Program-made: the position numbers and the translations under genes
Assembly: GCF_964213995.1 (NCBI RefSeq)
Contig: NC_135830.1
Coordinates: 19,406,001 to 19,470,000 of the forward strand
DNA: 64,000 bases
Reading direction: 5' to 3'
Source of the DNA: Mustelus asterias
Taxonomy: Eukaryota
Notes under the pieces: model-generated
Database searches by the model: none
The model's input: the letters and a program-made list of their open reading frames with translations, nothing else
What the model was told of the DNA's origin: nothing
Shown here: positions 1 through 64,000 of the stretch, piece after piece
Numbering within the stretch: position 1 is the stretch's first letter
How the letters are laid out: each line of letters starts with the position of its first letter

Positions 1-290
1 AGCCTGGGACATTCAAAGCAGACAAAGCAATTGATGAGGATTCAAACTGAAGTTCGCATTAGTTCCGCGCATGGGTCCACCTGAATTTAAGTATAAATAG
101 GAACAATAGGAACAAGAAAAAGTACAGCCGCATAATCGTGGAACAAGATCTTTCAGTAATCTGAGAATTCACTAATCTCCCGAGAAGAGGCCATTTACCT
201 CACATCACCACCAGACGGAGCCTCTTCACCGTGTTGTTGTGTTCCCTGTATCGGGAGCGGGTTTCATCACATACCGATATGATCGGGAGC

Positions 291-460
291 CATAATCCAG
301 GAGTATTGGATGAATTGTTGGATTACACAGTAAAATGATAAAGAACAGTAATGGAGGATACCTGATTTAATTGTTGGATTACACAATGATATGTTAAGGC
401 GCAGAAATCCAGGAGAACTGGATTAGTTCCTGGATTACACAGTGATATTTAACAGAGCAG
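291..460. repeat. Degenerate tandem repeat, about 57 bp x 3
   Basis: GGATTACACA at about 320, 376 and 433. Confidence 0.7.
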
Positions 461-1510
461 ATATGGGTGCTAAGTTTACTGACGACACAAAGATAGATAG
501 GAAAATAAATGGTGAAGAGGATGTAAGGAGGCGATAAAGGGACATAAATAGGTTAAATGAATTGGCAAAGCTCCGCCAAATTGATTATAAATGCGGAAAT
601 GTCCATTTTGGCATGATGAATATAAAATACACTTAATCTCTAAATAGTGAGACATCACAAATTTCTGAGGTACTGAGGGATTTGGCTATCCTCGGGCGTG
701 AACCAAGAGGGGCTACTGTGCAGGTATAGCAATTAATTAGAAATGTCATAAAATGTTACCATTTATTACGAGGGAATGTATTATTAAATAGGAAGGTAAA
801 GATTCATAAGATATAGGAGCAGAATTAGGCCATTCGATCATTGAGTCCGCTCCGCCATTCGATCATGGCTGATATGCCTCTCATCCCCATTTTCCTGCTT
901 TCTCCCCATAACCCTCCAATTACCAATTAAAAATCTGCCTAACTGCTCCTTAAATTTACTCACTGTTCCACCATCCACCGCACTTTGGAGTAGCGAATTC
1001 CACAGATTTACAACACTTTGGGAGAAGTAGTTTCTCCTCAACTCTTTTAAATTTGCTATCCTTATCCTAAGACTATGACCTCTCGAACTAGAATGCCCCA
1101 CAAGAGGAAGCACCGGCTTCACGTCTACTTTATTCATATCTTTCATCATCTTGTCTACCTCAATTTGATCTCTCCCCCCCCCCCCCCCCCCCATTCTTCT
1201 AAATTCCGGTATCTTTCCGTTGTACAGGGCATTGGTGAGACCACATCTGGAGCATTTTGCACAATACTTTTTCCTTATCGATAGAAAGATGATAATGCGT
1301 TAGAAAACGTTCAGAGAAGGTTTGCAATAGTATTACCAGGTATGAGCGGGTTACCTGTATCAGCGGAAAGGATACTGATGCTGGCTTTGTATCCAATGGA
1401 GTTTCGAAGATTCAGAGATAACTTTATTGAAACCTTTAAAACCCTAAAGGATATTAACGGTGAGGATGTGGAGCGGATGGTTACTCGTGCCGTGTTGTAG
1501 CTGTACTGGA
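455..1510. mobile_element. Old plus-strand CR1 fragment with nested minus-strand CR1 3' end (about 825-1205)
   Basis: KFTDDTK and VRPHLE relics; ELRRNYFSQ on the minus strand. Confidence 0.7.
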
Positions 1511-1806
1511 TATTTCTGGGGCTTTGTATTTCTCGGCGTGTATATATCTCGGCGCTTGGTTCTGCATCTGTTTACAATGCGGTTGTACTGTCCACGGGAG
1601 GGCTCTCTCTGGTCGCTTACCAAACATCACAGTCGCCTTCTGCAGAGAGTGACTATTTGCAGATATAAAAATGGGCGGGGGAAATAAATCCCAGCCAGTC
1701 GCATCACGCCTTGTTGATTCTTTCAATTTCTCACATTCCAGGTCCGGTACAGGCGGAAATCATTGTTTCTGTTTCTGGAGCTCAGACTGGAAGGCTCGCA
1801 GTGAAA

Positions 1807-2277
1807 ATGTTCCTGACTCTGGTTATTGTTCTGATCACAGGTCAGTGATTCTGATCACATATTGCAAAGTATGTTGCAAACCTTGTGCTATTTCCCTTTC
1901 CCATCTCTCTGTGACTACTGTCTTCTTCTGCCTCCTAACCCACTGTGTGTCCGCTGTTTATTTCCAGAGATGAGTAACGGAGACTCAGTCTCCCAGTCAG
2001 AACCAGGAGTTGAAGTAGCAGAGGGTGAAGATTCAGCAATACCCTGCAGTTACTCTGCGTCGAGTTCAGCTGTACAACATGACCTGTTCTGGGATCGCCA
2101 GTATCCACACCGAGCTCCTCAGTATCTGCTCAAAGCCAATTGTTTTGGGTTTACCGATGCGGCTCCCGGCTTTGAACACTTCAGCGGGAATCTCAACCAA
2201 ATACAAAGCACTTTTCACTTGTCCATGAAAGACTTGAAGATAAGAGACAGCGCCGTGTATCACTGTGCACTGAGACA
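1807..2277 (+). CDS. TCR alpha/delta-type V segment, family A (open frame, defective RSS heptamer). Leader 1807-1840, V exon 1968-2277
   Basis: Leader MFLTLVIVLIT with GT donor at 1841 and tttccag acceptor. V exon DSVSQ..C..LFWDRQ..DSAVYHCALR. WYRQ is changed to WDRQ. Confidence 0.85.
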
Positions 2278-2316
2278 GACAGTGAATGAGGCTCCCATGG
2301 CCCTCTTACAAAAACT
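2278..2316 (+). other. 23-RSS with mutated heptamer
   Basis: GACAGTG (invariant first C lost) + 23 nt + ACAAAAACT. Confidence 0.85.
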
Positions 2317-2559
2317 GGTACAGGTCCACAATCAAGTGTTAGGTATCAGGAAAAAAGAAGTTTGAAGTAGAATCGATAGCCATTGATTTCAGCTATTCGA
2401 CCAGAGACAGTTGTACCTGATAAGAACGTGATAAGAAAGGATGATTTCCGAGAGCCGCTTGTCCCTCTGGAATACAAGAGGGGAACAATGCTATTGTACC
2501 CGTACCCGCTGCAGTAAACATGCAAACGTGGTGAGGCAGCTCCCTCTCGTGGCGATCGG

Positions 2560-3300
2560 ATTTGATTTGATTTATTATTATCACATGTATTAGTATATAG
2601 TGAAAAGTATTTTTTCATACGCGCGATATAGACAAAGCACACCGTTCATAGAGAGGGAAACGAGAGTGTAGAGTGTGGTGTTACAGTCATAGCTAGAGTG
2701 TAGAGAAAGATCAACTTAATGCAAGGGAGGTCCATTCAACATTCTGACGGCAGCAGGGAAGAAGCTGTTCTTGAGTGAGTTGGTGCGTGACCTCAGACTT
2801 TTGTATCTTTATCCCGACGGAGCAAGGTGGAAGAGAGAATGCTTGATTATGCTGGCTGCTTTTCAGAGGCACCGGGAAGTGTTGACAGAGTCAATGGATG
2901 GGAAGCTGAATTGCGTGATGGATTGGGCTACATTCATAGAAATCATAGAAACCCTACAGTGCAGGAGGAGGCCATTCGGCCCATCGAGTCTGCACCGACC
3001 ACAATCCCACCCAGGCCCGACCCCCACATATTTACCTGCTAATCCCTCTTAACCTACGCATCTCAGGACTCTAAGGGGCAATTTTAACCTGGCCAATCAA
3101 CCTAACCCGCACATCTTTGGACTGTGGGAGGAAACCGGAGCACCCGGAGGAAACCCACGCAGACACGAGGAGAATGTGCAAACTCCACACAGACAGTGAC
3201 CCGAGCCGGGAATCGAACCCGGGACCCTGGAGCTGTGAAGCAGCAGTGCTAACCACTGTGCTACCGTGCCGTAACGTTCAAGAACGTTTGTAGTTTGCTG
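2560..3300 (-). mobile_element. Rex/Babar-type 3' end with nested HE1 SINE (2936-3271)
   Basis: (gattt)n tail; RLKNSFFPAA-like relic; SINE head and tail. Confidence 0.75.
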
Positions 3301-3954
3301 CGGCCTGGGGATTTCTAGGGATTCCCTCCCTGTCGGAGGTAAATGGCAATTTCCAGGAAAATCACCAAATTCTCACGTTCCTGAAGACTGTTGTGATACT
3401 ATGATGTCGTATTATTCGTGAACGTATTGTCATTACTGTAACGCACTGAACTTATACATGAGAGATAATTTCACCTTTATTTTAAATCCTGACGATCTTC
3501 GGTTAGTGTAATATCCCAGCAGACCTGGTGAAAGACTGTGGGAGGAAACCGGAGCACCCGGAGGAAACCTACGCAGACACGGTAAGGACGTGCAAACTCC
3601 ACACAGACAGTCACCCAAGGCCGGAATTGAACCCGGGTCCCTGACGATTTGAAGCGGGGAGACCTGTCGAAATTGGATTTTTGACACTCTGAACTTCAAC
3701 CTCATCAAGTAATTCAACCTCATCAGTTGTAGATCCATGAGTCAATTAAGCAACGTCCATATATTTCTACGCAGTAATATATGTTCTATGTTAGTTACTT
3801 TGGAATGCCATCAAACAACAAAAATAATGTCGGATTAATATTAAGTAGCAAACGTGACAAAAACAAAACAATGAGATCGGCTTAAGCAGCGGCAATAATA
3901 AAATCAAAGCAATATTGCCCGTAATAATTTGGCATAATAATATTTCACTAACAT

Positions 3955-4990
3955 CATAGAACACAGAAAAGTAAAGCACAGGAACAGGCTCTTCGGCCCT
4001 TCAAGCCTGTGCCGACCATGATGCCCTAAATGAAAAGAAACCTGCCCTTACTCGGTCCGTATCCCTCTATTGTCTCCCTATTCATGTACCCATCCAGATG
4101 CTTCTTAAGTTTGCTAACGTGCCTCCTTCCATCATCTCCTCTGGCAGCGCGTTCCAAGCACCCACCACTCTCTCCGTAAAAAACGTCCCCATGCATCTGC
4201 CTGAAACTTTCCCCCTCTCACCTTGAACTGTGCCGCCTTTTAATTGACACTTCCACCCTTGGAAAAAAGCCTCTGACTATCCACCCTGTCCATGCCTCTC
4301 GTAATTTTGTAGGCCTCAATCAGGTCTCCCCTCAGCCTCCGTCTTTCCAGTGAAAGCTATCCTGGTTTATTCAACCTCTCCTCATAGCCAACGCCCTCAA
4401 GTTTAGGCAATATCCTGGTGAACCTTATTTGCACTCTCTCCAAAGCTGACCAAAACTGCACGTAATACTCCAAATGTCGCCTAACCATGGTTTTATATAT
4501 CTGCAACATGATTTCACAACTCCATTACTCAATGCCCGGCTGATGAAGGCAAGCATCTTATATGCCTTTTTAATCACATTGGCCACCTCTGCTGCCACTT
4601 TTAGGAAATCATGTACCTGCACTCCCAGATCCCTCTGTATGTTAATGTTACTAAGGGTTCTGTCCCCTGGTACTTGACTTTTCTAGCCTAATAAAGAGTA
4701 TAACTAGAAGCAGGAGTAGGCCATTTGGCCCCTCGAGCTTGCTCCGCCATTCAATAAGATCATGGCTGATATTTCCATGGACTCAGCTCCACTTACCCGA
4801 CCACTCACCAGAACCCTCAATTCCTTTACTGTTCAAAAATGTATTCGTCTGATTATCCACTCTGTCCATGCCCCTCATAATCTTGTAAACATCTATCAGG
4901 TCGGCCCTCAACCACCATCGCTCCAGTGAGAACAAGCCGAGTTTATCCAAACTCCCCTCATAGCTAATGCCACCCAGGCCAGGCAACATG
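3955..4990 (-). mobile_element. CR1-type LINE 3' fragments
   Basis: ORF2 C-terminal relics and tails. Confidence 0.8.
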
Positions 4991-5364
4991 CATGTTCCCC
5001 TTCAAGAAACACGCCATCCTGACTTAGAATATATGGCGTTCCTTTCACTGTTCTGGGGTCAAAGTCGTGGGACTCACTCTCTAACAGCACTGTGGGTGAA
5101 CCTACAAGACATTACTGCTGTGGCTCAAGAAGGCAGCTCGCCACCAGCTTCTCAAGGGTAATTAATGTTGCGCAATAAATGCTGGCCTTAACAATAACGT
5201 TCAGGTTTTATCAAAGATTAAAGGAAACACTCAAACAGTAACCATTCCGACAATCAAACCAACAACGGAACCAACCTCCTTCGCCCACCTGCTGGCGAGT
5301 GCTTCTAAACTTTATGAACCGAATTCAGAATAAATGGGCGACTCGGGGTAACTTGCACTGATTT

Positions 5365-6936
5365 TTTTATTATTCATTTGTGAGACATGGGCGTCACTCG
5401 CTGCCCAGCATTTATTGCCCATCCCTAGGTGCCCGAGAGCAGTTGAGAGTCAACCACACTGCTGCGGCTCTGGAGTCACATTAAGCCAGAGCAGGTAAGG
5501 GCGGCACATTTCCTTCCCTTGCAGACACTATAGTTAAGAAAGTCCACCAATGCCTCGACTTTCTCAGGAGACTAAGGAAATTTGGAATGTCAGCTATGAC
5601 TCTCACCAACCTTTACAGATGCACCACAGAAAACATTCTTTCTGATTGTATCACAGCTTGGTTTGGCTCCTGCGCTGCCCAAGACCGCAAGAAACTGCAA
5701 AGATTCGAGAATGAAGCCGAGTCCACCACGCAAACCATCCATTGACTCTGTCTACACTGCCCGCTGCCTCGGAAAAGCAACCAGTATAATTAAGGACCCC
5801 AGGCACCCCGGACACATACTCTTTTCCACCTTCTCCCGTCGGGAAGAAGATACAACAGTCTGAGGTCACATACCAACCGATTCAAGAACAGCTTCTTCCC
5901 TGCTGCCATCAGACCTGTGATTGAACCTACCTTATATTAAGTTGACCTTTCCCTGCATCCTAGCTATGACTGCAAACCTACATTCTACACCCTTTCCTTT
6001 ACGGGCGGCACGGTAGCGCAGTGGTTAGCACTGCTGCTTCACAGCTCCAGGGTCCCGGGTTCGATTCCCCGGCTTGGGTCACTGTCTGTGTGGAGTTTGC
6101 ACATTCTCCTCGTGTCTGCGTGGGTTTCCTCCGGGTGCTCCGGTTTCCTCCCACAGTCCAAAGATGTGCGGGTTAGGTTGATTGGCCAGGTTAAAAATTG
6201 CCCCTTAGAGTCCTGTGATGCGTAGGTTAGAGGGATTAGCGGGTAAATATGTGGAGGTAGGGCCTGGGTGGGATTGTGGTCGGTGCAGACTCGATGGGCC
6301 GAATGGCCTCCTTCTGCACTGTAGGGTTTCTATGATTCTATGATTTACATCTCGATGAACGATATGCCTTGTCTGTACAGCGCGCAAGAGACAAAACCTT
6401 TTACGCTATACTGATACATGTGACAATAATAAATCAAATCAAATCGAATAAAGTTTATTTATTAGTCACAAGAAAGGCTTACATTAACACTGCAATGAAG
6501 TTACTGTGAAATTCTCCTAGTTGCCACAAAACGGCGCCTGTTCGGGTTAAGTGAGGGAGAGTTTAGCATGGCCAATGCACCTCACCAGCACGTTTTTCAA
6601 ACTGTGGGAGGAAACCGGAACATTCGGAGGAAACCCACGCAGACATGCGGGGGGGAGAACGTAGAGATTCTGCACAGACAGTGATCCGGGCTGGAAATCG
6701 AGCCCTGGTCCCTGGCGCTGTGAGGCAGCAGTGCTAACCACTGTGCCACCATGAACCAGATGGAGTGTTCCAATAATTAGCAATGAGTCATGGTCATCAA
6801 TCGACTATTAATTCCAGATCTCTTTTATTGAATTCAAATTCCACAACCTCTGTGGCGAGTTTCGAACCCGGGATCCCAGAACCTTAGCAGAGTTTCTGGA
6901 TTAATAGTCGAGCGATAATACCACCAGGTCATCGCC
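5365..6936. mobile_element. Nested stack: second tRNA-headed SINE containing a Rex fragment, HE1 SINE (6003-6344, plus) and an alternative-tail SINE (6450-6750, minus)
   Basis: Outer SINE halves at 5365-5520 and 6750-6936; paralogous stacks at 26110-27290 and 56300-57530. Confidence 0.7.
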
Positions 6937-7110
6937 TAAAAAAAGCTGAAATTATAAAGTAACACACACAAATAACAAATTGTACGAATAATTAGTTATC
7001 TTTCTTCTTCCCAATTGATCAGTGCTACAACAGACGTTGGCAGAAGCCGCTTCCGTCAAGCAAAGAGGCGAGAGTTCCTTTCCGTGGATTCAACTGTTGT
7101 TATCAGTGTA

Positions 7111-7413
7111 ATCTCAGGGAGCAGCAAGTAACTGCAGTGTCTCTCAGTTACAGCCCAGATAACACTTCTTTTTTCTGGTCAAGCTTTTGAGTTGTTATAT
7201 AAAAAAAAGATTTGGCAAAACCTGTTTCATCTCTGAACCGTTCGTGTTTTGATCAGAGTAAACGCTGGCTGTGTTTCTGGTTGTTGCCGGTAGCAGTATA
7301 AATTACAGCTGTCGTTAGTTGCAGTAGTAGAGATAGAGGTTAAAGCCACCGCTTCTCCTTCTGTCTTAACTCCTGAGGGCAGCAGCTGGCGACAGAACCT
7401 TCATGAGTCAGAT
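7111..7413 (-). pseudogene. Decayed TCR V pseudogene, family E copy 1
   Basis: Broken frames give GVKTEGEAVALT..NLYCYRQQPETQP..GL*LRDTAVTCCSLR, then heptamer relic TACACTG (7104-7110). Confidence 0.75.
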
Positions 7414-7559
7414 GTTCGAACATTGAAAGATCCAACAGGCGGGAGTTTAAAATTGAGATTCAAAACGTGTTGAAAGTAAGAGGAAAAGTAAAATGTTTTT
7501 ACTCCTCTAAGATCGTCACCACCACCGTTTTGCAAACAGTAATGGATTGTCCAGATGAA

Positions 7560-8075
7560 ATTATAGAAAGGATATTGTTAAACAAGAAAGAGTGCAGAAA
7601 AGATTTACTAGGATGCTTCCGGGACTCCATGGTTTGAGTTATAAGCAGAGGCTGGATAGACTGGGACTATTTTCTTTGGAGCGTAGGAGACTTAGGGATG
7701 ATCTTCTAGAGGTCTATAAAACAAAGAGAGGCATAGATCAGCTCGACAATCAACATCGTTTTCCAAAGGTAGGGGAGTCTAAAGCTTGAGGGCCCAGGTT
7801 TTAGATGAGATGGGAGAGATACAAAAGGTCCAGGGGGCACTTTTTTCACACAGAGAGCATTGAGTGTCTGGAACGAGCTGCCAGAGACAGTCGTAGATGC
7901 GGGTACAATTTTGTCTTTTAAAAAGAATTTAGACAGTTTCATGGGTAGGATGGTTATAGAGTGATATGGGCCAAGTATGGGCAATTGGGACTACGTTGGT
8001 GGTTGAAAAAGGGCGGTACAGACAAGTTGGGCTGGAGGCCCAGTTTCCATGCTGCAAACGTCTATGATTCTATAA
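7560..8075 (+). mobile_element. CR1-type LINE 3' fragment
   Basis: RFTRMLPGL..LGLFSLERRRLR. Confidence 0.85.
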
Positions 8076-8483
8076 TTAGGGGGCGAATGATTCTTTTTAG
8101 CTGAGGAGGAAATACGTCATGGGCCACAGGAAGAGTGAGAAATTGTTCAGAATGTCGCCCTCCATGTCTGTAACTGCAGAACAGGAATTCATCTGTCACA
8201 GCAAGTACAGGTCCTTACCCACAGCACTGCTGACCCAACCGTTGGCAAAGAGGGGCAGCAAAATCGCCGTGAGCAGATATGACGGCAGGCGGATCCTACA
8301 ACTGGTGGCGTTGATCAATGTGGTATCTGTCTGCGGCAAATTATCAGACTTTTCTCAAGTCCTATCTCAGTGATCCCTTCCTTATTTCTGTGAAACAAAT
8401 AATCCCAAGGAGACAGATTCCGGCCGCAGTGATCCGCTGCAGAAGGACGTGTTTTTGTTTCAATCAGTACTCTATCTACAAAG

Positions 8484-9498
8484 TAAGAATTCTCACAACA
8501 CCAGGTGAAAGTCCAACAGGTTTATTTGGCAGCACGAGCTTTTGGATCGCTGCTCCTTCTTCAGGTGAGTGGGAGTTGGGTTCAAAAACAGGGCATATAT
8601 TGACACAAAGTCAATTACAAGATAATGGTTGGAATGCGAGTCTTAGCAGGTACAGGCAATGCGAGTGGAGAGAGGGTTAAGCACAGGTTAAAGAGGTGTG
8701 AATTATCTCAGGCGAGTACAGTTAGTGAGATTTTGCAAGCCCAGGCAAGTCGCGGGGGTTACAGATAGTGTGACATGAACCCAAGATCCCAGTTGAGGCC
8801 GTCCTCATGTGTGTGGAACTTGGCTATCAGTTTGTGCTCGGCGATTCTGCGCTGTCGTGTGTCTTGAGGGCCGCCTTGGAGAACGCTTACCCGAAGATCA
8901 GAGGCTGAATGCCCTTGACTACTGAAGTGTTCCCCGACAGGAAGGTAACACTCCTGCCTGGTGATTGTCGAGCAGCGTCCATTCATCCATTGTCGTAACG
9001 CCTGCATGGCCTCGCCGATGTACCATGCCTCAGGACATCCTTTCCTGCAGCGTATCAGGTAGACAACGCTGGCCGAGTCGCAAGAGTAGGTACCGTGTAC
9101 CTGGTGGATGGTGTTCTCACGTGAGATGATGGCATCCGCTTCGATGATCCGGCACGTCTTGCAGAGGTTGCTGTGGCAGGTTTGTGTGGTGTCGTGGTCA
9201 CTGTTCTCCTGAATGCTGGGTAGTTTGCTGCGTACAATTGTCTGTTTGAGATTGCACGGTTGTTTGAAGGCAAGTAGTGGGGGTGTGGGGATGGCCTTAG
9301 CGAGATGTTCGTCTTCATCCATAACAAGCTGAAGGCTCTGCAGAAGATGTCGTAGCTTCTCCACTCGGGGGGAGTACTGGACGCAGTACGGGGAAGCTAC
9401 GAAAGCTTGTGCTATCAAATAACCCTGTTGGACTTTAACGTGGTGTTGTGAAACTTCCCACTGTGCCCACCCCAGTCCAGCGCCGGCATCTCCACATC
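8484..9498 (-). mobile_element. 5'-truncated Penelope-like retroelement (GIY-YIG endonuclease end plus inverted pLTR)
   Basis: ORF with VVYLIRC..WYIGE..R..VGEHF..E..GLN; inverted terminal repeat; TSD CTATCT(A/G)CAAAG. Empty site in the paralog at 28743. Confidence 0.9.
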
Positions 9499-10558
9499 CT
9501 ATCTGCAAAGCACGTGAACAGAGCCCAGTCCATCACTCAAACATGCCCTCCATCCATTGACTCCGTCTACACTTCCCGCTGCCTCGGAAAAACAGCCAGT
9601 ATAATCAAGGACCCACGTACCCTGGACATTCTCTCTTCCACTTCTTCCGTCAAGAAAAAGATACAAAAGTCTGAGATCACGCACCAACCGACTCAAGAAT
9701 AGCTTCTTCCCTGCTGCCATCAAACGTTTGAACGGACTTCCTCATAGTAAGTTGATCTTTCTCTACACCCTAGCTATGCATGTAACACTACATTTGGCAC
9801 TGTTTCGTTTTCTTCTCTATGAACGGTATGTTTGTCTGTATAGCGCGCAAGAAACAATACTTTGTAAACCAATACATGTGACGATAATAAATCGAATCCT
9901 ACCAAATCAAAAATCTTCCTGACCGGCACCTACACCAATATCAGATGCATCATGTATTGAAAACATGTCCTACAATTTTACTCCAAATTGAATTGTTGAG
10001 ACGTACACCGGGACATGAGTTCAAAGCATGAAAAATACTTAACAGATAATATCGAGAAATCACGTGAACTGGAATACACCAGAAACGGTGTCGTCTCTGA
10101 ACTGTAAACGGGATGCTCTGGAGATATTCGACAGGACTAGCGGGGGATTTAAAGATGGACATAGACTGAACATTTTAAACTATCGTGTATCTCCGAACTG
10201 GAGTAAACAGTGACAGGCGGAACAGGCTTTAAGCATTTGCAGTGACAGGTAAAAGCGGGAAAGCAGAAAGAGCAAAAAAGCAGGTCAGCGATTGAGTGGA
10301 ATGCAGGAATGGTTAAATGGCAAAGCAGATGATAGAGCAAGGGAAGGATGAGGTCGTGGGACAAGTTAGTAAGCAATTAATAATCGTGACCATGGTCTAT
10401 CATGAAAAACAGATTGGTGACCACAAGGTGCCGTCTAAAATTCAAAGGGAAAACATTTAAAAACGGGAATACAGTTTAGAATCAGTTATTGTTGAAAGCA
10501 ATCTTGAATCCTGAAGGTTAAAATACTTGGGCGCTGCTCATTGCGTTTCATATCGCCG

Positions 10559-10572
10559 CCACTAGAGGGCAG
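10559..10572 (+). promoter_or_regulatory. CTCF-like motif
   Basis: CCACTAGAGGGCAG; paralogs at 30797 and 45198. Confidence 0.6.
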
Positions 10573-11317
10573 TGGGGACTGTTTGCGTTTAATGTTGGAA
10601 GGAATTCCAGACACACCTGTGTTCAGTGACTTTATTAAAGAAAAAGCCATAAAACGAACAGAGACGGAAACAAACCATTAATTTAAGTTAAGTATGTTTT
10701 TTATGATATTTAGCTCAATTTATTCTTATGTGTTGCCAATATTGCAATTACTGTTGGCAGCTTGTAAATATTCAAGTAAACATTTGGCAGCATCTGTGCA
10801 GAGGGAAACAGTGTTAACATTTCGAGTCCGTATGATCCTTATACAGAATATAAAGCTGCTCTTTGTTTCTCCCCTGCGTTTCAAACAGAATCGGTGCTGG
10901 TTAAAGGGGAGGTAATGACCTCGTGGCATTATCGCCAGACTATTAATCCAGAAGCTCAGCTAATGTTCTGGGGACCCGGGGTCGAATTAGATTTAAATAA
11001 TCCCCACAGTGCAGAAGGACGCCATTAAGCCCTTCGAGCCTGCACCGGGCCATAACTCCATACATTAACCCGAGCTAGTCCCCCTGACATTAAGGGACAA
11101 TTTAGCATGGCCAATCAGCGCATTTTTGGACTGTGGGAGGAAACCGGAAAACGGAAACTCACGGAGACATGGGAGAATGTGCAGACTCCGCAGAGACAGT
11201 GACCCAAGCCGGGAACCGAACCCGAGTCTCTGGCGCTGTGAGGCAGCTGTGCTAACAAATGTGCTACTGTGCCGCCCCATTTGGATTCAATCAAAATATC
11301 TAGAATTAATATCTAGA

Positions 11318-11445
11318 CCCTTTGACAAAGGGTCATCTGGACTCGAAACGTCAGCTCTGTTCTCTCCTTACAGATGCTGCCAGACCTGCTGACATTTTCC
11401 AGCATTTTCTCTTTTGGTTTCAGCATCCGCAGTAATTTGCTTTTA
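11318..11445 (+). mobile_element. Fragment of a second Penelope-related family with decayed hammerhead core
   Basis: ttgacaa-agggtc..gactc-GAAACGTC; related relics at about 10790, 31030 and 45430 on the minus strand. Confidence 0.5.
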
Positions 11446-11845
11446 TCTACAATTAAGGATCTATTGATGATTGTGAAACCATTGTCGATTGTCAGAAAAC
11501 TTCATCTGGTTCACTAACATTACTTAGGGGAGGAGACCTGCCGTTACCCGCTCTGGTCTATGTGTGACTCTCTGTTGTTGACTCTGAACTGTCCTCGGAC
11601 AACTAGGGATGGGCAATAAATTCTGGCCAGCTCTGTCACACGAATGAATTTAAAAATGATAAGAGCCAGTGTATGCCCAACTGCCCTACTCAGTTCCTCA
11701 TCAAAAACATTGACCACACTCTGCCACGGTTGGATTTCATTCCAGGTCCAACGCTCTCAAAGGACAAGCGTCTGACTCTCCATCATTATCTTCTGCTAAA
11801 TCCCAGAGATCATAACTGTTTTGAGTCAGGAGATGATAAGTATGA

Positions 11846-11917
11846 CCACCAGAGGGCGTGTCAGTGAGCCGAGAACCTCAGCATTGGAATGCTCCCCGAC
11901 CCTCTGTGTATATATAA
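11846..11917 (+). promoter_or_regulatory. Family B promoter: CTCF-like motif plus TATA
   Basis: CCACCAGAGGGCG then TATATAA; paralogs at 24660 (minus), 31328, 41688 and 48320. Confidence 0.65.
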
Positions 11918-12042
11918 GAGAAACCTGCCTTCATAGCAAGGCAGAGGATAACATCATCAAGTGTACATTAGAATCATCCCAAATGGAATCAATTTTCCTG
12001 CAATATTTCTGACTCACTGAACGCAATAAACAGGAAAACGCA

Positions 12043-12431
12043 ATGAATGAAATAATGACTCTCAAATTATTGATTTTAGGTGAGTGTTTTGTGCAGGCAA
12101 TCGTATTTCCATCTTTTTGTTTTGTGTTTCTAATTTTTTTGTTCCCTCTTTTCTCAACAGTTATCAGCGGAGAGGCTGCGATCCACCAACCACAGCTGAT
12201 ACATGCACAAGGGGGACAATCGATTGAAATCCGGTGCAATGCAAGTACTAGCAGCACCGACAGTGCAGATATCTAAGGAATCGCGGTCCGAAATTCACCC
12301 TATCGGCTATTAGCGGCAACGCCACTGACGGGCGGTTCACGCTCTTTATTGGCCCAACAAGAAGTTAGAACACTCTCGGCATCGACAGCACGGCAATGTC
12401 AGACGCTGGAGTGTATCACTGTGTAATGAGG
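12043..12431 (+). pseudogene. TCR V pseudogene, family B. Leader 12043-12079, exon 12161-12431
   Basis: An approximately 10-nt deletion removes IHW and shifts the frame; TAG further on. RSS CACCGTG-23-ACAATATCT at 12432-12470. Confidence 0.9.
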
Positions 12432-13082
12432 CACCGTGAGACAAAGACTGAGCGCCCCAATACAATATCTACTGCAGCTTCCCATCAGGCAATCTCTACA
12501 CATCTACTGCTCTCTCCCAAATTTGGTGACTCAAATAAGGGGTATCGATCCACAGCCGTCGCCCATTCTCTAAGCGAAAGGTTTCTCAGACCGCCCTGAA
12601 TGTGTTGGCTTCTTTAGTTGATGGAGTGCAGATCATATCTTTCTCGAAGGAAAGGATTTTTCAGGCTGTGCTGAAATGTTGAATTATTTCGTGAGGTACA
12701 GTGAAACATCTTCCACTCGTTCGGTAGGAAATGGTTTTACTGGATTCAAGCACCCTGGGCCAGGAAAGTGCATTTTGAGAGGCACAACCCAAAGGGATTC
12801 TGTTCCCCTCACAATCCCTCACAGGGAGAAGAAGAACCCACTGCCTTTTATAGAAGTAACGTTCTGATGCGAACTGCCGGTGAAGAGAGCAGAGAATCAA
12901 TAAACTTACATCTCAGGTGACGAATGTGCATTTACAACCAATCCAAAAGCAGCAACCCACGTAACAGAGACTTTGATTGGATGATTATGTCTCTAATTAT
13001 GCGAACATTCAGTGCACTCACTCAGTGTGTGCTCTTCCTGTCATCTGTGTGCACCGTTTTCTTTTGACAGAAGAATTGGAAG

Positions 13083-14472
13083 ATGTATTATCCGCAAGGA
13101 GTGAATCTATCATTCGTCATTCTGGTCCTGCTAGCATGTAGGCACAGGAGTTGTATGCAATAACTTGCAGTGTGTGTTCTATGTTCCTGTGTTTTATTCT
13201 TTGAAGCGGTCCTACAGATCGATGTCTCTCAGTCTCCAGCTTCTCGGACAGTCACTGGAGGGGATTCGGTGCGGATAAACAGCAGCTATGAGATGTCCAG
13301 CATTTACACCCTGCACTGGTACAGACAGAAATCCGGTCAGCGACTGGAGTGGGTGATAAAGCGAGTCTCTGCTGGCAAGGAGAGAAAGGACCGATTCATA
13401 GAGTCATAGAGGTTTACAGCATGGAAACAGGCCCTTCGGCCCAACTTGTCCATGCCGCCCTTATTTTTTTTAAAAACCCCTAAGCTAATCCCAATTGCCC
13501 GCATTTGGCCCATATCCCTCTATACCCATCGTACCCATGTAACTATCTAAATGCTTTTTAAAAGATAAAATTGTACCCGCCTCTACTACTACCTCTGGCA
13601 GCTTGTTCCAGACACTCACCACCTTCTGTGTGAACAAATTGCCCCTCAGAAAACACTTTTGTATCTCTCCCCTCTCACCTTAAACCTATGCCCTCTAGTT
13701 TTAGACTCCCCTGCCTTTGGGAAAAGATATCGATTATCTACCTTGTCGATGCCCCTCATTATTTTATAGACCTCTATGAGGTCACCCCTCAGCCTCCAAC
13801 GCTCCAGAGAAAAAAGTCCCAGTCTATTCAGCCTCTCCTTATAACTCAATCCATCAAGTCCTGGTAGCATCCTAGCAAATCTTTTCCGCACTCTTTCTAG
13901 TTTAATACAATCCTTTCTATAATAGGGTGACCAGAATTGCACACAGTATTCCAAGTGTGGCCTTACCAATGTCTTGTACAACTTCAACAAGACGTCCCAA
14001 CTTGAAGGGCGGCACGGTAGCACAGTGGTTAGCACTGCTGCTTCACAGCTCCAGGGTCCTGGGTTCGATTCCCGGCTCGGGTCACTGTCTGTGTGGAGTT
14101 TGCACATTCTCCTCGTGTCTGCGTGGGTTTCCTCCGGGGTGCTCCGGTTTCCTCCCCCAGTCCAAAGATGTGCGGGTTGGGTTGATTGGCCAGGTTAAAA
14201 ATTGCCCCTTAGAGTCCTGAGATGCGTAGGTTAGAGGGATTAGTGGGTAAATATGTGGGGGTAGGGCCTGGGTGGGATTGTGGTCGGTGCAGACTCGATG
14301 GGCCGAATGGCCTCCTTCTGCACTGTAGGGTTTCTATGATTTCTATGAACTCCTATATTGAATGTTCTGACCGATTCGAATTGGAACTTTCCACTGCGGA
14401 AAAATGGGGCCAGTTGGTTATTGAAAACACAGAGAGCACGGATACCGCTGTGTATTAAAGTGCGACAGAGTC
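13083..14472 (+). pseudogene. TCR V pseudogene, family C, interrupted by a LINE with nested SINE
   Basis: Leader 13083-13137. 14-nt deletion in FR1, first Cys changed to Ser, insertion 13398-14368, YY changed to Y*. RSS CACACTG-23-ACAATATCT at 14473-14511. Confidence 0.9.
13398..14368 (-). mobile_element. CR1 3' fragment inserted into a V exon, with nested HE1 SINE (14004-14347, plus strand)
   Basis: 9-bp TSD GACCGATTC (13389, 14369); SINE flanked by AACT. Confidence 0.9.
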
Positions 14473-14689
14473 CACACTGAGAGGAAAGATGGCAGTCACG
14501 GTACAATATCTTCCCCCCTGTTTATAGTTACAGTTCTGGAACAGCCTCAGTAGTCTCTCTCAATGAAACACAGGGCTGGAAAGCTGGGTCAGAATGAGAG
14601 CAGCGAACAAAGGCGATGAGCCAGGGCTGCCGTGGGTAATGATATTGCAAGATTTATCTCTGTCACTCCCATTCGATGAAAAGGTTTAT

Positions 14690-15430
14690 CATAGGGCACT
14701 GGGGAGGGTTGTAGAACGAAGAGATCTAGGGGTACAGGTTGATAGCTCCTTGAAAGTGGAGTCACAGGTGGACAAGGTGGTGAAGAAGGTATTCAGCATG
14801 CTTGGTTTCATTGGTCAGAACATTGAATACAGGAGTTGGTACGGCTTGTTGAAGATGTACAACACATTAGGATGGTCACACTTGGAATGTCGTGTGCAGT
14901 CTGGTCACTTTATTATAGAAAGGATATTATTAAACTAGAAAGAGTACAGAAAATATTTACTAGGATGCTGCAGGGACTTGATGGTTTCAGTTATAAGGGG
15001 AGGCGGGAGACGCTGGAGAGGCTGGAACTCTTTTCCCTGGAGCATAGGAGGCTTGGGGGTGATCTTATAGAGGTCTATATAATAATGAGGGGCATAGATG
15101 AGGTAGATAGTCGGCATCTTGTCCCAGAGTCAGGGGAGTCTAAAATTAGAGGGCAGAGGCATAAGGTAAGAGGGGAGAGATACAAAAGGGTCCAGTGGGG
15201 CATTTTGTTTCACTCAGAGAGTGGTGAGTGTCTGGAACGAGCCCAGTGGCTGTAGTAGAGGCGACTACAATTTTGTCTTTTAAAAAGCTTTTGGACCGTT
15301 ACATGGGTCAGATGGGTGTAGAGAGATAGAGGCCAAATGCGGACAATTGGGACGAGCTTTGTGGTTAAAAACTGGGCAGCATGGAGATGTTGGGCCGAAG
15401 AGCCTGTTTCCATGCTGTAAACCTCTATGA
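14690..15430 (+). mobile_element. CR1-type LINE 3' fragment
   Basis: ORF2 C-terminal relics. Confidence 0.85.
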
Positions 15431-16904
15431 CTCGAAACATGCTGACGGCACCAGCATGAAGCATGGGACCGAGAAACCACATACTAACTTCAGACTGTGC
15501 CTTGATGAGAGATTCAGCATTGCATATTTTTGGGATGATGTCCAAACTTCACTTTGCTGAATGTTGGTTTATTTCATGGTGGTGGGGTGAGTAATTGAGA
15601 GAATTAACATAATTCTACTGTAACATTGGTGTTTATATTGAAGTATCTGCACTGTGCTCTTGATTTCATTTGGCACTTATTTGAAACGAGATGGTGACCT
15701 AACACGTTGATCTAAAACAACATTTCGCGAAGTTTTCCAGAGATAGAAAACATTTCCCTTCTGTATGGCAGCATAAAGTTGAGCACTTGAAATGCCATAG
15801 CATTCAAGGCTAAAAGTTGAAGTAAACTTTATTGGTTACTCAAAAGTAAGGCTTACATTAACACTGCAATGAAATTACTGCGAAATTCCGTTAGTCGCCA
15901 CACTCCAGCGTCTGTTCGGGTCACTGCACATAATCAACACGTCTTTCAGACTATGGGAGGAAACAGGGAGCGCCCGAAGAAAACCCACGCAGACACGGGA
16001 AGAATGTACAAACTCCACACAGACAGTGACCCAAGCCGGGAATCGAGCCCATGTCCCTGGCGCTGTGAGGCAGCAGTGCCAACCATTGTGCCACCGTGCA
16101 GTCCACGGCTATGGAGTAAGTGCTGGAAAATTGAATTAGAATTGATAATTGATTCATAGCCCATGCCGACAAAGCGGGCCAAAAATGAAAACATTTGTGA
16201 CTCTATAATTATGACTCTAAAGGAAAAGCCTGAACTAAAATATTGGGCTCAGGTACCAGGGGTAAGAACACTATCATTAGTAATAATCCGTCACAAGAAT
16301 TACAATTTTGTCTCCACCAATGTGCCTTTCATTTCAGAGTTCAATGCTGAAAACTATTCCTTGAAAGTATTTCCAGCAAACTACCAAAGACACAAGCCTA
16401 AATTTCTTCAGGAATTCAGCACGGACAAAGTATTCATTGTCTGGTAGCAAGTGTAACTGATAAATACCTAACCAAATGGAGGGATGGAGGGCTCCTGGTG
16501 TAGAACCGGTCCATCCATTTGTGTGCAGTGTAGATTTACCAGAATGACAACAGAATAGCAAGGGTTAAATCACAAGGTGGTGAAACAACACAAATGAGGA
16601 TTGTATTCCCCGGAATTTCGCAGGATCGGGGATAATTATTTGAAAGTTTACAGGAGAATGAAGGAAACTGGTTGCGTTGTAAATGGATCCTCTCCAGTTC
16701 CTCCTGTCTTGAGCTTTACTGTAGAATCTGATTCCACCACCTCCTCCGGGAGCACGTCCCAGATATTCACCACTCTCCGAGTGAAAAACCTGCTCGTTAT
16801 ATCTCCTTTAAACTTTGCCCTTCCCACTTTCAACCTATGCCCTCGTGTAATTTACCCTTCAACCCTGGGAAAAAGACTCTGACTATCCATTCTAGCCAGC
16901 CTGT

Positions 16905-17235
16905 CATAGAAGCATAGAATACCTGCAGTAAAGAAGGAGGCCATTCGGTCCATCAAGTCTGACCACAATCCCACGTAACCTATTCCCCCTATTCCTGTAA
17001 CCCCACACATTTACCCTGCTATTCCCCCTGACACTAAGGTCAATTTAGCATGGCCAATCAACCGAACCCGCACATCTTTGGAATGTGTGAAGAAACCAGC
17101 GCACCCAGAGGAAACTCACGCAAACACGGGGAGAAAGTATAAATTTTACACAGACACTTACCCGAGACCGGAATTGAACCTGCGTCCCTGGTGCTGTGAG
17201 GCAGCAGTGCTAACCACTGGGCCACCGTGCCGCCC
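16905..17235 (-). mobile_element. HE1-type V-SINE
   Basis: tRNA head, central domain, LINE-like tail. Confidence 0.8.
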
Positions 17236-17249
17236 AAGTCTATCATAAT

Positions 17250-18230
17250 CATAAGAACATAAGAAATAGGAGCAGGAGTAGGCCATCTGGCCCCTCAAGC
17301 CTGCCCCGCCATTCAATGAGATTATGGCTGATCTGATAGTGGGTTCAGTTCCACTTAGCCGCCCGTTCCCCATAACCCTTCATTCCCTTAATGGTTAAAC
17401 ATCTATCTCTCTGTGACTTAAACACATTTAACGAGGTAGCCTCTACTGCTTCATTGGGCAGAGAAGTCCAAAGATTCACTACCCTCTGGGAGAAGAAGTT
17501 CCTCCTCAACTCTGTTCTAAATTGACTCCCCCGTATTTGGAGGCTATGCCCCCTAGTTCTTGTTTCCATTGTAAGTGGAAATAGCCTCGCTGCTTCTACC
17601 CTGTCTAGCCCCTTCATTATCTTAAATGTCTCTATAAGATCTCCCCTCAACCTTCTAAACTCCAATGAGTACAGGCCCAGTCTACTCAGTCTCTCCTCAT
17701 AAGCTAACCCCGACATCTCTGGAATCAACCTGCTGAACCTTCTCTGTACCCCCTCCAAAGCTAATATATCCTTTCTTAAATAATCATGTAAACGTCTATC
17801 AGATCCCCCCCCCCCCCAATCCACCAATGCTCCAATGAAAACAATCCAAGTTTGTTCAACCTTTCTTCATAGTCTATATCTTTCGAACCAGGCAACATCC
17901 TGGTAAATTTCTTCTGCACCCTTTCTAATGCATCAGCATCCTTCCGGCAGTGTGGCGACCAGAATTGAACACAATATTCCCAATGCGGCCTAACCAAAAT
18001 CTTATACAGCTGCAACATGATTTTCTAATTCCTATATTCAACACCCCGAACGATGTAGGCGAGCATGCCACACGCCTTCCTGACCACCTTGTCCACCTGA
18101 GTTGCCACCTTCAGGGAACTGCGGATCTGCAAGCCTACTTCACTCTGCATGCTGATATTTCGAAGGGCTCTAACATTTACTGTATACTTTGCTTCCGCAG
18201 TGGACCTCCAAAAGAGCATCACTTCACAAT
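17250..18230 (-). mobile_element. CR1-type LINE fragments
   Basis: ORFs 17345, 17776 and 18025. Confidence 0.85.
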
Positions 18231-18452
18231 ATTGTGTGTGTTTGTGTGTGTGGCGGGGGTGCGGGGGGAGGGGGGGGGGAAACGGGGCGAAGGGGAGGGA
18301 TGTTGGGGGGGGGGCAACGAAGTGGCGGCAGTGGATGCATTTGGTTGACTATCACAACCACAAATATAAAGCGACTTCAAAGGTTGATGGTTTTCCACAC
18401 ATCAGGAAGAACAAAAATGAGTCTTGAGGGAGCAGGGAAACATGTGACATGC

Positions 18453-18466
18453 GCGCCCTCTGGTGG
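18453..18466 (-). promoter_or_regulatory. CTCF-like motif
   Basis: Reverse complement CCACCAGAGGGCGC. Confidence 0.65.
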
Positions 18467-18989
18467 ATTTCATCAGAACATTTCAGTTCAATGCAAGAGA
18501 AAAGAAAACAGAAAATCGGATAATTTCCGGCAATGTCTCCAGCGTCTGATTATCAGGAGATAGACAATTATTAAATGAATTGAAGATTGGAAATTCGCTT
18601 TTGTCTACAGGTTCTTTCCCTTTCTCAGCTGCACACTGAGGAACGTTACGCCACAACCCACATGCACATTCATTTCCTGTCCGTTCAACTGGTCCAGATT
18701 AGAGTGATCTTTCAGCACAGTCTCCAGGCTGTCCAGATGTCCCCCACCAGCCTCCCCCATCCTCACCCACTGCATCCCTCTATGTAAATGCTATTCAATT
18801 CATTCTCTTTGTTGATAATAAATTTCTACATTGAGAACTCCATTTATATATTTTGACATGAATAAGTAACATAAATTGTTTTCAAAGTACAACAATCCAT
18901 TGATTAGAAATCAGCATGACAATATCATCACAGAATCACAGAACACCCAGATTTTCCTCCAGGTCATTTATACCCCTGCAGATAACAGA

Positions 18990-19390
18990 AGTCCCATCAC
19001 TAGCTCCAGATCTCATTCTAAAAAATACACTTCCACCGCTACTCTCTGCCTTGTATAACCAAGCCAGTTCGGTATCCACCTAGCAAGCCCACCCTGCATC
19101 CTATGTGATTGTGGTGTTTCTACCAGTCTGCCATGAGGGACTTTGTCAAACGCTTTGCGAAAGTCAATATAAATTACATCCACAACCCTTCCATCATCAA
19201 TTATCTTTGTCACCTCTTCAAAAGAACTCATCAATTTGGTGAGACATGACCTTCCCCGTACAAAACCATGCTGCCTGTCACTAACTAGTCCGTTTTCCTC
19301 AAAATGTGCATATATCTCGTCCCTCGGTGTCTTCTCCAAATGCTTCCCCAGCACCGGTGTCAGGCTCACCGACCTATAATTTGTTAGATT
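18990..19390 (-). mobile_element. CR1 RT fragment
   Basis: QHGF..RSCLT..DFRKAFD. Confidence 0.85.
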
Positions 19391-19446
19391 ATTCCATCAT
19401 CTTCATGATGCAATATTCGAGAATAAATGTGATTACAGAGAATATT

Positions 19447-19460
19447 CCACTAGGTGGCTC
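19447..19460 (+). promoter_or_regulatory. CTCF-like motif
   Basis: CCACTAGGTGGCTC, identical at 37941 and 53594. Confidence 0.6.
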
Positions 19461-21458
19461 TATAAGACCTCATGTTTGACCAAACCTGCATAACACCACA
19501 GTTCACCGCTGTGACAGCTGACAGCTGTAAATTACAGGATTTAATTTTGCGATGTGACACTTCACTGTGAACAACCGGATATATCGGATAAGCACCTGCA
19601 GGTGAATTTCTGTTTTCTATGTTCCTACAACGTTGTCTGATTTCAACAATAAATTAGTTATATCTCTTGGGGTTAAAGGGAGCAAGGAAATGGAGGAGAG
19701 GGGGTTCAGGATATTCAATTTGTGGATCAGCCATGATCAGAATCAATGACAGAGCAGGCTCGAATGGCCTACTCCTGTTTCTGGTTTCTATGTTTCTAAA
19801 TTGCCAATGTTATGGCACAGGAGACTTGGAGAGTGAACTGTATCAACCATTGTATTTCCTGGTCCAATATCACAGGCTAGTCCGAAGAATATACTCGCCC
19901 AATGTTTCTAAATAATAGCGTTGATCAGAAAAGAGTGTGCATGTGTGTGGGGTGGAAGACAGAGAGAGAGAAAGAGAGAGTGACTGAGCGAGAGAGCGAG
20001 GAGTGGGGGAGAGGGATTCGTCGCTCCTCTCGTGACGAAAGGTTTTAGTTACTATAGATCAAGGTGTCCAGAATATAGCGGGACTCGCAAATCTCTTCAC
20101 TCCACGTCAGCACGACAAGTCTTTCTGGCAGAGATCCACAATGCCCCGTGTCCTCTGAGTAAATAAGTTTTCAAACAGCACAACCGCGGCTACACTGGGA
20201 ATGAACTTCCATCCTTCGTAAAATACTTTCAGATCTCCAGAATCCATAAATGGCGCTAAATAAGTTAAAAACTTTACTTATTTTGCGGAGTAATAGTTGA
20301 TTCAAGAGTTAAGCTTATTGTCCGGCTGTCTCCATCGGAAATGTTAAGGTTGCTGCTTTTAGATTTCAATTTCTTCATTTGAAACCATGTTTTCAATGAT
20401 TGGGTTCACGAACAGTCACCACCTCCCGGGATTTCCAGTCTCCAGTCTGTTATGAGATATTTTACAGGAGCCTCGGATTACTTCAGGAAAAACAATCTGA
20501 GTAGCTGTTCTGTGACTCCAATGGAGTCTGGCCTCCTGCTCAAGGAGAGCGGGAGACTGAGAAAACAATAGGCTGCTTCCTATCTAAGACTCAGTTATTA
20601 ACCTGATCGTCTCTATAAAGCTTTACACGAATCTACCTGCACTTGTAAATATAAATTATATATTTATTGTCAAAATGGTACAAATATCTCAGAATTAACA
20701 GTACAAGCGCTAATCAGAGAATCCCTACAGTGCAGAAGGACGCCATTCGGCCCATCCAACCCAGGCCATATTCCCTATACCCTGCTGATCAACCTGACAC
20801 GAAGGGTCAAATGAATCTGGCCAATTAACCTACCCCGCACATCTTTGGACTGTGGGAGGAAACCAGAAAGCTCAGAGGAAAACCCGCGCAGAATGTGCGA
20901 ATCCCACACAGACAGTCACCAAGGCGGGAATTGAACCTGGGTCCTGGGGCTGTGAGGCAGTCAGTGCTAACCACTGTGCCATCGCGCTGCCCGACAAATT
21001 CAAGCTCCCAGGCGAGGTTCAGTTGTTCGCTCTCTTGCCTCTGATACAAAAAGTTTTCAAAACTCCAGTCTCTCTCCAGAGACTCCTTTTCCAGAATCCA
21101 TTCAGATGCGGCAGTTCAGTTCTCGGGGAATGGTGAATTGTCAGAGGCGCCGGCTTTCGGATGAGATGTTCAATCGGGGCGCCGAATGCCCCCTCGGAAG
21201 GGAGTTATCGATTGTAAGGAAACTATATTGAAGAAGAGCTCTCGTCCATAACTACCCAACAATAAACGCCGTGAATCAGGTTATCCATTAAAATGTTGTT
21301 TGAAGGATCATGCAGGGGCCAAATTGGCTGCTGTGCCCTCTCCGTTCATTATAACAATGACTGTGAACACACTGTGGCACACCAAGAACGGCGCCATAAA
21401 AATACTCCCTTCTCATTCACTCAACCGCCCACATCTGTACATTGAGTGAGGTCCTGAC

Positions 21459-21497
21459 AGTTTTTGTACAGGTTCAGGCCAGCTGCCTGTCTCTGTG
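21459..21497 (-). other. 23-RSS
   Basis: CACAGAG + 23 nt + ACAAAAACT. Confidence 0.9.
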
Positions 21498-22606
21498 GGT
21501 CTCAGTGCGCAGTAATACACCCCGGAGTCTCTCAGCACTGTTTCAGACACTTTCAGCGGGACTGTGCTGTTCACAAAATCAAACTCGGCGGAGAAACGGC
21601 CCTCTGAGTTCCCGCTGTATCGATTTCTCTGCAGTATAAACTCCATGGACCCGCTGGGATGCTGACGATACCAGAATATGTCAGGATAGTCGCTGGTTGT
21701 AGCTGTAAAGTTACAGAACAACTGAACATCATCTCCTTCGCTCACTGCGACTGCAGTCGGCGTCTGCCGAACAGAGTCTCCTCCACAATGTCCTGTAAGA
21801 GTCCAGAGTAACATCAATTCAAACGATGACATTCAACTACGTCTTTCTCTCAGAATCGGCTTTTTGCCCTGAGTAACATCCCGATATATAGTTCGGCGCC
21901 ATTAAAATTAAATGTATTTCCCTCGGTAAGGGACTGTAACGCGAAGGTGTTTGGATCGAATAATAAATCATAGAATCCCCTACAGTGCAGGAGGAGGCCA
22001 TTCGGCCCATCCGGTCTGCACCGGACAACAATCCCACGCATGCCCCAGCGCCGTAATCCCACCTATTTAGCCCGCTAGTCCCTCTAACATTTGCATCCCG
22101 AGACACTAAGGGCAATTTAGCATGGCCAATCTACCTAACCTGCACATTTTTGGACTGTGGGAGGAAACTGGAGCACCCAGAGGAAACCCACGCAGACATG
22201 GGGAGAACGTACAAACTCCAGGCAGATATTGACCGAAGCCGGAAATCGAACCCAGGTCCCTGGAGCTGTGAGACAGCAGTGCCTAACCACTGTGCCACGG
22301 TGCCGCCCTTCAAGAACATTTGACAGCACATTTAGTGTCTATCGAGATCAATTCCCCTCCTGTGTTTCCTGCAATTTGAAGGGCAAATTGAAAACTGTCC
22401 ATAGATTTTAAACTACAGTGTTTGTCACAGGGCGTGTGATTACAAATTGCAAAGGGTTAATTTACTAATCTTCGATGAATCCATTGTTACCCATGTGTTA
22501 ATGTCATGTGTGGTAAAGAAGTGACCTGCAGGTCTGTGTAACTTGTGAACTTACCGGTTAACAGAACAGCCGCTGTGAGGAATGAACACAAAATAATAGG
22601 AGACAT
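21498..22606 (-). CDS. TCR alpha/delta-type V segment, family D, apparently functional. Leader 22606-22555, V exon 21792-21498
   Basis: Leader MSPIILCSFLTAAVLLT|gtaag; tcttacag acceptor; DSVRQTP..C..IFWYRQHP..DSGVYYCALRP. SINE in the intron. Confidence 0.9.
21968..22310 (-). mobile_element. HE1-type V-SINE in a V intron
   Basis: tRNA head, central domain, LINE-like tail. Confidence 0.8.
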
Positions 22607-22966
22607 GTTTGCAGGGAGCTCCTGGCACAGTTAATAGCAATGGGCTGAAGCTCAAATTATTTCACTCAAGAGTTGAGGAGGGGAAGAGTAACACCGAGCA
22701 CTCTGCTGATTGGTTCATTGCCGACAGCGTCATCGGTTGACATTCAATCATATTAAAACTTCTTTGTCTTCCATTCAACCAATGATGTCAAACTCCTTGG
22801 CTCTTCAGTTCCTACCCTCGGCGCCGGATGAAAGAAACAACGAGATTTTGTTCATCTTCAACTGGCAGATGGTCCTTTGTTCACTGCTCTCATTCTGACC
22901 CACCTTTCCTGCCCTGTGTTTTTGAGAGAGATCGCTGCAGCTCTTCGGAACTGTAAGCAGGAGGGA

Positions 22967-23005
22967 GGTTTTTGTACAGTGACTGCCGCCTTTCCTCTCA
23001 ATGTG
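22967..23005 (-). other. 23-RSS
   Basis: CACATTG + 23 nt + consensus ACAAAAACC. Confidence 0.9.
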
Positions 23006-23428
23006 GGTTCTATCGCACAGTAATACACAGCGGTATCCGCGCTCTCCGTATTTTCAATAATCAACTGGCCCCATTTTTCCACAGTGGAAAGTTCCAATTT
23101 GAATCGGTCCTTTCTCTCTTTGCCAGCTGAGACTCGCTTTATTATCCACTCCAGTCGCTGACCGGATTTCTGTCTGTACCAATGCAGGCCGTAAATGCTG
23201 GATATCTCAGAGCTGCAGTTTATCCGCACCGAATATGCGCTTGGGACTGTTCGAGAAGCTGGAGACTGGAACACTCCACCCGAGAGGCATCGACCTGGAA
23301 GACCGTACACGTAATGAAACACAGGAGCAAAGAATAAACACTGCGAGTTATTGAATACAATTCCTGTACCTACATGCTAGCAGCGCCAGAATGACGAATG
23401 ATAGATTCACTTCTTGCGGATAATGCAT
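23006..23428 (-). CDS. TCR alpha/delta-type V segment, family C, apparently functional. Leader 23428-23374, V exon 23294-23006
   Basis: MHYPQEVNLSFVILALLA|gtaggt; GVFQSP..INC..LHWYRQ..DTAVYYCAIEP; frame open. Confidence 0.9.
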
Positions 23429-24042
23429 CTTCCAACTCTTTGGTTAAAAGGAAACGTTGCACACAGATCACAGGAAGAGCACATACTGAGTGAACGCACA
23501 GAATTTTCGCATAAGTAGAGACAGAGTCATCTCATCAAAGTCTCTGTCACGTGAGATGCTGCTTTTGGATTGGCTGTAAATGAATATTCGTCCCCTACGA
23601 TGTCAGTTTGTTGATTCTCTGCTTCCTTCACCGGCAGTTCACATCAGATCGTCAGTTATATAAAAGGCAGTAGGTTTTTCTTCTCCCTGTGAGGGGAGGT
23701 GAAGGGAACAGAATCCTTTTGGGTTAGCGCGTCTCAAAATGGACTTTCCTGGCCCTGGGTGCTTGAATCCAGTAAAATCATTTCCTGCCGAACAAGTGGA
23801 ACATGTTTCACTGCTTCTCACAAAATGATTCAACACATTCAGCACAGCCTGAATAATCCTTTCGTTCCAGAATGACATGATCTGCACCGCATCCCTTAAA
23901 TAAGTCAACACATTCAGGACAGTCTGAGAAACCTTTCGCTTAGAGAATGGACGAAGCCTGTGGACCGATACCCCTTATTTGAGTCGCAACATTTGGAAGA
24001 GAGAGGTAGATGTGCATAGATTGTCTGATCGGAAGCTGCAGT

Positions 24043-24081
24043 AGATATTGTATTGGGGCGCTCAGTCTTTGTCTCACAGTG
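24043..24081 (-). other. 23-RSS
   Basis: CACTGTG + 23 nt + ACAATATCT. Confidence 0.9.
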
Positions 24082-24478
24082 CCTCACTGCACAGTGATAC
24101 ACTCCAGCGTCTGACATTGCCGTGCTGTCAATGCCGAGAATGTTATAACTTCTTGTTGGGTCAATGAAGAGCGTGAACCGCCCGTCAGTGGTGTTGCCGC
24201 TAATAGCCGATAGGATGAATTTCGGACCACGATTCCTTCGATGTCTGTACCAATGGATACTGTCGGTGCTGCGGGTACTTGCATTGCACCGGATTTCAAT
24301 CGATTGTCCCTCTTGTGCATGTATCAGCTGTGGTTGGTGGATCACAGCCGCTTCGCCGATAACTGTTGAGAAAAGGGGGAATAGAAATGAAAAATACAAA
24401 ACAAAAAGATGGAACTACGATTGCCCGCACAAAACACTCACCGAAAATCAATAAATTGAAAGTTATTATTTCATTCAT
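24082..24478 (-). CDS. TCR alpha/delta-type V segment, family B, apparently functional. Leader 24478-24442, V exon 24362-24082
   Basis: MNEIITFNLLIF|gtgag; AAVIHQPQ..RCNAS..IHWYRH..DAGVYHCAVR; frame open. Confidence 0.9.
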
Positions 24479-25224
24479 TGCGTTTTCCTGTTTATTGCGC
24501 TCAGTGGATCAGAAATATTGCAGGGAATTGATTCGTTTGGGATGATTCTGATGTGCAGTTGATGATGTTTTCCTCTGCCTGCTATGAAGGCAGGTTTCTC
24601 TTATATATACACCGAGGGTCGGGGAGCATTGAAACGCTGAGGTTCTCGGCTCACTGACACGCCCACTGGTGGTCATGTTTATAATCCGATGAATCAAACA
24701 GTTCTGGTCTCGGAGAACGAGCAGGAACTAATGACGTTGGAGTCAGACATTTGTCCTTCCAGAATATTAGACCTGGACTGATATCCAACCCTGGCAGAGT
24801 GTGGTCAAGGTGTCTGATGAGGAACTGAGTCGGGCAATGGGACAGATTTGGCCTTTAACCGGCATCTAATCGATTTGAAACTCAGTGGAGATACATACTG
24901 TGGGTATATAATCTGTAGAGTGGTCGTACAGACTCGAAATGACACGGTGGCACAGTGGTTAGCACTGCTGCCCCACAGCATCAGGGACCCTGGTTCGATT
25001 CCTGGCTTCGATTCCTGGTCACACCGTCTTCAGAGGCTGCATGTTCTCCTCGTGTCTGCGTGGGTTTCCTCCGGGTGCTCCGGGTTCCCCTCACATTCTG
25101 AAAGGCATCTGGTAAGGTGCATTGACCCAAACAGGCGTCGGTGTGTGGCGACGAGGGGAAATTCACAGGAACTTCATTGCAGTGTTAATGCAAGCCTTTC
25201 TTGTGATTAATAAATAAACTTTAT

Positions 25225-25795
25225 TTGATTTGAATTATTATAGTCACATGTATTAGTATACAGTGACAAGTATTGTTCCTCGCATGTTGTACAGTCAAAG
25301 AATACCGTTCATAGAGAAGAAAAGGAGAGGGTGCAGAATGTAGTGTTGCAGTCAAAGCTAGGGTGTAGAGAAAGATCAAATCAGTGCGAGATAGGTCCAT
25401 TCAAATGTCTGATGGCAGCAGGGAAGAAGCTGTTCTTGAGTCGGTTGGTATGTGACCTCAGACTTTTGTATTTTCTTCCTGATAGAAGAAGGTGGAAGGG
25501 AGTATGTCCAGGGAGCGTAGGGTTCTTAATTATACTGACAGCTATTCCGAGGCAGCGGCCAGTGTAGACAGAGTCAATGGATGGGAGGTTGGTGTGCGTG
25601 ACGGCTGGGCTTCATTCACGACCCTTTGTAGTTTCTTGCGGCCTTGGGCAGAACAGGAGCCATCCCAAGCTGTGATACAACCAGAACGAATGCTTTCTAT
25701 CATGCATCTGTAAAGGTTGGTGAGAGTCATAGTTGACATGCCAAAATTTATTAATCTTCTGAGAAAGTAGAAGCATTGGTGGTCTTTCTTAACTT
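25225..25795 (-). mobile_element. Rex/Babar-type LINE 3' end
   Basis: KK..YFLRRL..FG..LYRC.IES. Confidence 0.75.
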
Positions 25796-27462
25796 TCATG
25801 CCGGCATAACCTTTCGGAAGGAAATCTGCCTACATGTGACTCCAGAGCCATAGCAATGTGGTTGACTCTCAACTGCCCTCTGGCATCTAAGGATGGGCAA
25901 TAAATGCTGGCCAGCCAGCGACCCCCCAATGCCCCACAAATGAATGAAGAAAATCGGGCAAATTACCCCGAATCTATGTGGAGTTTGCACGTTATCCCTG
26001 TGTCTGCGTGGGTTTCCTCCGGGTGCTCCCGTTTCGTCCCACAATCCAAAGATGTGAGGGCTAGGTGGATTGGCCATGTTAAATTGCCCCTTAGTGTCAG
26101 GGGGACTAGCCAGCATTTACTGCCCATTCCTAGATGTCCGCGTGCAGTTGAGAGTCAACCACATTTCTGTGGCTCTCGAGTCATATATAGGCCAGACCAC
26201 GTAAGGACGGCACATTTCCTTCCCGAAGGGGCATGCCAACACTATCGTTAAGAAAGCCCACCAACGCCTCTACTTTCTCAGAAGACGAAGGAAATTTGGC
26301 ATGTCAGTTACGACTCTCGCCAACTTTTACAGATGCACCAGAGAAAGCATTGTTTCTGGTTGTATCAAAGCTTGGTATCGCTCCTGCTCTGTCCAAGACT
26401 GCAAGAAAGCACAAAGGGTCGTGAATGAAGCCCAGACCATCACGCAAACCAGCCTCCCATGTATTGACTCTGTCTAAACTTCCCGCTGCCTCGGAAAAGT
26501 AGGCAGCATAATCAAGGACCCGACGCATCCCGGACATTCTCTCTTCCACCTTCTTCCGTTGGGAAAAAGATACAAAAGTCTGAGGTCACGTACTAACAGA
26601 CTCTAGAACAGCTTCTTCCCTGCTGCCATCAGACTTTTGAATAGGCCTACCTCGCATTTAGTTGATCTTTCTCTATAGCCTAGCTATGACTATAACACTA
26701 CATTCGGAACTCTCTCCTTTCCTTCTCTATGAACGGTATTCTTCGTCTCTCCAACATGCAAGAAACAACACTTTTCACTGTATACTAATACATGTGACAA
26801 TAATAAATCAAATTAAATTTATTTATTAGTCACAAGAAAGGCTTACATTAACACTACAATTAAGTTACTGTGAAATTCCCCTCGTCGCCACACACCGGGG
26901 CATGTTTGGATACACTGAGGGAGAAGTTAGTATGTCCATTGCACCTAACCAGCGCGTCTTTCAGGCTGTGGGAGGAAACTGGAGGACACCCATGAAGGCA
27001 TGGGAGAACGTGCAAACCCCACACAGACCTTTCCCGGACCCAATCTGGGAATTGAACCAAGGTCCCTGGCGCTGTGAGGCAGCAGTGCTCATCACTGTGC
27101 CACCGTGAAACAGATAGAGTTTTCCGATGATTGGCAATAGATTCATTGTCATCCGTAGATTCTCAATTCCAGATCTCCTTTATTGAATTCAAGTTCCACC
27201 ATCTGCCGTGGCGGGATTCGAACCCGGGACCCCAGAACATTAGTTGAGTTTCTGGGTTAATAGTTTAGCGATACAACCACTCGGTCATCATTTGGAAAAG
27301 CTGGAATTGTAAATTAACGCAAACAAATGACAAATTGTGTGAATAATTAGTTATCTTTGTTGTTCGCAATTGATCATTGCTGCAACAGACATTGGCAGGA
27401 GTAGCTTCTGTCGGGCAAAGAGGGGAGAGATCCTTTCCGTGGAGTCAACTATTATCACTGCA

Positions 27463-27772
27463 TTCTCAGGGAGCAGCAATAAACTGCAGTGCCTCTCAGT
27501 TACAGCCCGGAGATCGGTAAAGATTCTTTTTTTCCGGTCAAGCTGTTGAGTTGTCGTTAAAAAAAAGGCTTTGGCCGAACCTGTTTCATCGCTGAATCAC
27601 TCGTCTTTTTGTCAGAATAAACTCTGGCTCTGTTTCGGGATGTTGCCGGTAGCAGTATAAATTATAGCTGGCGTTAGTTGCAGTAGCATAGATATAGTTG
27701 AAAGCCACCGCTTCTCCTTCTGTCTTAACTCCTGAGGACAGCAGCGAGCGACAGAACCTTCATGACTCAGAT
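27463..27772 (-). pseudogene. Decayed TCR V pseudogene, family E copy 2
   Basis: Acceptor ttatacag; GVKTEGEAVAFNYIY..YNLYCYRQHPETEPEFIL..SLPISGL*LRGTAVYCCSLR; heptamer relic TGCAGTG. Confidence 0.8.
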
Positions 27773-27849
27773 CTGTATAAGATGTTCCAACGTTGAAAGA
27801 TCCAACAGGCGGGAGTTTAAAATTTAGATTCAAAGCATGTTGGAAGTAC

Positions 27850-28640
27850 AAAGAACAAAGAACAATACAGCACAGGAACAGGCCTTTCGGCCCTCCAAGC
27901 CCGCGCCGCTCCCTGGTCCAAACTAGACCATTCTTTTGTATTCCTCCATTCCCACTCCCCCCCCCCCTCCCCGCTCACCTTGACCCCTCGTGAACGTCAC
28001 CACCGACCTGGGAAAAAGCTTCCCACCGTTCACCCTATCTGTGCCTTTCATAATTTTATACACCTCTATTAGGTCACCCCTCATCCTCCGTCTTTCCAGT
28101 GAGAACAACCCCAGTTTACCCAATCTCTCCTCATAACTAAGCCCCTCCATACCAGGCAACATCCTGGTAAACCTCCTCTGCACTCTCTCTAAAGCCTCCA
28201 CGTCCTTCTGGCAGTGTGGCGCCCAGAACTGGACGCAGTATTCCAAATGCGGCCGAATCAGCGTTCTATACAACTGCAACATCAGACCCCTTTTATACTC
28301 TATGCCCCTCTTATAAAGGCAAGCATGCCATATGCCTTATTCACTACCTTCTTCACCTGTGACGTCACCTTCAAGGATCTGTGAACTTGCGCACCCAGGT
28401 CCCTCTGCGCATTGCCGGTAGCAGTATAAATGGGTTCTGCCATTTATCGTTCAGCTCCCCCCTACGTTAGTTCTACCAAAATGCATCACTTCGCATTCAT
28501 CTGGATTGAACTCCATCTGCCATTTCTTTGCCCACATTTCCAGCCTATCTATATCCTTCTGCAAGTCCAGCCATTTTCGTGTCGTCCGCAAACTTACTGA
28601 TCACCCCAGTTACACCTTCTTCCAGATCGTTTATATCAGT
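27850..28640 (-). mobile_element. CR1-type LINE 3' fragment
   Basis: RPHLEYCVQFW ORF. Confidence 0.85.
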
Positions 28641-28744
28641 AAAAGGAAAGATAAAATGTTTTTAATCCGCTAATATCGTCCTTACCACCATTTTGCAAAC
28701 AATAATGAATTTTTGTTTCATATTCTTGTTTCAGACAGTACCCT

Positions 28745-29655
28745 ATCTACAAAGGGTCGTGAACAAAGCCGAATCCATCACTCAAATCAGCCTCCCATCC
28801 ATTGACTCTGTCTACACTTCCCGCTGCCTCGGCAAAGCGGCCAGCATAATTAAGGACCCCACGCACCTCGGACATTCTCTCTTCCACCTTCTTCATACAA
28901 CATAGAACATAGAACAGTACAGCACAGAACAGGCCCTTCGGCCCACGATGTTGTGCCGAGCTTTATCTGAAACCAAGATCAAGCTATCCCACTCCCTATC
29001 ATCCTGGTGTGCTCCATGTGCCTATCCAATAACCGCTTGAATGTTCCTATAGTGTCTGACTCCGCGATCACTGCAGGCAGTCCATTCCACACCCCAACCA
29101 CTCTCTGCGTAAAGAACCTACCTCTGATATCCTTCCTATATCTCCCACCATGAACCCTATAGTTATGCCCCCTTGTAATAACTCCATCCACCCGAGGAAA
29201 TAGTCTTTGAACGTTCACTCTATCTATCCCCTTCATCATTTTATAAACCTCTATTAAGTCGCCCCTCAGCCTCCTCCGCTCCAGAGAGAACAACCCTAGC
29301 TCCCTCAACCTTTCCTCATAAGACCTACTCTCCAAACCAGGCAGCATCCTGGTAAATCTCCTCTGCACTCTTACCAGCGCTTCCACATCCTTCTTATAGT
29401 CGGGAAAAAGATATAAAAGCCTGAGGGCACGTACCAACTGATTCAATAGCAGCTTCTTCCCTGCTGCCATCAGACGTTTGAACGAACTACTTCATATTAA
29501 GTTGATCTTTCTCTACACCCTAGCTATGACTGTAACATTGTATTCTGCACTCTTTCCTTTCCTTCTCTATGAACGGTATGCTTTGTCTGTTAGCGCGCAA
29601 GGAACGATACTTTTCACTGTATCCCAATATATGTGACAATAGTAAATCAAACCAA
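28745..29655 (+). mobile_element. Rex/Babar-type LINE 3' end with nested minus-strand CR1 (about 28900-29400)
   Basis: SFFPAAIRRLN relic and gtgacaatagtaaatcaa tail; CR1 ORF inside. Confidence 0.75.
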
Positions 29656-30244
29656 ATTTTTAAAATCTCCCTGACCGGCATCTACAGCAATATCAGATGC
29701 ATCATGGATTGAAAACATGTCCGACAATTTTACTCCAAATTGAATTGTTGGGACATACACCACGACACGGGTTTAAAGCATGAAAAATAATTATCAGACA
29801 ATATCGAGAAACCCATTTTACAGGAAGTGCTAAGCGGCGGAAATAAATTTCCGGATGGAACGGAAGAGGACAAGGCCGAATTATTGATACAAAATTGGCC
29901 GCATGACCTGCCTCATTCCCAATTATCACCTGAACTGGAATACACTAGGAGCGGTATAGTGTCAGAACTGTAAACGGGAAATTCTGAAGATACTCAGCTG
30001 GACTGACTTTCAAGTTGGAAATAGACTGAACATTTTAAAACATTGTTTTTATCCGAACTCGAGAAAAAAGTGACAGGCGTAATAAGTTTTTAGCATTTAC
30101 AGTGGCAGATAAAGTCGGGAAAGCAGAAAGAGCAAAAGAGCAGGTCGGCAGTGAGGACCGACAGTTAACAACTCAAAGGCCCCATTCGACCGCTCCTGGA
30201 GTGCCGGGAGCGGAGGTGGGGCACCGAGCCTCAGGACAGGTAGA

Positions 30245-30520
30245 CTGGGCAGCACGGTGGCGCAGTGTTTAGCACTACTGCCTCATGAGCGCCAGGGACC
30301 CGTTCGATTCCCAGCTTGGGTCACGGTCTGTGCGGAGTCTGCATGTTCTCCCCGTGTCTGCCTGGGTTTCCTCCGGGTGCTCCGGTTTCCTCCCACAGTC
30401 CAAAGATTGATAGGCCATGCTAAATTGCCCTGGGATGTGTAGGTGAGTGGGCCTGGGGTGGGATTGTTGTCGGTGCAGTCTTGAAGGGCCGAATGCCCTC
30501 TTCTGCACTGTAGGGTTTCT
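30245..30520 (+). mobile_element. HE1-type V-SINE
   Basis: tRNA head, central domain, LINE-like tail. Confidence 0.8.
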
Positions 30521-31521
30521 ATAGATCAGTAATTGAGTGGAATACAGGAACGGTTAAATGTCAAAGGGGATGATGGAGCGAGGGAAAAATGAGGTTGTGG
30601 GACAAGTTAGGAAACAATTAATAATCGGGCGGTCTACTCATGAAAAGGAGGTTCGTCATCAAAAGATGCCGAGGAAAATGCAAAGGAAAACCATTTAAAA
30701 ACTGTTGTAGAATTTAGGATCGGTAATTGTTGAAAGCAATCTTGAATCCCAAGGGTTAAATTGCTTGGGCGCTGTACCTTGCATTTCATGTCGCCGCCAC
30801 CAGAGGGGGCTGAGGGGGCTGTTTGCGTTCAACGTCGGGAGGAGTTCCAGATACACAACAATGTCCAGTAACTTTGTTAAAGAAAATGTCATCAAACCAG
30901 CAGATATGGAAACATCCTATTAACTTGACATTACTGTGATTTTTAAGATATTTAACTAAATTTATTGTTATGCGTTGCCAATGTTACAATTACTGTTACT
31001 GCAAACATTCGAATAAATGCAGGTCTGAGAGCATCTGTGGAGAGAGAAAGAGTGTTAATGTTTCGAGTCCGTACGACTTATAAACCTTATAAACCCATTG
31101 TATGTTTCTCCACTGAGTTTCAAATCGATTAGATCCTGGTTGAAGGCTAAATGTCTGCCCCATCGCCCAACTCAGTTCCTCATCGGACACCTTGACCACA
31201 CTCTGCCAGGGTTGGGTTTCAGTCCAGGTCTAAGATTCTGAAAGGTCAAAAGTCTGACTCCAACGTCATTAGTTTCTGCCAGTTCTCAGAGACCAAAAAT
31301 GTTTTGATTCATCAGATCATCAGGTGAACACCAGAGGGCGTGTGTGAGCCGAGACCCTCAGCACTTCAATGCTCTCCGACCCTTCTTGCATATATAAGAG
31401 AAACGTACGTTCATAGCAGGCAGAGGATAATACCATCAATTGCACACCAGAATCATCCCAAAGGGAATCAATTGTCCTGCAATATTTCTGATCCACTGAA
31501 CGCAATAAACAGGAAAACGCA

Positions 31522-31924
31522 ATGAATGAAATAATAACTTTCAATTTATTGATTTTAGGTGAGTATTTTGTGCAGGCAATCGGAGTTCCACCTGTTTGCT
31601 TTGTGTTTCTCATTTTTTTGTTCTCCCTTTTCTCAACAGTTATCGGCGGAGAGGCAGCGATCCACCAACCACAGCTGATACATGCACAAGAGGGACAATC
31701 GATTGAAATCCGGTGCAATGCAAGTACCAGCGGCACGGACAGTATCCATTGGTACAGACAACTAAGGAATCGAGGTCCGAACTTCATCCTATCGGCTTAC
31801 AGCGGCAACATCACAGACGGGCGGTTCACGCTCTTTATTGGCCCAACAAGAAGTTATAACATACTCGGCATTGACAGCACGGCAATGTCAGACGCTGGAG
31901 CGTATTACTGTGGAGTCAGTGAGG
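31522..31924 (+). CDS. TCR alpha/delta-type V segment, family B, apparently functional. Leader 31522-31558, V exon 31640-31924
   Basis: Leader, splice sites and frame intact. Ends YYCGVSE because of a 4-nt insertion after the second Cys. Confidence 0.85.
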
Positions 31925-31963
31925 CACTGTGAGACAAAGCCTGAACGCCCCAATACAATATCT
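31925..31963 (+). other. 23-RSS
   Basis: CACTGTG + 23 nt + ACAATATCT. Confidence 0.9.
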
Positions 31964-32569
31964 ACTGCAGCTTCCGATCAGACAATCTCTACACATCTAC
32001 CTCTCTCTCCCAAATGCTGCGACTCAAATAAGGGGCATGGGTCCACAGGCTTCGCCCATTCTCTCAGGGAGAGGTTTCTCAGACTGCCCTGAATTGTTGA
32101 CGTCTTGAAGGGATGGAGTGCAGATCTTGTCGTTCCAGAACGAAAGGATTATTCGAGCTGTGCTGAATGTGTTCACTCAGTGAGGTACAGTGAAACATGT
32201 CCCACTCTTACGGTAGGAAATGATTTTACTGGATTCAAGCACCTAGGGCCAGGAAAGCCCATTTTCAGAGGCACTAACCCAAAGGGATTCTGTATTCCTC
32301 ACCTCCCCTCACAGGGAGAAGAACCTACTGGCTTTTATACAACTAACGTTCTGATGTGAGCTGCCGGTGAAGGGAGCAGAGAATCAACAAACTTGCATCG
32401 CAGGTGACGAATGTTCATTTATAACCAATCCAAAAGCAACAAACCCACGTGACAGACTTTGATTGGATGGTTCTGTCTCCAATTATGCGAAGATTCGGTG
32501 TGTTCACTCAGTATGTGCTCTTCCGGTGATCTGTGTGCACCGTTTTCCTTTCGACATGTGAATTGGAAG

Positions 32570-32987
32570 ATGTATCATCGGCAAGAAGTGAAACTATCAT
32601 TCGTCATTCTGGCGCTGCTAGCATGTAGGTACAGGAGTTGTATTCAATAACTCGCAGTGTTTATTCTTTGCTCCTGTGTTTCAGTCTTTGAACGGTCTAA
32701 CAGCTCGATGTCTCTCGGGTGGAGTGTTCCAGTCTGCAGCTTCTAGAACAGTCCCGAGCGGGGATTCGGTGCGGATAAACTGCAGCTATCCAGCATTTAC
32801 ACCCCCGCATTGGTACAGACATAACTCCGGTCAGCGACTGGAGTGGATAATAAAGCGAGTTCCAACAAGGCAAAGAGAGAAAGGACGGAATTGTATGGGA
32901 ACTTTCCACTGCGGAAAAATGGGGCGAATTGGCTATTGAAAACACAGAGAGCGGGGATACCGCTGTGTATTACTGTGCGATAGAACC
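32570..32987 (+). pseudogene. TCR V pseudogene, family C
   Basis: Leader 32570-32624, exon from 32704. Indels of -7 and +1 in CDR1 compensate; a further +1 in CDR2 shifts the frame. RSS CACATTG-23-ACAAAAACC intact at 32988-33026. Confidence 0.9.
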
Positions 32988-33129
32988 CACATTGAGAGGA
33001 AATTCGGCAGTCATTGAACAAAAACCTCCCTCTTGCTTACAGTTCCGAACAGCTCCAGTAATCTTTCTCAAAAACACAGGGCAAGAAACATGGTTCAGAA
33101 TAAGAGCAGCGAACAAAGGCAATGAGCAG

Positions 33130-33228
33130 AGCTGCCGTGAGCAATGTTATAGATGCATTTCAAAGTCACAGCCTTCCGTCTTAACTCCTGAGGACAGCAG
33201 CTGCTGACAGGATCTCCATGACTAAGAT
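33130..33228 (-). pseudogene. FR1-only fragment of a family E-like V
   Basis: SHGDPV..QLLSSGVKTEG..VTLKCIY; homologous to the 5' end of family E. Confidence 0.6.
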
Positions 33229-33889
33229 CGGAAAAAGATGTTTCAATGGTGAAAGATCAAACAGGCGGGAGTTTAAAATTCAGATTCAAAACATGTTGGA
33301 AACTGTAGGATAGTCAAACGTATTTGACCCGCCACAGTCGACATTAGCACCATTTTACAGACAATAATAGATTGTTTAGTGCGATTAGGGAGCGAATGGA
33401 TTTTTACTCGGGAGGAAATACTGAGATATCATAGAGTCATCAGGAATAGCACGAGATAGTCCCATATGTCGCTCCCATTTTAAAGTAAAGTTTAAAGTCT
33501 ATTTATTAGTCACAAGTAAGGCTTACATTAACACTGCAATGAAGTTACTGTGAAATTCCCTTGTCGCCACAGTCCGACACCTGTTCGGGCCAATGCACCC
33601 AACCCAACCTAACCCACCTAACATTGTCTGTAACTGCAAACCATCAACTGCTCTGCCACAGCAAATACACATCACCACTGACAGCACTGCTGACCCAACT
33701 GATGGCAACCAGGAAATGACGATAGCAAACATTCCACTCGCAGAGATCAGGGCACGCGGGTCAAAGGGTAACTGTATGAGGCCCTACAACAGGCTTGTCT
33801 TATGTGGTGTCTGACTGAGATACATTATCACATTTTTCTCACTTTCATGCAGCCTGACTTGTAACACGGGAAATATGACATAATAAATT

Positions 33890-34270
33890 AAGATAAACAG
33901 ATGGAAAGAGAGGGAATGAATCAAAGGCAGAGACCGTGGTGGATATAGAGGCATTGATAGGGAGAGACAGATTGAGATTCGGAGAGATAGACAAGAGGAA
34001 AGTGAAATGAGGGAGAAAGCGGGAGTTAAATAGTGGGACAAGCAGGGAGAAGAAAGAGGGAGAGACGGAGGTTGGAATGGAATTAGATGAAGAGGCGGTG
34101 AAGAAAGAATGAGGGGAAAAGACGCGGATAATTGGGGACAATACAGATGGAAGAGCGAAGAGAGGCAAGCGTTACAGAACACGAGAAACAGAGATATAGT
34201 CAGTGAGGGAAACAAAGAAACGCAGGGAGATACGCAATATCCAAAATGGAATGCGGAATCCAGGAAGGAG
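33890..34270. repeat. Purine-rich low-complexity tract
   Basis: A/G-rich on the plus strand. Confidence 0.6.
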
Positions 34271-34420
34271 AAATAGAAATAACATAATATAACGTAGCAC
34301 GTGATAAGAAAGGGTGATTTCCCAGAGCCGCTTGTCCCTCTGGGATACGAGACCAGCAGCAGAACCACAATGCTATTGTTCCCGTACTCGCTGCAGCAAA
34401 CATACAAACATAGTGAGGCA

Positions 34421-34434
34421 GTGCCCTCTGGTGG
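34421..34434 (-). promoter_or_regulatory. CTCF-like motif
   Basis: Reverse complement CCACCAGAGGGCAC; weaker paralogs at about 2540, 50968 and 208 (plus). Confidence 0.6.
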
Positions 34435-34636
34435 TGATCAGAGGAAAATGGCCATTTCCTGGAAAATCACCGAAGTCTCAAGTTCCTGAAGATTGCTTTG
34501 ACATGATTCTTTCGCATTATTCGTGACCATATTGTTATTGCTGTAACGCAGTGAACGTATGCATGAGAGTTAATTCCACTTTTATTTCAAACCCTGACGA
34601 TCTTCTTTGTTTAGTGTAATATCCTAGCCATCCTGG

Positions 34637-36075
34637 TGAAAGTCTGTGGAAAAGGCGGTAGACAAAAGGCGGGTAACTGTAGGCTGGTTAGTTTAACTTC
34701 TGTAGTAGGGACGATGCTTGAATCTAGTATCAAGGAAGAAATAGCGAGGCATCTGGATATAAATTGTCCCATTGGTAAGACGCAGCATGGGTTCATGAAG
34801 GGCAGGTCATGTTTGACTAATTTGGTGGAATTCTTTGAGAACATTACATGCGCAGTGGACAATGGGGAACCTGTGGATGTGGTGTATCGGGATTTCCTGA
34901 AAGCGTTTGACAAGGTGCCGCACCAAAGGCTGCTGCACAAGATAAAGGTGCACGGTGTTACCGGTAATGTATTAGCATGGATAGAGGATTGGTTAACTAA
35001 TAGAAAGCAAAGAGTGGAGGGTAAATGGGTGTTTTTCTGGTTGGCGATCAGTGACTAGTGGTGTGCCTCAGGGTTCAGTGTTGGCACCACAGTTGTTTAC
35101 GATTTACATGGATGATTTGGAGTTGGGGACCAAGTGTATTGTGTCAAAATTCGCAGATGACACTAAGATGAGTGGGAGAGCAAAGTGTGCAGAGGACGCT
35201 GAAAGTCTGCAAAGGGATATAGATAGTCTAAGTGAGTGGGCGAGGGTCTGGCAGATGGAGTACAATGTTGGTAAATGTGAGGTCATCCATTTTAGTAGGA
35301 ATAACAGCAAAATTGACTATTATTTAAATGTAAAAGATTGCAGGCTGCTGCTGTGCAGAGGGACCTGGGTGTCCTTGTGCAGGAATCTCAAGGAATTGGT
35401 TTGCAGGTGCAGCAGGTAATTAAGAAGGTAAATGGAATTTTGTCCTTCATTGCTAGAGGGACGGAGTTTAAAAACAGAGAAGTTATGTTGCAGATGTATA
35501 AGGTGCTGGTGAGGCCACACCTGGAGTACTGTGTACAGTTCTGATCTCCTTACTTGAGAAAGGATATACTGGCACTGGAGGGGGTGCAGAGGAGATTCAC
35601 TAGATTGATTCCAGAGTTGAGAGGGTTGGCTTATGAGGAGAGACTGAGTAGACTGGGGCTATACTCATTGGAATTCAGAAGAATGAGGGGAGATCTTATA
35701 GAAACATATAAGATTATGAAGGTAATAGATAAGATAGAAGCAGGGAAGTTGTTTCCAATGACGGGTGAAATTGGAACTAGGGGGCAAGGCCTCAAAATAA
35801 GGAGGAGCATATTTAGGACTGAGTTGAGGAGGAACTTCTTCACACAAAGGGTTGTAAATCTGTGGAATTCCCTGCCCAGTGAAGCAGTTGAGGCTACCTC
35901 ATTGAATGTTTTTAAGGCAAGGATAGATAAATTTTGAACAGTAAAGGAATTAAGAGTTATGGTGAGCGGGCGGGTAAGTGGAGCTGAACCCACAGAAAGA
36001 TCAGCCATGATCTTATCGAATGGCGGAGCAGACTCGAGGGTTCAGATGGCCTACTCCTGCTCCTCGTTCTTATGT
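34637..36075 (+). mobile_element. CR1-type LINE 3' half, frameshifted
   Basis: RT motifs spread over ORFs 34636, 35051, 35338 and 35554; 3' tail. Confidence 0.9.
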
Positions 36076-36494
36076 CCTTAAGGAAACCGGAGCACCCAGA
36101 GGAAACCCAAGCAGACACGGTGAGAACGTGCAAACTCCACACAGACAGTGACCCGAGGTAGGAATTGAATCCGGGTCCCTGACGCTTTAAAGTAAGGAGA
36201 CCTGGAGAAATTAGATTTTCGACACTCTGAACCTTCGGGAAAACGGGAGAAACGAGTAATCCAACCTCATCAGTTGCAGATCTATAAGTCAATTAAGCGA
36301 CGTCCATATATTTCTACACAGCAATATGTTCTCTGTTAGTTACTCTGGAATGCCAGCAAACAAGGAAAAATAATGTTGGAATTAATATTAAGCAGTAAAC
36401 GTGACAAAATCAAAACAATGAGAAAGGCTTAAGAAGCAGGAATAATAAAATCAAAGCAATAAGCTCCTTTGTTAACTGGCATTACAATCCTTTA

Positions 36495-37880
36495 GCAAAG
36501 AAAAGTACAGCACAGGAACAGGCCCTTCGGCCCTCTAAGCCTGTGCCAATCATGATACCCTGACTAAACTAAAAACAAACCCTTCTGTCCTGATTCGGTC
36601 CGTATCCTTCTATTCCCTTCCTATTCATGTACCCTTCCAGATACTTCTTAAATGTTGCTCATGTGCCTGCTTCCATCACCTCCTCTGGCAGCGCGTTCCA
36701 TGAACCCGCCACTCTCTGCGTGAAAAACCTCCCCCACACATCTCCCTTAATCTTTCCCCCTCCCACCTTGAACCTGTGCACCCCCCACCCACCCCCGCCC
36801 GCCTTGTAATTGACACTTCCACCCTTGGAAAAAAGCCTCTGACTATCCACCCTATATTTTCCTCTCATAGTTTTGTAGACCTCTATCAGGTCTCCCTTCA
36901 GTCTCCGTCTTTCCAGTGAAAACAATCCTGGTTTATTCAACCTCTCCTCATAGTCAACGCCCTCAAGACCAGACAACATCCTGGTGAACTTTCTTTGCAC
37001 TCTCTCCAAAGCTTCCACGTCCTTCTGATAATGTGGTGATCAAAACTGCACACAAATGCTGCCTACGCAAGCTTTCATATAGCTGCAACATGATTTTCCA
37101 ACTCCTGTACTCAATGTCCCGGCTGATGAAGGCAAGCATGCTATATGCCTTCTTAATCGTCTTAGTCACCTGTATTGCCATTTTTAAGGAATGTCGACCT
37201 GCAGGCCCAGATTCCTCTGTATGTTAATGTTACTAAGGGTTCTTCCACTTACAGTATAATTCATACCTAAATGTGACGCTCCAAAATGCATCACCTCGCA
37301 TTTGTCCGAGTTAAACTCCATCTGCTATTTCTGTGCCCAAGTCTTCGATCTAACTATATCCTGCTGCATGCTCTGACAATCCTCGGCACTATCAGCAACT
37401 CCACCAATCTTTGTGTGGTCTACAAACTTACTAATCAGACCACCCACATTTTCCTCCAGTTCATTTATGTACTCTACAAATAACAGAAGTCCCAGCACTG
37501 ATCTCTGCGGAACACCACTAGCTACACATCTCCATTCTGAAAAACACCCTTGCAGCGCTACTCTCTGCCTTGTATAATCAAGCCAGTTCTGCATTCATCG
37601 AGCAAGCCCTCCACGAATCCCATTTGATTTTAGTTTTTGTACCAGTCTCCCATTTGGTTCTTTGTCAAACGCCTTACCTTGGTCAATATCCACAATCCTT
37701 CCACCATCGATTTTCTTTGTCACCTCTTCACAAAGCGCGTCAAGTTGGTGAGAGAAAACCATACTGCCTCTCACTAACAGGTCCATTTTCCTCCAAATAT
37801 GCATATATCCCGTCCCTCAGTATCTTCTCCAAATGCTTCCCCACCACTGATGTCAGGCTCACCGACCTATAATTTGCTAG
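36495..37880 (-). mobile_element. CR1-type LINE fragment
   Basis: RT and C-terminal relics. Confidence 0.85.
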
Positions 37881-38243
37881 GTTACTCCTATTTCTTTCAT
37901 GATGCAATATTCGAGAATAAATGTGTTTACAGAGAATATTCCACTAGGTGGCTCTGCAAGACCTTATGTTTGACCAAAGCTGCATAACACCACAGTTCAC
38001 CGCTGTGACAGCTGTAAATTACAGGATTTAATTTTGCAATGTGACATTTCACTGTGAACAATGGTATATATCGGACAAGCACCTGCATATAAATTTCTGG
38101 TTTGTATGTTTCTAAAATGTTGTCTAATTTCAAGACGAGGTTAGATATATTTCTTGGGGCTGAAAGGTTCACGGATATTGGGGAAAGGGTTTCAGAATAT
38201 TGAATTTGTTGATCAGCCATGATCAGAATGAATCGGTACGGTA

Positions 38244-38585
38244 CGGCACGGTAGCACAGTGGTTAGCACTGCTGCTTCACAGCTCCAGGGACCTGGGTTC
38301 GATTCCCGGCTTGGGTCACTGTCTGTGTGGAGTTTGCACATTCTCCTCGTGTCTGCGTGGGTTTCCTCCGGGTGCTCCGTTTCCTCCCACAGTCCAAAGA
38401 TGTGCGGGGTAGGTTGATTGGCCGTGCTAAAATTGCCCCTTAGTGTCTTGAGATGGGTAGGTTAGAGGGATTAGCGGGTAAATATGTAGGGATATGGGGG
38501 TAGGGCCTGGGTGAGATTGTGGTCGGTGTAGACTCGATGGGCCGAATGGCCTCTTTCTACACTCGGGTTTCTATGATTTCTATGA
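38244..38585 (+). mobile_element. HE1-type V-SINE
   Basis: GGCACGGTAGCACAGTGGTTAGCAC...(tttctatga)n. Confidence 0.85.
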
Positions 38586-38790
38586 ATGACGGAGCAGGCT
38601 CGAAGGGCTGAATGGCCTACTCCTGTTTCTGCTTTCTATGTTTCTAAGTTGCCAAAGTTATGGCACAGGAAACGTAGAGAATGAACTGTAAAAACTATAA
38701 TATTAATGGTCCGATATCACAGGTTGATCCAAAGAAAATATTCACCCAATGTTTCTAATTAATAGCGTTGATAAGAAAGCAGAGAGGGAA

Positions 38791-39030
38791 TGTGTGTGTG
38801 TGTGTGNNNNNNNNNNNNNNNNNNNNNNNNNNNNNNNNNNNNNNNNNNNNNNNNNNNNNNNNNNNNNNNNNNNNNNNNNNNNNNNNNNNNNNNNNNNNNN
38901 NNNNNNNNNNNNNNNNNNNNNNNNNNNNNNNNNNNNNNNNNNNNNNNNNNNNNNNNNNNNNNNNNNNNNNNNNNNNNNGTGTGTGTGAGTGTCTGTGTAT
39001 GTGTGTGTGAGAGAGAGGGAGAGAGAGAGG
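38791..39030. repeat. (TG)n/(GA)n microsatellite spanning an assembly gap (N 38807-38978)
   Basis: Seen directly; the paralog at about 19940 has only a short tract. Confidence 0.9.
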
Positions 39031-40271
39031 GGGGGGAACGAAAGCGAGGGGTAAAAACGGGGGATTAGTCCCTCTTCTCGTGACGTAAGATTTTGGTTAC
39101 TATAGATCAAAATATCCAAAAAATACCGGGACTCGCAAATCTCTTCACTCCCCTATGAGAGTCAGTGTGACAAGTCTTTCTGGCAGAGATCTACAATGCC
39201 CTCTGTCCTCTGTATGAATAATATTTCAAACAGCACAACAGCGGCTACACTGGAAATGAACTTCCATCGTTTGTAAAATACTTTCTGATCTCCTGAATCC
39301 ATGAAGGCCGCTTAATCAGTTAAAATGTTTCTTTCTCTCACGGAGTAATAATTGATTCAAGGGTTAAACTTATGGTCCAGCTGTTTCCATCAGAGGCAGC
39401 ATAGGCTGTTGCTTTGAAATTTCAGTTTCTTTGTTTGAATCCATGTTTTCAATGATTGGCTTGATGCACAATCCCTCCCGGGATTTCCAGGATTCAATCT
39501 CCAGTTTGATGTGAGATTTTTGTTTTCTCTCCACGGGACAATCGGATTCTTTCAGTAAAAACAATCTGAGCGGCTATTGTGTGAACCTGATGGAAACTGA
39601 CCGCCTGTACAGGGAGAGCGGGTGACTGAGGCACCAAGAGGCTGCTTCCATTCTAAACCTCATTTATTAACCTGATCACCTCTATAAAGCTTTACACTAA
39701 TCTATCTGCATGTGTAAATATGAACTATATATTCATTGTCAAAATGGTGCAAATGTCTCAGAATTAACAGTACAAGTGTTAATCTCCAAACACCAGTTGC
39801 CAGGCGAGGTTCTGGTGTTCGCTCTCTCGCCTGTGAAGCAGAAGTTTTCAGAATCCCAGTCTCTCTCCAGAGACTCCAGTCGGAGGATCCATTCAGTGCA
39901 GACCTAGTGCAATGCTGAATTGTGAGAGTAGCGAATTTTGGATGAGATATTAAATCGGGGGCTCCGCCTCAGATGAGGGTTATTGACCGGAAAGACGCTA
40001 TTTCGAAGAAGAGCTGTGGAATTGCTCTCGTCAGTAACTACCCAACAATAAACATCCTAAAACAGATTATCCATTAAAATGTTGTTGTTTGAAGGATCAC
40101 GTGGGGGCAAAATTCTTCTTCAGTCCACTAACACAGTGACAGTGAACACACTATGGGACACCAAGGAAGGCATCATATAAATACACGACTATCATTCACT
40201 CAACTGCCCAACCTATTGAGTGAGGCTCTGACAGTTGTTGTTCAGGTTCAGCTCTGCTCTGTGTCTCTGTG

Positions 40272-40578
40272 GGTCTCAGTGCGCAGTAATTTACCCCTGA
40301 GTCAATCAGCTCTGTTTCAGACACTTTCAACGGGACGGTGATATTCACAAAATCAAACTCGGCAGATAAGCGGTCCCCTGGGAATATCTCTCTGTTCCCG
40401 CTGTATCTATGTCTCTGCAGCAGAAACTCCAGGGACCCGCTGGAATGCTGACGGTACCAGAATAGATGAGGGATGTCGCTGGTTGTAGCTTCAAAGTTAC
40501 AGAACAACTGAACATCATCTCCTTCACTCACGGTGACTGCAGCCGGTGTCTGTGTAACAGAGTCTCCTCCACAATGTC
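40272..40578 (-). pseudogene. TCR V pseudogene, family D (no leader, splice acceptor lost)
   Basis: Open V frame DSVTQTP..LFWYRQ..VNYCALRP, but acceptor CAG is CGG and the intron is cut at about 40640. RSS CACAGAG-23-ACAACAACT at 40271-40233. Confidence 0.85.
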
Positions 40579-41881
40579 CCGGAAGAGTACAGAGTAACAT
40601 CAATTCAAACGATGTCAATCAACGGCCCCATGCATTTCCCCTTGGCTAGTCCCCCTGACACTAACGGGCAATTTAGCATAGCCAATCCACCTAACCCGCA
40701 CATCTTTGGACTGCGAGACGAAATTGGAGCACCCGGAGGAAACCCACGCAGACACAGGGATAACGTGCAAACTCCACATAGATTCGTCGTAATTTGCCCG
40801 ATTTTGTTTATTCATTTGTGGGGCATCGGGGGTCGCTGGCTGGCCAGCATTTATTGCCCATCCTTAGATGCCAGAGGGCAGTTGAGAGTCAACCACATTG
40901 CTATGACTCTGGAGTCACATGTAGGCAGATTTCCTTCCTAAAGGTTATGCCGGCACGAAAGGTAAGAAAGACCACCAATGCCTCTACTTTCTCAGAAGAT
41001 TAATAAATTTGGCGTGTCAACTATGACTCTCACCAACTTTTACAGATACACGATAGAAAGCATTCGTTCTGGTTGTATACTAATACAATATTCACTGTAT
41101 ACTAATACATGTGACTATAATGATTCAAATCAAATAAAGTTTATTTATTCATCACAAGTAAGGTTTGCATTAACTCTGCAATGAAGTTACTGTGAAATTC
41201 CCCTCGTCGCCACATACCGACGCCTGTTTGGATCAATGCACCTTACCAGATGCCTTTCAGAATGTGAGAGGAACCCTGAGCACGCGGAGGAAACCCACGC
41301 AGACACGGGGAGAACATGCAGCCTCTGAAGACAGCGTGACCAGGAATCGAAGCCAGGGATCGAACCAGGGTCCCTCGTGCTGTGGGGCAGCAGTGCCAAC
41401 GACTGTGCCACCGTGTCATTTCGAGACTGTACGACCACTCTACAGATTATATACCCACAGTATGCTTCTCCACTGAGTTTCAAATCGATTCGATGTTGGT
41501 TAAAGGCCAAACGTCTGTCCCATTGCCCGACTCAGTTCCTCATCAGACACCTTGACCACACTCTGCCAGGGTTGGATATCAGTCCAGGCCGAAGATTCTG
41601 AAAGGACAAATGTCTGACTGCAACGTCATTAGTTCCTGCTCGTTCTCCGAGACCAGAACTGTTTGATTCATCGGATTATAAACATGACCACCAGTGGGCG
41701 TGTCAGTGAGCCGAGAACCTCAGCGTTTCAATGCTCCCCGACCCTCGGTGTATATATAAGAGAAACCTGCCTTCATAGCAGGCAGAGTAAAACATCATCA
41801 ATTGAACATCAGAATCATCCCAAACGAATCAATTCCCTGCAATATTTCTGATCCACTGAGCGCAATAAACAGCAAAACACA

Positions 41882-42278
41882 ATGAATGAAATAATAACTT
41901 TCAATTTATTGATTTTCGGTGAGTGTTTTGAGCAGGCAATCGTCGTTCCATCTTTTTGTTTTGTATTTTTCATTTCCATTCCCCCTTTTCTCAACAGTTA
42001 TTGGCGAAGCGGCTGTGATCCACCAACAACAGCTGATGCATGCACAAGAGGGACAATCGATTGAAATCCGGTGCAATGCAACTACCAGCAGCATGGACAG
42101 TATCCATTGGTACAGACATCTAAGGAATCGTGGTCCGAAATTCATCCTATCGGCTTTTAGCAGCAACACAACTGACGGGCGGTTCACGCTCTTTATTGAC
42201 CCAACAAGAAGTTATAACATTCTCGGCATTGACAGCACGGCAATGTCAGACGCTGGAGTGTATCACTGTGCAGTGAGG
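41882..42278 (+). CDS. TCR alpha/delta-type V segment, family B, apparently functional. Leader 41882-41918, V exon 41998-42278
   Basis: Leader and splice sites intact; C..WYRH..YHCAVR. Confidence 0.9.
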
Positions 42279-42317
42279 CACTGTGAGACAAAGACTGAGC
42301 TCCCCAATACAATATCT
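42279..42317 (+). other. 23-RSS
   Basis: CACTGTG + 23 nt + ACAATATCT. Confidence 0.9.
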
Positions 42318-42759
42318 ACTGCAGCTTCCCATCAGACAATCTCTGCACATCAACCTCTCTCTCTCAAATGTTGCGACTCAAATAAGGGGTATCGGTCCAC
42401 AGGCTTCGTCCATTCACTCAGCGAAAGGTTTCTCAGACTGTCCTGAATGTGTTGACTTCTTTAAGGGATGCGGTGCAGATCATGTCATTCTGGAACGAAA
42501 GGATTATTCAGGCTGTGCTGAATGTGTTGAATCATTTTGTGAGAAGCAGTGAAACACGTCCCACTAATCGGCAGGAAATGATTTTACTGGATTCAAGCAC
42601 CAAGGCCAGGAAAGTTCATTTTGAGATGCGCTAACCTAAAAGGATTCTGTTCCCTTCACATCCACTCACAGGGAGAAGAAAACTCTACTGCCTTTTATAT
42701 AACTAACGTTCTGATGTGAACTGTCGGTGAAGGAAGCAGAGAATCAACAAACTTGCATC

Positions 42760-42830
42760 GTAGGTGACGAATGTTCATTTACAGCCAATCCAAAAGCAGC
42801 ATCTCACGTGACAGAGACTTTGATTGGATG
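42760..42830 (+). promoter_or_regulatory. Family C promoter: CRE half-site, two CCAAT boxes, CACGTG E-box
   Basis: GGTGACG, CCAAT, CACGTGAC, ATTGG; largely retained in the other family C copies. Confidence 0.55.
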
Positions 42831-42927
42831 ACTGTCTCTAATTAGGCGAAAATTCAGTGCGTTCACTCAGTATGTGCTCTTCCTGTGATCTGTGTGCAAC
42901 GGTTCCTTTTCACATAAGAATTGGAAG

Positions 42928-43350
42928 ATGTATTATCTGCAAGAAGTGAATCTATCATTCGTCATTCTGGCGCTGCTAGCATGTAGGTACAGGAATTGTA
43001 TTCAATAACTCGCAGTGTTTATTCTTTGCTCCTGTGTTTCATTATTTGAACGGTCTTACAGGTCGATGCCTCTCGGGCGGAGTGTTCCAGTTTCCAGCTG
43101 CTAGAACAGTCCCGAACGCATATTCGGTGCGGATAAACTGCAGCTATGAGATCTCCAGCATTTACGCCCTGCATTGGTACAGACAGAAATCCGGTCAGCG
43201 ACCGGAGTGGGTGATAAAGCGAGTCTCAGCTGGCAAAGAGAGAAAGGACCGATTCAAATTGGAACTTTCCACTGCGGAAAAATGGGGCCAGTTGATTATT
43301 GAAAATACGGAGAGCGCGGATACCGCTGTGTATTACTGTGCGGTAGAACC
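42928..43350 (+). CDS. TCR alpha/delta-type V segment, family C, apparently functional. Leader 42928-42982, V exon 43062-43350
   Basis: MYYLQEVNLSFVILALLA|gtaggt; INC..WYRQ..YYCAVEP; frame open. Confidence 0.9.
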
Positions 43351-43389
43351 CACATTGAGAGGAAAGGCGGCAGTCACTGTACAAAAACC
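43351..43389 (+). other. 23-RSS
   Basis: CACATTG + 23 nt + ACAAAAACC. Confidence 0.9.
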
Positions 43390-43499
43390 TCCCTCCTGCT
43401 GACAGTTCTGATCAGCTGCAGCCTTCTCTCCCAAAAACACAGGGCAGGAAAGGTGGGTCAGAATGAGAGCAGTGAACAAAGGCAGCGAGCAGGGCTGCC

Positions 43500-43592
43500 A
43501 TGGGTAATGATAGTACTACAGATACATTTTAAAGTCACAGCTTTGCCTTCCGTCTTAACTCCTGAGGACAGCAGCTGTTGACAGGATCTCCA
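43500..43592 (-). pseudogene. FR1-only fragment of a family E-like V
   Basis: GDPV..QQLLSSGVKTEGKAVTLKCICST. Confidence 0.6.
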
Positions 43593-43908
43593 ATGGTGAA
43601 AGATCAAACAGGCGGGAGTTTAAAATTCAGATTCAAAACATGTTGGAAATCGTAGGAAAGTCAAGCGTATTGGACCCGCCAAACACGTCATTACCACCAT
43701 TTTACAAACAAGAACAGATTGTTTCGTGTGATGAGGGAGCGAATGGATTTTTATTAGGGCGGAACTACTGAGGTGTCATAGAGTCATCAGGAATCGCAAG
43801 AGATAGTCCCAAATGTCGCTCCTGTTGACTGTAGCAACAGGCCATTAACCCCTCTGTCGCAGCAAATGCAGATCCCCACCTCCAGCACTGCTGACCTACC
43901 TGATGGCA

Positions 43909-44150
43909 CAGTAAGGAGTCGAACAACACCAGGCTAAGGTCCAACAGGTTTATTTGGTAGCAAACGCCACTAGCTTTCGGAGCGCTGCTCCTTCGTCAGA
44001 TGGATCTGACGAAGAACCATCTGACGAAGGAGCAGCGCTCCAAAAACTAGTGGCTTGTGCTACCAAATAAACCTGTTGGACTTTAACCTGGTGTTGTTAG
44101 ACTCCTTACTGTGGTTACCCCAGTCCAACGCCGGCATTTCCACATCATGA
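43909..44150. mobile_element. Palindromic Penelope pLTR mini-element
   Basis: About 95-bp inverted arms; 13-bp TSD CTACCTGATGGCA (43896, 44151). Confidence 0.85.
43967..44003 (-). ncRNA. Minimal hammerhead ribozyme motif
   Basis: CCAT-CTGACGA-aGGAGCagcGCTCC-GAAA-GC-TA-GTGG. Confidence 0.7.
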
Positions 44151-46143
44151 CTACCTGATGGCAACCAGGGAATAGCGATAGCAAACTCTCCACTAGCAGA
44201 GATCAGGGCAGGCGGGTCAAAGGGAAACTGTTGAGACCCTACAACGAGCGCTGCTGTCCTATGTGGTGTCTGTCTGCGATACATTTTCTCACTTTCGACC
44301 GAAGTTATACTTTCCTTGTTTGTGTGGAATAAATCATCCCAAGAAGACAGATTCTGGCTGTTGTGACCCGCTGCAGAAAGACGCACTTCTTTCAATCAGA
44401 ACCCGAACCAACTCCCTGAGCGGCACCTACAGCAATATCAGATGCATCATGTATTGAAAACATATGCTGCAATTTTACTGCGAATTGAAATGTTGAGACT
44501 TATACCGGGACACGGGTTTATAGTCTGAAAAATAATTATCAGATAATGTCGAGAAATCCATCTTAATCCCGCTAAAAGTGCTAAAAGTGTGAACTAAATT
44601 TCCGGCTGGAATGAAAGATTACTGGACCTTTAGATAGTTTAAGGAGATGTTTGGAAGAACATTGTTCGAGGGAGTTGCGAAATTTCAGAATTATTGATAC
44701 AAAATGGGAATGATACAAAAAATCATTCCCAATGATCACATGGACTGGAATACACCAGGACCAGTATCGTGTCTGAACTGTAAACGGGAAATTCTGGAGA
44801 TACTTGAGCAGGACTGACGGGAGCTTTGAAGATGGAAATAGACTGAACATTTTAAACTATTGTGTTTATCCGAAATGACAGGTGACAGGTTTTAAGCATT
44901 TGCAGTGGCAGGTAAAGGCGGGAAGGCAGAAAGAGCAAAATGGCAGGTCAGTAATTCAGTGGAATGCAGGAAAGGTTAAATGTCAAAGGGGATGATGGAG
45001 CAAGGGAAAAATGAGGTAGTGGGACAAGTTAAGAAACAATTAATAATCGTGACGGCGATCTACTCACGAAAAACAAATTCGTCACCAAAAGATGCAGTCT
45101 AAAATGCAAAGAAAGTAGGATCGGTGATTGTTGAAAGCAATCTTGAGTCCTGAAGGTTAAAATGCTTGGACGCTGCACCTTGCATGTCATGTCGCTGCCG
45201 CCAGAGGGCGCTGAGGGGGCTGTTTGCGTTCGATGTCGGGAGGGGTTCCAGACGCACAACAGTGTTCAGTAACTTTATTAAACAAAATGTCATCAAACGA
45301 GCAGATATGGAAACATCCTTTTTGTTGACATTACTATGATTTCTATGACATTTAACTAAATTTACCCTTGTGTTGCCAACATTGCAATTAGTGTGGCAGC
45401 TTCCAAATATTCAAATAAACGTTCAGCAGCATCTGTGGAGAGAGAAACAGTGTTAACGTTTCGAGTCCATATGACCCTTCTACAGAATATCAAGCCGCTC
45501 TTTGTTTCTCCCTAGTTTCAAACCGAATCGGTGCTGGTTAAAGGGAAGGCGCTGGCCGAGTGGTATTCTTGCCAGACTTAATCCGGTAACTCCACTCATG
45601 TTCTGGGGACCCTGGTTCGAATCCCGCTGTGGCAGATGGTGGAACGAGAATCATATAATCCTACAGTGCAGGTCATTCTGCCCATCGACACTGCACCGTT
45701 CCCTCTCCCCATACATTTACCCTAGCTAGTTCTCCTGACACTACGGGGCAATTTAGCATGGCCACACAACATAATCAGCACATTTTCAGACTGCGAGAGG
45801 AAACTGGAGCACCCGCAAGAAACCGAGGCAGACGCGGGGAGAATGTGCAGACTCCGCACAGATAGTGACCCAAGCTGGGAATCGATCCCAGGTCCTTGGT
45901 GCTGTGAGGCAGCAGTGCTAACCACTTTGCAACCGTGCCACTCCATTTGAATTCAATATAGATATCTGGAATTAAGAATCTACTGATTACAGTGAAACCA
46001 TTGTCGATTGTCACAAAACCCCACCTGGTTCATTAATGTCCTTTTAGGGAAGGAAGGAAATCCCCCACTGCAGTCTTTACCCGGTCTGCTCTGTGCATGA
46101 CTCTCAACTGCCCTCGGACATCTCGGGATGGGCAATAAATTCT

Positions 46144-48082
46144 GTAAGGAGCCTCACAACACCAGGTTAAAGTCCAACTGGTTTATTTGGTAGCAAACGT
46201 CACTGGCTTTCGGAGCGCTGTTCCTTCGTCAGATGGAATAGAACATAGAACATAGAACATTACAGCGCAGAACAGGCCCTTCGGCCCACGATGTTGCACC
46301 GACCAGTTAAAAAAAACAAACTGTGACCCTCCAACCTAAACCAATTTCTTTTCGTCCATGAACCTATCTACGGATCTCTTAAACGCCCCCAAACTAGGCG
46401 CATTTACTACTGATGCTGGCAGGGCATTCCAATCCCTCACCACCCTCTGGGTAAAGAACCTACCCCTGACATCGGTTCTATAACTACCCCCCCTCAATTT
46501 AAAGCCATGCCCCCTCGTGCTGGATTTCTCCATCAGAGGAAAAAGGCTATCACTATCCACCCTATCTAAACCTCTAATCATCTTATATGTTTCAATAAGA
46601 TCCCCTCTTAGCCGCCGCCTTTCCAGCGAAAACAATCCCAAATCCCTCAGCCTCTCCTCATAGGATCTCCCCTCCATACCAGGCAACATCCTGGTAAACC
46701 TCCTCTGCACCCTCTCCAAAGCCTCCACATCCTTCCTGTAATGTGGGGACCAGAACTGCACACAGTACTCCAAGTGCGGCCGCACCAGAGTTGTGTACAG
46801 TTGCAACATAACGCTACGACTCCTAAATTCAATCCCCCTACCAATAAACGCCAAGACACCATATGCCTTCTTAACAACCTTATCTACTTGATTCCCAACT
46901 TTCAGGGATCTATGCACACATACACCTAGATCCCTCTGCTCCTCCACACTATTCAAAGTCCTCCCGTTAGCCCTATACTCAACACATCTGTTATTCCTAC
47001 CAAAGTGAATTACCTCACACTTCTCCGCATTAAACTCCATCCGCCACCTCTCGGCCCAACTTTGCAACCTGTCTAAGTCTTCCTGCAAACTACGACACCC
47101 TTCCTCACTGTCTACCACACCACCGACTTTGGTGTCATCAGCAAATTTGCTAATCCACCCAACTATACCCTCATCCAGATCATTAATAAATATTACAAAC
47201 AGCAGTGGCCCCAAAACAGATCCCTGAGGTACACCACTTGTAACCGCACTCCATGATGAATATTTACTATCAACCACCACCCTCTGTTTCCTATCCGCTA
47301 GCCAATTCCTGATCCAATTTCCTAGATCACCCCCAATCCCATACATCTGCATTTTCTGCAGAAGCCTACCATGGTGAACCTTATCAAACGCCTTACTAAA
47401 ATCCATATATACCACGTCCACTGCCTTGCCCCCATCCACCTCCTTGGTCACTTTCTCAAAAAACTCAATAAGGTTAGTAAGGCACGACCTACCTGCCACA
47501 AAACCATGCTGACTATCACCTATCAATTCATTACTCTCCAAATAACTATAAATCCTATCCCTTATAATTTTTTCCAACATCTTGCCGACAACAGAAGTGA
47601 GACTCACCGGTCTATAATTCCCGGGGAAGTCTCTGTTCCCCTTCTTAAACAATGGGACAACATTCGCTAACCTCCAATCTTCTGGTACTATACCAGAGGC
47701 CAACGACGACCTGAAGATCAGAGCCAGAGGCTCTGCAATCACTTCTCTTGCCTCCCAGAGAATCCTTGGATAAATCCCATCCGGACCAGGGGATTTATCT
47801 ATTTTCAGACCCTCCAGAATATCCTGCACATCCTCCTTATCAACTGTAATACTGTCTATTCTACTCCCTTGCAACCCAGTGTCCTCCTCAGCTATATTCA
47901 TGTCCCCTTGCGTGAACACCGAAGAGAAATATTGGTTCAATGCTTCACCAATCTCCTCCGGTTCCACACATAATGGAAATCTGCTCTCAAACAGGGCACA
48001 GAGACCTGTTGGACTTTAACCTGGTGTTGTTAGACTCCTTATTGTGTTTACCCCAGTCCAACGCCGGCATTTCCACATCATG
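46144..48082. mobile_element. Penelope pLTR mini-element hosting a CR1 LINE
   Basis: pLTR arms at about 46144-46238 and 47973-48082. Confidence 0.75.
46239..47972 (-). mobile_element. Young 5'-truncated CR1/HER1-type LINE with open RT frame (543 aa, 47967-46336)
   Basis: KSPGPDG, YRPVSLTS, DFSKAFD, GVPQGSVLGP, FADD, RPHLEYC; (ttctatg)n tail. Confidence 0.95.
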
Positions 48083-48319
48083 AGTACCAATAAATTCTGG
48101 CCAGCTATGTCCCACCACTGAATTTAAAAATGATAAAGGCCAGTGTAGGTCCCATTGCCCTATTCAGTTCTTCATCAAAAGCATTGCCGATAATCCACCA
48201 GGATTGGATTTCACTCCAGAGCTAAGATTCTCAAAAGACAAATGTCTGACTCCAACGTCATTATCTTCTGTTCGTTCTCAGTGACAATAACTATTTGATT
48301 CATCAGATGATAAATGCGG

Positions 48320-48332
48320 CCACCAGGGGGCG
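48320..48332 (+). promoter_or_regulatory. CTCF-like motif, near consensus
   Basis: ggCCACCAGGGGGCG. Confidence 0.7.
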
Positions 48333-48513
48333 TGTTAGTGAGCCGAGAGCCTCAGCATTGGATGCTCTCCGACACTGGGTGGAAATATAAGACAAACCTG
48401 CCTCACAGCAGGCAGAAGATAACATCATCAAATTGCACACCAGAATCATCCCAAACGTAATCAAATCCCTGCAATATTTCTGATCCACTGAGCGCAATAA
48501 ACAGGAAAACGCA

Positions 48514-48910
48514 ATGAATAAAATAATTGCTCTCAGTTTATTGATTTTAGGTGAGTGTTTTGTGCAGGCAATCGGAGTTCCATCTTTTTATTTTGTGTAT
48601 CACATTTTTGTTCCCCCTTTTCTCAACAGTTATCGGCGGAGAGGCGGCGATTCACCAACCACAGCTGATACATGCACAAGAGGGACAATCGATTGAAATC
48701 CCGTGCAATGCAAGTACCAGCGGCACCGAAAGCATCCATTGGTACAGACATCTAAGGAATCATGGTCCGAAATTCATCCTATCGGCTATTAGCGGCAACG
48801 CCACTGACGGGCGGTTCACGCTCTTTATTGACCCAACAAGAAGTTATAACATTCTCGGCATTGACAGCACGGCAATGTCAGACGCTGGAGTGTATCACTG
48901 TGCAGTGAGG
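48514..48910 (+). CDS. TCR alpha/delta-type V segment, family B, apparently functional. Leader 48514-48550, V exon 48630-48910
   Basis: MNKIIALSLLIL|gtgag; PCNAS..WYRH..YHCAVR; frame open. Confidence 0.9.
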
Positions 48911-48949
48911 CACTGTGAGACAAAGACTGAGCGCCCCAATACAATATCT
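48911..48949 (+). other. 23-RSS
   Basis: CACTGTG + 23 nt + ACAATATCT. Confidence 0.9.
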
Positions 48950-49529
48950 ACTCCAGCTTCCGATCTCACAATCTCGACATACTTAATTCACCCTCGCAAA
49001 TGCCGCGAATCAAATAAGGTGAGATGCACAGGCTTCTAAACGAAAGGTTTCTCATACTCTCCTGAACGTGTTGACTTCTTGAAATGATGAGGTGCAGATC
49101 ATGCCATTCTAAAATGAAAGCATTATTCAGGCTGTGCTGAATGTGTTGCATTATTTCGTGAGGTACAGCGAACCATGTTCCACTCATTCGGTCGGAAATG
49201 CTTTTACTGGATTCAAGCACCCAGGGCCAGGAAAGTCCATTTTGAGAGGCACAACCCAAAGGGATTCTGTTCCCCTCGCGTAGCTTCCCAGGAACGAGAA
49301 GAACCTACTGGCTTTTATACAACTAACGTTCTGATGTGAACTGCCGGTGAAGGGAGCAGAGAATCAACAAACTTACATTGCAGGTGACGAATGCCCATTT
49401 ACAACCAATCCAAAAGCAGCATCCCACTTGACAGAGACTTTGATTGGATGGCTCTGTCTCTAATTATGCGAAAGTTCAGTGCGTTCACTCAGTATGTGCA
49501 CCGTTTTCTTTTCACATGTGAATTGGAAG

Positions 49530-49946
49530 ATGTATTATCCGCAAGAAGTGAATCTATTATTCGTCATTCTGGTGCTGCTAACATGTAGGCACTGGAGTTG
49601 TATTCAATAACTCGCAGAGTTTATTCTTTGCTCCTGTGTTTCATTATGGTCTCACAGGTCGATGTCTCTCGGGCGGCGTGTTCCAGTCTCCAGCTTCTCG
49701 GACAGTCCCGAGCAGGAGTTCGGTGCGGATAAATTGCAGCTATGAGATATCCAGCATTTACATCCTGCATTGGTACAGACAGAAATCCGGTCAGCGACTG
49801 GAGTGGGTGATAAAGCGAGTCTCAACTGGCAAAGAGAGAAAGGACTGATTCGAATTGGAACTTCCCACTGCGGAAAAATGGGGCAAATTGGTTATTGAAA
49901 ATACGGAGAGTGGGGATTCCGCTGTTTATTACTGTAAGACAGAATC
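49530..49946 (+). pseudogene. TCR V pseudogene, family C (single nonsense codon)
   Basis: Leader 49530-49584, exon from 49658. CGA changed to TGA at 49846-49848. RSS CACACTG-23-ACAAAAACG at 49947-49985. Confidence 0.9.
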
Positions 49947-50094
49947 CACACTGAGAGGAAAGGCGGCAGTCACTGTACAAAAACGTCCCTCCTGCTTACA
50001 GTTCCAGTACAGATGCAGTGTTCCCTCCCAAAAATACAGGGCAGGAAAGGTGGGTCCGAATGAGAGCAGCGAATAGAGGCAGGGAGCAGGGCTG

Positions 50095-50198
50095 CCAGGG
50101 GTAATGATAGTATTACAAATATATTTTAAAGTCACAGCTTCGCCTTCCGTCTTAATGCCTGAGGACAGCAGCTGCTGACAGGATCTCCATCACTAAGA
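50095..50198 (-). pseudogene. FR1-only fragment of a family E-like V
   Basis: Paralog of 43500-43592. Confidence 0.55.
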
Positions 50199-52853
50199 TC
50201 TGAAATAGATGTTTCAATGGTGAAAGATCAAACAGGCGGGAGTTTAAAATTCAGCTTCAAAACCTGTTGGAAATCGTAGGATAGTCAAACGTTTTTAAGC
50301 CGACAATATCGCCATTACCACCATTTTACAAACAATAATAGATTGTTTCGTGCGATTAGGGAGCGAATGGATTCGGGGGGGAAATGCTGAGTTATCATAG
50401 AGTCATCAGGAATGGCAAGAGATAGGTCCAAATGTCGCTCCCGTTGTCTGTAGTTGCAGACCGTCAACTCCTCTGCCAAAGCAAAAAGAGATCCCCACCT
50501 ACATCACCGCTGACCCAACTGATGGCAACCAGGAAATAGCGATAACAAACTCTCCACTAGCAGACATCAGGGCAGGCGGGTCAAAGGGTAACTGTGTGAT
50601 GCCCTACAACTGGTGCTGCTGTCTGATGTGGTGTCTGACTGAGAAGGGACGGCGAACAAATAGTGAGGGGAAAAGGTGTAGGTAATTGCGGACAATACAG
50701 ATGGAGCAATGAAGAGAGATAAGTGGACAGAGAACACGAGTAAAAGAGAGTCTGTGATAGAAACAAAGGGGCGCAGTGAGAAAAGCAATATCCGAAATTG
50801 AATCAGAAATCCCAGGAGGAGAAATAAAAATAACATAATATAACAAAGCATGTGATAAGAAAGGGTGATTTCCCAGAGCCGCTTGTCCCTCTGGAATATT
50901 AGACCAGCAGTAGAACCACAATGTTATTGTTCCCGTATCCGCTGCAGCAAACACACAAAGTGAGGCAGCTCGCTCTGGTGGCGATCTGAGGTAAATGGCC
51001 ATTTCCAGTAAAATAACCAAATTCTCAACTTCTTGCAGAATGTTGTTGGATGATTATGTCGCATTATTCGTGAACATACTGTTATTACATGTATTGCAAT
51101 GAACGTATGCATGAGAGTTAATTCCATCTTTATTTTAAACCCTGACGATGCTCTTTGTTTAGTGTAATATCCCAGGGGACTTGGTGAAAGACTGTAGGAG
51201 GAAACCGGAGCACCCGGAGGAAACCCACGCAAACACGGGAAGAACGTGCAAACTCCACACAGACTGTCGACCGAGGCCGGAATTGAACCCGGGTCCCTGA
51301 TGCTTTGAAGCGGGGAGACCTGAAGAAATTGGATTTTCGACACTCTGAAATTTCGGAAAAACGGGAGAAATGAGGAATCCAATCTTATCAGTTGTAGATC
51401 TATGAGTCAATTAACGTCCATATATTTATACAGCAATATGTACTCTATTGGTTACTTTGGAATGCCAGCAAACAAGGAAGGGTAATGTCGGAATTATTAC
51501 TAAGTAGTAAACGTGACAAAAGCAAAACAATGAGAAAGCCTTAAGCAGCAGGAATGATAAAATCAAAGCAATAAGGTCCATTGTTAACTGGCATAACAAT
51601 ATTTCAGTAACATCATAGAACAAAGAAAAGTACAGCACAGGAACAGGACCGTCAGCCCCTCCAAGCCCGTGCCGATCATGATGCCCTGACGAAAAATAAA
51701 ACCTTCTGTCCTTACCTGGTCCATATCCCTCTATTCCCTCCCTATTCATGTACCCATCCTGATTTGATTTGATTTGATCCATTATTGTCACATGCATTAA
51801 CATACAGTGAAAAGTATTGTTTCTTGGCGCTTTCCAGACAAAACATACTGTTCATAGAGAAGGAAAGGAGAGAGTGCAGAATGTAGTGTTACAGTCATAG
51901 CTCGGGTGTAAAGAAAGATCAGCTTAATGCAAGGTCCAGATGCCGCTTCAATGTTACTAATGTGCCTTCTTCCACCACCTCCTCTGCCAGCGCGTTCCAG
52001 GAACCCACCACTTGCTGCGTGAAACACTTCCCCACACATCTCCCTTAAACTTACCCACTCTCACCTTGAACCTCTGCCCCCTTGTAAATTGACTCTTCCA
52101 CCCCTGGCAAAAAGCCTCTGACTATCCACCCTGCTATGCCTCTCATGATTTTGTAAACCTCTATCAGGTCTCCCCTCAGCCTGCGTCTTCCCAGTGAAGA
52201 CAATCCTAGTTTATTCAACCTCTCCTCATAGCCAACACCCTCGAGATCAGGCAACCTCCTGGTGAACATTCTTTGCACTCTGTCCAAAGCTTCCACGTCC
52301 TTCTGGTAGTGTGGTGACCAAAACTGCACGCAATACTCCAAATGCGGCCGAACCAAGGTTTTATACAGCTGCAACATGATTTGCCAAATCCATTACTCAG
52401 TGCCCCGGCTGATGAAGGCAAGCATGCCATATGCCGTTTTAATCACTTTGGCCACCTATGCTGCCACTTTGAGGGAACTGTGGACCTGCATGCCCAGATT
52501 CCTCTGTATGTTAATGTTACTCAGGGTTCTGCCATTTACAGTATAATTCGTATCTCAATTTGATCCTCCAGCATGCATCACCTCGAATTAAACTCCATCT
52601 GCCATTTCTGCGCCCAAGTCTCCAATCTATCTATATCCTGTTGCATCCTCTGACAAGCCTCATCACTATCAGCAACTCCGCCAATCTTCATATCATCCAC
52701 AAATTTACTAATCAGGTCACCCACATTTTCCTCCAGATCATTTATAGACACAACAAATAACAGAGACCCCAGCACTGATCCTTGTGGACTAGCTACAAAT
52801 CTTCATTCTGAAAAACACCTTTCCATCGCGACTCTCTGCCTTGTATAATCAAG

Positions 52854-53199
52854 ATATGCAGATGCCGGTGTTGGACTGAGGTAAGCACGGTAAGAGGTCT
52901 CACAACACCAGGTTAAAGTCCAACAGGTTTATTTGGCAGCACTAGCTTTTGGAGCCTTAAGCTCCTTCTTCAGGTGAGTGAGGACTTGTGTTCACAAACA
53001 GGGCATATAAAGACACAAACTCAATTTACAAGATAATGTTACAATGTTACAAGATAACCGTTATCTTGTAAATTGAGTTTGTGTCTTCATATTCCCTGTT
53101 TCTGAACACAAGTCCTCACTCACCTGAAGAATGAGCTTGAGGCTCCGAAAGCTAGTGCTGCCAAATAAACCTGTTGGACTTTAACCTGGTGTTGTGAGA
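52854..53199. mobile_element. Palindromic Penelope pLTR mini-element inside a LINE
   Basis: About 150-bp inverted arms; 14-bp TSD CTTGTATAATCAAG (52840, 53200). Confidence 0.85.
53121..53157 (+). ncRNA. Minimal hammerhead ribozyme motif
   Basis: CAC-CTGAAGA-atGAGCttgagGCTCc-GAAA-GC-TA-GTG. Confidence 0.6.
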
Positions 53200-54034
53200 C
53201 TTGTATAATCAAGCCAGTTCTGTATCCATCTACCAAGCCCACCCCGAATCCCATATGATGTTAGTTTTTGTACCAGTCTGCCATGAGGGACCTTGTCCAA
53301 CGCCTTACTAAAGTCAATATAAACTACATCCACAGCCCTTCCATCATCAATTTTCTTTGTCACATCTTCAAAAATCTCATCAAGTTGGTGAGACCTGACA
53401 TTTCCCATAAAATAACATGTTGCCTGTCACGAACAGGTCCATTTTCCTCCAAATGTGCATCTATCCCGTCCCTCAGTATCTTCTCCAAAAACTTCCCCAC
53501 CACTAATGTCAGGCTCACCGGCTACAATTTCCTAGATTATCTCTGCTTCCTTCATGATGCAATATTCGAGAATAAATGTTTATAGAGAATATTCCACTAG
53601 GTGGCTCTGCAAGACCTTATGTTTGACCAAAACTGCATCTATCCAAAGTTCACCGCTGTGACGGTGGCAGCTGTAAATTACAGGATGCTGAATTGTGAGA
53701 GTTGCCAAATTTTGGATGTGATATTAAATCGCGGGCACCCACTGCCCTCTCAGATAACTTACGGTTATTGACTGTAAGGACCCGGGTTCGATTCACGGCC
53801 TCGGATCACTGTCTGTGTGGAGTTTGCACGTTCTCCACGTGTCTGTTTGCGTTTCCTCCGGGTGCTCTAGTTTCCTCCCACAGTCTGAATGACATGCTGG
53901 TTAGGTGCATTGATCCGAACAGGCGACTGGATGATTTTCACAATAACTTCAGTGCAGTGTTAATGTAAGCCTTACTTGAGACTAATAAATAAACTTCAGA
54001 TGTGAAATACAGTGTTGTGCAACTTGTGAACTTA

Positions 54035-54086
54035 CCGGTTAACAGAGCTGCCGCTGTGAGGATTAGAGACAAAGTAACGGGAGACA
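54035..54086 (-). pseudogene. Orphan family D leader exon (V exon deleted)
   Basis: MSPVTLSLILTAAALLT|gtaag with a promoter homologous to 22606-22830; no V exon downstream. Confidence 0.85.
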
Positions 54087-54984
54087 TGTCTGCAGAGAGC
54101 TCCTGGCATAGATAACAGCAATGGGCTGAAGCTCAAATTGTTTCACTCAAGAGTTGAGAAGCGGGTGAGTAACACCCAGCACTCTGCTGATTGGTTCATT
54201 GCCAACAGCGTCATCAATTGACATTCAATTATCTTCAAATATCTTTGTCTTCTAGAACATAGAACATTCCAGCGCAGTACAGGCCCTTTGGCCCTCGATG
54301 TTGCGCCGACCAGTGAAACCAATCTAAAGCCCCTCTAATCTACACTATTCCAATATCATCCATATGTTTATCCAATAACCATTTGAATGCTCTTAATGTT
54401 CTATTCAATCAATTGTATCAAATTCTTTGGATTTTCAATTCCTACCCTCGGCGAGGGGCAAAGAAACATTTTAAACTGAGTACTTTCTGAGGGATAGACA
54501 CAAAGTTAGTCCTTTGACAGAGAAGGAAAACAATAAATGTTGTTCCGATAGGAAAGCCAAAACCCCCCAATTAAAAGAGCTGCTCTCTGACTCTGTTACA
54601 TCCCACAGCCGATACAAGCGGCCACTGCGTCCTCAGAGATTTCGATACAAAATGAATGAATTATATAGTAACGGGGATGGGGTGATTGTTTGATGGATAT
54701 GAATAGAATGGGAGTGAGCAGACAACGCATTGACCCAGCGATCTTCGATTGGTTAGTCATCAGAAATATTCAAGCACACTTATAATAAAAATAACTGTGT
54801 TCACGGTAATTTATTGCTTAACCATCCTAACCATAGACATCCACTTGATATCGATTTCCAAATTTAAAATTAAGTAAATAATCAGGTCATGCATCTTTTG
54901 ACTGCACCTCCCAAACCCACAATCTCTTCCACCAGCTGACGCCTCGGATCATCAGCACCTGTATGTTCCCCTCCAATAAATTTC

Positions 54985-56168
54985 ATAGAATCCTACAGGG
55001 CAGAAGGAGACATTTGGCTCAACAAGTCTGCACCGACCACAATCCCACCCAGGCCCTGTCCCCACAGCCACATGCATTTACCCTACCTTGTCCTCCTGAC
55101 ACTAAGGGACAATTTAGCGTGGCTAATCCACCTAACCCGCGCATCTTTGGAGTGTGAGAGGAAATCAGAGCACCGAGAGAAACCCCACACAGACAGTGAC
55201 CCAAGCTGGGAATCGAACCCAGGTCCCTGCCACAGTGGGGCAGCAGTGCTAACCACTGTGCCACATGCTGCGCTAAGCATGCCATCCTGACTTAGAACCA
55301 TATGGTGTTCCTTTCACTGTTTTTCGGCAAACATCTTGTAACTCTAACAGCACTCGTAGAAACCCTACAGTGCAGAAAGAGGCCATTCGGCCCATCGAGT
55401 CTGCACCGACCACAATCCCACCCAGGCCCTACCTCCATATCCCTACATATTTTACCCACTAATCCCTCTAACCTACGCATCTCGGGAGACTAAGGGGCAA
55501 ATCTGTTTTTAGCATAGCCAATCAACCTAACCCGCACATCTTTGGACTGTGGGAGGAAACCGGAGCACCCGGAGGAAACCCACGCAGACACGAGGAGAAT
55601 GTGCAAACTCCACACAGACAGTGACCCGAGCCGAGAATCGAACCCAGGTCTCTGGAGCAGTGAAGCAGCAGTGCTAACCACTGTGCTACCGTGCAGCCCA
55701 CTGTGGGGGGACCTACACAACATGACTGCTGTTGTTCAAGAAGGCAGCTCACCTCCGGCTTCTCAAGGGTCATTTGTGATGCACAGCAAATGCTGGCCTT
55801 CCCAATAACATTCACTTTTATCAAAGATTAAATCATAGAAATCATAGAAACCCTACAGTGCAGAAGGAGGCCATTCGGCCCATCGAGTCTGCACCGACCA
55901 CAATCCCACCCAGGCCCTACCCCCACATATTTACCCACTAATCCCTCTAACCTACACATCCCAGGACTCTAAGGGGCAATTTTTTTTTAACCTGGCCAAT
56001 CAACCTAACCTGCACATCTTTGGACTGTGGGAGGAAACCGGAGCACCCGGAGGAAACCCACGCAGACACGAGGAGAATGTGCAAACTCCACACAGACAGT
56101 GACCCGAGCCGGGAATCGAACCCGGGACCCTGTAGCTGTGAAGCAGCAGTGCTAACCACTGTGCTACC
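54985..56168 (-). mobile_element. Three same-strand HE1-type SINEs (about 54985-55270, 55358-55695, 55833-56168)
   Basis: Repeated head, central and tail modules. Confidence 0.85.
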
Positions 56169-57562
56169 GAGGAAACACTCAAACAGTGACCCATTCCGAC
56201 AATCAAACTCCTCCTTCCAACTGCTGGCAAGTGCTTCTAAATTTTCTGAAATGAATTCGGAATAAGTGGACAACTCGGGGTAATTTGCACCAATTTTCTT
56301 TTATTTATTCATAGGGCATGGGCGTCACTGGTTGGCCAGCATTTATTGCCATTCCCTAGATGCCTGAGGGCAGTTGAGAGTCAACCACATTGCTGTGCCT
56401 CTGGAGTCACATGTAAGCCAGAGCAGGTAAGGACGGCACATTCCTTCCTTAAAGGGCATGTCGACACTATATAGTTAAGAAAGCCCAACATTGCCTTGAC
56501 TTTCTCAGGAGACTAAGGAAATTTGGCACATCAGCTGCGACTCTCACCAACTTTTACAGATGCACCATAAAAAGCATTATTTCTGGCTGTATCACAGCTT
56601 GGTGTGGCTCCTGCTCTGCCCAAGACCACAAGGAACTACAAAGGGTCATGAATGAAGCCCAGTCCATCACGCAAATCAGCCTCCCATCCAGCGACTCTGT
56701 CTACACTTGCTGCTGCCTTGGAAAAGCAGCCAGCATAATCAAGGACCCCACGCACCCCGGACATTCTCTCTTCCACCTTCTTCCGTCGGGAAAAAGATAC
56801 AAAAGTCTGAGGTCATGTACCAACTGACTCAAGAACAGCTTCTTCCCTGCTGCCATCAGACCTTTGAATGGACCTACCTTGCATTAAGTTGATCTTTCTC
56901 TACACCCTAGCTATCACTGTAACACTACATTCTTCACTCTCTCCTTTCCTTCTCTATGAGCAGCATTCTTTGTCTGTACAATATGCAAGAAACAATACAT
57001 TTCACTGTACATTAATACATGTGACAATAATAAATCAAATCAAATCAAGTTTATTTATTAGTCACAAGTAGGCTTACATTAACACTGCAATTAAGTTACT
57101 GTGAAATTCCCCTCGTCACCACACACCGGCGCCTGTTCGGGTACACTGAGGGAAAATTTAACATCTCCAATGCGCCTAACCAGAACGTCTTTCAGACTGT
57201 TGGAGGAAACCAGAGCACCCGGAGGAAACCCACGCAGACACAGGGAGAACGTGCAGATTCTGCACAGAGTCTGACCCAAGCCGGGAATCAAGCCAGGATC
57301 CCTGGTGCTGTGAGGCAGCAGTGCTAACAACTGCACCACCGTGAACCAGATGGGGTTTTCCAACAATTGGAAATAGTTTCATGGTCATCAGCAGATTCTT
57401 AATTCCAGATCTCGTTAATTGAATTCAAATTCCACCACCTGCCGTGGCGGGATTCGAACCCAGGACCACAGAACATTGGCTGAGTTTCTGGATTAATAGT
57501 CTGGTGATAATACCATAGGCCATCGCCTCAGAAATGCTGAAATTGTAAATTAATGCAAGCAA

Positions 57563-57911
57563 AGGGTGGCACGGTAGCACAGTGGTTAGCACTGCTGCTT
57601 CACAGCTCCAGGGACCTGGGTTCAATTCCCGGCTTGGGTCACTGTCTGTGTGGAGTTTGCACATTCTCCTCGTGTCTGCGTGGGTTTCCTCTGGGTGCTC
57701 CGGTTTCCTCCCACAGTCCAAAGATGTGCGGGTTAGGTTGATTGGCCATGCTTAAATTGCCCCTTAGTGTCCTGGGATGCTTGGATTAGAGGGATTAGCG
57801 GGTAAAATATGTAGGGATTGGGGATAGGGCCTGGATGGGATTGCGGTTGGTGCAGACTCGATGGGCCGAATGGCCTCTTTCTGTACTGTAGGGTTTCTAC
57901 GATTTCTATGA
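57563..57911 (+). mobile_element. HE1-type V-SINE
   Basis: tRNA head, central domain, LINE-like tail. Confidence 0.85.
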
Positions 57912-58263
57912 AATGACAAATTGCAGGAATAATTATTTATCTTTGTTCTTCACAATTGATTGGTGCTACAACAGACGTTGGCAGGAGCAGCTTCTCTCGG
58001 GCAAAGAGGCGAGAATTCCTTTCCATGGATTTAACTGTTGTTATCACTGGGAGCAGCAAGTAACTGCACAGTCTCTCAGTTACAGCCCAGAGATCGGTAA
58101 CGCTTCTTTTTTCTGGTCAAGCTGTTGAACTGTCGTGAAAAAAAGTCTTTGGCAAAACCTGTTTCAGCACTGAACTGCTCATTTTTATATCAGAATAAAC
58201 TCTGGCTGTATTTCAGGTCATTGCCGGTAGCAATATAAATTATAGCTGTCGTTAGCTGCAGTA

Positions 58264-58630
58264 AGAAGTCTCACAACACCAGGTTAAAGTCCAACAGGTT
58301 TATTTGGTAGCAAATACCATAAGCTTTCAGAGCGCTGCTCCTTCATCAGATGGAGTGGAAATGTGCTCTCAAACAGGGCACAGAGACACAAATTCAACTT
58401 ACAGAATACTGATTAGAATGTGAATCCCTATAGCCAGCCAGGTCTTAATGGTATAGACAATGTGGGTGGAGGGAACATTAAACACAGGTTAAAGAGATGT
58501 GTATTGTCTCCAGACAGAACTGCAAGTGAGATTCTGCAAGCCCAGGAGGCAAGCTGTGGGGGTTTCTGATAATGTGACATAAATCAACATCCCAGTTTAG
58601 GCCGTCCTCATGTGTGCGGAACTTGGCTAT
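58264..58630 (-). mobile_element. Penelope 3' fragment
   Basis: Homologous to 8484-8830; CAGTA at both junctions. Confidence 0.8.
58317..58353 (-). ncRNA. Minimal hammerhead ribozyme motif
   Basis: CCAT-CTGATGA-aGGAGCagcGCTCT-GAAA-GC-TT-ATGG. Confidence 0.7.
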
Positions 58631-58934
58631 CAGTAGCATAGATATAGTTTAAAGCCACCACTTCTCCTTCCGTCTTGACTCCTCAGGACAGCAGCTGCTG
58701 ACAGGATCTCAATGACTCAGATCTGTGTGAGATGCTCCAATGTTGAAAGATCAAACAGGCAGGAGATTAAAATTTAGATTCAAAACATGTTGTAAGTAAG
58801 AGGAAAGATAAAATGGTTTTAATCTACTAATATGCCATTATCACCATTTTGCAAACAATAATGGATTGTTTCATGCGATTATAGAAAGCATATTATTAAA
58901 TGAGAAAGAATGCAGAAACGATTTACTAGGATGG

Positions 58935-59350
58935 TTTGATTTGATTTGATTTATTATTGTCACATGTATTAACACACAGTGAAAAGTATTGTTTCTTGCG
59001 TGCTATACAGACAAAGCATACCGTTCACAGAGAAGGAAATGAGAGAGTGCAGAATGTAGTGTTACAGTCATAGCTAGGGTGTAGAGAAAGATCAACTTAA
59101 TGCAAGATAGGTCCATTCAAAAGTCTGACAGCAGCAGGGAAGAAGCTGTTCTTGAGTCGGTTGGTGCGTGACCTCAGACTTTTGTATCTTTTTCCTGACG
59201 GAAGAAGGTGGAAGACTGAATGACCGGGGTGCGTGGGGGGGTCCTTGATTATGCTGGCTGCTTTGCCGAGGCAGAGGGAAGTGCAGACAGAGTCAATGGA
59301 TGGGAGGCTGGTTTGCGTGATGGATTGGGCTACATTCATGACCTACAGAA
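58935..59350 (-). mobile_element. Rex/Babar-type LINE 3' end
   Basis: LPSGKRYKSLRSRTNRLKNSFFPAAVRLLN. Confidence 0.8.
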
Positions 59351-60574
59351 ACTTGATGGTTTGAGTTATAAGGAGAGGCTGGATAGACTGGAACTCTTTT
59401 CCCCAGAGCGTAGGAGATTTAGGAGAGAACTTATAGAGGTCTATAAAATAATGAAGGTCACAGATCAGTTACATAGTCAACAGCTTTTCCCAAAGGTAGG
59501 GGAGTCTAAAACTAGAGGGCATAGGTTTAAGGTAGGAGGGGAGAGATACAAAAGGGTCCAGGGAGGCACTTCTTTCACACAGAGGGCGGTGAATGTCTGG
59601 AATGAGCTGGCAGAGGTAGTAGTGGAGGTGGGTACAATTTTGTCTTTTAAAAAGCACCTAGACAGTTACATGGGTAAAATGGGTATAGAGGGATATGGGC
59701 CAAATGCAGGCATTTGGGACTAACATAGTGTTAAAAACTAGGCGGCATGGACAAGTTGGGCTGAAGGGCCTGTTTCCATGCTGTAAAGCCCTGTGACTCT
59801 ATACATACTGACGGCACCAGCATAAAGTATGGGACTGAGAAACCAGCCACATAATAACTTCAGACACTGCTCTGGTTGGTGTAGTTTACATGGATTTCAG
59901 CAAAGCCTTTGACAAAGTTCCCTACGGGAGATTTATCAAGAAGGCTAATGCACATGGGATACAGGGTGATCTGACAAGGTGGATTCATAATTGGCTTAGC
60001 GGTAGGAGACAGAGTGTGGTGACAGGCAGCTGCTTTAGTGACTGGAGGCCAGTAACCAGTGACGTACCACAGAGATCCATTCTGGGCCCTCTATTATTCG
60101 TCATTTATATAAGTGACATAGATGACTACGTGGGGGGGGTAGGATCAGTAAGTTTGCCGATGACACAAAGGTTGGCCGGGTGGTTAACAGTTAGGTTGAG
60201 TGTCTTGGGTTACAGGAAGATACAGATGAGATGGTCAAAAGGACGGAGAAATGGCAGATGGAATTTAACCCTGAAAAGAGTGAGGTGATGCACTTTGGAA
60301 GGAGTAATTTGACAAGGAAGTATACGATGAAAGGTCTGACACTGGGAAGTTTTGAAGAACAAAGGGACCTTGGCGTGTTTGTCCATTGATCTCTGAAGGT
60401 GGAAAGGCAGGTTAAAAAGGTGGTGAAAAAGGCACATGGCACACTCACCTTTATCAATTAGGGTATAGATTACAAAAGCAGAAAGGTCAAGATGGAGTTG
60501 TGTAGAACTTTGGTGAGGCCACAGCAGGAGTACTGTGTGCAGTTCGGATCACAGATTTACCAGGATGCTATCTG

Positions 60575-60921
60575 AGAAATCATAGAAACCCTACAGTACA
60601 GAAAGAGGCCATTCAGCCCATCGAGTCTGCACCGACCACAATCCCACCCAGGCCCTACCCCCATATCCCTACATATTTTACCCGCTAATCCCTCTAATCT
60701 ACGCATCCCAGGACACTAAGGGGCAATTTTAGCATGGCCAATCAACCTAACCTGCACATCTTTGGACTGTGGGGGAGGAAACCGGAACACCCGGAGGAAA
60801 CCCACGCAGACACGAGGAGAATGTGCAAACTCCACACAGACAGTGACCCGAGCCGGGATTCGAACCCAGGTCCCTGGAGCTGTGAAGCAGCAGTGCTAAC
60901 CACTGTGCTACCGTGCCGCCC
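60575..60921 (-). mobile_element. HE1-type V-SINE fused behind the tRNA-Arg copy
   Basis: Full-length copy. Confidence 0.9.
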
Positions 60922-60935
60922 ATAAATTATCGCAC

Positions 60936-61008
60936 CGAGCCAGCCAGGAGTCGAACCTGGAATCTTCTGATCCATAGTCAGACGCGTTATCCATTGCGCC
61001 ACTGGCCC
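60936..61008 (-). tRNA. tRNA-Arg(ACG) body with anticodon changed to ATG; probable retro-pseudogene
   Basis: 73 nt GGGCCAGTGGCGCAATGGATAACGCGTCTGACTATGGATCAGAAGATTCCAGGTTCGACTCCTGGCTGGCTCG, matching vertebrate tRNA-Arg-ACG as I recall it except C35T. No T4 terminator follows. Confidence 0.9.
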
Positions 61009-62589
61009 ACAATCTGGAATGGAACATTTAAGTTATGAAGAGAGGTTGGATAGCCTTGGGTTGTTTCCGTTGCAGTAGAGAAGACTGAGGGGCGACCTGA
61101 TCGAGGTGTTCAAGATTATGTGGGGCATGGACAGGGTGAATAGTTAGCAGCTGTTCCGCTTAGTTGAAGTGTCAGTTACGAGGGGACTCAAGTTAAAAGT
61201 GAGGGGTGGGAGGTTAAGGGAGGATTTGAGGAAAAACGTTTTTACTCAGAGGTGGTGGCGGTCTGGAGTACACTGCCTGGGAGGGTGGTGGAGACGGGAT
61301 ACCTCACATCATTTAAAAGATACCTGGATGAGAATTTGGCATGCCACAATATTCAAGGTTGTGGGCCAAGTGCTGGCACGTGGGATTAGGTGAGCAGGTC
61401 AGGGCATTTCATGCATCGTTGCAGACACGATGGGCCGAAGGGCCTCTTCTGCACTGTAGCAATTCTGTGATTCTGCCTTGATGAGATATTCAGCATTGCA
61501 TATTTGCACGATTATGTCCAATCTTCACTTTGCTGAATGCTAGTTTATTTCATAGAATCCATGGAATCCCTACAGTGCAGAAGAGGCCATTCGGCCCATC
61601 GGGTCTGCACCGACCACAATCCCACCCAGGCCTTATTCCCGTAACCCTACATATTTCCCTGTTAATCTCCTGACTCTAGGGTCAATTTAACACGGCCAAT
61701 CCACCTGACCCGCACATCTTTGGATAGTGGCAAGAAACCCCACGCAAACACGGGGAGAACATGACGTTGGGGTGAATAATTGAGAGCATTAACGTAATTC
61801 TACTGCAACATTGGTGTTTATATTGAAGCATCTGCACTGTGCTCTTGATTCCATTTGGCACTTATTCTGAATGGAATGGTGACCTGGCACATTAATCTAA
61901 AACAACTTTCAGTGACGTTTTCCAGAGAGAGCCTAGAGAAAACATTCCCCTTGTCTATGGCAGCATGAAGTTGAGCACTTGAAATGCCATAGCATTCAAG
62001 GCTAGGGAGTAAGTGCTGGAAGATTGGATTATAATTGATGGTTGATTGATGGCCATGCCAACAAGGTGGACCAAAACTGAAAAGCTCCATGACTCTATAA
62101 CGATGACTCTAAAGGAAATGCCTGAACTAAAATATTGGGCTCAAATACCAGTGATAATAACATTATGATTTGTAATAATCCTTCACAAGGATTACAATTT
62201 TGTCTCCATCAATGTGTCCTTCATTTCCGAGTTCAATACTGAAAATTATTCCTCAAAAGTACTTCTATCAAACTACCAAAGATACAAGTCTAAATTTCTT
62301 CAGGATTTCAGCATGGGCAAAGCATTCATAGTCTGATAGCAATTGTAACTGATAAATATCGACCCAAATGGACTGGAGAGCTGGAGGTCCTCTGATGTAG
62401 CACCGGTCCATCCATTTGTGTGCAGTGTAGATTTACCAGAATGACACCAGGATAGCAAGGGTTAAATCACAAGGTGGTGAAATAAGATAAATGAGGATTG
62501 TATTCCTCGAAATTTTGTAGGGTCAGCGGATGATTATTTGAAAGTTTTCAGGAGAGCATTAACGTAATTCTACTGTAACATTGGTGTTG

Positions 62590-62922
62590 GAAATGAATGC
62601 TCCCCAGCTCCTCCTGTCTTGAATTTTGCTGTAGAATCCGCTTCTACCACCTCCCCCAGCAGCACATCCCAGGCATTCACTGTGTGAAAAACCTGCCCCT
62701 TATATCTCTTTTAAACTTTCCCCCACTCACTTTCAACTTATGCCCTCGAGTAATCCGTCATAATCATGTAAACGTCTATCAGGTCTCTCCTCATCCTCTG
62801 ACGCTCCAATGAAAAAGATCCAAGTTTGTTCAACCTTTCTTCATAGTCCCTATCCTCCAACCCAGGCAATCTCCTGGTAAATCTCCTTTCCGATGCATCA
62901 ACATCCTTCTGGTAGTGTGGCA

Positions 62923-62953
<31 letters not shown>

Positions 62954-63820
62954 CCCAACTAAAGTATTATACAGCTGCAACATGATTTTCCAATTCCTAT
63001 ACTCAATGCCTCGGCCGATGAAGGCCAGCATGCCATGTGCCTTCTTGACCACCTTGTCCACCTGAGTTGTCACCTTCAGGGAACTGTGCCGAGATCCCTC
63101 AGTATGCTAATATTTTTAAGGGCTCTACTATTTACTGTATACTTTCCTTCTGCAGTAGACCTTCCAAATCGCATCACCTCGCAATAGTGGGGGGGAGAGG
63201 GGGAGGCAAGCAAGTGATGGCAGTGGTAACATTTGGTTGACTATCACAATCACAAATATAAAGCGATTTCAAAGGTTGATGGTTTTCCACAGATCAGGAA
63301 GAGGAGGAATGATTCTTGAGGGAAGGCAAATGCACTGTTAGCATTCATGTCGAGAGGGCTAGAATACAAGAGCAGGGATGTACTTCTGAGGCTGTAAAAG
63401 GCTCTGGTCAGACCCCATTTGGAGTGTTGTGAGCAGTTTTGGGTCCTGTATCTAAGGAAGGGTGTGCTGGCCTTGGAAAGTGTCCAGAGGAGGTTCACAA
63501 GAATGATCCCTGGAATGAAAAGCTTGTATGAGGAATGGTTGAGGACACTGGGTCTGTATTTGTTGGGAGTTTAGAAGGATGAGGGGGTATCTTATTGAAC
63601 TTACAGGAAACTGCGAGGCCTGGATAGAGTGGACATGCAGAGGATGTTTCCACTGGTAGGAAAAGCTAGAACCAGAGGGCACAATCTCAGGCTAAAGGGA
63701 CGATCCTTTAATGCAGAGATGAGGAGGAATTTCTACTGCCAGAGAGTGGTGAATCTGTGGAACTCTTTGCCGCAGAAGGCTGTGGAGGCCAGGTCATTGA
63801 GTGTCTTTAAGACAGAGATA
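62590..63820. mobile_element. CR1-type LINE fragments (minus strand to about 63180, plus strand from about 63320)
   Basis: ORFs 62738 and 63629. Confidence 0.8.
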
Positions 63821-64000
63821 GAATCATAGAATCATAGAAACCCTACAGCACAGAAAGAGGCCATTTGGCCCATCAAGTCTGCACCGGCTGCAATCCCACC
63901 CAGGCCCTACCCCATATCCCTACATATTTACCCACTAATCCCTCTAACCTACGCATCTCAGGACACTAAGGGCAAATTTAGCGTGGCCAATCAACCTAAC

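Follow-up and report, generated by a model that had tools for sequence, protein, structure and literature searches.

The window analysed here, 64 kb of the Mustelus asterias genome, is a TCR alpha/delta V island in which 16 CTCF-like motifs lie among the V segments. The motifs are copies of five ancestral paralog classes (I, II, III, IV and B), in line with the roughly five classes proposed in a first-pass annotation of the same DNA, and their polarity is tied to the V cassettes. They are probably real CTCF sites, more similar to the contact points of Igk than to the lattice of Tcra/Tcrd. We give somewhat better than even chances to a reading in which five ancestral CTCF-type sites spread with the V cassettes, are likely bound, and act as contact points for proximity capture.

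V segments and motifs of the window

The V segments combine a V-set exon, a split leader and a 23-RSS, have TCR alpha as their nearest match and are linked to J-alpha/C-alpha, which places them in the TCR alpha/delta group. They belong to families A to D:

1807..2314, plus: V-A; V exon open, heptamer GACAGTG likely not cleavable
12043..12470, plus: V-B1; frameshifted
13083..14510, plus: V-C1; split by an insertion, stop codon
21459..22606, minus: V-D1; open frame, 23-RSS, without proximal CTCF site
22967..23428, minus: V-C2; open frame, 23-RSS, inverted cassette
24043..24478, minus: V-B2; open frame, RSS non-consensus, inverted cassette
31522..31963, plus: V-B3; open frame, 3' end altered
32570..33026, plus: V-C3; frameshifted
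40233..40576, minus: V-D2 exon; 23-RSS, no leader found by pattern search
41882..42317, plus: V-B4; open frame
42928..43389, plus: V-C4; open frame, 23-RSS
48514..48949, plus: V-B5; open frame
49530..49985, plus: V-C5; stop inside the frame
ATG at 54087, minus: D-gene remnant, leader only; adjoins the class III site at 53591

The cassettes of the window show 83-95% identity between copies. The RSSs are near consensus in families C, D and E and poor in B. All five copies of family B lie within the window and none elsewhere, so the B promoter site represents a single event. Of the remote B-like pseudogenes (68% identity), the one inspected has no motif of at least 6 bits in the 1.7 kb around it. 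A contig from a second species spans the B promoter in 41400-45500, with about 600 differences.

All 16 annotated motifs were found again within 0-3 bp and on the correct strand. Their scores range from 11.6 to 22.9 bits on a JASPAR-like CTCF matrix, for which 12 bits corresponds to p of about 1.6e-5 per position. The strict pattern by which they had been described, CCAC(C/T)AG(A/G)(G/T)GGC, is matched exactly by 8 of them. Eleven are intergenic and only the five of family B are promoter-proximal; these lie 194-197 bp upstream of the ATG in 5/5 genes, as good as the 190 bp given earlier. A weakened family-A promoter site, absent from the earlier list, is included below:

205..223, plus: class I, 12.8 bits, intergenic
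1589..1607, plus: family-A promoter site, 10.9 bits, 218 bp before the ATG
2537..2555, minus: class I, 18.4 bits, faces back to V-A from about 260 bp behind it
10556..10574, plus: class II, 22.2 bits, ahead of a B-C cassette; 6/10 matches to the upstream motif
11843..11861, plus: family-B promoter site, 16.6 bits, 197 bp before the ATG; TATA-like box 68 bp past the site's start
18451..18469, minus: class IV, 17.4 bits, divergent to 19444
19444..19462, plus: class III, 15.0 bits, faces back to V-D1 from 2 kb behind it
24657..24675, minus: family-B promoter site, 11.6 bits, inverted along with gene B2
30794..30812, plus: class II, 17.3 bits, upstream motif 7/10
31325..31343, plus: family-B promoter site, 12.5 bits
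34419..34437, minus: class I, 22.9 bits, left member of a divergent I/III pair
37938..37956, plus: class III, 14.7 bits, right member of that pair
41685..41703, plus: family-B promoter site, 11.6 bits
45195..45213, plus: class II, 21.1 bits
48317..48335, plus: family-B promoter site, 18.3 bits
50966..50984, minus: class I, decayed, 11.7 bits, divergent to 53591
53591..53609, plus: class III, 14.7 bits

Among the four B genes with an open frame, three have a weak copy of the site (11.6-12.5 bits). The family-A promoter class reaches 16.0 bits in four paralogs elsewhere, versus 10.9 at 1589, and class IV has one paralog immediately to the right of the window. A repeat origin of the five classes was rejected, as flank searches gave homologs solely in the antigen-receptor region. 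The genome-wide matches of these searches cover only the LINE portion of the query, and the LINE-borne look-alike class has at most 12.6 bits.

Enrichment and conservation

In a matrix scan against shuffled sequence and adjacent non-V DNA the motifs are enriched 6- to 18-fold. The window holds 13, 8 and 5 sites at thresholds of at least 12, 15 and 18 bits. The corresponding numbers are 3.0, 0.66 and 0.12 in 200 dinucleotide shuffles (maximum 11, 3 and 2) and 2.1, 0.40 and 0.04 for 300 column-permuted matrices, of which 4, 1 and 0 reached the observed counts. The adjacent DNA with zinc-finger genes, over 700 kb, contains 25 sites of at least 12 bits and 5 of at least 15 bits, equal to 2.3 and 0.46 sites for every 64 kb. 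Along the 1.3 Mb of contiguous scaffold the density peaks at two places only, the V island and the DNA right behind C-alpha.

Further, the 14-mer CCASYAGRKGGCRS, a CTCF sequence published in PMC6746451 (available part of the text), matches three sites of the window exactly, each from a different class, where 0.058 are expected from its 3318 matches across 3.68 Gb (Poisson P 3e-5). Genome-wide it is 19-fold commoner than its reversed control (3318 vs 178), so the CTCF motif is in use in this genome. The core motif of CTCF-binding elements stands above background in all these comparisons, and a chance origin of the motifs is rejected.

The idea that the motif is better kept than its flanks across paralogs finds support in the pooled classes, class III, A and F/G, but not in B, I and II taken singly. 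At high-information positions the five window classes have 11 changes where 22.6 are expected from the flanks (P 0.0055), a result which, like all conservation tests given here, is biased upward because the classes were chosen for high scores. Class III has 0 changes against 5.7 expected in 19 non-redundant homologs anchored by the flank only (P 0.003), the family-A promoter class 1 against 7.6 (P 0.004), and the RSS-adjacent class of families F and G 3 against 12.9 (P 0.001). The excess conservation of the family-B promoter class is not significant (P 0.21). Class I shows 7 substitutions against 8.4 expected in 18 homologs (P 0.40); in a simulation of score retention with 6 copies it did pass (P 0.0035). 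Class II is significant in neither test, and the E classes are not significant in the simulation, which was disturbed by copies with indels.

These numbers bear on whether the motifs are just passengers, i.e. a few ancestral sites, some of general CTCF use and some due to chance, that recent tandem duplication has multiplied and that contribute nothing to V(D)J joining. Such a history would account for the collapse of 16 sites into five classes within highly similar cassettes, for the failure of B, II and I in the substitution test, for the several decaying copies, and for the lack of a site in most V families. It fits less well that each of the five classes attains about 15 bits or more against an expectation of 0.5-0.7 sites per window, that exact 14-mers occur in three classes, that class III, A and F/G are constrained, and that independent families keep promoter or RSS sites on the V strand. 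We regard it as unlikely.

Orientation, position and the J-alpha/C-alpha end

The first-pass annotation described an oriented lattice, a description that did not hold. A uniform orientation is ruled out by 11 plus and 5 minus sites; the sites invert with their cassettes, and 11/16 lie away from V promoters. Five of the 16 are directed at the nearest J-alpha array (11 of 16 were the scaffold join reversed), short of the about 90% J-C-directed sites of the mouse Tcra/Tcrd lattice. A general promoter rule is rejected as well. In the window 6/13 V exons have a promoter site (B 5/5, A one weak, C 0/5, D 0/2), and among 24 sampled V families it is present in four and an RSS-adjacent site in two; 18 of the 24, including the largest (36 members), have no family-fixed proximal site.

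The family-fixed V-proximal classes are found on the V's own strand in 6/6 cases (A, B, two E, H and the shared RSS-adjacent class of F/G). In families F and G, both outside the window, the site is fixed at 22 nt behind the nonamer. One copy lies at window coordinate -43161; none of the 16 listed sites belongs to this class. An upstream motif for zinc fingers 9-11 is present in about 13-15% of CTCF sites. Here it accompanies the F/G class and one E class at the published spacing with up to 8/10 matches (background 0.14% at 8/10), and in the window reaches 6-7/10 in class II and at most 6 in the other classes.

The nearest J-alpha/C-alpha is 1 Mb from the window across a scaffold gap of 200 N, with the join at 19.1636 Mb on contig C71, so the distance and the polarity of the window relative to the J-alpha array are insecure. 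It consists of a C exon and about 30 J segments with 12-RSS (contig C71, 18.37-18.42 Mb). C-alpha was located through the J pattern; Pfam PF09291 gave nothing above cut-off, and a protein search with one V of the window found no full-length TCR chains, which is weak evidence. In the present assembly the V genes are on the 3' side of C-alpha in both orientations.

A second cluster of CTCF motifs (18.449-18.4546 Mb on C71), with six sites of at least 14 bits, four minus and two plus, lies 30-35 kb past C-alpha and 30-80 kb from the J segments. On motif evidence only, this is an EACBE-like arrangement behind C-alpha. The J-alpha array and the 85 kb before it (150 kb in total) hold no site of at least 12 bits.

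One could still imagine that, as in mouse Tcra/Tcrd, promoter sites of one orientation face convergent sites at the J end and so drive loop extrusion and an ordered use of V segments. Four families with promoter sites and the cluster behind C-alpha would agree with this, but the mixed strands, the 11 sites away from promoters, the V genes in both orientations and the lack of sites of at least 12 bits in the J-alpha array or the 85 kb before it make it highly improbable.

Divergent pairs occur within the island and also at its left edge (-51037 minus, -49781 plus). The I/III pair is retained at 11 bits or more in 14 of 20 fetched paralogous loci, and both members have decayed to 11 bits or less in 5 of the 20. 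The island is embedded in a field of zinc-finger genes, with about 60 multi-finger ORFs in 1.3 Mb. Both observations would suit local insulators or promoter elements, chiefly the divergent pairs, that shield V promoters from zinc-finger/repeat chromatin or stray enhancers. The B element itself may be mostly a GC box: its 3' octamer GGGCGTGT, which we take to resemble the Sp/KLF type, is invariant in 5/5 copies and the CTCF 5' half is variable. The fixed distance of the RSS-adjacent sites in two families fits a recombination role better, as for mouse VH (PMC6746451, available part). Shielding and recombination roles are compatible with each other; we consider the shielding explanation rather improbable.

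Comparison with known receptor loci and meaning

In mouse Tcra/Tcrd 144 bound V-region sites are reported, 129 of them toward J-C and facing the TEA site (PMC5859386, available part). The shark locus resembles this system, with its TEA, INT1/2 and EACBE elements (accessible portions of PMC5859386 and PMC7515734), in the motifs upstream of V promoters and behind C-alpha. In contrast to mouse, the predicted shark sites follow the strand of each gene, V genes run both ways, and there is no TEA-like motif of at least 12 bits in the J-alpha array or the 85 kb before it. The proposal of a mammal-like control logic in cartilaginous fish is supported by the V-linked motifs under apparent constraint and the EACBE-like cluster, but not by the orientation, the J-alpha/TEA region or the spread of promoter sites over V families. 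The V-linked motifs and the cluster together lend support to an old CTCF role at the TCR alpha/delta locus.

At Igk, CTCF-anchored contacts and diffusion serve V genes in both orientations, and this capture depends on strong RSSs (PMC11153149, available part). Mouse Igk, with its Cer/Sis anchor (PMC5859386 and PMC11153149, parts available), and the shark island share V genes of both orientations and mostly intergenic sites. The V segments and the CTCF sites run both ways in the shark island, as is typical of Igk, and in both loci joining must include inversion. However, in the same portions site orientation at Igk is independent of the V, whereas V-proximal shark sites are on the V strand in 6/6 classes; and Igk RSSs are strong, whereas the RSSs of some shark V segments depart from consensus, and the DNA before J-alpha yielded no Cer/Sis-like sites. 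A candidate anchor of this kind is the cluster 3' of C-alpha, at 30-80 kb from the J segments. For family B an Igk-type capture is less fitting because its RSS is non-consensus.

The F/G sites resemble the RSS-associated sites of mouse and human IGH VH (PMC6746451, available part) in being family-specific, at a fixed distance behind the nonamer and on the V strand. The distance from the nonamer to the start of the core is about 23 nt in shark, 17-19 nt in mouse and either 19 or 48 nt in human, and the shark sites belong to TCR V, unlike those of VH.

V exons in both orientations are dispersed across megabases in this genome. The same is seen in four elasmobranchs (PMC12227049, Table S1), where the available material describes an antigen-receptor complex with TCR alpha/delta V across megabases among IgH miniclusters, likewise in both orientations. 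The term 'ctcf' is absent from the main text of that paper, CTCF is unmentioned in the accessible portion of PMC10322711, and in the literature outside subscription journals we found no description of CTCF motifs at a cartilaginous-fish TCR locus. Such motifs are in themselves unsurprising, since skate and lamprey are known to have CTCF and loop extrusion: skate TAD borders have oriented CTCF motifs (PMC10115646) and lamprey CTCF recognises the same two-part motif (PMC5504073), according to the available parts of both.

In the scheme that we favour, five ancestral CTCF-type sites were duplicated and inverted together with the TCR alpha/delta V cassettes. CTCF would occupy them in thymocytes, and the bound sites would stall cohesin as stop points, so that the V island would contact the cluster behind C-alpha or another J-C unit. 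V segments would then be captured by proximity, as at mouse Igk, instead of by one-way scanning, and the sites may affect V usage. Linear RAG scanning is unsuited to V exons that are dispersed over megabases in both orientations.

A broader and quite doubtful idea is that jawed vertebrates inherited CTCF-guided long-range V(D)J joining from their common ancestor. Shark TCR alpha/delta V families would carry portable, gene-polarised modules (promoter, RSS-adjacent, divergent pair). With these, V islands that extend across more than 10 Mb, run both ways and lie to either side of C-alpha would gain access to several J-C units, here up to 19 D-J-C units and two C-alpha. The Tcra/d, Igh and Igk designs would descend from such a mixed state.

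How V segments reach J across megabases is known only in mouse and human. In sharks the V segments are dispersed much more widely, in both orientations and among antibody clusters. The family-fixed CTCF motifs provide concrete sites for asking whether control of V(D)J joining by CTCF and cohesin dates back to the origin of adaptive immunity, and the usage of V families with a site may be contrasted with that of families without one.

Site classes and their orientation

All 16 CTCF-like motifs that the first-pass annotation had placed among the TCR alpha/delta V segments were found in the window sequence, at the same places and on the same strands. Eight of them fit its strict pattern, and their scores on a JASPAR-like CTCF matrix range from 11.6 to 22.9 bits. 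Flank homology sorts the 16 sites into five classes, in agreement with the about five independent classes proposed earlier:

Class B: five sites, each followed by a TATA-like box after 66-68 bp and by the ATG after 194-197 bp
Class I: four sites, intergenic
Class II: three sites, 0.7-3.3 kb upstream of the B-C cassettes
Class III: three sites, intergenic
Class IV: one site, with one paralog

The site annotated about 190 bp upstream of each family-B ATG is present in 5/5 genes. In general promoter sites are a minority, as 11/16 sites lie away from promoters. A family-A promoter site at 1589 forms a sixth class, absent from the first list. Further, decayed copies of an additional site class are seen at 5280 and 56212 (both minus strand; 10.0 and 11.8 bits), and the copy in another fetched stretch, L031, scores 17.2 bits.

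The sites had been described as an oriented lattice, and this is not borne out: 11 are on the plus and 5 on the minus strand, and one of the V cassettes, which are 83-95% identical, is inverted with its B site turned along with it. Therefore, the polarity belongs to the cassette and not to the locus. Classes I and III are paired divergently at two places in the window. At 14/20 fetched paralogous loci this pairing is retained, with 540-730 bp between the two sites, and at five of the 20 both sites are weakened. All 28 class III homologs are on antigen-receptor contigs.

Enrichment and sequence constraint

The motifs are enriched over both shuffled and background DNA, the comparisons suggested in the first-pass annotation. 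At 12, 15 and 18 bits the window holds 13, 8 and 5 sites, while 200 dinucleotide shuffles average 3.0, 0.66 and 0.12 (maxima 11, 3 and 2), and 4, 1 and 0 of 300 column-permuted matrices match or exceed the window counts. In 700 kb of adjacent non-V DNA there are 25 sites at 12 bits and 5 at 15 bits, i.e. 2.3 and 0.46 per 64 kb. As a matrix-free control we used a published CTCF 14-mer (PMC6746451): three exact matches, from three classes, are found in the window, where its frequency in the whole genome (3318 matches; 178 for the reversed control) predicts 0.058. Judged by sequence, the window motifs are predicted with good confidence to be real CTCF sites. Their presence is to be expected, since published work already covers how CTCF motifs are oriented at TAD borders in skate, and a two-part CTCF motif in lamprey (available parts of PMC10115646 and PMC5504073).

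Better conservation of the motif than of its flanks was found for some classes only. Changes were counted on trees at eight high-information positions and compared with a flank-based expectation; the classes tested had been picked by high score, which biases these tests upward. Pooled, the five window classes show 11 changes versus 22.6 expected (P 0.0055). For class III, with 19 homologs that were anchored by their flanks alone, the count is 0 versus 5.7 (P 0.003), and 4/141 sliding flank windows are as unchanged as its motif. The family-A promoter class has 1 change versus 7.6, and the RSS-adjacent class, located just behind the RSS nonamer in V families F and G, has 3 versus 12.9. By the same counts there is no significant excess conservation in class B (1 versus 3.0, P 0.21), no fewer changes than in the flanks in class II (4 versus 3.5), and 7 changes versus 8.4 in the 18 homologs of class I. 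A score-retention simulation, subject to the same bias, comes out in favour for I, III, F and G, and not for B, II and E. As a rival reading, passive copying of the motifs is unlikely. The upstream ZF9-11 motif, as in the available part of PMC12885311, is matched at 6-7/10 in class II and at up to 8/10 in the E and RSS-adjacent classes.

V families beyond the window

The wider sample contains about 145 annotated V exons from 24 families; it is biased by the choice of stretches mostly around family-D matches, and includes near-identical duplicates. Here, a family-fixed promoter site is present in 4/24 families: B (5/5), A (5/8), E (12/17, at two positions) and H (2/2, at at least 11 bits). A site behind the RSS is present in 2/24, G (15/15) and the F group (11/16, one F copy at +220), and in intact copies this 19-mer begins 22 nt past the nonamer. 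Neither type of family-fixed site was found in D (36 members), C and 16 further families of the sample. All six independent V-proximal classes are on the strand of their own V (chance 1 in 64). Class III is the exception to this polarity: where it lies 1.4-2.3 kb behind a D gene, as it does for some of them, it is aimed back at that gene.

The families with the RSS-adjacent motif depart from the RSS spacer of 23, with 22 in F and 24 in G (L075:7741, L077:7810, L078 and paralogs). Further, the E upstream element is doubled head to head (L038:3479/4197, L083, L088, L096, L098), and the result is a divergent CTCF-motif pair with an E gene on one side and a D gene on the other.

Locus layout and V-J joining

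The window holds 13 V exons from four families (A 1, B 5, C 5, D 2) besides remnants, in both orientations and about half of them broken; the best single-domain PDB matches of a D exon are TCR alpha chains. In window coordinates the V island extends beyond both ends, from about -48.5 kb to about +67 kb. Its fifth family, E, forms 12 tandem minus-strand copies from -41900 to -8800 (L006-L010), all with an open frame, most with a near-consensus 23-RSS, and varying mainly at CDR1. At 60935-61009 (minus strand) ARAGORN reports a tRNA-like gene as tRNA-His with the unusual anticodon ATG, possibly a mutated tRNA-Arg copy.

Contig C71, on which the window occupies G000:C71:19406001-19470000, has both IgH-type C exons (1.6 to 13.5 Mb) and V exons (4.8 to 19.5 Mb), as in the layout of the elasmobranch antigen-receptor complex (available part of PMC12227049). 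C-alpha and the nearest J-alpha array, of about 30 J with 12-RSS, occupy 18.37-18.42 Mb of the plus strand, and neither V nor delta-type unit was found over the 85 kb that precede J-alpha. Between C-alpha and the island, which this assembly places 1 Mb away on the 3' side, are a zinc-finger-gene field and one 200-N scaffold gap; the J-alpha/C-alpha unit and the island alike are surrounded by about 60 multi-finger C2H2 ORFs (18.28-19.58 Mb). RSS geometry decides which V strand can give a chromosomal V-J joint. Because of this geometry and the 3' position of the island, only minus-strand V genes could join that array, by inversion, if the scaffold join is right.

Further J-C units exist elsewhere in the genome. 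A second C-alpha exon (G000:C546:240150-240422, L073; 74% protein identity) has its own J-alpha array and V genes upstream; the genome has two TCR alpha loci. At 7.10-7.14 Mb of C71 (L061-L064), and in 18 more places, there are small D-J-C units whose C exon is related to C-alpha. These 19 copies (81-100% protein identity; 3 on C71, 16 on other contigs) are probably TCR delta. Haplotype duplication may account for part of them, but the presence of three on the same scaffold suggests a multi-cluster TCR delta.

Behind C-alpha, at 30-35 kb, lies a candidate CTCF cluster of six sites of at least 14 bits (G000:C71:18449143-18454600, L057-L058), four aimed back at J-alpha and two toward the window. 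It is a candidate alpha-enhancer boundary. Neither the J-alpha array nor the preceding 85 kb holds a site that reaches 12 bits. The cluster resembles the mouse EACBE (available part of PMC7515734), while a TEA-like site, as described for mouse in the available part of PMC5859386, was not found at the shark J-alpha end by motif scan. A mouse-type lattice is very improbable.

We lean towards a joint reading of CTCF binding, cohesin stalling, J-C contact and an effect on V usage. CTCF sites would stall cohesin inside the island and so increase its contact with a J-C region. As the V genes lie in both orientations, the V-J joining itself would occur by proximity, as at Igk (available part of PMC11153149). 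If the scaffold join holds, the E array and the inverted B, minus-strand V genes that have promoter sites, would point at the plus-strand sites behind C-alpha. That the sites, divergent pairs included, provide local insulation, or that the B site is an Sp/KLF element, is quite unlikely.

V-linked CTCF sites are already known in mouse and human; in titles and the beginnings of abstracts, outside subscription journals and bioRxiv supplements, we found no report of them at a cartilaginous-fish TCR locus. The features in which this shark varies are gene-tied polarity, promoter and RSS-adjacent designs together on TCR V genes, and a repeated divergent pair.

What the first reader, a model, noticed from the sequence alone, without database searches (positions are those of the whole stretch)
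1807..58722. Shark TCR alpha/delta-type V array: five families, both orientations, all with 23-RSS
Seen: 13 V exons with heptamer-23-nonamer signals (12 with their own leader), three decayed family E copies and one orphan leader; apparently functional segments lie on both strands. Known: a 23-RSS and CALR/CAVR ends are typical of TRAV/TRDV. Inference: one orientation class must rearrange by inversion, and the mix of intact and dead paralogs reflects birth-and-death evolution.
Basis: partly seen in the sequence, partly recalled or inferred. Interest (0 to 1): 0.7.

Follow-up and report, generated by a model that had tools for sequence, protein, structure and literature searches.

The report
Shark T-cell receptor V-gene island
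This is a real but largely ordinary patch of shark T-cell-receptor alpha/delta variable gene pieces, about half of them broken and facing both ways partly because one pair was likely copied upside down; the surprise lies around it, in a genome assembly that holds two alpha and 19 likely delta constant exons rather than one of each.

Summary
Observation confirmed in number and place: 13 V exons, 12 leaders, 1 orphan leader, 3 decayed copies. "All with 23-RSS" is overstated: 7 of 13 are intact genes and only 3 of those have a near-consensus signal. They are TCR alpha/delta V segments: family B groups with shark TCR-alpha chain V domains, and 8 of 8 tested match TRAV/TRDV-type references better than TRB, TRG, IgL or VH. 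The window is part of a J-less island (C71, 19.22-19.47 Mb) about 1 Mb 3' of a J-alpha/C-alpha unit, across one scaffold gap. As assembled, minus-strand V genes would join by inversion; plus-strand ones need a J-C unit further right. The inverted D-C pair is a 94.9% identical copy of a plus-strand pair. Scattered, two-way TRAV/TRDV exons in sharks are published (PMC12227049, Table S1), and this scan noted similar islands elsewhere in this genome. No expression evidence was obtained. Beyond the window, the assembly holds 2 C-alpha and 19 delta-type constant exons (five checked, each with its own J segments). I did not find this in the papers I could search; three key shark papers were not held.

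The parts
1807..2316 (+). Family A V gene: leader 1807-1840, V exon 1968-2277, open frame, 23-RSS with broken heptamer (GACAGTG); likely unusable
   Evidence: best single-domain PDB hits are TCR alpha chains
7110..7420 (-). Decayed family E V copy (frameshifts, stops, no recognisable RSS); ends approximate
12043..12470 (+). Family D V pseudogene (frameshift and stop), weak 23-RSS
13083..14511 (+). Family C V pseudogene, split by an insertion of about 970 bases (13399-14368), stop at the second Cys, weak 23-RSS
21459..22606 (-). Family B V gene, intact: leader 22606-22555, V exon 21792-21498, 23-RSS 21497-21459 (CACAGAG / ACAAAAACT)
   Evidence: groups with shark TCR-alpha V domains at 98/99 support
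22874..25266 (-). Inverted duplicate of the D-C cassette at 41092-43482, 94.9% identical over 2395 bases, lacking the E stub that follows three + copies
22967..23428 (-). Family C V gene, intact: leader 23428-23374, V exon 23294-23006, 23-RSS (CACATTG / ACAAAAACC)
24043..24478 (-). Family D V gene, intact frame: leader 24478-24442, V exon 24362-24082, 23-RSS with weak nonamer (ACAATATCT)
27460..27770 (-). Decayed family E V copy; ends approximate
   Evidence: best reference: V domain of P0072, E 1.4e-6
31522..31963 (+). Family D V gene, intact frame, weak nonamer
32570..33026 (+). Family C V pseudogene (frameshifts) with near-consensus 23-RSS
33149..33375 (-). 5' stub of family E behind the C copy
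40233..40578 (-). Family B V exon, open frame, no leader, acceptor AG lost; 23-RSS with 3 mismatches
41882..42317 (+). Family D V gene, intact frame, weak nonamer
42928..43389 (+). Family C V gene, intact, near-consensus 23-RSS; the best + strand candidate
43512..43722 (-). 5' stub of family E
48514..48949 (+). Family D V gene, intact frame, weak nonamer
49530..49985 (+). Family C V pseudogene (one in-frame stop), 23-RSS with 2 mismatches
50109..50346 (-). 5' stub of family E
54036..54087 (-). Orphan family B leader exon with intact donor site
58040..58722 (-). Decayed family E copy, split by an insertion of about 370 bases; ends approximate

Best explanation
The window is part of a J-less island of germline TCR alpha/delta V segments in a shark antigen-receptor complex, built by local duplication, whose intact members would likely be joined by RAG over long range to J-alpha (or D-delta) segments, the minus-strand ones by inversion. 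Shown: a D-C(-E) unit occurs four times on +, a 94.9% identical D-C copy lies inverted, 6 of 13 V genes are defective, and the nearest J-C unit found is a + strand J-alpha/C-alpha about 1 Mb to the left. Inferred from 12/23 geometry: B21, C23 and D24 (and the minus-strand family F copies left of the window) would join that unit by an inversion of about 1 Mb, as in teleost TRA loci. The + strand copies would put their coding joint on an excised circle with any J-C unit to the left. They need a J-C unit to the right, for which the unplaced second TRA unit (C546) or an unplaced delta-type unit are candidates.
For: Identity: best single-domain PDB hits are TCR alpha chains for C, D, A; B with shark TCR-alpha V, 100/99 and 98/99; D with amniote TRAV-type domains, 100/96 and 97/93; 8 of 8 window V domains score higher on TRAV/TRDV-type references than on any TRB, TRG, IgL or VH reference. 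Context: IgH-type C1 exons on the same scaffold; 38 J motifs with 12-spacer signal candidates at 18.37-18.42 Mb, C-alpha exon at 18.419 Mb and TM exon at 18.432 Mb, all +; that C exon is 53% identical to the great white protein that PMC12227049 Table S1 labels TCRa. No J motif with a signal in 19.326-19.59 Mb. Duplication history. D exons are better kept than the spacer behind them (91-96% against 85-94%); dN/dS is 0.44-0.98 in 6 D pairs and 0.57-0.65 in 3 C pairs, with no significance test. Precedent for 3' inverted V genes: catfish and salmon TRA/TRD (PMC8656973, PMC8559430, passages).
Against: No transcript or rearranged sequence was seen, so use of any segment is unshown. A 200-N scaffold gap at C71:19,163,588 lies between C-alpha and the island, so order and orientation may be wrong. 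Families A and C were not placed stably: C sat beside the long TRG branch (63/98) and A beside a TRB clade (83/84); neither did. For family B the only PDB hits above the cut-off I set were multi-domain antibodies. + strand copies are not more decayed than - strand ones (6 of 16 against 15 of 25 intact, Fisher p 0.21; p 1.0 with family F counted once), which does not fit their being dead ends. D-family nonamers are weak.
Confidence: 0.6

Rival explanations
1. The island really lies 5' of a J-C unit, either through a wrong scaffold join or because the unplaced C546 TRA unit follows distally. It is then an ordinary upstream V field: one class joins by deletion and the other by inversion.
For: Scaffold gap at 19.164 Mb. 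No telomere array in the last 20 kb sampled (the final 395 bases not seen). 1 of 2 C-alpha and 16 of 19 delta-type C exons are on other contigs. C546 has V genes of both orientations 5' of its J cluster. In stingray, IgW and PSMB5 follow C-alpha (Table S1); here a proteasome-subunit gene among Ig C exons is on another contig, C185. + and - copies are similarly intact. This overlaps with the best explanation and differs mainly in which unit is used.
Against: No J cluster or constant exon was found on C71 right of 18.43 Mb by the genome searches; of 19.59-20.43 Mb I read only 60 kb directly. Flipping the island in place would swap the classes but leave it 3' of C-alpha.
Confidence: 0.3
2. The island is an orphon: a V field stranded among zinc-finger genes by segmental duplication, no longer used and decaying.
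For: 6 of 13 V genes defective, plus 6 E relics; decayed IgM-like constant exons in the same island; zinc-finger fields on both sides; weak D nonamers; dN/dS near 1 for the youngest D pair (0.98).
Against: 7 intact genes in the window, and 11 of 12 family F copies just to the left have near-consensus signals. Older D pairs keep the exon better than the spacer. In salmon, distant and oddly oriented TRAV blocks are expressed (PMC8559430).
Confidence: 0.1

Closest known systems
Dispersed TCR alpha/delta V exons of the elasmobranch antigen-receptor complex (PMC12227049; text parts 1-2 of 8, further passages and Table S1 read)
   Same: TRAV/TRDV exons on both strands, spread over megabases among IgH clusters on the chromosome that carries TCR alpha/delta.
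   Different: The paper describes TCR alpha/delta as a translocon and lists at most one C-alpha and one C-delta model per species; this assembly shows 2 C-alpha and 19 delta-type C exons. The paper does not annotate signals, and the word 'orientation' does not occur in its main text.
Teleost TRA/TRD loci (catfish PMC8656973, salmonids PMC8559430; passages read)
   Same: V genes 3' of C-alpha, joined by inversion. Atlantic salmon also has 29 TRAV in the same orientation as C and 3' of it; these are expressed, and the authors consider an assembly error.
   Different: In teleosts almost all V genes face the J-C unit. Here the two orientations alternate within kilobases, and most V genes on the scaffold lie 5' of this J-C unit.
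Nurse shark TCR alpha/delta V families (PMC5931798; passages read)
   Same: Several V families; the paper finds 5 of 7 delta families also used with alpha, so the constant region cannot be read from V sequence alone.
   Different: I had no nurse shark sequences in hand, so no family-by-family match was made.
NAR-TCR cassettes and IgH-like V segments (TAILV type)
   Same: Present in the same complex.
   Different: No window V groups with the NAR-TCR or VH-like rows; the D-C pairs are two separate genes, each with leader and 23-RSS and no D or J between them.

Membership tests
TCR alpha/delta V segments (TRAV/TRDV) | Split leader, V exon with Cys-Trp-Cys core, ending shortly after the second Cys | tested here: met
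   7 of 13 fully intact; the rest are recognisable defective copies
TCR alpha/delta V segments (TRAV/TRDV) | 3' RSS with 23-base spacer | tested here: met
   23-spacer at all 13, of uneven quality; no 12-spacer signal within 3 mismatches
TCR alpha/delta V segments (TRAV/TRDV) | Closer to TRAV/TRDV than to TRBV, TRGV, IGLV, IGHV | tested here: met
   8 of 8 by BLAST score; B and D by tree; A, C, D by PDB hits
TCR alpha/delta V segments (TRAV/TRDV) | Stable tree placement of families A and C | tested here: inconclusive
   Placement changed; no AU test was run
TCR alpha/delta V segments (TRAV/TRDV) | Linked to J-alpha/C-alpha or D-J-C-delta | tested here: met
   Same scaffold, about 1 Mb away, one gap between
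TCR alpha/delta V segments (TRAV/TRDV) | Found rearranged to C-alpha or C-delta in transcripts | not testable with these tools
   No RNA holder listed
NAR-TCR cassette | NAR-type V, D and J followed by a leaderless supporting V-delta | tested here: not met
   No J motif with a signal in the window; each C copy has its own leader; no grouping with NAR-TCR rows
IgH-like V in the TCR-delta locus (TAILV type) | VH-clade sequence | tested here: not met
   VH-like and mammalian VH rows form a clade without window V genes (98/85, 99/86)
IgL, TRB or TRG V segments | Closest relatives among IgL, TRB or TRG V, with a linked J-C of that locus | tested here: not met
   those loci lie on other contigs (their labels are my own inference from J clusters and constant exons)
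TCR-delta constant (for the 19 exons outside the window) | Own J segments and TCR-type TM exon, with D (12/23) or NAR-TCR cassette upstream | tested here: met
   J and TM in 5 of 5 units read (of 19); a 12/23 D in 2, a NAR-TCR cassette in 2, neither detected in the stretch read at 11.0 Mb
TCR-delta constant (for the 19 exons outside the window) | Orthology to a cDNA-defined shark C-delta | tested here: inconclusive
   Database relatives carry only automatic 'alpha chain-like' or 'uncharacterized' names; delta is my inference

The most novel reading that the evidence does not exclude
In this shark the TCR alpha/delta locus is not one translocon but a multi-cluster system like shark IgH: two J-alpha/C-alpha units and up to 19 J-C(delta) units are interspersed with V islands. 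Islands such as this one, with V genes facing both ways, would serve J-C units on either side, and family D, unique to this window, would report which unit and which geometry is used.
Probability: 0.45. Interest if true: 0.65.

Novelty: new member of a known kind. Interest (0 to 1): 0.35.

Why it matters
The V array itself adds an annotated example to a published pattern and matters little. Two things could matter. First, family D occurs only in this window among the scored matches, with one inverted and four forward copies 91-96% alike among the intact ones, so repertoire sequencing could test directly whether V genes 3' of C-alpha and in the same orientation are ever used, a question left open for salmon. 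Second, if the many constant units are real paralogs, TCR-delta and TCR-alpha can be organised in clusters like shark IgH, which bears on allelic exclusion across many loci and on the cluster-to-translocon history of antigen receptors.

Tried and rejected
Expression: no RNA holder listed; this is no evidence either way. Contigs of four runs from one study were laid on 22450-24900: they cover it in pieces, showed no splice or V-J joint, and the one record over the left inversion edge has 29 bases on one side, under the tool's 31-base bar; the runs may be the source material, so this is not used. Homolog search with C43 among longer proteins gave nothing; the V-profile search returned teleost and amniote TRAV-type proteins and no shark chain. 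Pfam PF09291 found no constant exon. The Atlas search for family D gave generic V-set clusters, first a TRAV-named one. NAR-TCR reading of the D-C pairs: rejected (own leaders, no D or J). Idea that + strand copies decay faster: not supported (my own intact/defective calls on 41 segments). One search held one reference row in the wrong frame, corrected, where two near-duplicate window rows (C49, D42) and one flank row were left out and one partial row added; E copies and frameshifted V genes were not in either tree. Papers not held and not read: PMC7039070, PMC7909615, PMC3222143. Literature searches showed no listing that reports multiple TCR-delta constant units in a shark; I judged this from titles, abstract starts and the passages named, so absence from print is not shown. 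The main supplement PDF of PMC12227049 was not read.
Full report
Observation. Six-frame and BLAST scans found 13 V exons of four families plus decayed copies of a fifth. In-script splicing shows 7 of 13 intact from leader to a CAC heptamer: B21, C23, D24 on the minus strand and D31, D42, C43, D48 on the plus strand. The other six are defective: A has heptamer GACAGTG, D12 and C33 are frameshifted, C13 is split by an insertion, C49 has a stop, and B40 lacks its leader and acceptor. An orphan B-type leader lies at 54087(-). All 13 have a 23-base spacer, but only B21, C23, C33, C43 and C49 are within 2 mismatches of consensus with a CAC start; 50 shuffles give 0.02 such sites on average. Family D carries nonamer ACAATATCT, which departs from consensus in the A-tract; that this weakens recombination is recalled knowledge, not tested.

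Identity. Best single-domain PDB matches for families C, D and A are TCR alpha chains; for B only multi-domain antibodies passed my strict cut-off. In two trees of 50 and 48 rows, B groups with zebra shark and great white TCR-alpha V domains (100/99, 98/99) and D with turtle and tree-shrew TRAV-type domains (100/96, 97/93). A and C were unstable and in the second tree sat weakly beside TRB and TRG rows. By BLAST score, 8 of 8 window V domains prefer TRAV/TRDV-type references to TRB, TRG, IgL and VH references. Database proteins 91-99% identical to constant exons of this genome are labelled Mustelus asterias, so the host is likely a houndshark.

How the two orientations arose. A D-C unit recurs at 12-14k, 31-33k, 42-43k and 48-50k on the plus strand, three times followed by an E stub. 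The minus-strand D24-C23 pair is a 2395-base inverted copy of D42-C43, 94.9% identical, cut at 22874 where the other copies run on; that it is the derived, younger copy is inferred from this. B and E lie on the minus strand throughout the window. D exons are 91-96% alike against 85-94% for the spacer, and dN/dS lies between 0.44 and 0.98: mild constraint at most, not tested for significance.

Wider setting. The window is G000:C71:19,406,001-19,470,000 on a 20.43-Mb scaffold. V segments run from 19.219 to 19.473 Mb, with decayed IgM-like constant exons among them and zinc-finger fields on both sides. No J motif with a signal lies in 19.326-19.59 Mb. A J pattern search led to 38 J motifs with 12-spacer signal candidates at 18.37-18.42 Mb, a C-alpha exon at 18.419 Mb and a TM exon at 18.432 Mb, all on +; the C exon matches the great white protein labelled TCRa in PMC12227049 Table S1. 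I read all of 18.24-19.59 Mb and found one N run outside the window, 200 bases at 19,163,588, left of every island V. Family D has no match above 43% identity outside the window among 102 matches (34% for near-full-length ones; 150 of 1112 candidates scored). Family C has 42 matches at 62-71% elsewhere among 150, and family B has dozens.

Mechanism. By the 12/23 rule these V genes can pair with the 12-spacer signal of J-alpha or D-delta. With a + strand J-C unit to the left, a minus-strand V joins by inversion, the rule in catfish and salmon (PMC8656973, PMC8559430; passages). A plus-strand V would leave its coding joint on an excised circle. Salmon has such a block of 29 V genes that are expressed, and the authors consider an assembly error. 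Here + copies are no more decayed than - copies, the scaffold has a gap and shows no telomere array in the part of its end that I read, and other J-C units are on other contigs, so a distal unit is plausible. None of this is shown by transcripts.

Multiple constant units. A second J-alpha/C-alpha unit lies on C546 (C exon 73% identical). A different constant exon has 19 open copies at 81-100% identity, three on C71 at 7.14, 11.04 and 12.27 Mb. The five units I read each have J segments and a TM exon; two have a 12/23 D segment and two follow a NAR-TCR cassette, hence my label delta. Unit DNA is about 93% and 97% identical among the C71 copies and 85-88% to C96 and C119, so at least these are paralogs; some of the other 14 may be haplotype duplicates. 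PMC12227049 (text parts 1-2 of 8, passages, Table S1) and the review PMC6795676 (passages) call shark TCR loci translocons. An unchecked note of this scan reports a delta minicluster in another genome.

Verdict. The finding is a correct description of a known kind of structure: dispersed, two-way TRAV/TRDV exons are listed for three other elasmobranchs, and nurse shark V families are shared by alpha and delta (PMC5931798, passages). Interest 0.35, most of it from the position 3' of C-alpha, the family found only here, and the multiplied constant units.

Noticed in passing
G000 C71:7.10-7.14, 11.02-11.05, 12.25-12.27 Mb (L121-L125, L161-L167); C96, C119 (L168-L173); 14 more places: 19 open copies of a delta-type TCR constant exon; the five read each have their own J segments and TM exon. 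This suggests a cluster-type TCR-delta organisation.
   Followed up: partly
G000 C546 (L129-L134, L159-L160) and C71:18.37-18.43 Mb (L028-L034): Two J-alpha/C-alpha units, C exons 73% identical. The C71 unit has no constant exon or V detected in the 125 kb upstream and sits among zinc-finger genes.
   Followed up: partly
L013-L017 (C71:19.364-19.397 Mb): Tandem array of at least 12 near-identical minus-strand V genes (family F, period about 2.46 kb), 11 with near-consensus 23-RSS, differing mainly around CDR1.
   Followed up: partly
L033-L034 (C71:18.420-18.432 Mb): About 12 kb of short-period tandem repeat inside the C-alpha gene, between the Ig exon and the TM exon.
   Followed up: no
window 14473-14511: The nonamer of the dead C13 copy reads ACAATATCT like family D, not like the other C copies; convergence or a short conversion patch.
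   Followed up: no
L116, L127, L019 (C71:19.25-19.34 Mb): Decayed IgM-like constant and TM exons inside the V island, and a 310-residue open frame that looks like a GPCR at about 19.343 Mb (label by eye).
   Followed up: no
G000 C22:53.06, C24:52.67 and C69:30.53 Mb: Three separate TRB-like J clusters, two with very similar J spacing; possibly duplicated TRB loci.
   Followed up: no
window 46336-48015(-) and many other stretches: CR1-type LINE reverse-transcriptase fragments (559-residue open frame) and tRNA-type SINEs fill most of the space between V genes (labels by eye); such insertions split C13 and E58.
   Followed up: no

What the first reader, a model, noticed from the sequence alone, without database searches (positions are those of the whole stretch)
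60570..61016. tRNA-Arg + HE1 SINE chimera that appears to have inserted as one unit
Seen (minus strand): about 3 nt of leader, a full 73-nt tRNA, a 14-nt spacer with no T4 terminator, then a complete HE1 SINE. The whole is bounded by ATCTG repeats (60570-60574, 61012-61016) that interrupt a CR1 sequence. Inference: Pol III read through from a real tRNA gene into a SINE inserted in its trailer, and the pre-tRNA-SINE transcript was retroposed. This would be a snapshot of how a dimeric SINE arises.
Basis: partly seen in the sequence, partly recalled or inferred. Interest (0 to 1): 0.7.

Follow-up and report, generated by a model that had tools for sequence, protein, structure and literature searches.

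The report
Shark SINEs capture unprocessed tRNAs
An unprocessed transfer RNA and a complete short jumping element sit here fused as one insertion, one of probably hundreds of one-off fusions in this genome, likely made when the copying enzyme jumped from one RNA to the next; they offer a natural record of a step long proposed for the birth of new jumping elements.

Summary
The anatomy is as described: CAGAT, a 3-nt leader, a 73-nt tRNA-Arg (72 of 73 identical to ACG genes), a 14-nt spacer, a full HE1-type SINE, CAGAT, inside a dead LINE. Insertion as one unit is supported. The proposed route is not: the junction is unique, no Arg master locus was found, and the spacer is the ordinary trailer of SINE-free Arg genes. 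Instead the element belongs to a genome-wide class. A T-loop + TTT + SINE-head pattern gives 567 hits against 52 for its control; 38 of the first 100 are Rfam tRNAs of many kinds. They keep leader, trailer and introns, lack CCA, join mostly in the gene's T-run terminator, pair with two SINE types of different ages, and carry short duplications around the whole unit. Best reading: independent end-to-end template jumps by LINE reverse transcriptase from the SINE RNA 5' end to U-ended pre-tRNA (inferred). No daughter family was seen, so this is raw material for a dimeric SINE, not one. U6/SINE chimeras are the published parallel. The scan noted this class before on other DNA (e1-9828889, e1-8159181). 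An empty allele was not tested.

The parts
61012..61016 (-). 5' copy of the 5-nt target-site duplication (CAGAT)
   Evidence: host colinear after removal of insert and one copy
61009..61011 (-). 3-nt pre-tRNA 5' leader (TGT), the same as in one group of Arg(ACG) genes
   Evidence: L004-L007 end in gctgt; similarity to genes stops here
60936..61008 (-). tRNA-Arg(ACG) copy, no CCA, anticodon decayed to ATG (60975-60973)
   Evidence: Rfam 60.8 bits; 72 of 73 identical to gene L004
60923..60935 (-). pre-tRNA 3' trailer ending in TTT(A); 12 of 13 identical to the trailer of SINE-free Arg genes
   Evidence: L008-L012, L014-L016; exact variant found only here
60922..60923 (-). join: AT between the T-run and the SINE head; the A can be read as trailer or as SINE leader (possible 1-nt microhomology, inferred)
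   Evidence: linkers of 0-3 nt in 46 of 46 chimeras
60575..60921 (-). full-length HE1-type SINE (tRNA-related head, tail shared with the host LINE type)
   Evidence: 94.5% to best window copy; 97.0% to L048; tail shared with LINE end
60570..60574 (-). 3' copy of the target-site duplication (CAGAT)
61017..61475 (+). host LINE, 3' part (decayed ORF2 C-terminus and 3' tail); the chimera lies antisense to it
   Evidence: the RRLRGDLIEVFKI motif is recalled as CR1-type
59881..60569 (+). host LINE, part on the other side of the insertion (decayed; left end is only as far as was queried)

Best explanation
This is a single, one-off insertion of an unprocessed tRNA-Arg transcript fused to the front of a complete HE1-type SINE, likely made when the LINE reverse transcriptase finished the SINE RNA and jumped end-to-end onto the U-rich 3' end of a pre-tRNA. 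Shown: the parts, the duplication around the whole, SINE-free source genes, and a large class of independent fusions with the same layout. Inferred: reverse transcription primed at the target on the SINE tail ran to the SINE 5' end; untemplated A residues on the cDNA paired with the oligo(U) end of a nascent pre-tRNA in the nucleus; copying continued to the pre-tRNA start; the joint cDNA was integrated. The product is most likely dead: the anticodon has decayed, and if transcribed (first T4 is 531 nt downstream) RNase P/Z would be expected to cut the tRNA off, which may be why no fusion was seen to found a family.
For: Class size: 567 pattern hits against 52 for the reverse-complement T-loop control, among 310,103 SINE-head matches. 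Of the first 100 listed (contigs C1-C5), 64 were neither SINE-head type; 60 of these were scanned and 37 have an Rfam tRNA at or above 29 bits at the join, plus L139: 38 of 100, about 215 genome-wide by extrapolation. One unit: duplications of 4 nt or more around tRNA+SINE in 21 of 40 (permutations 11.7) and of 5 or more in 11 of 40 (3.1), 0 of 1000 permutations reaching either; around the SINE alone 13 (13.9) and 5 (3.9), no excess. Unprocessed partner: introns kept in 10 of 10 full-length Leu-CAA-type copies (by eye) and in Arg-TCT, Tyr, Ile-TAT and Pro copies; the CCA version of the pattern gives 4 hits, none tRNA-like by eye. U-end: in two searches with no T constraint 7 of 9 Arg and 13 of 18 Leu joins have TTT within 3 nt of the head against at most 10% of all heads (31,193 of 310,103). 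In 13 chimeras whose trailer matched a gene by eye the join lies in the gene's first T4. Independence: one Leu trailer is joined to both SINE types and to copies 85-95% like the window SINE, with different linkers; one clade for six such SINEs is rejected, p-AU 0.0045. Gene flank is not carried: 26 of 30 alignments start within 7 nt of the tRNA or inside it. Extra T's: heads of a second element end in CAAT plus T's where 3 of 5 unjoined copies continue with A's. Biochemistry: R2 RT needs untemplated addition to jump and adds mostly A (PMC8857657, abstract and section 10). RtcB works poorly on 3'-OH or 5'-triphosphate ends (PMC6789731, passages), the ends expected here.
Against: No sequence feature separates a cDNA jump from an RNA ligation outright, and human U6/L1 chimeras, once read as template switches, arise by RNA ligation (PMC6789731; PMC8857657 section 10 doubts a physiological need for jumping). 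This copy is the exception: its source family has T3 at the join and the first T4 at +30, and L038 shows a transcript passing that T3. One intact tRNA-Cys in a Cys cluster has an old SINE right behind its trailer (L248, 1 of 110 distinct tRNA entries examined). 19 of 40 chimeras have no duplication of 4 nt or more. 38 of the 46 verified chimeras were selected by a pattern requiring TTT. The one-clade group was named after a first tree had been seen. R2 is not the enzyme at work here.
Confidence: 0.62

Rival explanations
1. RNA ligation first: an RNA ligase such as RtcB joined the pre-tRNA 3' end to the SINE RNA 5' end, and the fused RNA was retroposed in one pass.
For: Gives the same layout, orientation and duplication. 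Shown for U6/L1 (PMC6789731). RtcB handles pre-tRNAs in the nucleus (same paper, passages).
Against: RtcB needs a 2',3'-cyclic phosphate and a 5'-OH; primary Pol III transcripts end in 3'-OH and start with a triphosphate (established knowledge). The SINE partner keeps its 5' end, though the patterns selected for that. No join after a splice site was noticed, but it was not searched for.
Confidence: 0.16
2. One reading: a SINE inserted at the T-run behind a real tRNA-Arg gene, Pol III read through, and the long transcript was retroposed; the master has since been lost or is collapsed in the assembly.
For: Only T3 at this join and the family can read past it (L038). One master-like locus exists for Cys (L248). 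Tandem arrays turn over and can be under-assembled (inference).
Against: No Arg master among 9 joins or 26 genes; none of 18 Leu joins lies in the C13 array of source genes; 26 of 46 keep T4 or more at the join; every event would need its own lost master.
Confidence: 0.13
3. Two separate insertions: a pre-tRNA retrocopy and a SINE landed next to each other at different times, and CAGAT is chance or belongs to the first.
For: L038 is such a case: a pre-tRNA inserted with its own duplication of about 12 nt into a SINE head. SINE heads show a slight excess of TTT upstream (about 10% against 6.9% at random window positions).
Against: No duplication around the SINE alone here or as a class; no repeat of the SINE head upstream here; strong excess of the sense arrangement.
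Confidence: 0.06

Closest known systems
U6/L2, U6/Mon-1 (platypus) and U6/AnolisSINE2 (lizard) chimeras; Doucet et al. 2015, PMC4476161 (section 10 read whole; passages)
   Same: Pol III RNA 5' of a SINE or LINE mobilised by a stringent non-L1 LINE, same orientation, short duplications (1-9 bp in 72.5% of 40), read as template switching.
   Different: Partner there is U6, nearly always 5'-truncated in platypus, tens of copies. Here it is mostly full-length unspliced pre-tRNA of many kinds on a full-length SINE, an estimated 200 or more.
tRNA/LINE-1 chimeras of human; PMC13174262 (passages)
   Same: tRNA and retroelement inserted together within one duplication.
   Different: 21 loci, typically tRNA halves, mostly antisense, 9-19 bp duplications, ascribed to twin priming. 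Here whole precursors in sense.
PittSINE origin from TguSINE1 by switch to tRNA-Asp; Suh et al. 2017, PMC5729268 (passages)
   Same: CR1-mobilised SINE RNA to tRNA template switch, proposed as the birth step of a SINE.
   Different: There the head was replaced and a family arose, with the event inferred. Here the tRNA is added in front of an intact head, the events are visible one by one, and no family was seen.
Pre-tRNA retropseudogenes of mammals (Schmitz et al. 2004; paper not held; seen only as cited in PMC4476161)
   Same: Unprocessed tRNA written back into DNA, pointing to nuclear recruitment.
   Different: L1-made and tailless, with no SINE partner; L038 resembles this kind.
HE1 V-SINE / HER1 LINE pair of sharks and rays (PMC3747384, table row)
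   Same: tRNA-related SINE sharing its tail with a LINE, in what appears to be a shark genome.

Membership tests
Small-RNA/retroposon chimeric retrocopy | Small RNA 5', retroposon 3', same orientation, directly joined | tested here: met
Small-RNA/retroposon chimeric retrocopy | One target-site duplication around both parts | tested here: met
   CAGAT with restored colinearity; class test
Small-RNA/retroposon chimeric retrocopy | Source gene exists without the retroposon; gene flank not carried | tested here: met
   26 of 30 loci
Small-RNA/retroposon chimeric retrocopy | Empty allele or orthologue lacks both parts | not tested
   no reads were laid; no related genome is held
Small-RNA/retroposon chimeric retrocopy | Join made at cDNA level and not by RNA ligation | not testable with these tools
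   needs RNA data or biochemistry
Dimeric SINE family | Several copies with the same junction and different flanks | tested here: not met
   junction unique; look-alike Leu joins not one clade
Dimeric SINE family | Master locus | tested here: not met
   none for Arg; arrays may be incomplete
Functional tRNA-Arg gene | Intact cloverleaf and anticodon | tested here: not met
   fold intact but C35 changed to T
Functional tRNA-Arg gene | Gene-type upstream flank and nearby terminator | tested here: not met
   LINE sequence upstream; first T4 531 nt from the start
HE1 (V-SINE) | tRNA-related head and 3' tail shared with a partner LINE | tested here: met
HE1 (V-SINE) | V-domain and identity to the published HE1 consensus | not testable with these tools
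   no repeat library; only the table row of PMC3747384
CR1-clade host LINE | RT phylogeny or match to a reference CR1/HER1 | not tested
   only a recalled ORF2 C-terminal motif and the shared tail

The most novel reading that the evidence does not exclude
Shark CR1-type reverse transcriptase routinely jumps from a finished SINE cDNA onto any U-ended Pol III transcript close by in the nucleus, preferring transcripts from gene arrays on the same chromosome. The genome then holds a fossil library of hundreds of primary, unspliced pre-tRNAs that maps Pol III starts and stops, seeds new tRNA loci, and is the clearest natural footprint of end-to-end template jumping.
Probability: 0.3. Interest if true: 0.75.

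Novelty: new variant of a known kind. Interest (0 to 1): 0.52.

Why it matters
Template switching is the standard explanation for how SINEs gain or swap tRNA heads, but it is usually inferred from finished families, and the best-studied chimera (U6/L1) turned out to be an RNA ligation product. Here there are hundreds of separate events whose ends (U-rich 3' end, intact SINE 5' end) suit a reverse-transcriptase jump and suit RtcB poorly, so jump against ligation becomes testable on a natural set. The copies also record leaders, trailers and introns of primary tRNA transcripts, and they will inflate tRNA gene counts in shark annotations. This single copy is probably inert.

Tried and rejected
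tRNA-His (ARAGORN): rejected, one CpG-type change from Arg(ACG) genes. Dimeric SINE family and master locus: see membership. Duplication around the SINE alone: no excess. Mature tRNA capture: 4 hits, none tRNA-like by eye, not Rfam-scanned. Idea that most TTT-preceded SINE heads are captures: rejected; of 40 consecutive such heads fetched, 0 had a same-sense SINE directly upstream, 0 had an Rfam tRNA, and 1 had a truncated tRNA by BLAST (L254); one more in that run, L040, was already held; 0 of 40 control heads had a tRNA at the head by BLAST. Public runs: 20 of 23 listed hold 0.26-0.39 of the words, probably repeat words; none was laid, so they are no evidence. U6 and 5S partners were not searched for. 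Papers: 10 searches found no report of full-length pre-tRNA/SINE chimeras in sharks; Buzdin 2003 and Schmitz 2004 were not held, the HE1 papers and Repbase were not seen, and no supplement was opened (those of PMC4476161 and PMC13174262 list chimeras and may bear on novelty). PMC13343379 has no passage on tRNA; PMC4494074, PMC7245038 and PMC4758252 were seen as passages only.

Full report
OBSERVATION. The window is G000:C71:19406001-19470000 in a 3.68-Gb genome; 'shark' rests on the repeat content and on earlier notes, not on a call of mine. On the minus strand the element reads CAGAT (61016-61012), TGT, a 73-nt tRNA (61008-60936; Rfam 60.8 bits), a 14-nt spacer, a SINE from 60921 to 60575, and CAGAT (60574-60570). 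The tRNA is Arg(ACG) with C35 changed to T, its only difference from gene L004. The host is a decayed LINE on the plus strand whose 3' end shares the SINE's tail. With the insert and one CAGAT taken out, the flanks are colinear with another copy of that LINE.

A DNA search with the tRNA and junction scored 40 of 711 candidates and returned 30 loci. 26 are ACG genes with the same upstream flank family and no SINE; their trailers match the spacer at up to 12 of 13 positions. The exact trailer variant occurs only in the window. A pattern for any Arg 3' end followed by a SINE head gives 9 places, each with a different junction and unrelated flanks. So there is no family and no Arg master in this assembly.

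A GENOME-WIDE CLASS. The general pattern (T-loop, 16-40 nt, TTT, 0-3 nt, SINE head) has 567 matches; the control with the T-loop reversed and complemented has 52, some of them sense tRNA ends because the motif can be self-complementary. The first 100 listed (C1-C5) were fetched: 29 are heads of a second element, 7 are truncated heads of the same SINE, 64 other. Of these 64, 60 were scanned (left out: L067, a duplicate of L066, and L136, L138, L139); 37 have a tRNA at or above the Rfam cut-off at the join and 4 more score just under it; L139 scored 73.1 bits. That is 38 of 100, about 215 genome-wide by extrapolation and a lower bound, since the pattern is exact: five more Leu joins with decayed heads turned up among 7 loci picked. 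Against 310,103 head matches this is roughly 0.07% or more. Two further chimeras appeared unasked among the best tRNA hits (L146, L148). About 15 amino-acid classes are present, named by ARAGORN and by recall of vertebrate tRNA sequences.

ONE UNIT. 46 chimeras were analysed: the 38, L146, L148 and six Arg copies (left out: L032 and L033, 5'-truncated, and L038). 40 have a complete SINE 3' end (28 window type, 12 second type). Matches of at least 4 nt flank the whole unit in 21 of 40 (permuted 11.7) and of at least 5 nt in 11 of 40 (3.1); none of 1000 permutations reached either. Around the SINE alone there is no excess (13 against 13.9; 5 against 3.9).

THE PARTNER IS A PRIMARY TRANSCRIPT. 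Trailers run 7-24 nt to a T-run (T3 20, T4 23, T5 2, T6 1), then 0-3 nt, then the head (38 of the 46 were selected for TTT). Without that selection, 7 of 9 Arg and 13 of 18 Leu joins have TTT against at most 10% of heads. Where a source gene was at hand, 13 joins fall in its first T4, and similarity upstream ends within 7 nt in 26 of 30 alignments (30 of 61 chimeras found a match, and the reference set includes some chimeras). Introns are kept. A CCA-ended version gives 4 hits, none tRNA-like by eye.

INDEPENDENT EVENTS. The trailer of the C13 Leu array is joined to both SINE types, at different ages and with different linkers; six window-type partners do not form one clade (p-AU 0.0045; group named after a first tree).

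MECHANISM. Shown: layout, single duplication, SINE-free sources, U-rich joins, independence. Inferred: an end-to-end jump. R2 RT needs untemplated addition to jump and adds mainly A (PMC8857657), which would pair with oligo(U). Extra T's at joins of the second element fit this, or U-tailing of the RNA. RtcB ligation, proven for U6/L1, is much reduced with 3'-OH or 5'-triphosphate ends (PMC6789731), but other ligation routes are not excluded. Read-through remains possible for this copy, whose family has T3 at the join and T4 only at +30, whose transcripts can pass the T3 (L038), and in view of L248; it fits the class poorly, as 26 of 46 keep T4 or more.

COMPARISON AND NOVELTY. Closest are the U6/Mon-1, U6/L2 and U6/AnolisSINE2 chimeras (PMC4476161); human tRNA/L1 chimeras are halves and mostly antisense (PMC13174262); a SINE-to-tRNA switch was proposed for PittSINE (PMC5729268). 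Ten paper searches found no report of this class in sharks, within a library that lacks most subscription papers. The scan's own notes describe it in this genome (e1-9828889) and in another (e1-8159181); I reached the reading before opening them and do not count them as support.

VERDICT. Real and non-random; a new variant of a known kind; interest 0.52. Confidence in a single insertion is about 0.9, in the template jump 0.62. Left open: an empty allele, expression, jump against ligation, and the apparent closeness of chimeras to their source arrays.

Noticed in passing
G000 C71, C6, C13, C4 (L039, L146, L181-L183, L333, L177): Chimeras often lie on the contig of their source genes: the window copy and 4 of 26 Arg genes on C71; L146 1.3 Mb from its same-trailer Lys gene; 3 of 8 Leu chimeras of one trailer on C13, which holds the array (binomial p 0.0013, post hoc; 4 of 13 with later loci); L177 62 Mb from its gene. 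Several others (L031, L036, L037, Leu-CAG) do not.
   Followed up: partly
L248:6933-7006: Intact tRNA-Cys inside a Cys cluster with an old, decayed SINE directly behind its short trailer: a possible master-like locus or a locally captured copy that was kept.
   Followed up: partly
L038 (same place as L003): Pre-tRNA-Arg with a 22-nt trailer inserted into a SINE head with its own duplication of about 12 nt; a separate, two-step kind.
   Followed up: partly
L204, L329, L336, L338: Pre-tRNA joined to what look like 5'-truncated LINE pieces and not to a SINE (LINE identity by eye).
   Followed up: partly
29 of 100 loci, e.g. L131, L060, L063; unjoined copies at window 57417-57529, 27182-27290, 6827-6937: The head of a second tRNA-related element is joined to the SINE in the same way, often with T's that the unjoined copies lack. 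Earlier notes suggest this head belongs to a Deu-domain SINE or Zenon LINE; not checked.
   Followed up: partly
L064, L068, L071, L082, L085, L112, L134: Truncated HE1-type heads joined in front of a full SINE head, 6 of 7 ending in a T-run at the join.
   Followed up: partly
L037 and 11 other full copies: A second SINE type shares the first about 210 nt with the window SINE but has a different tail.
   Followed up: partly
L146: Chimera with a perfect tRNA-Lys(TTT) (74.1 bits) and a SINE 96% like the window copy: a young event and the best candidate for an expressed retrocopy.
   Followed up: no
L238:2855-2945 and L121: tRNA-Pro(AGG) genes of this genome carry an intron (18 nt by ARAGORN).
   Followed up: no
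L254: tRNA-Glu-like nt 1-59 followed by a short T-run and a SINE head: a 3'-truncated, possibly U-tailed partner.
   Followed up: no
window 60552-60553: The host LINE lacks about 45 nt some 17 nt beyond the insertion site compared with other copies (by eye).
   Followed up: no
G000 C13:57.60-57.77 Mb and C16:97.3-98.6 Mb: Large tandem arrays of tRNA-Leu(CAA, intron) and of tRNA-Lys(TTT)/Thr genes.
   Followed up: no
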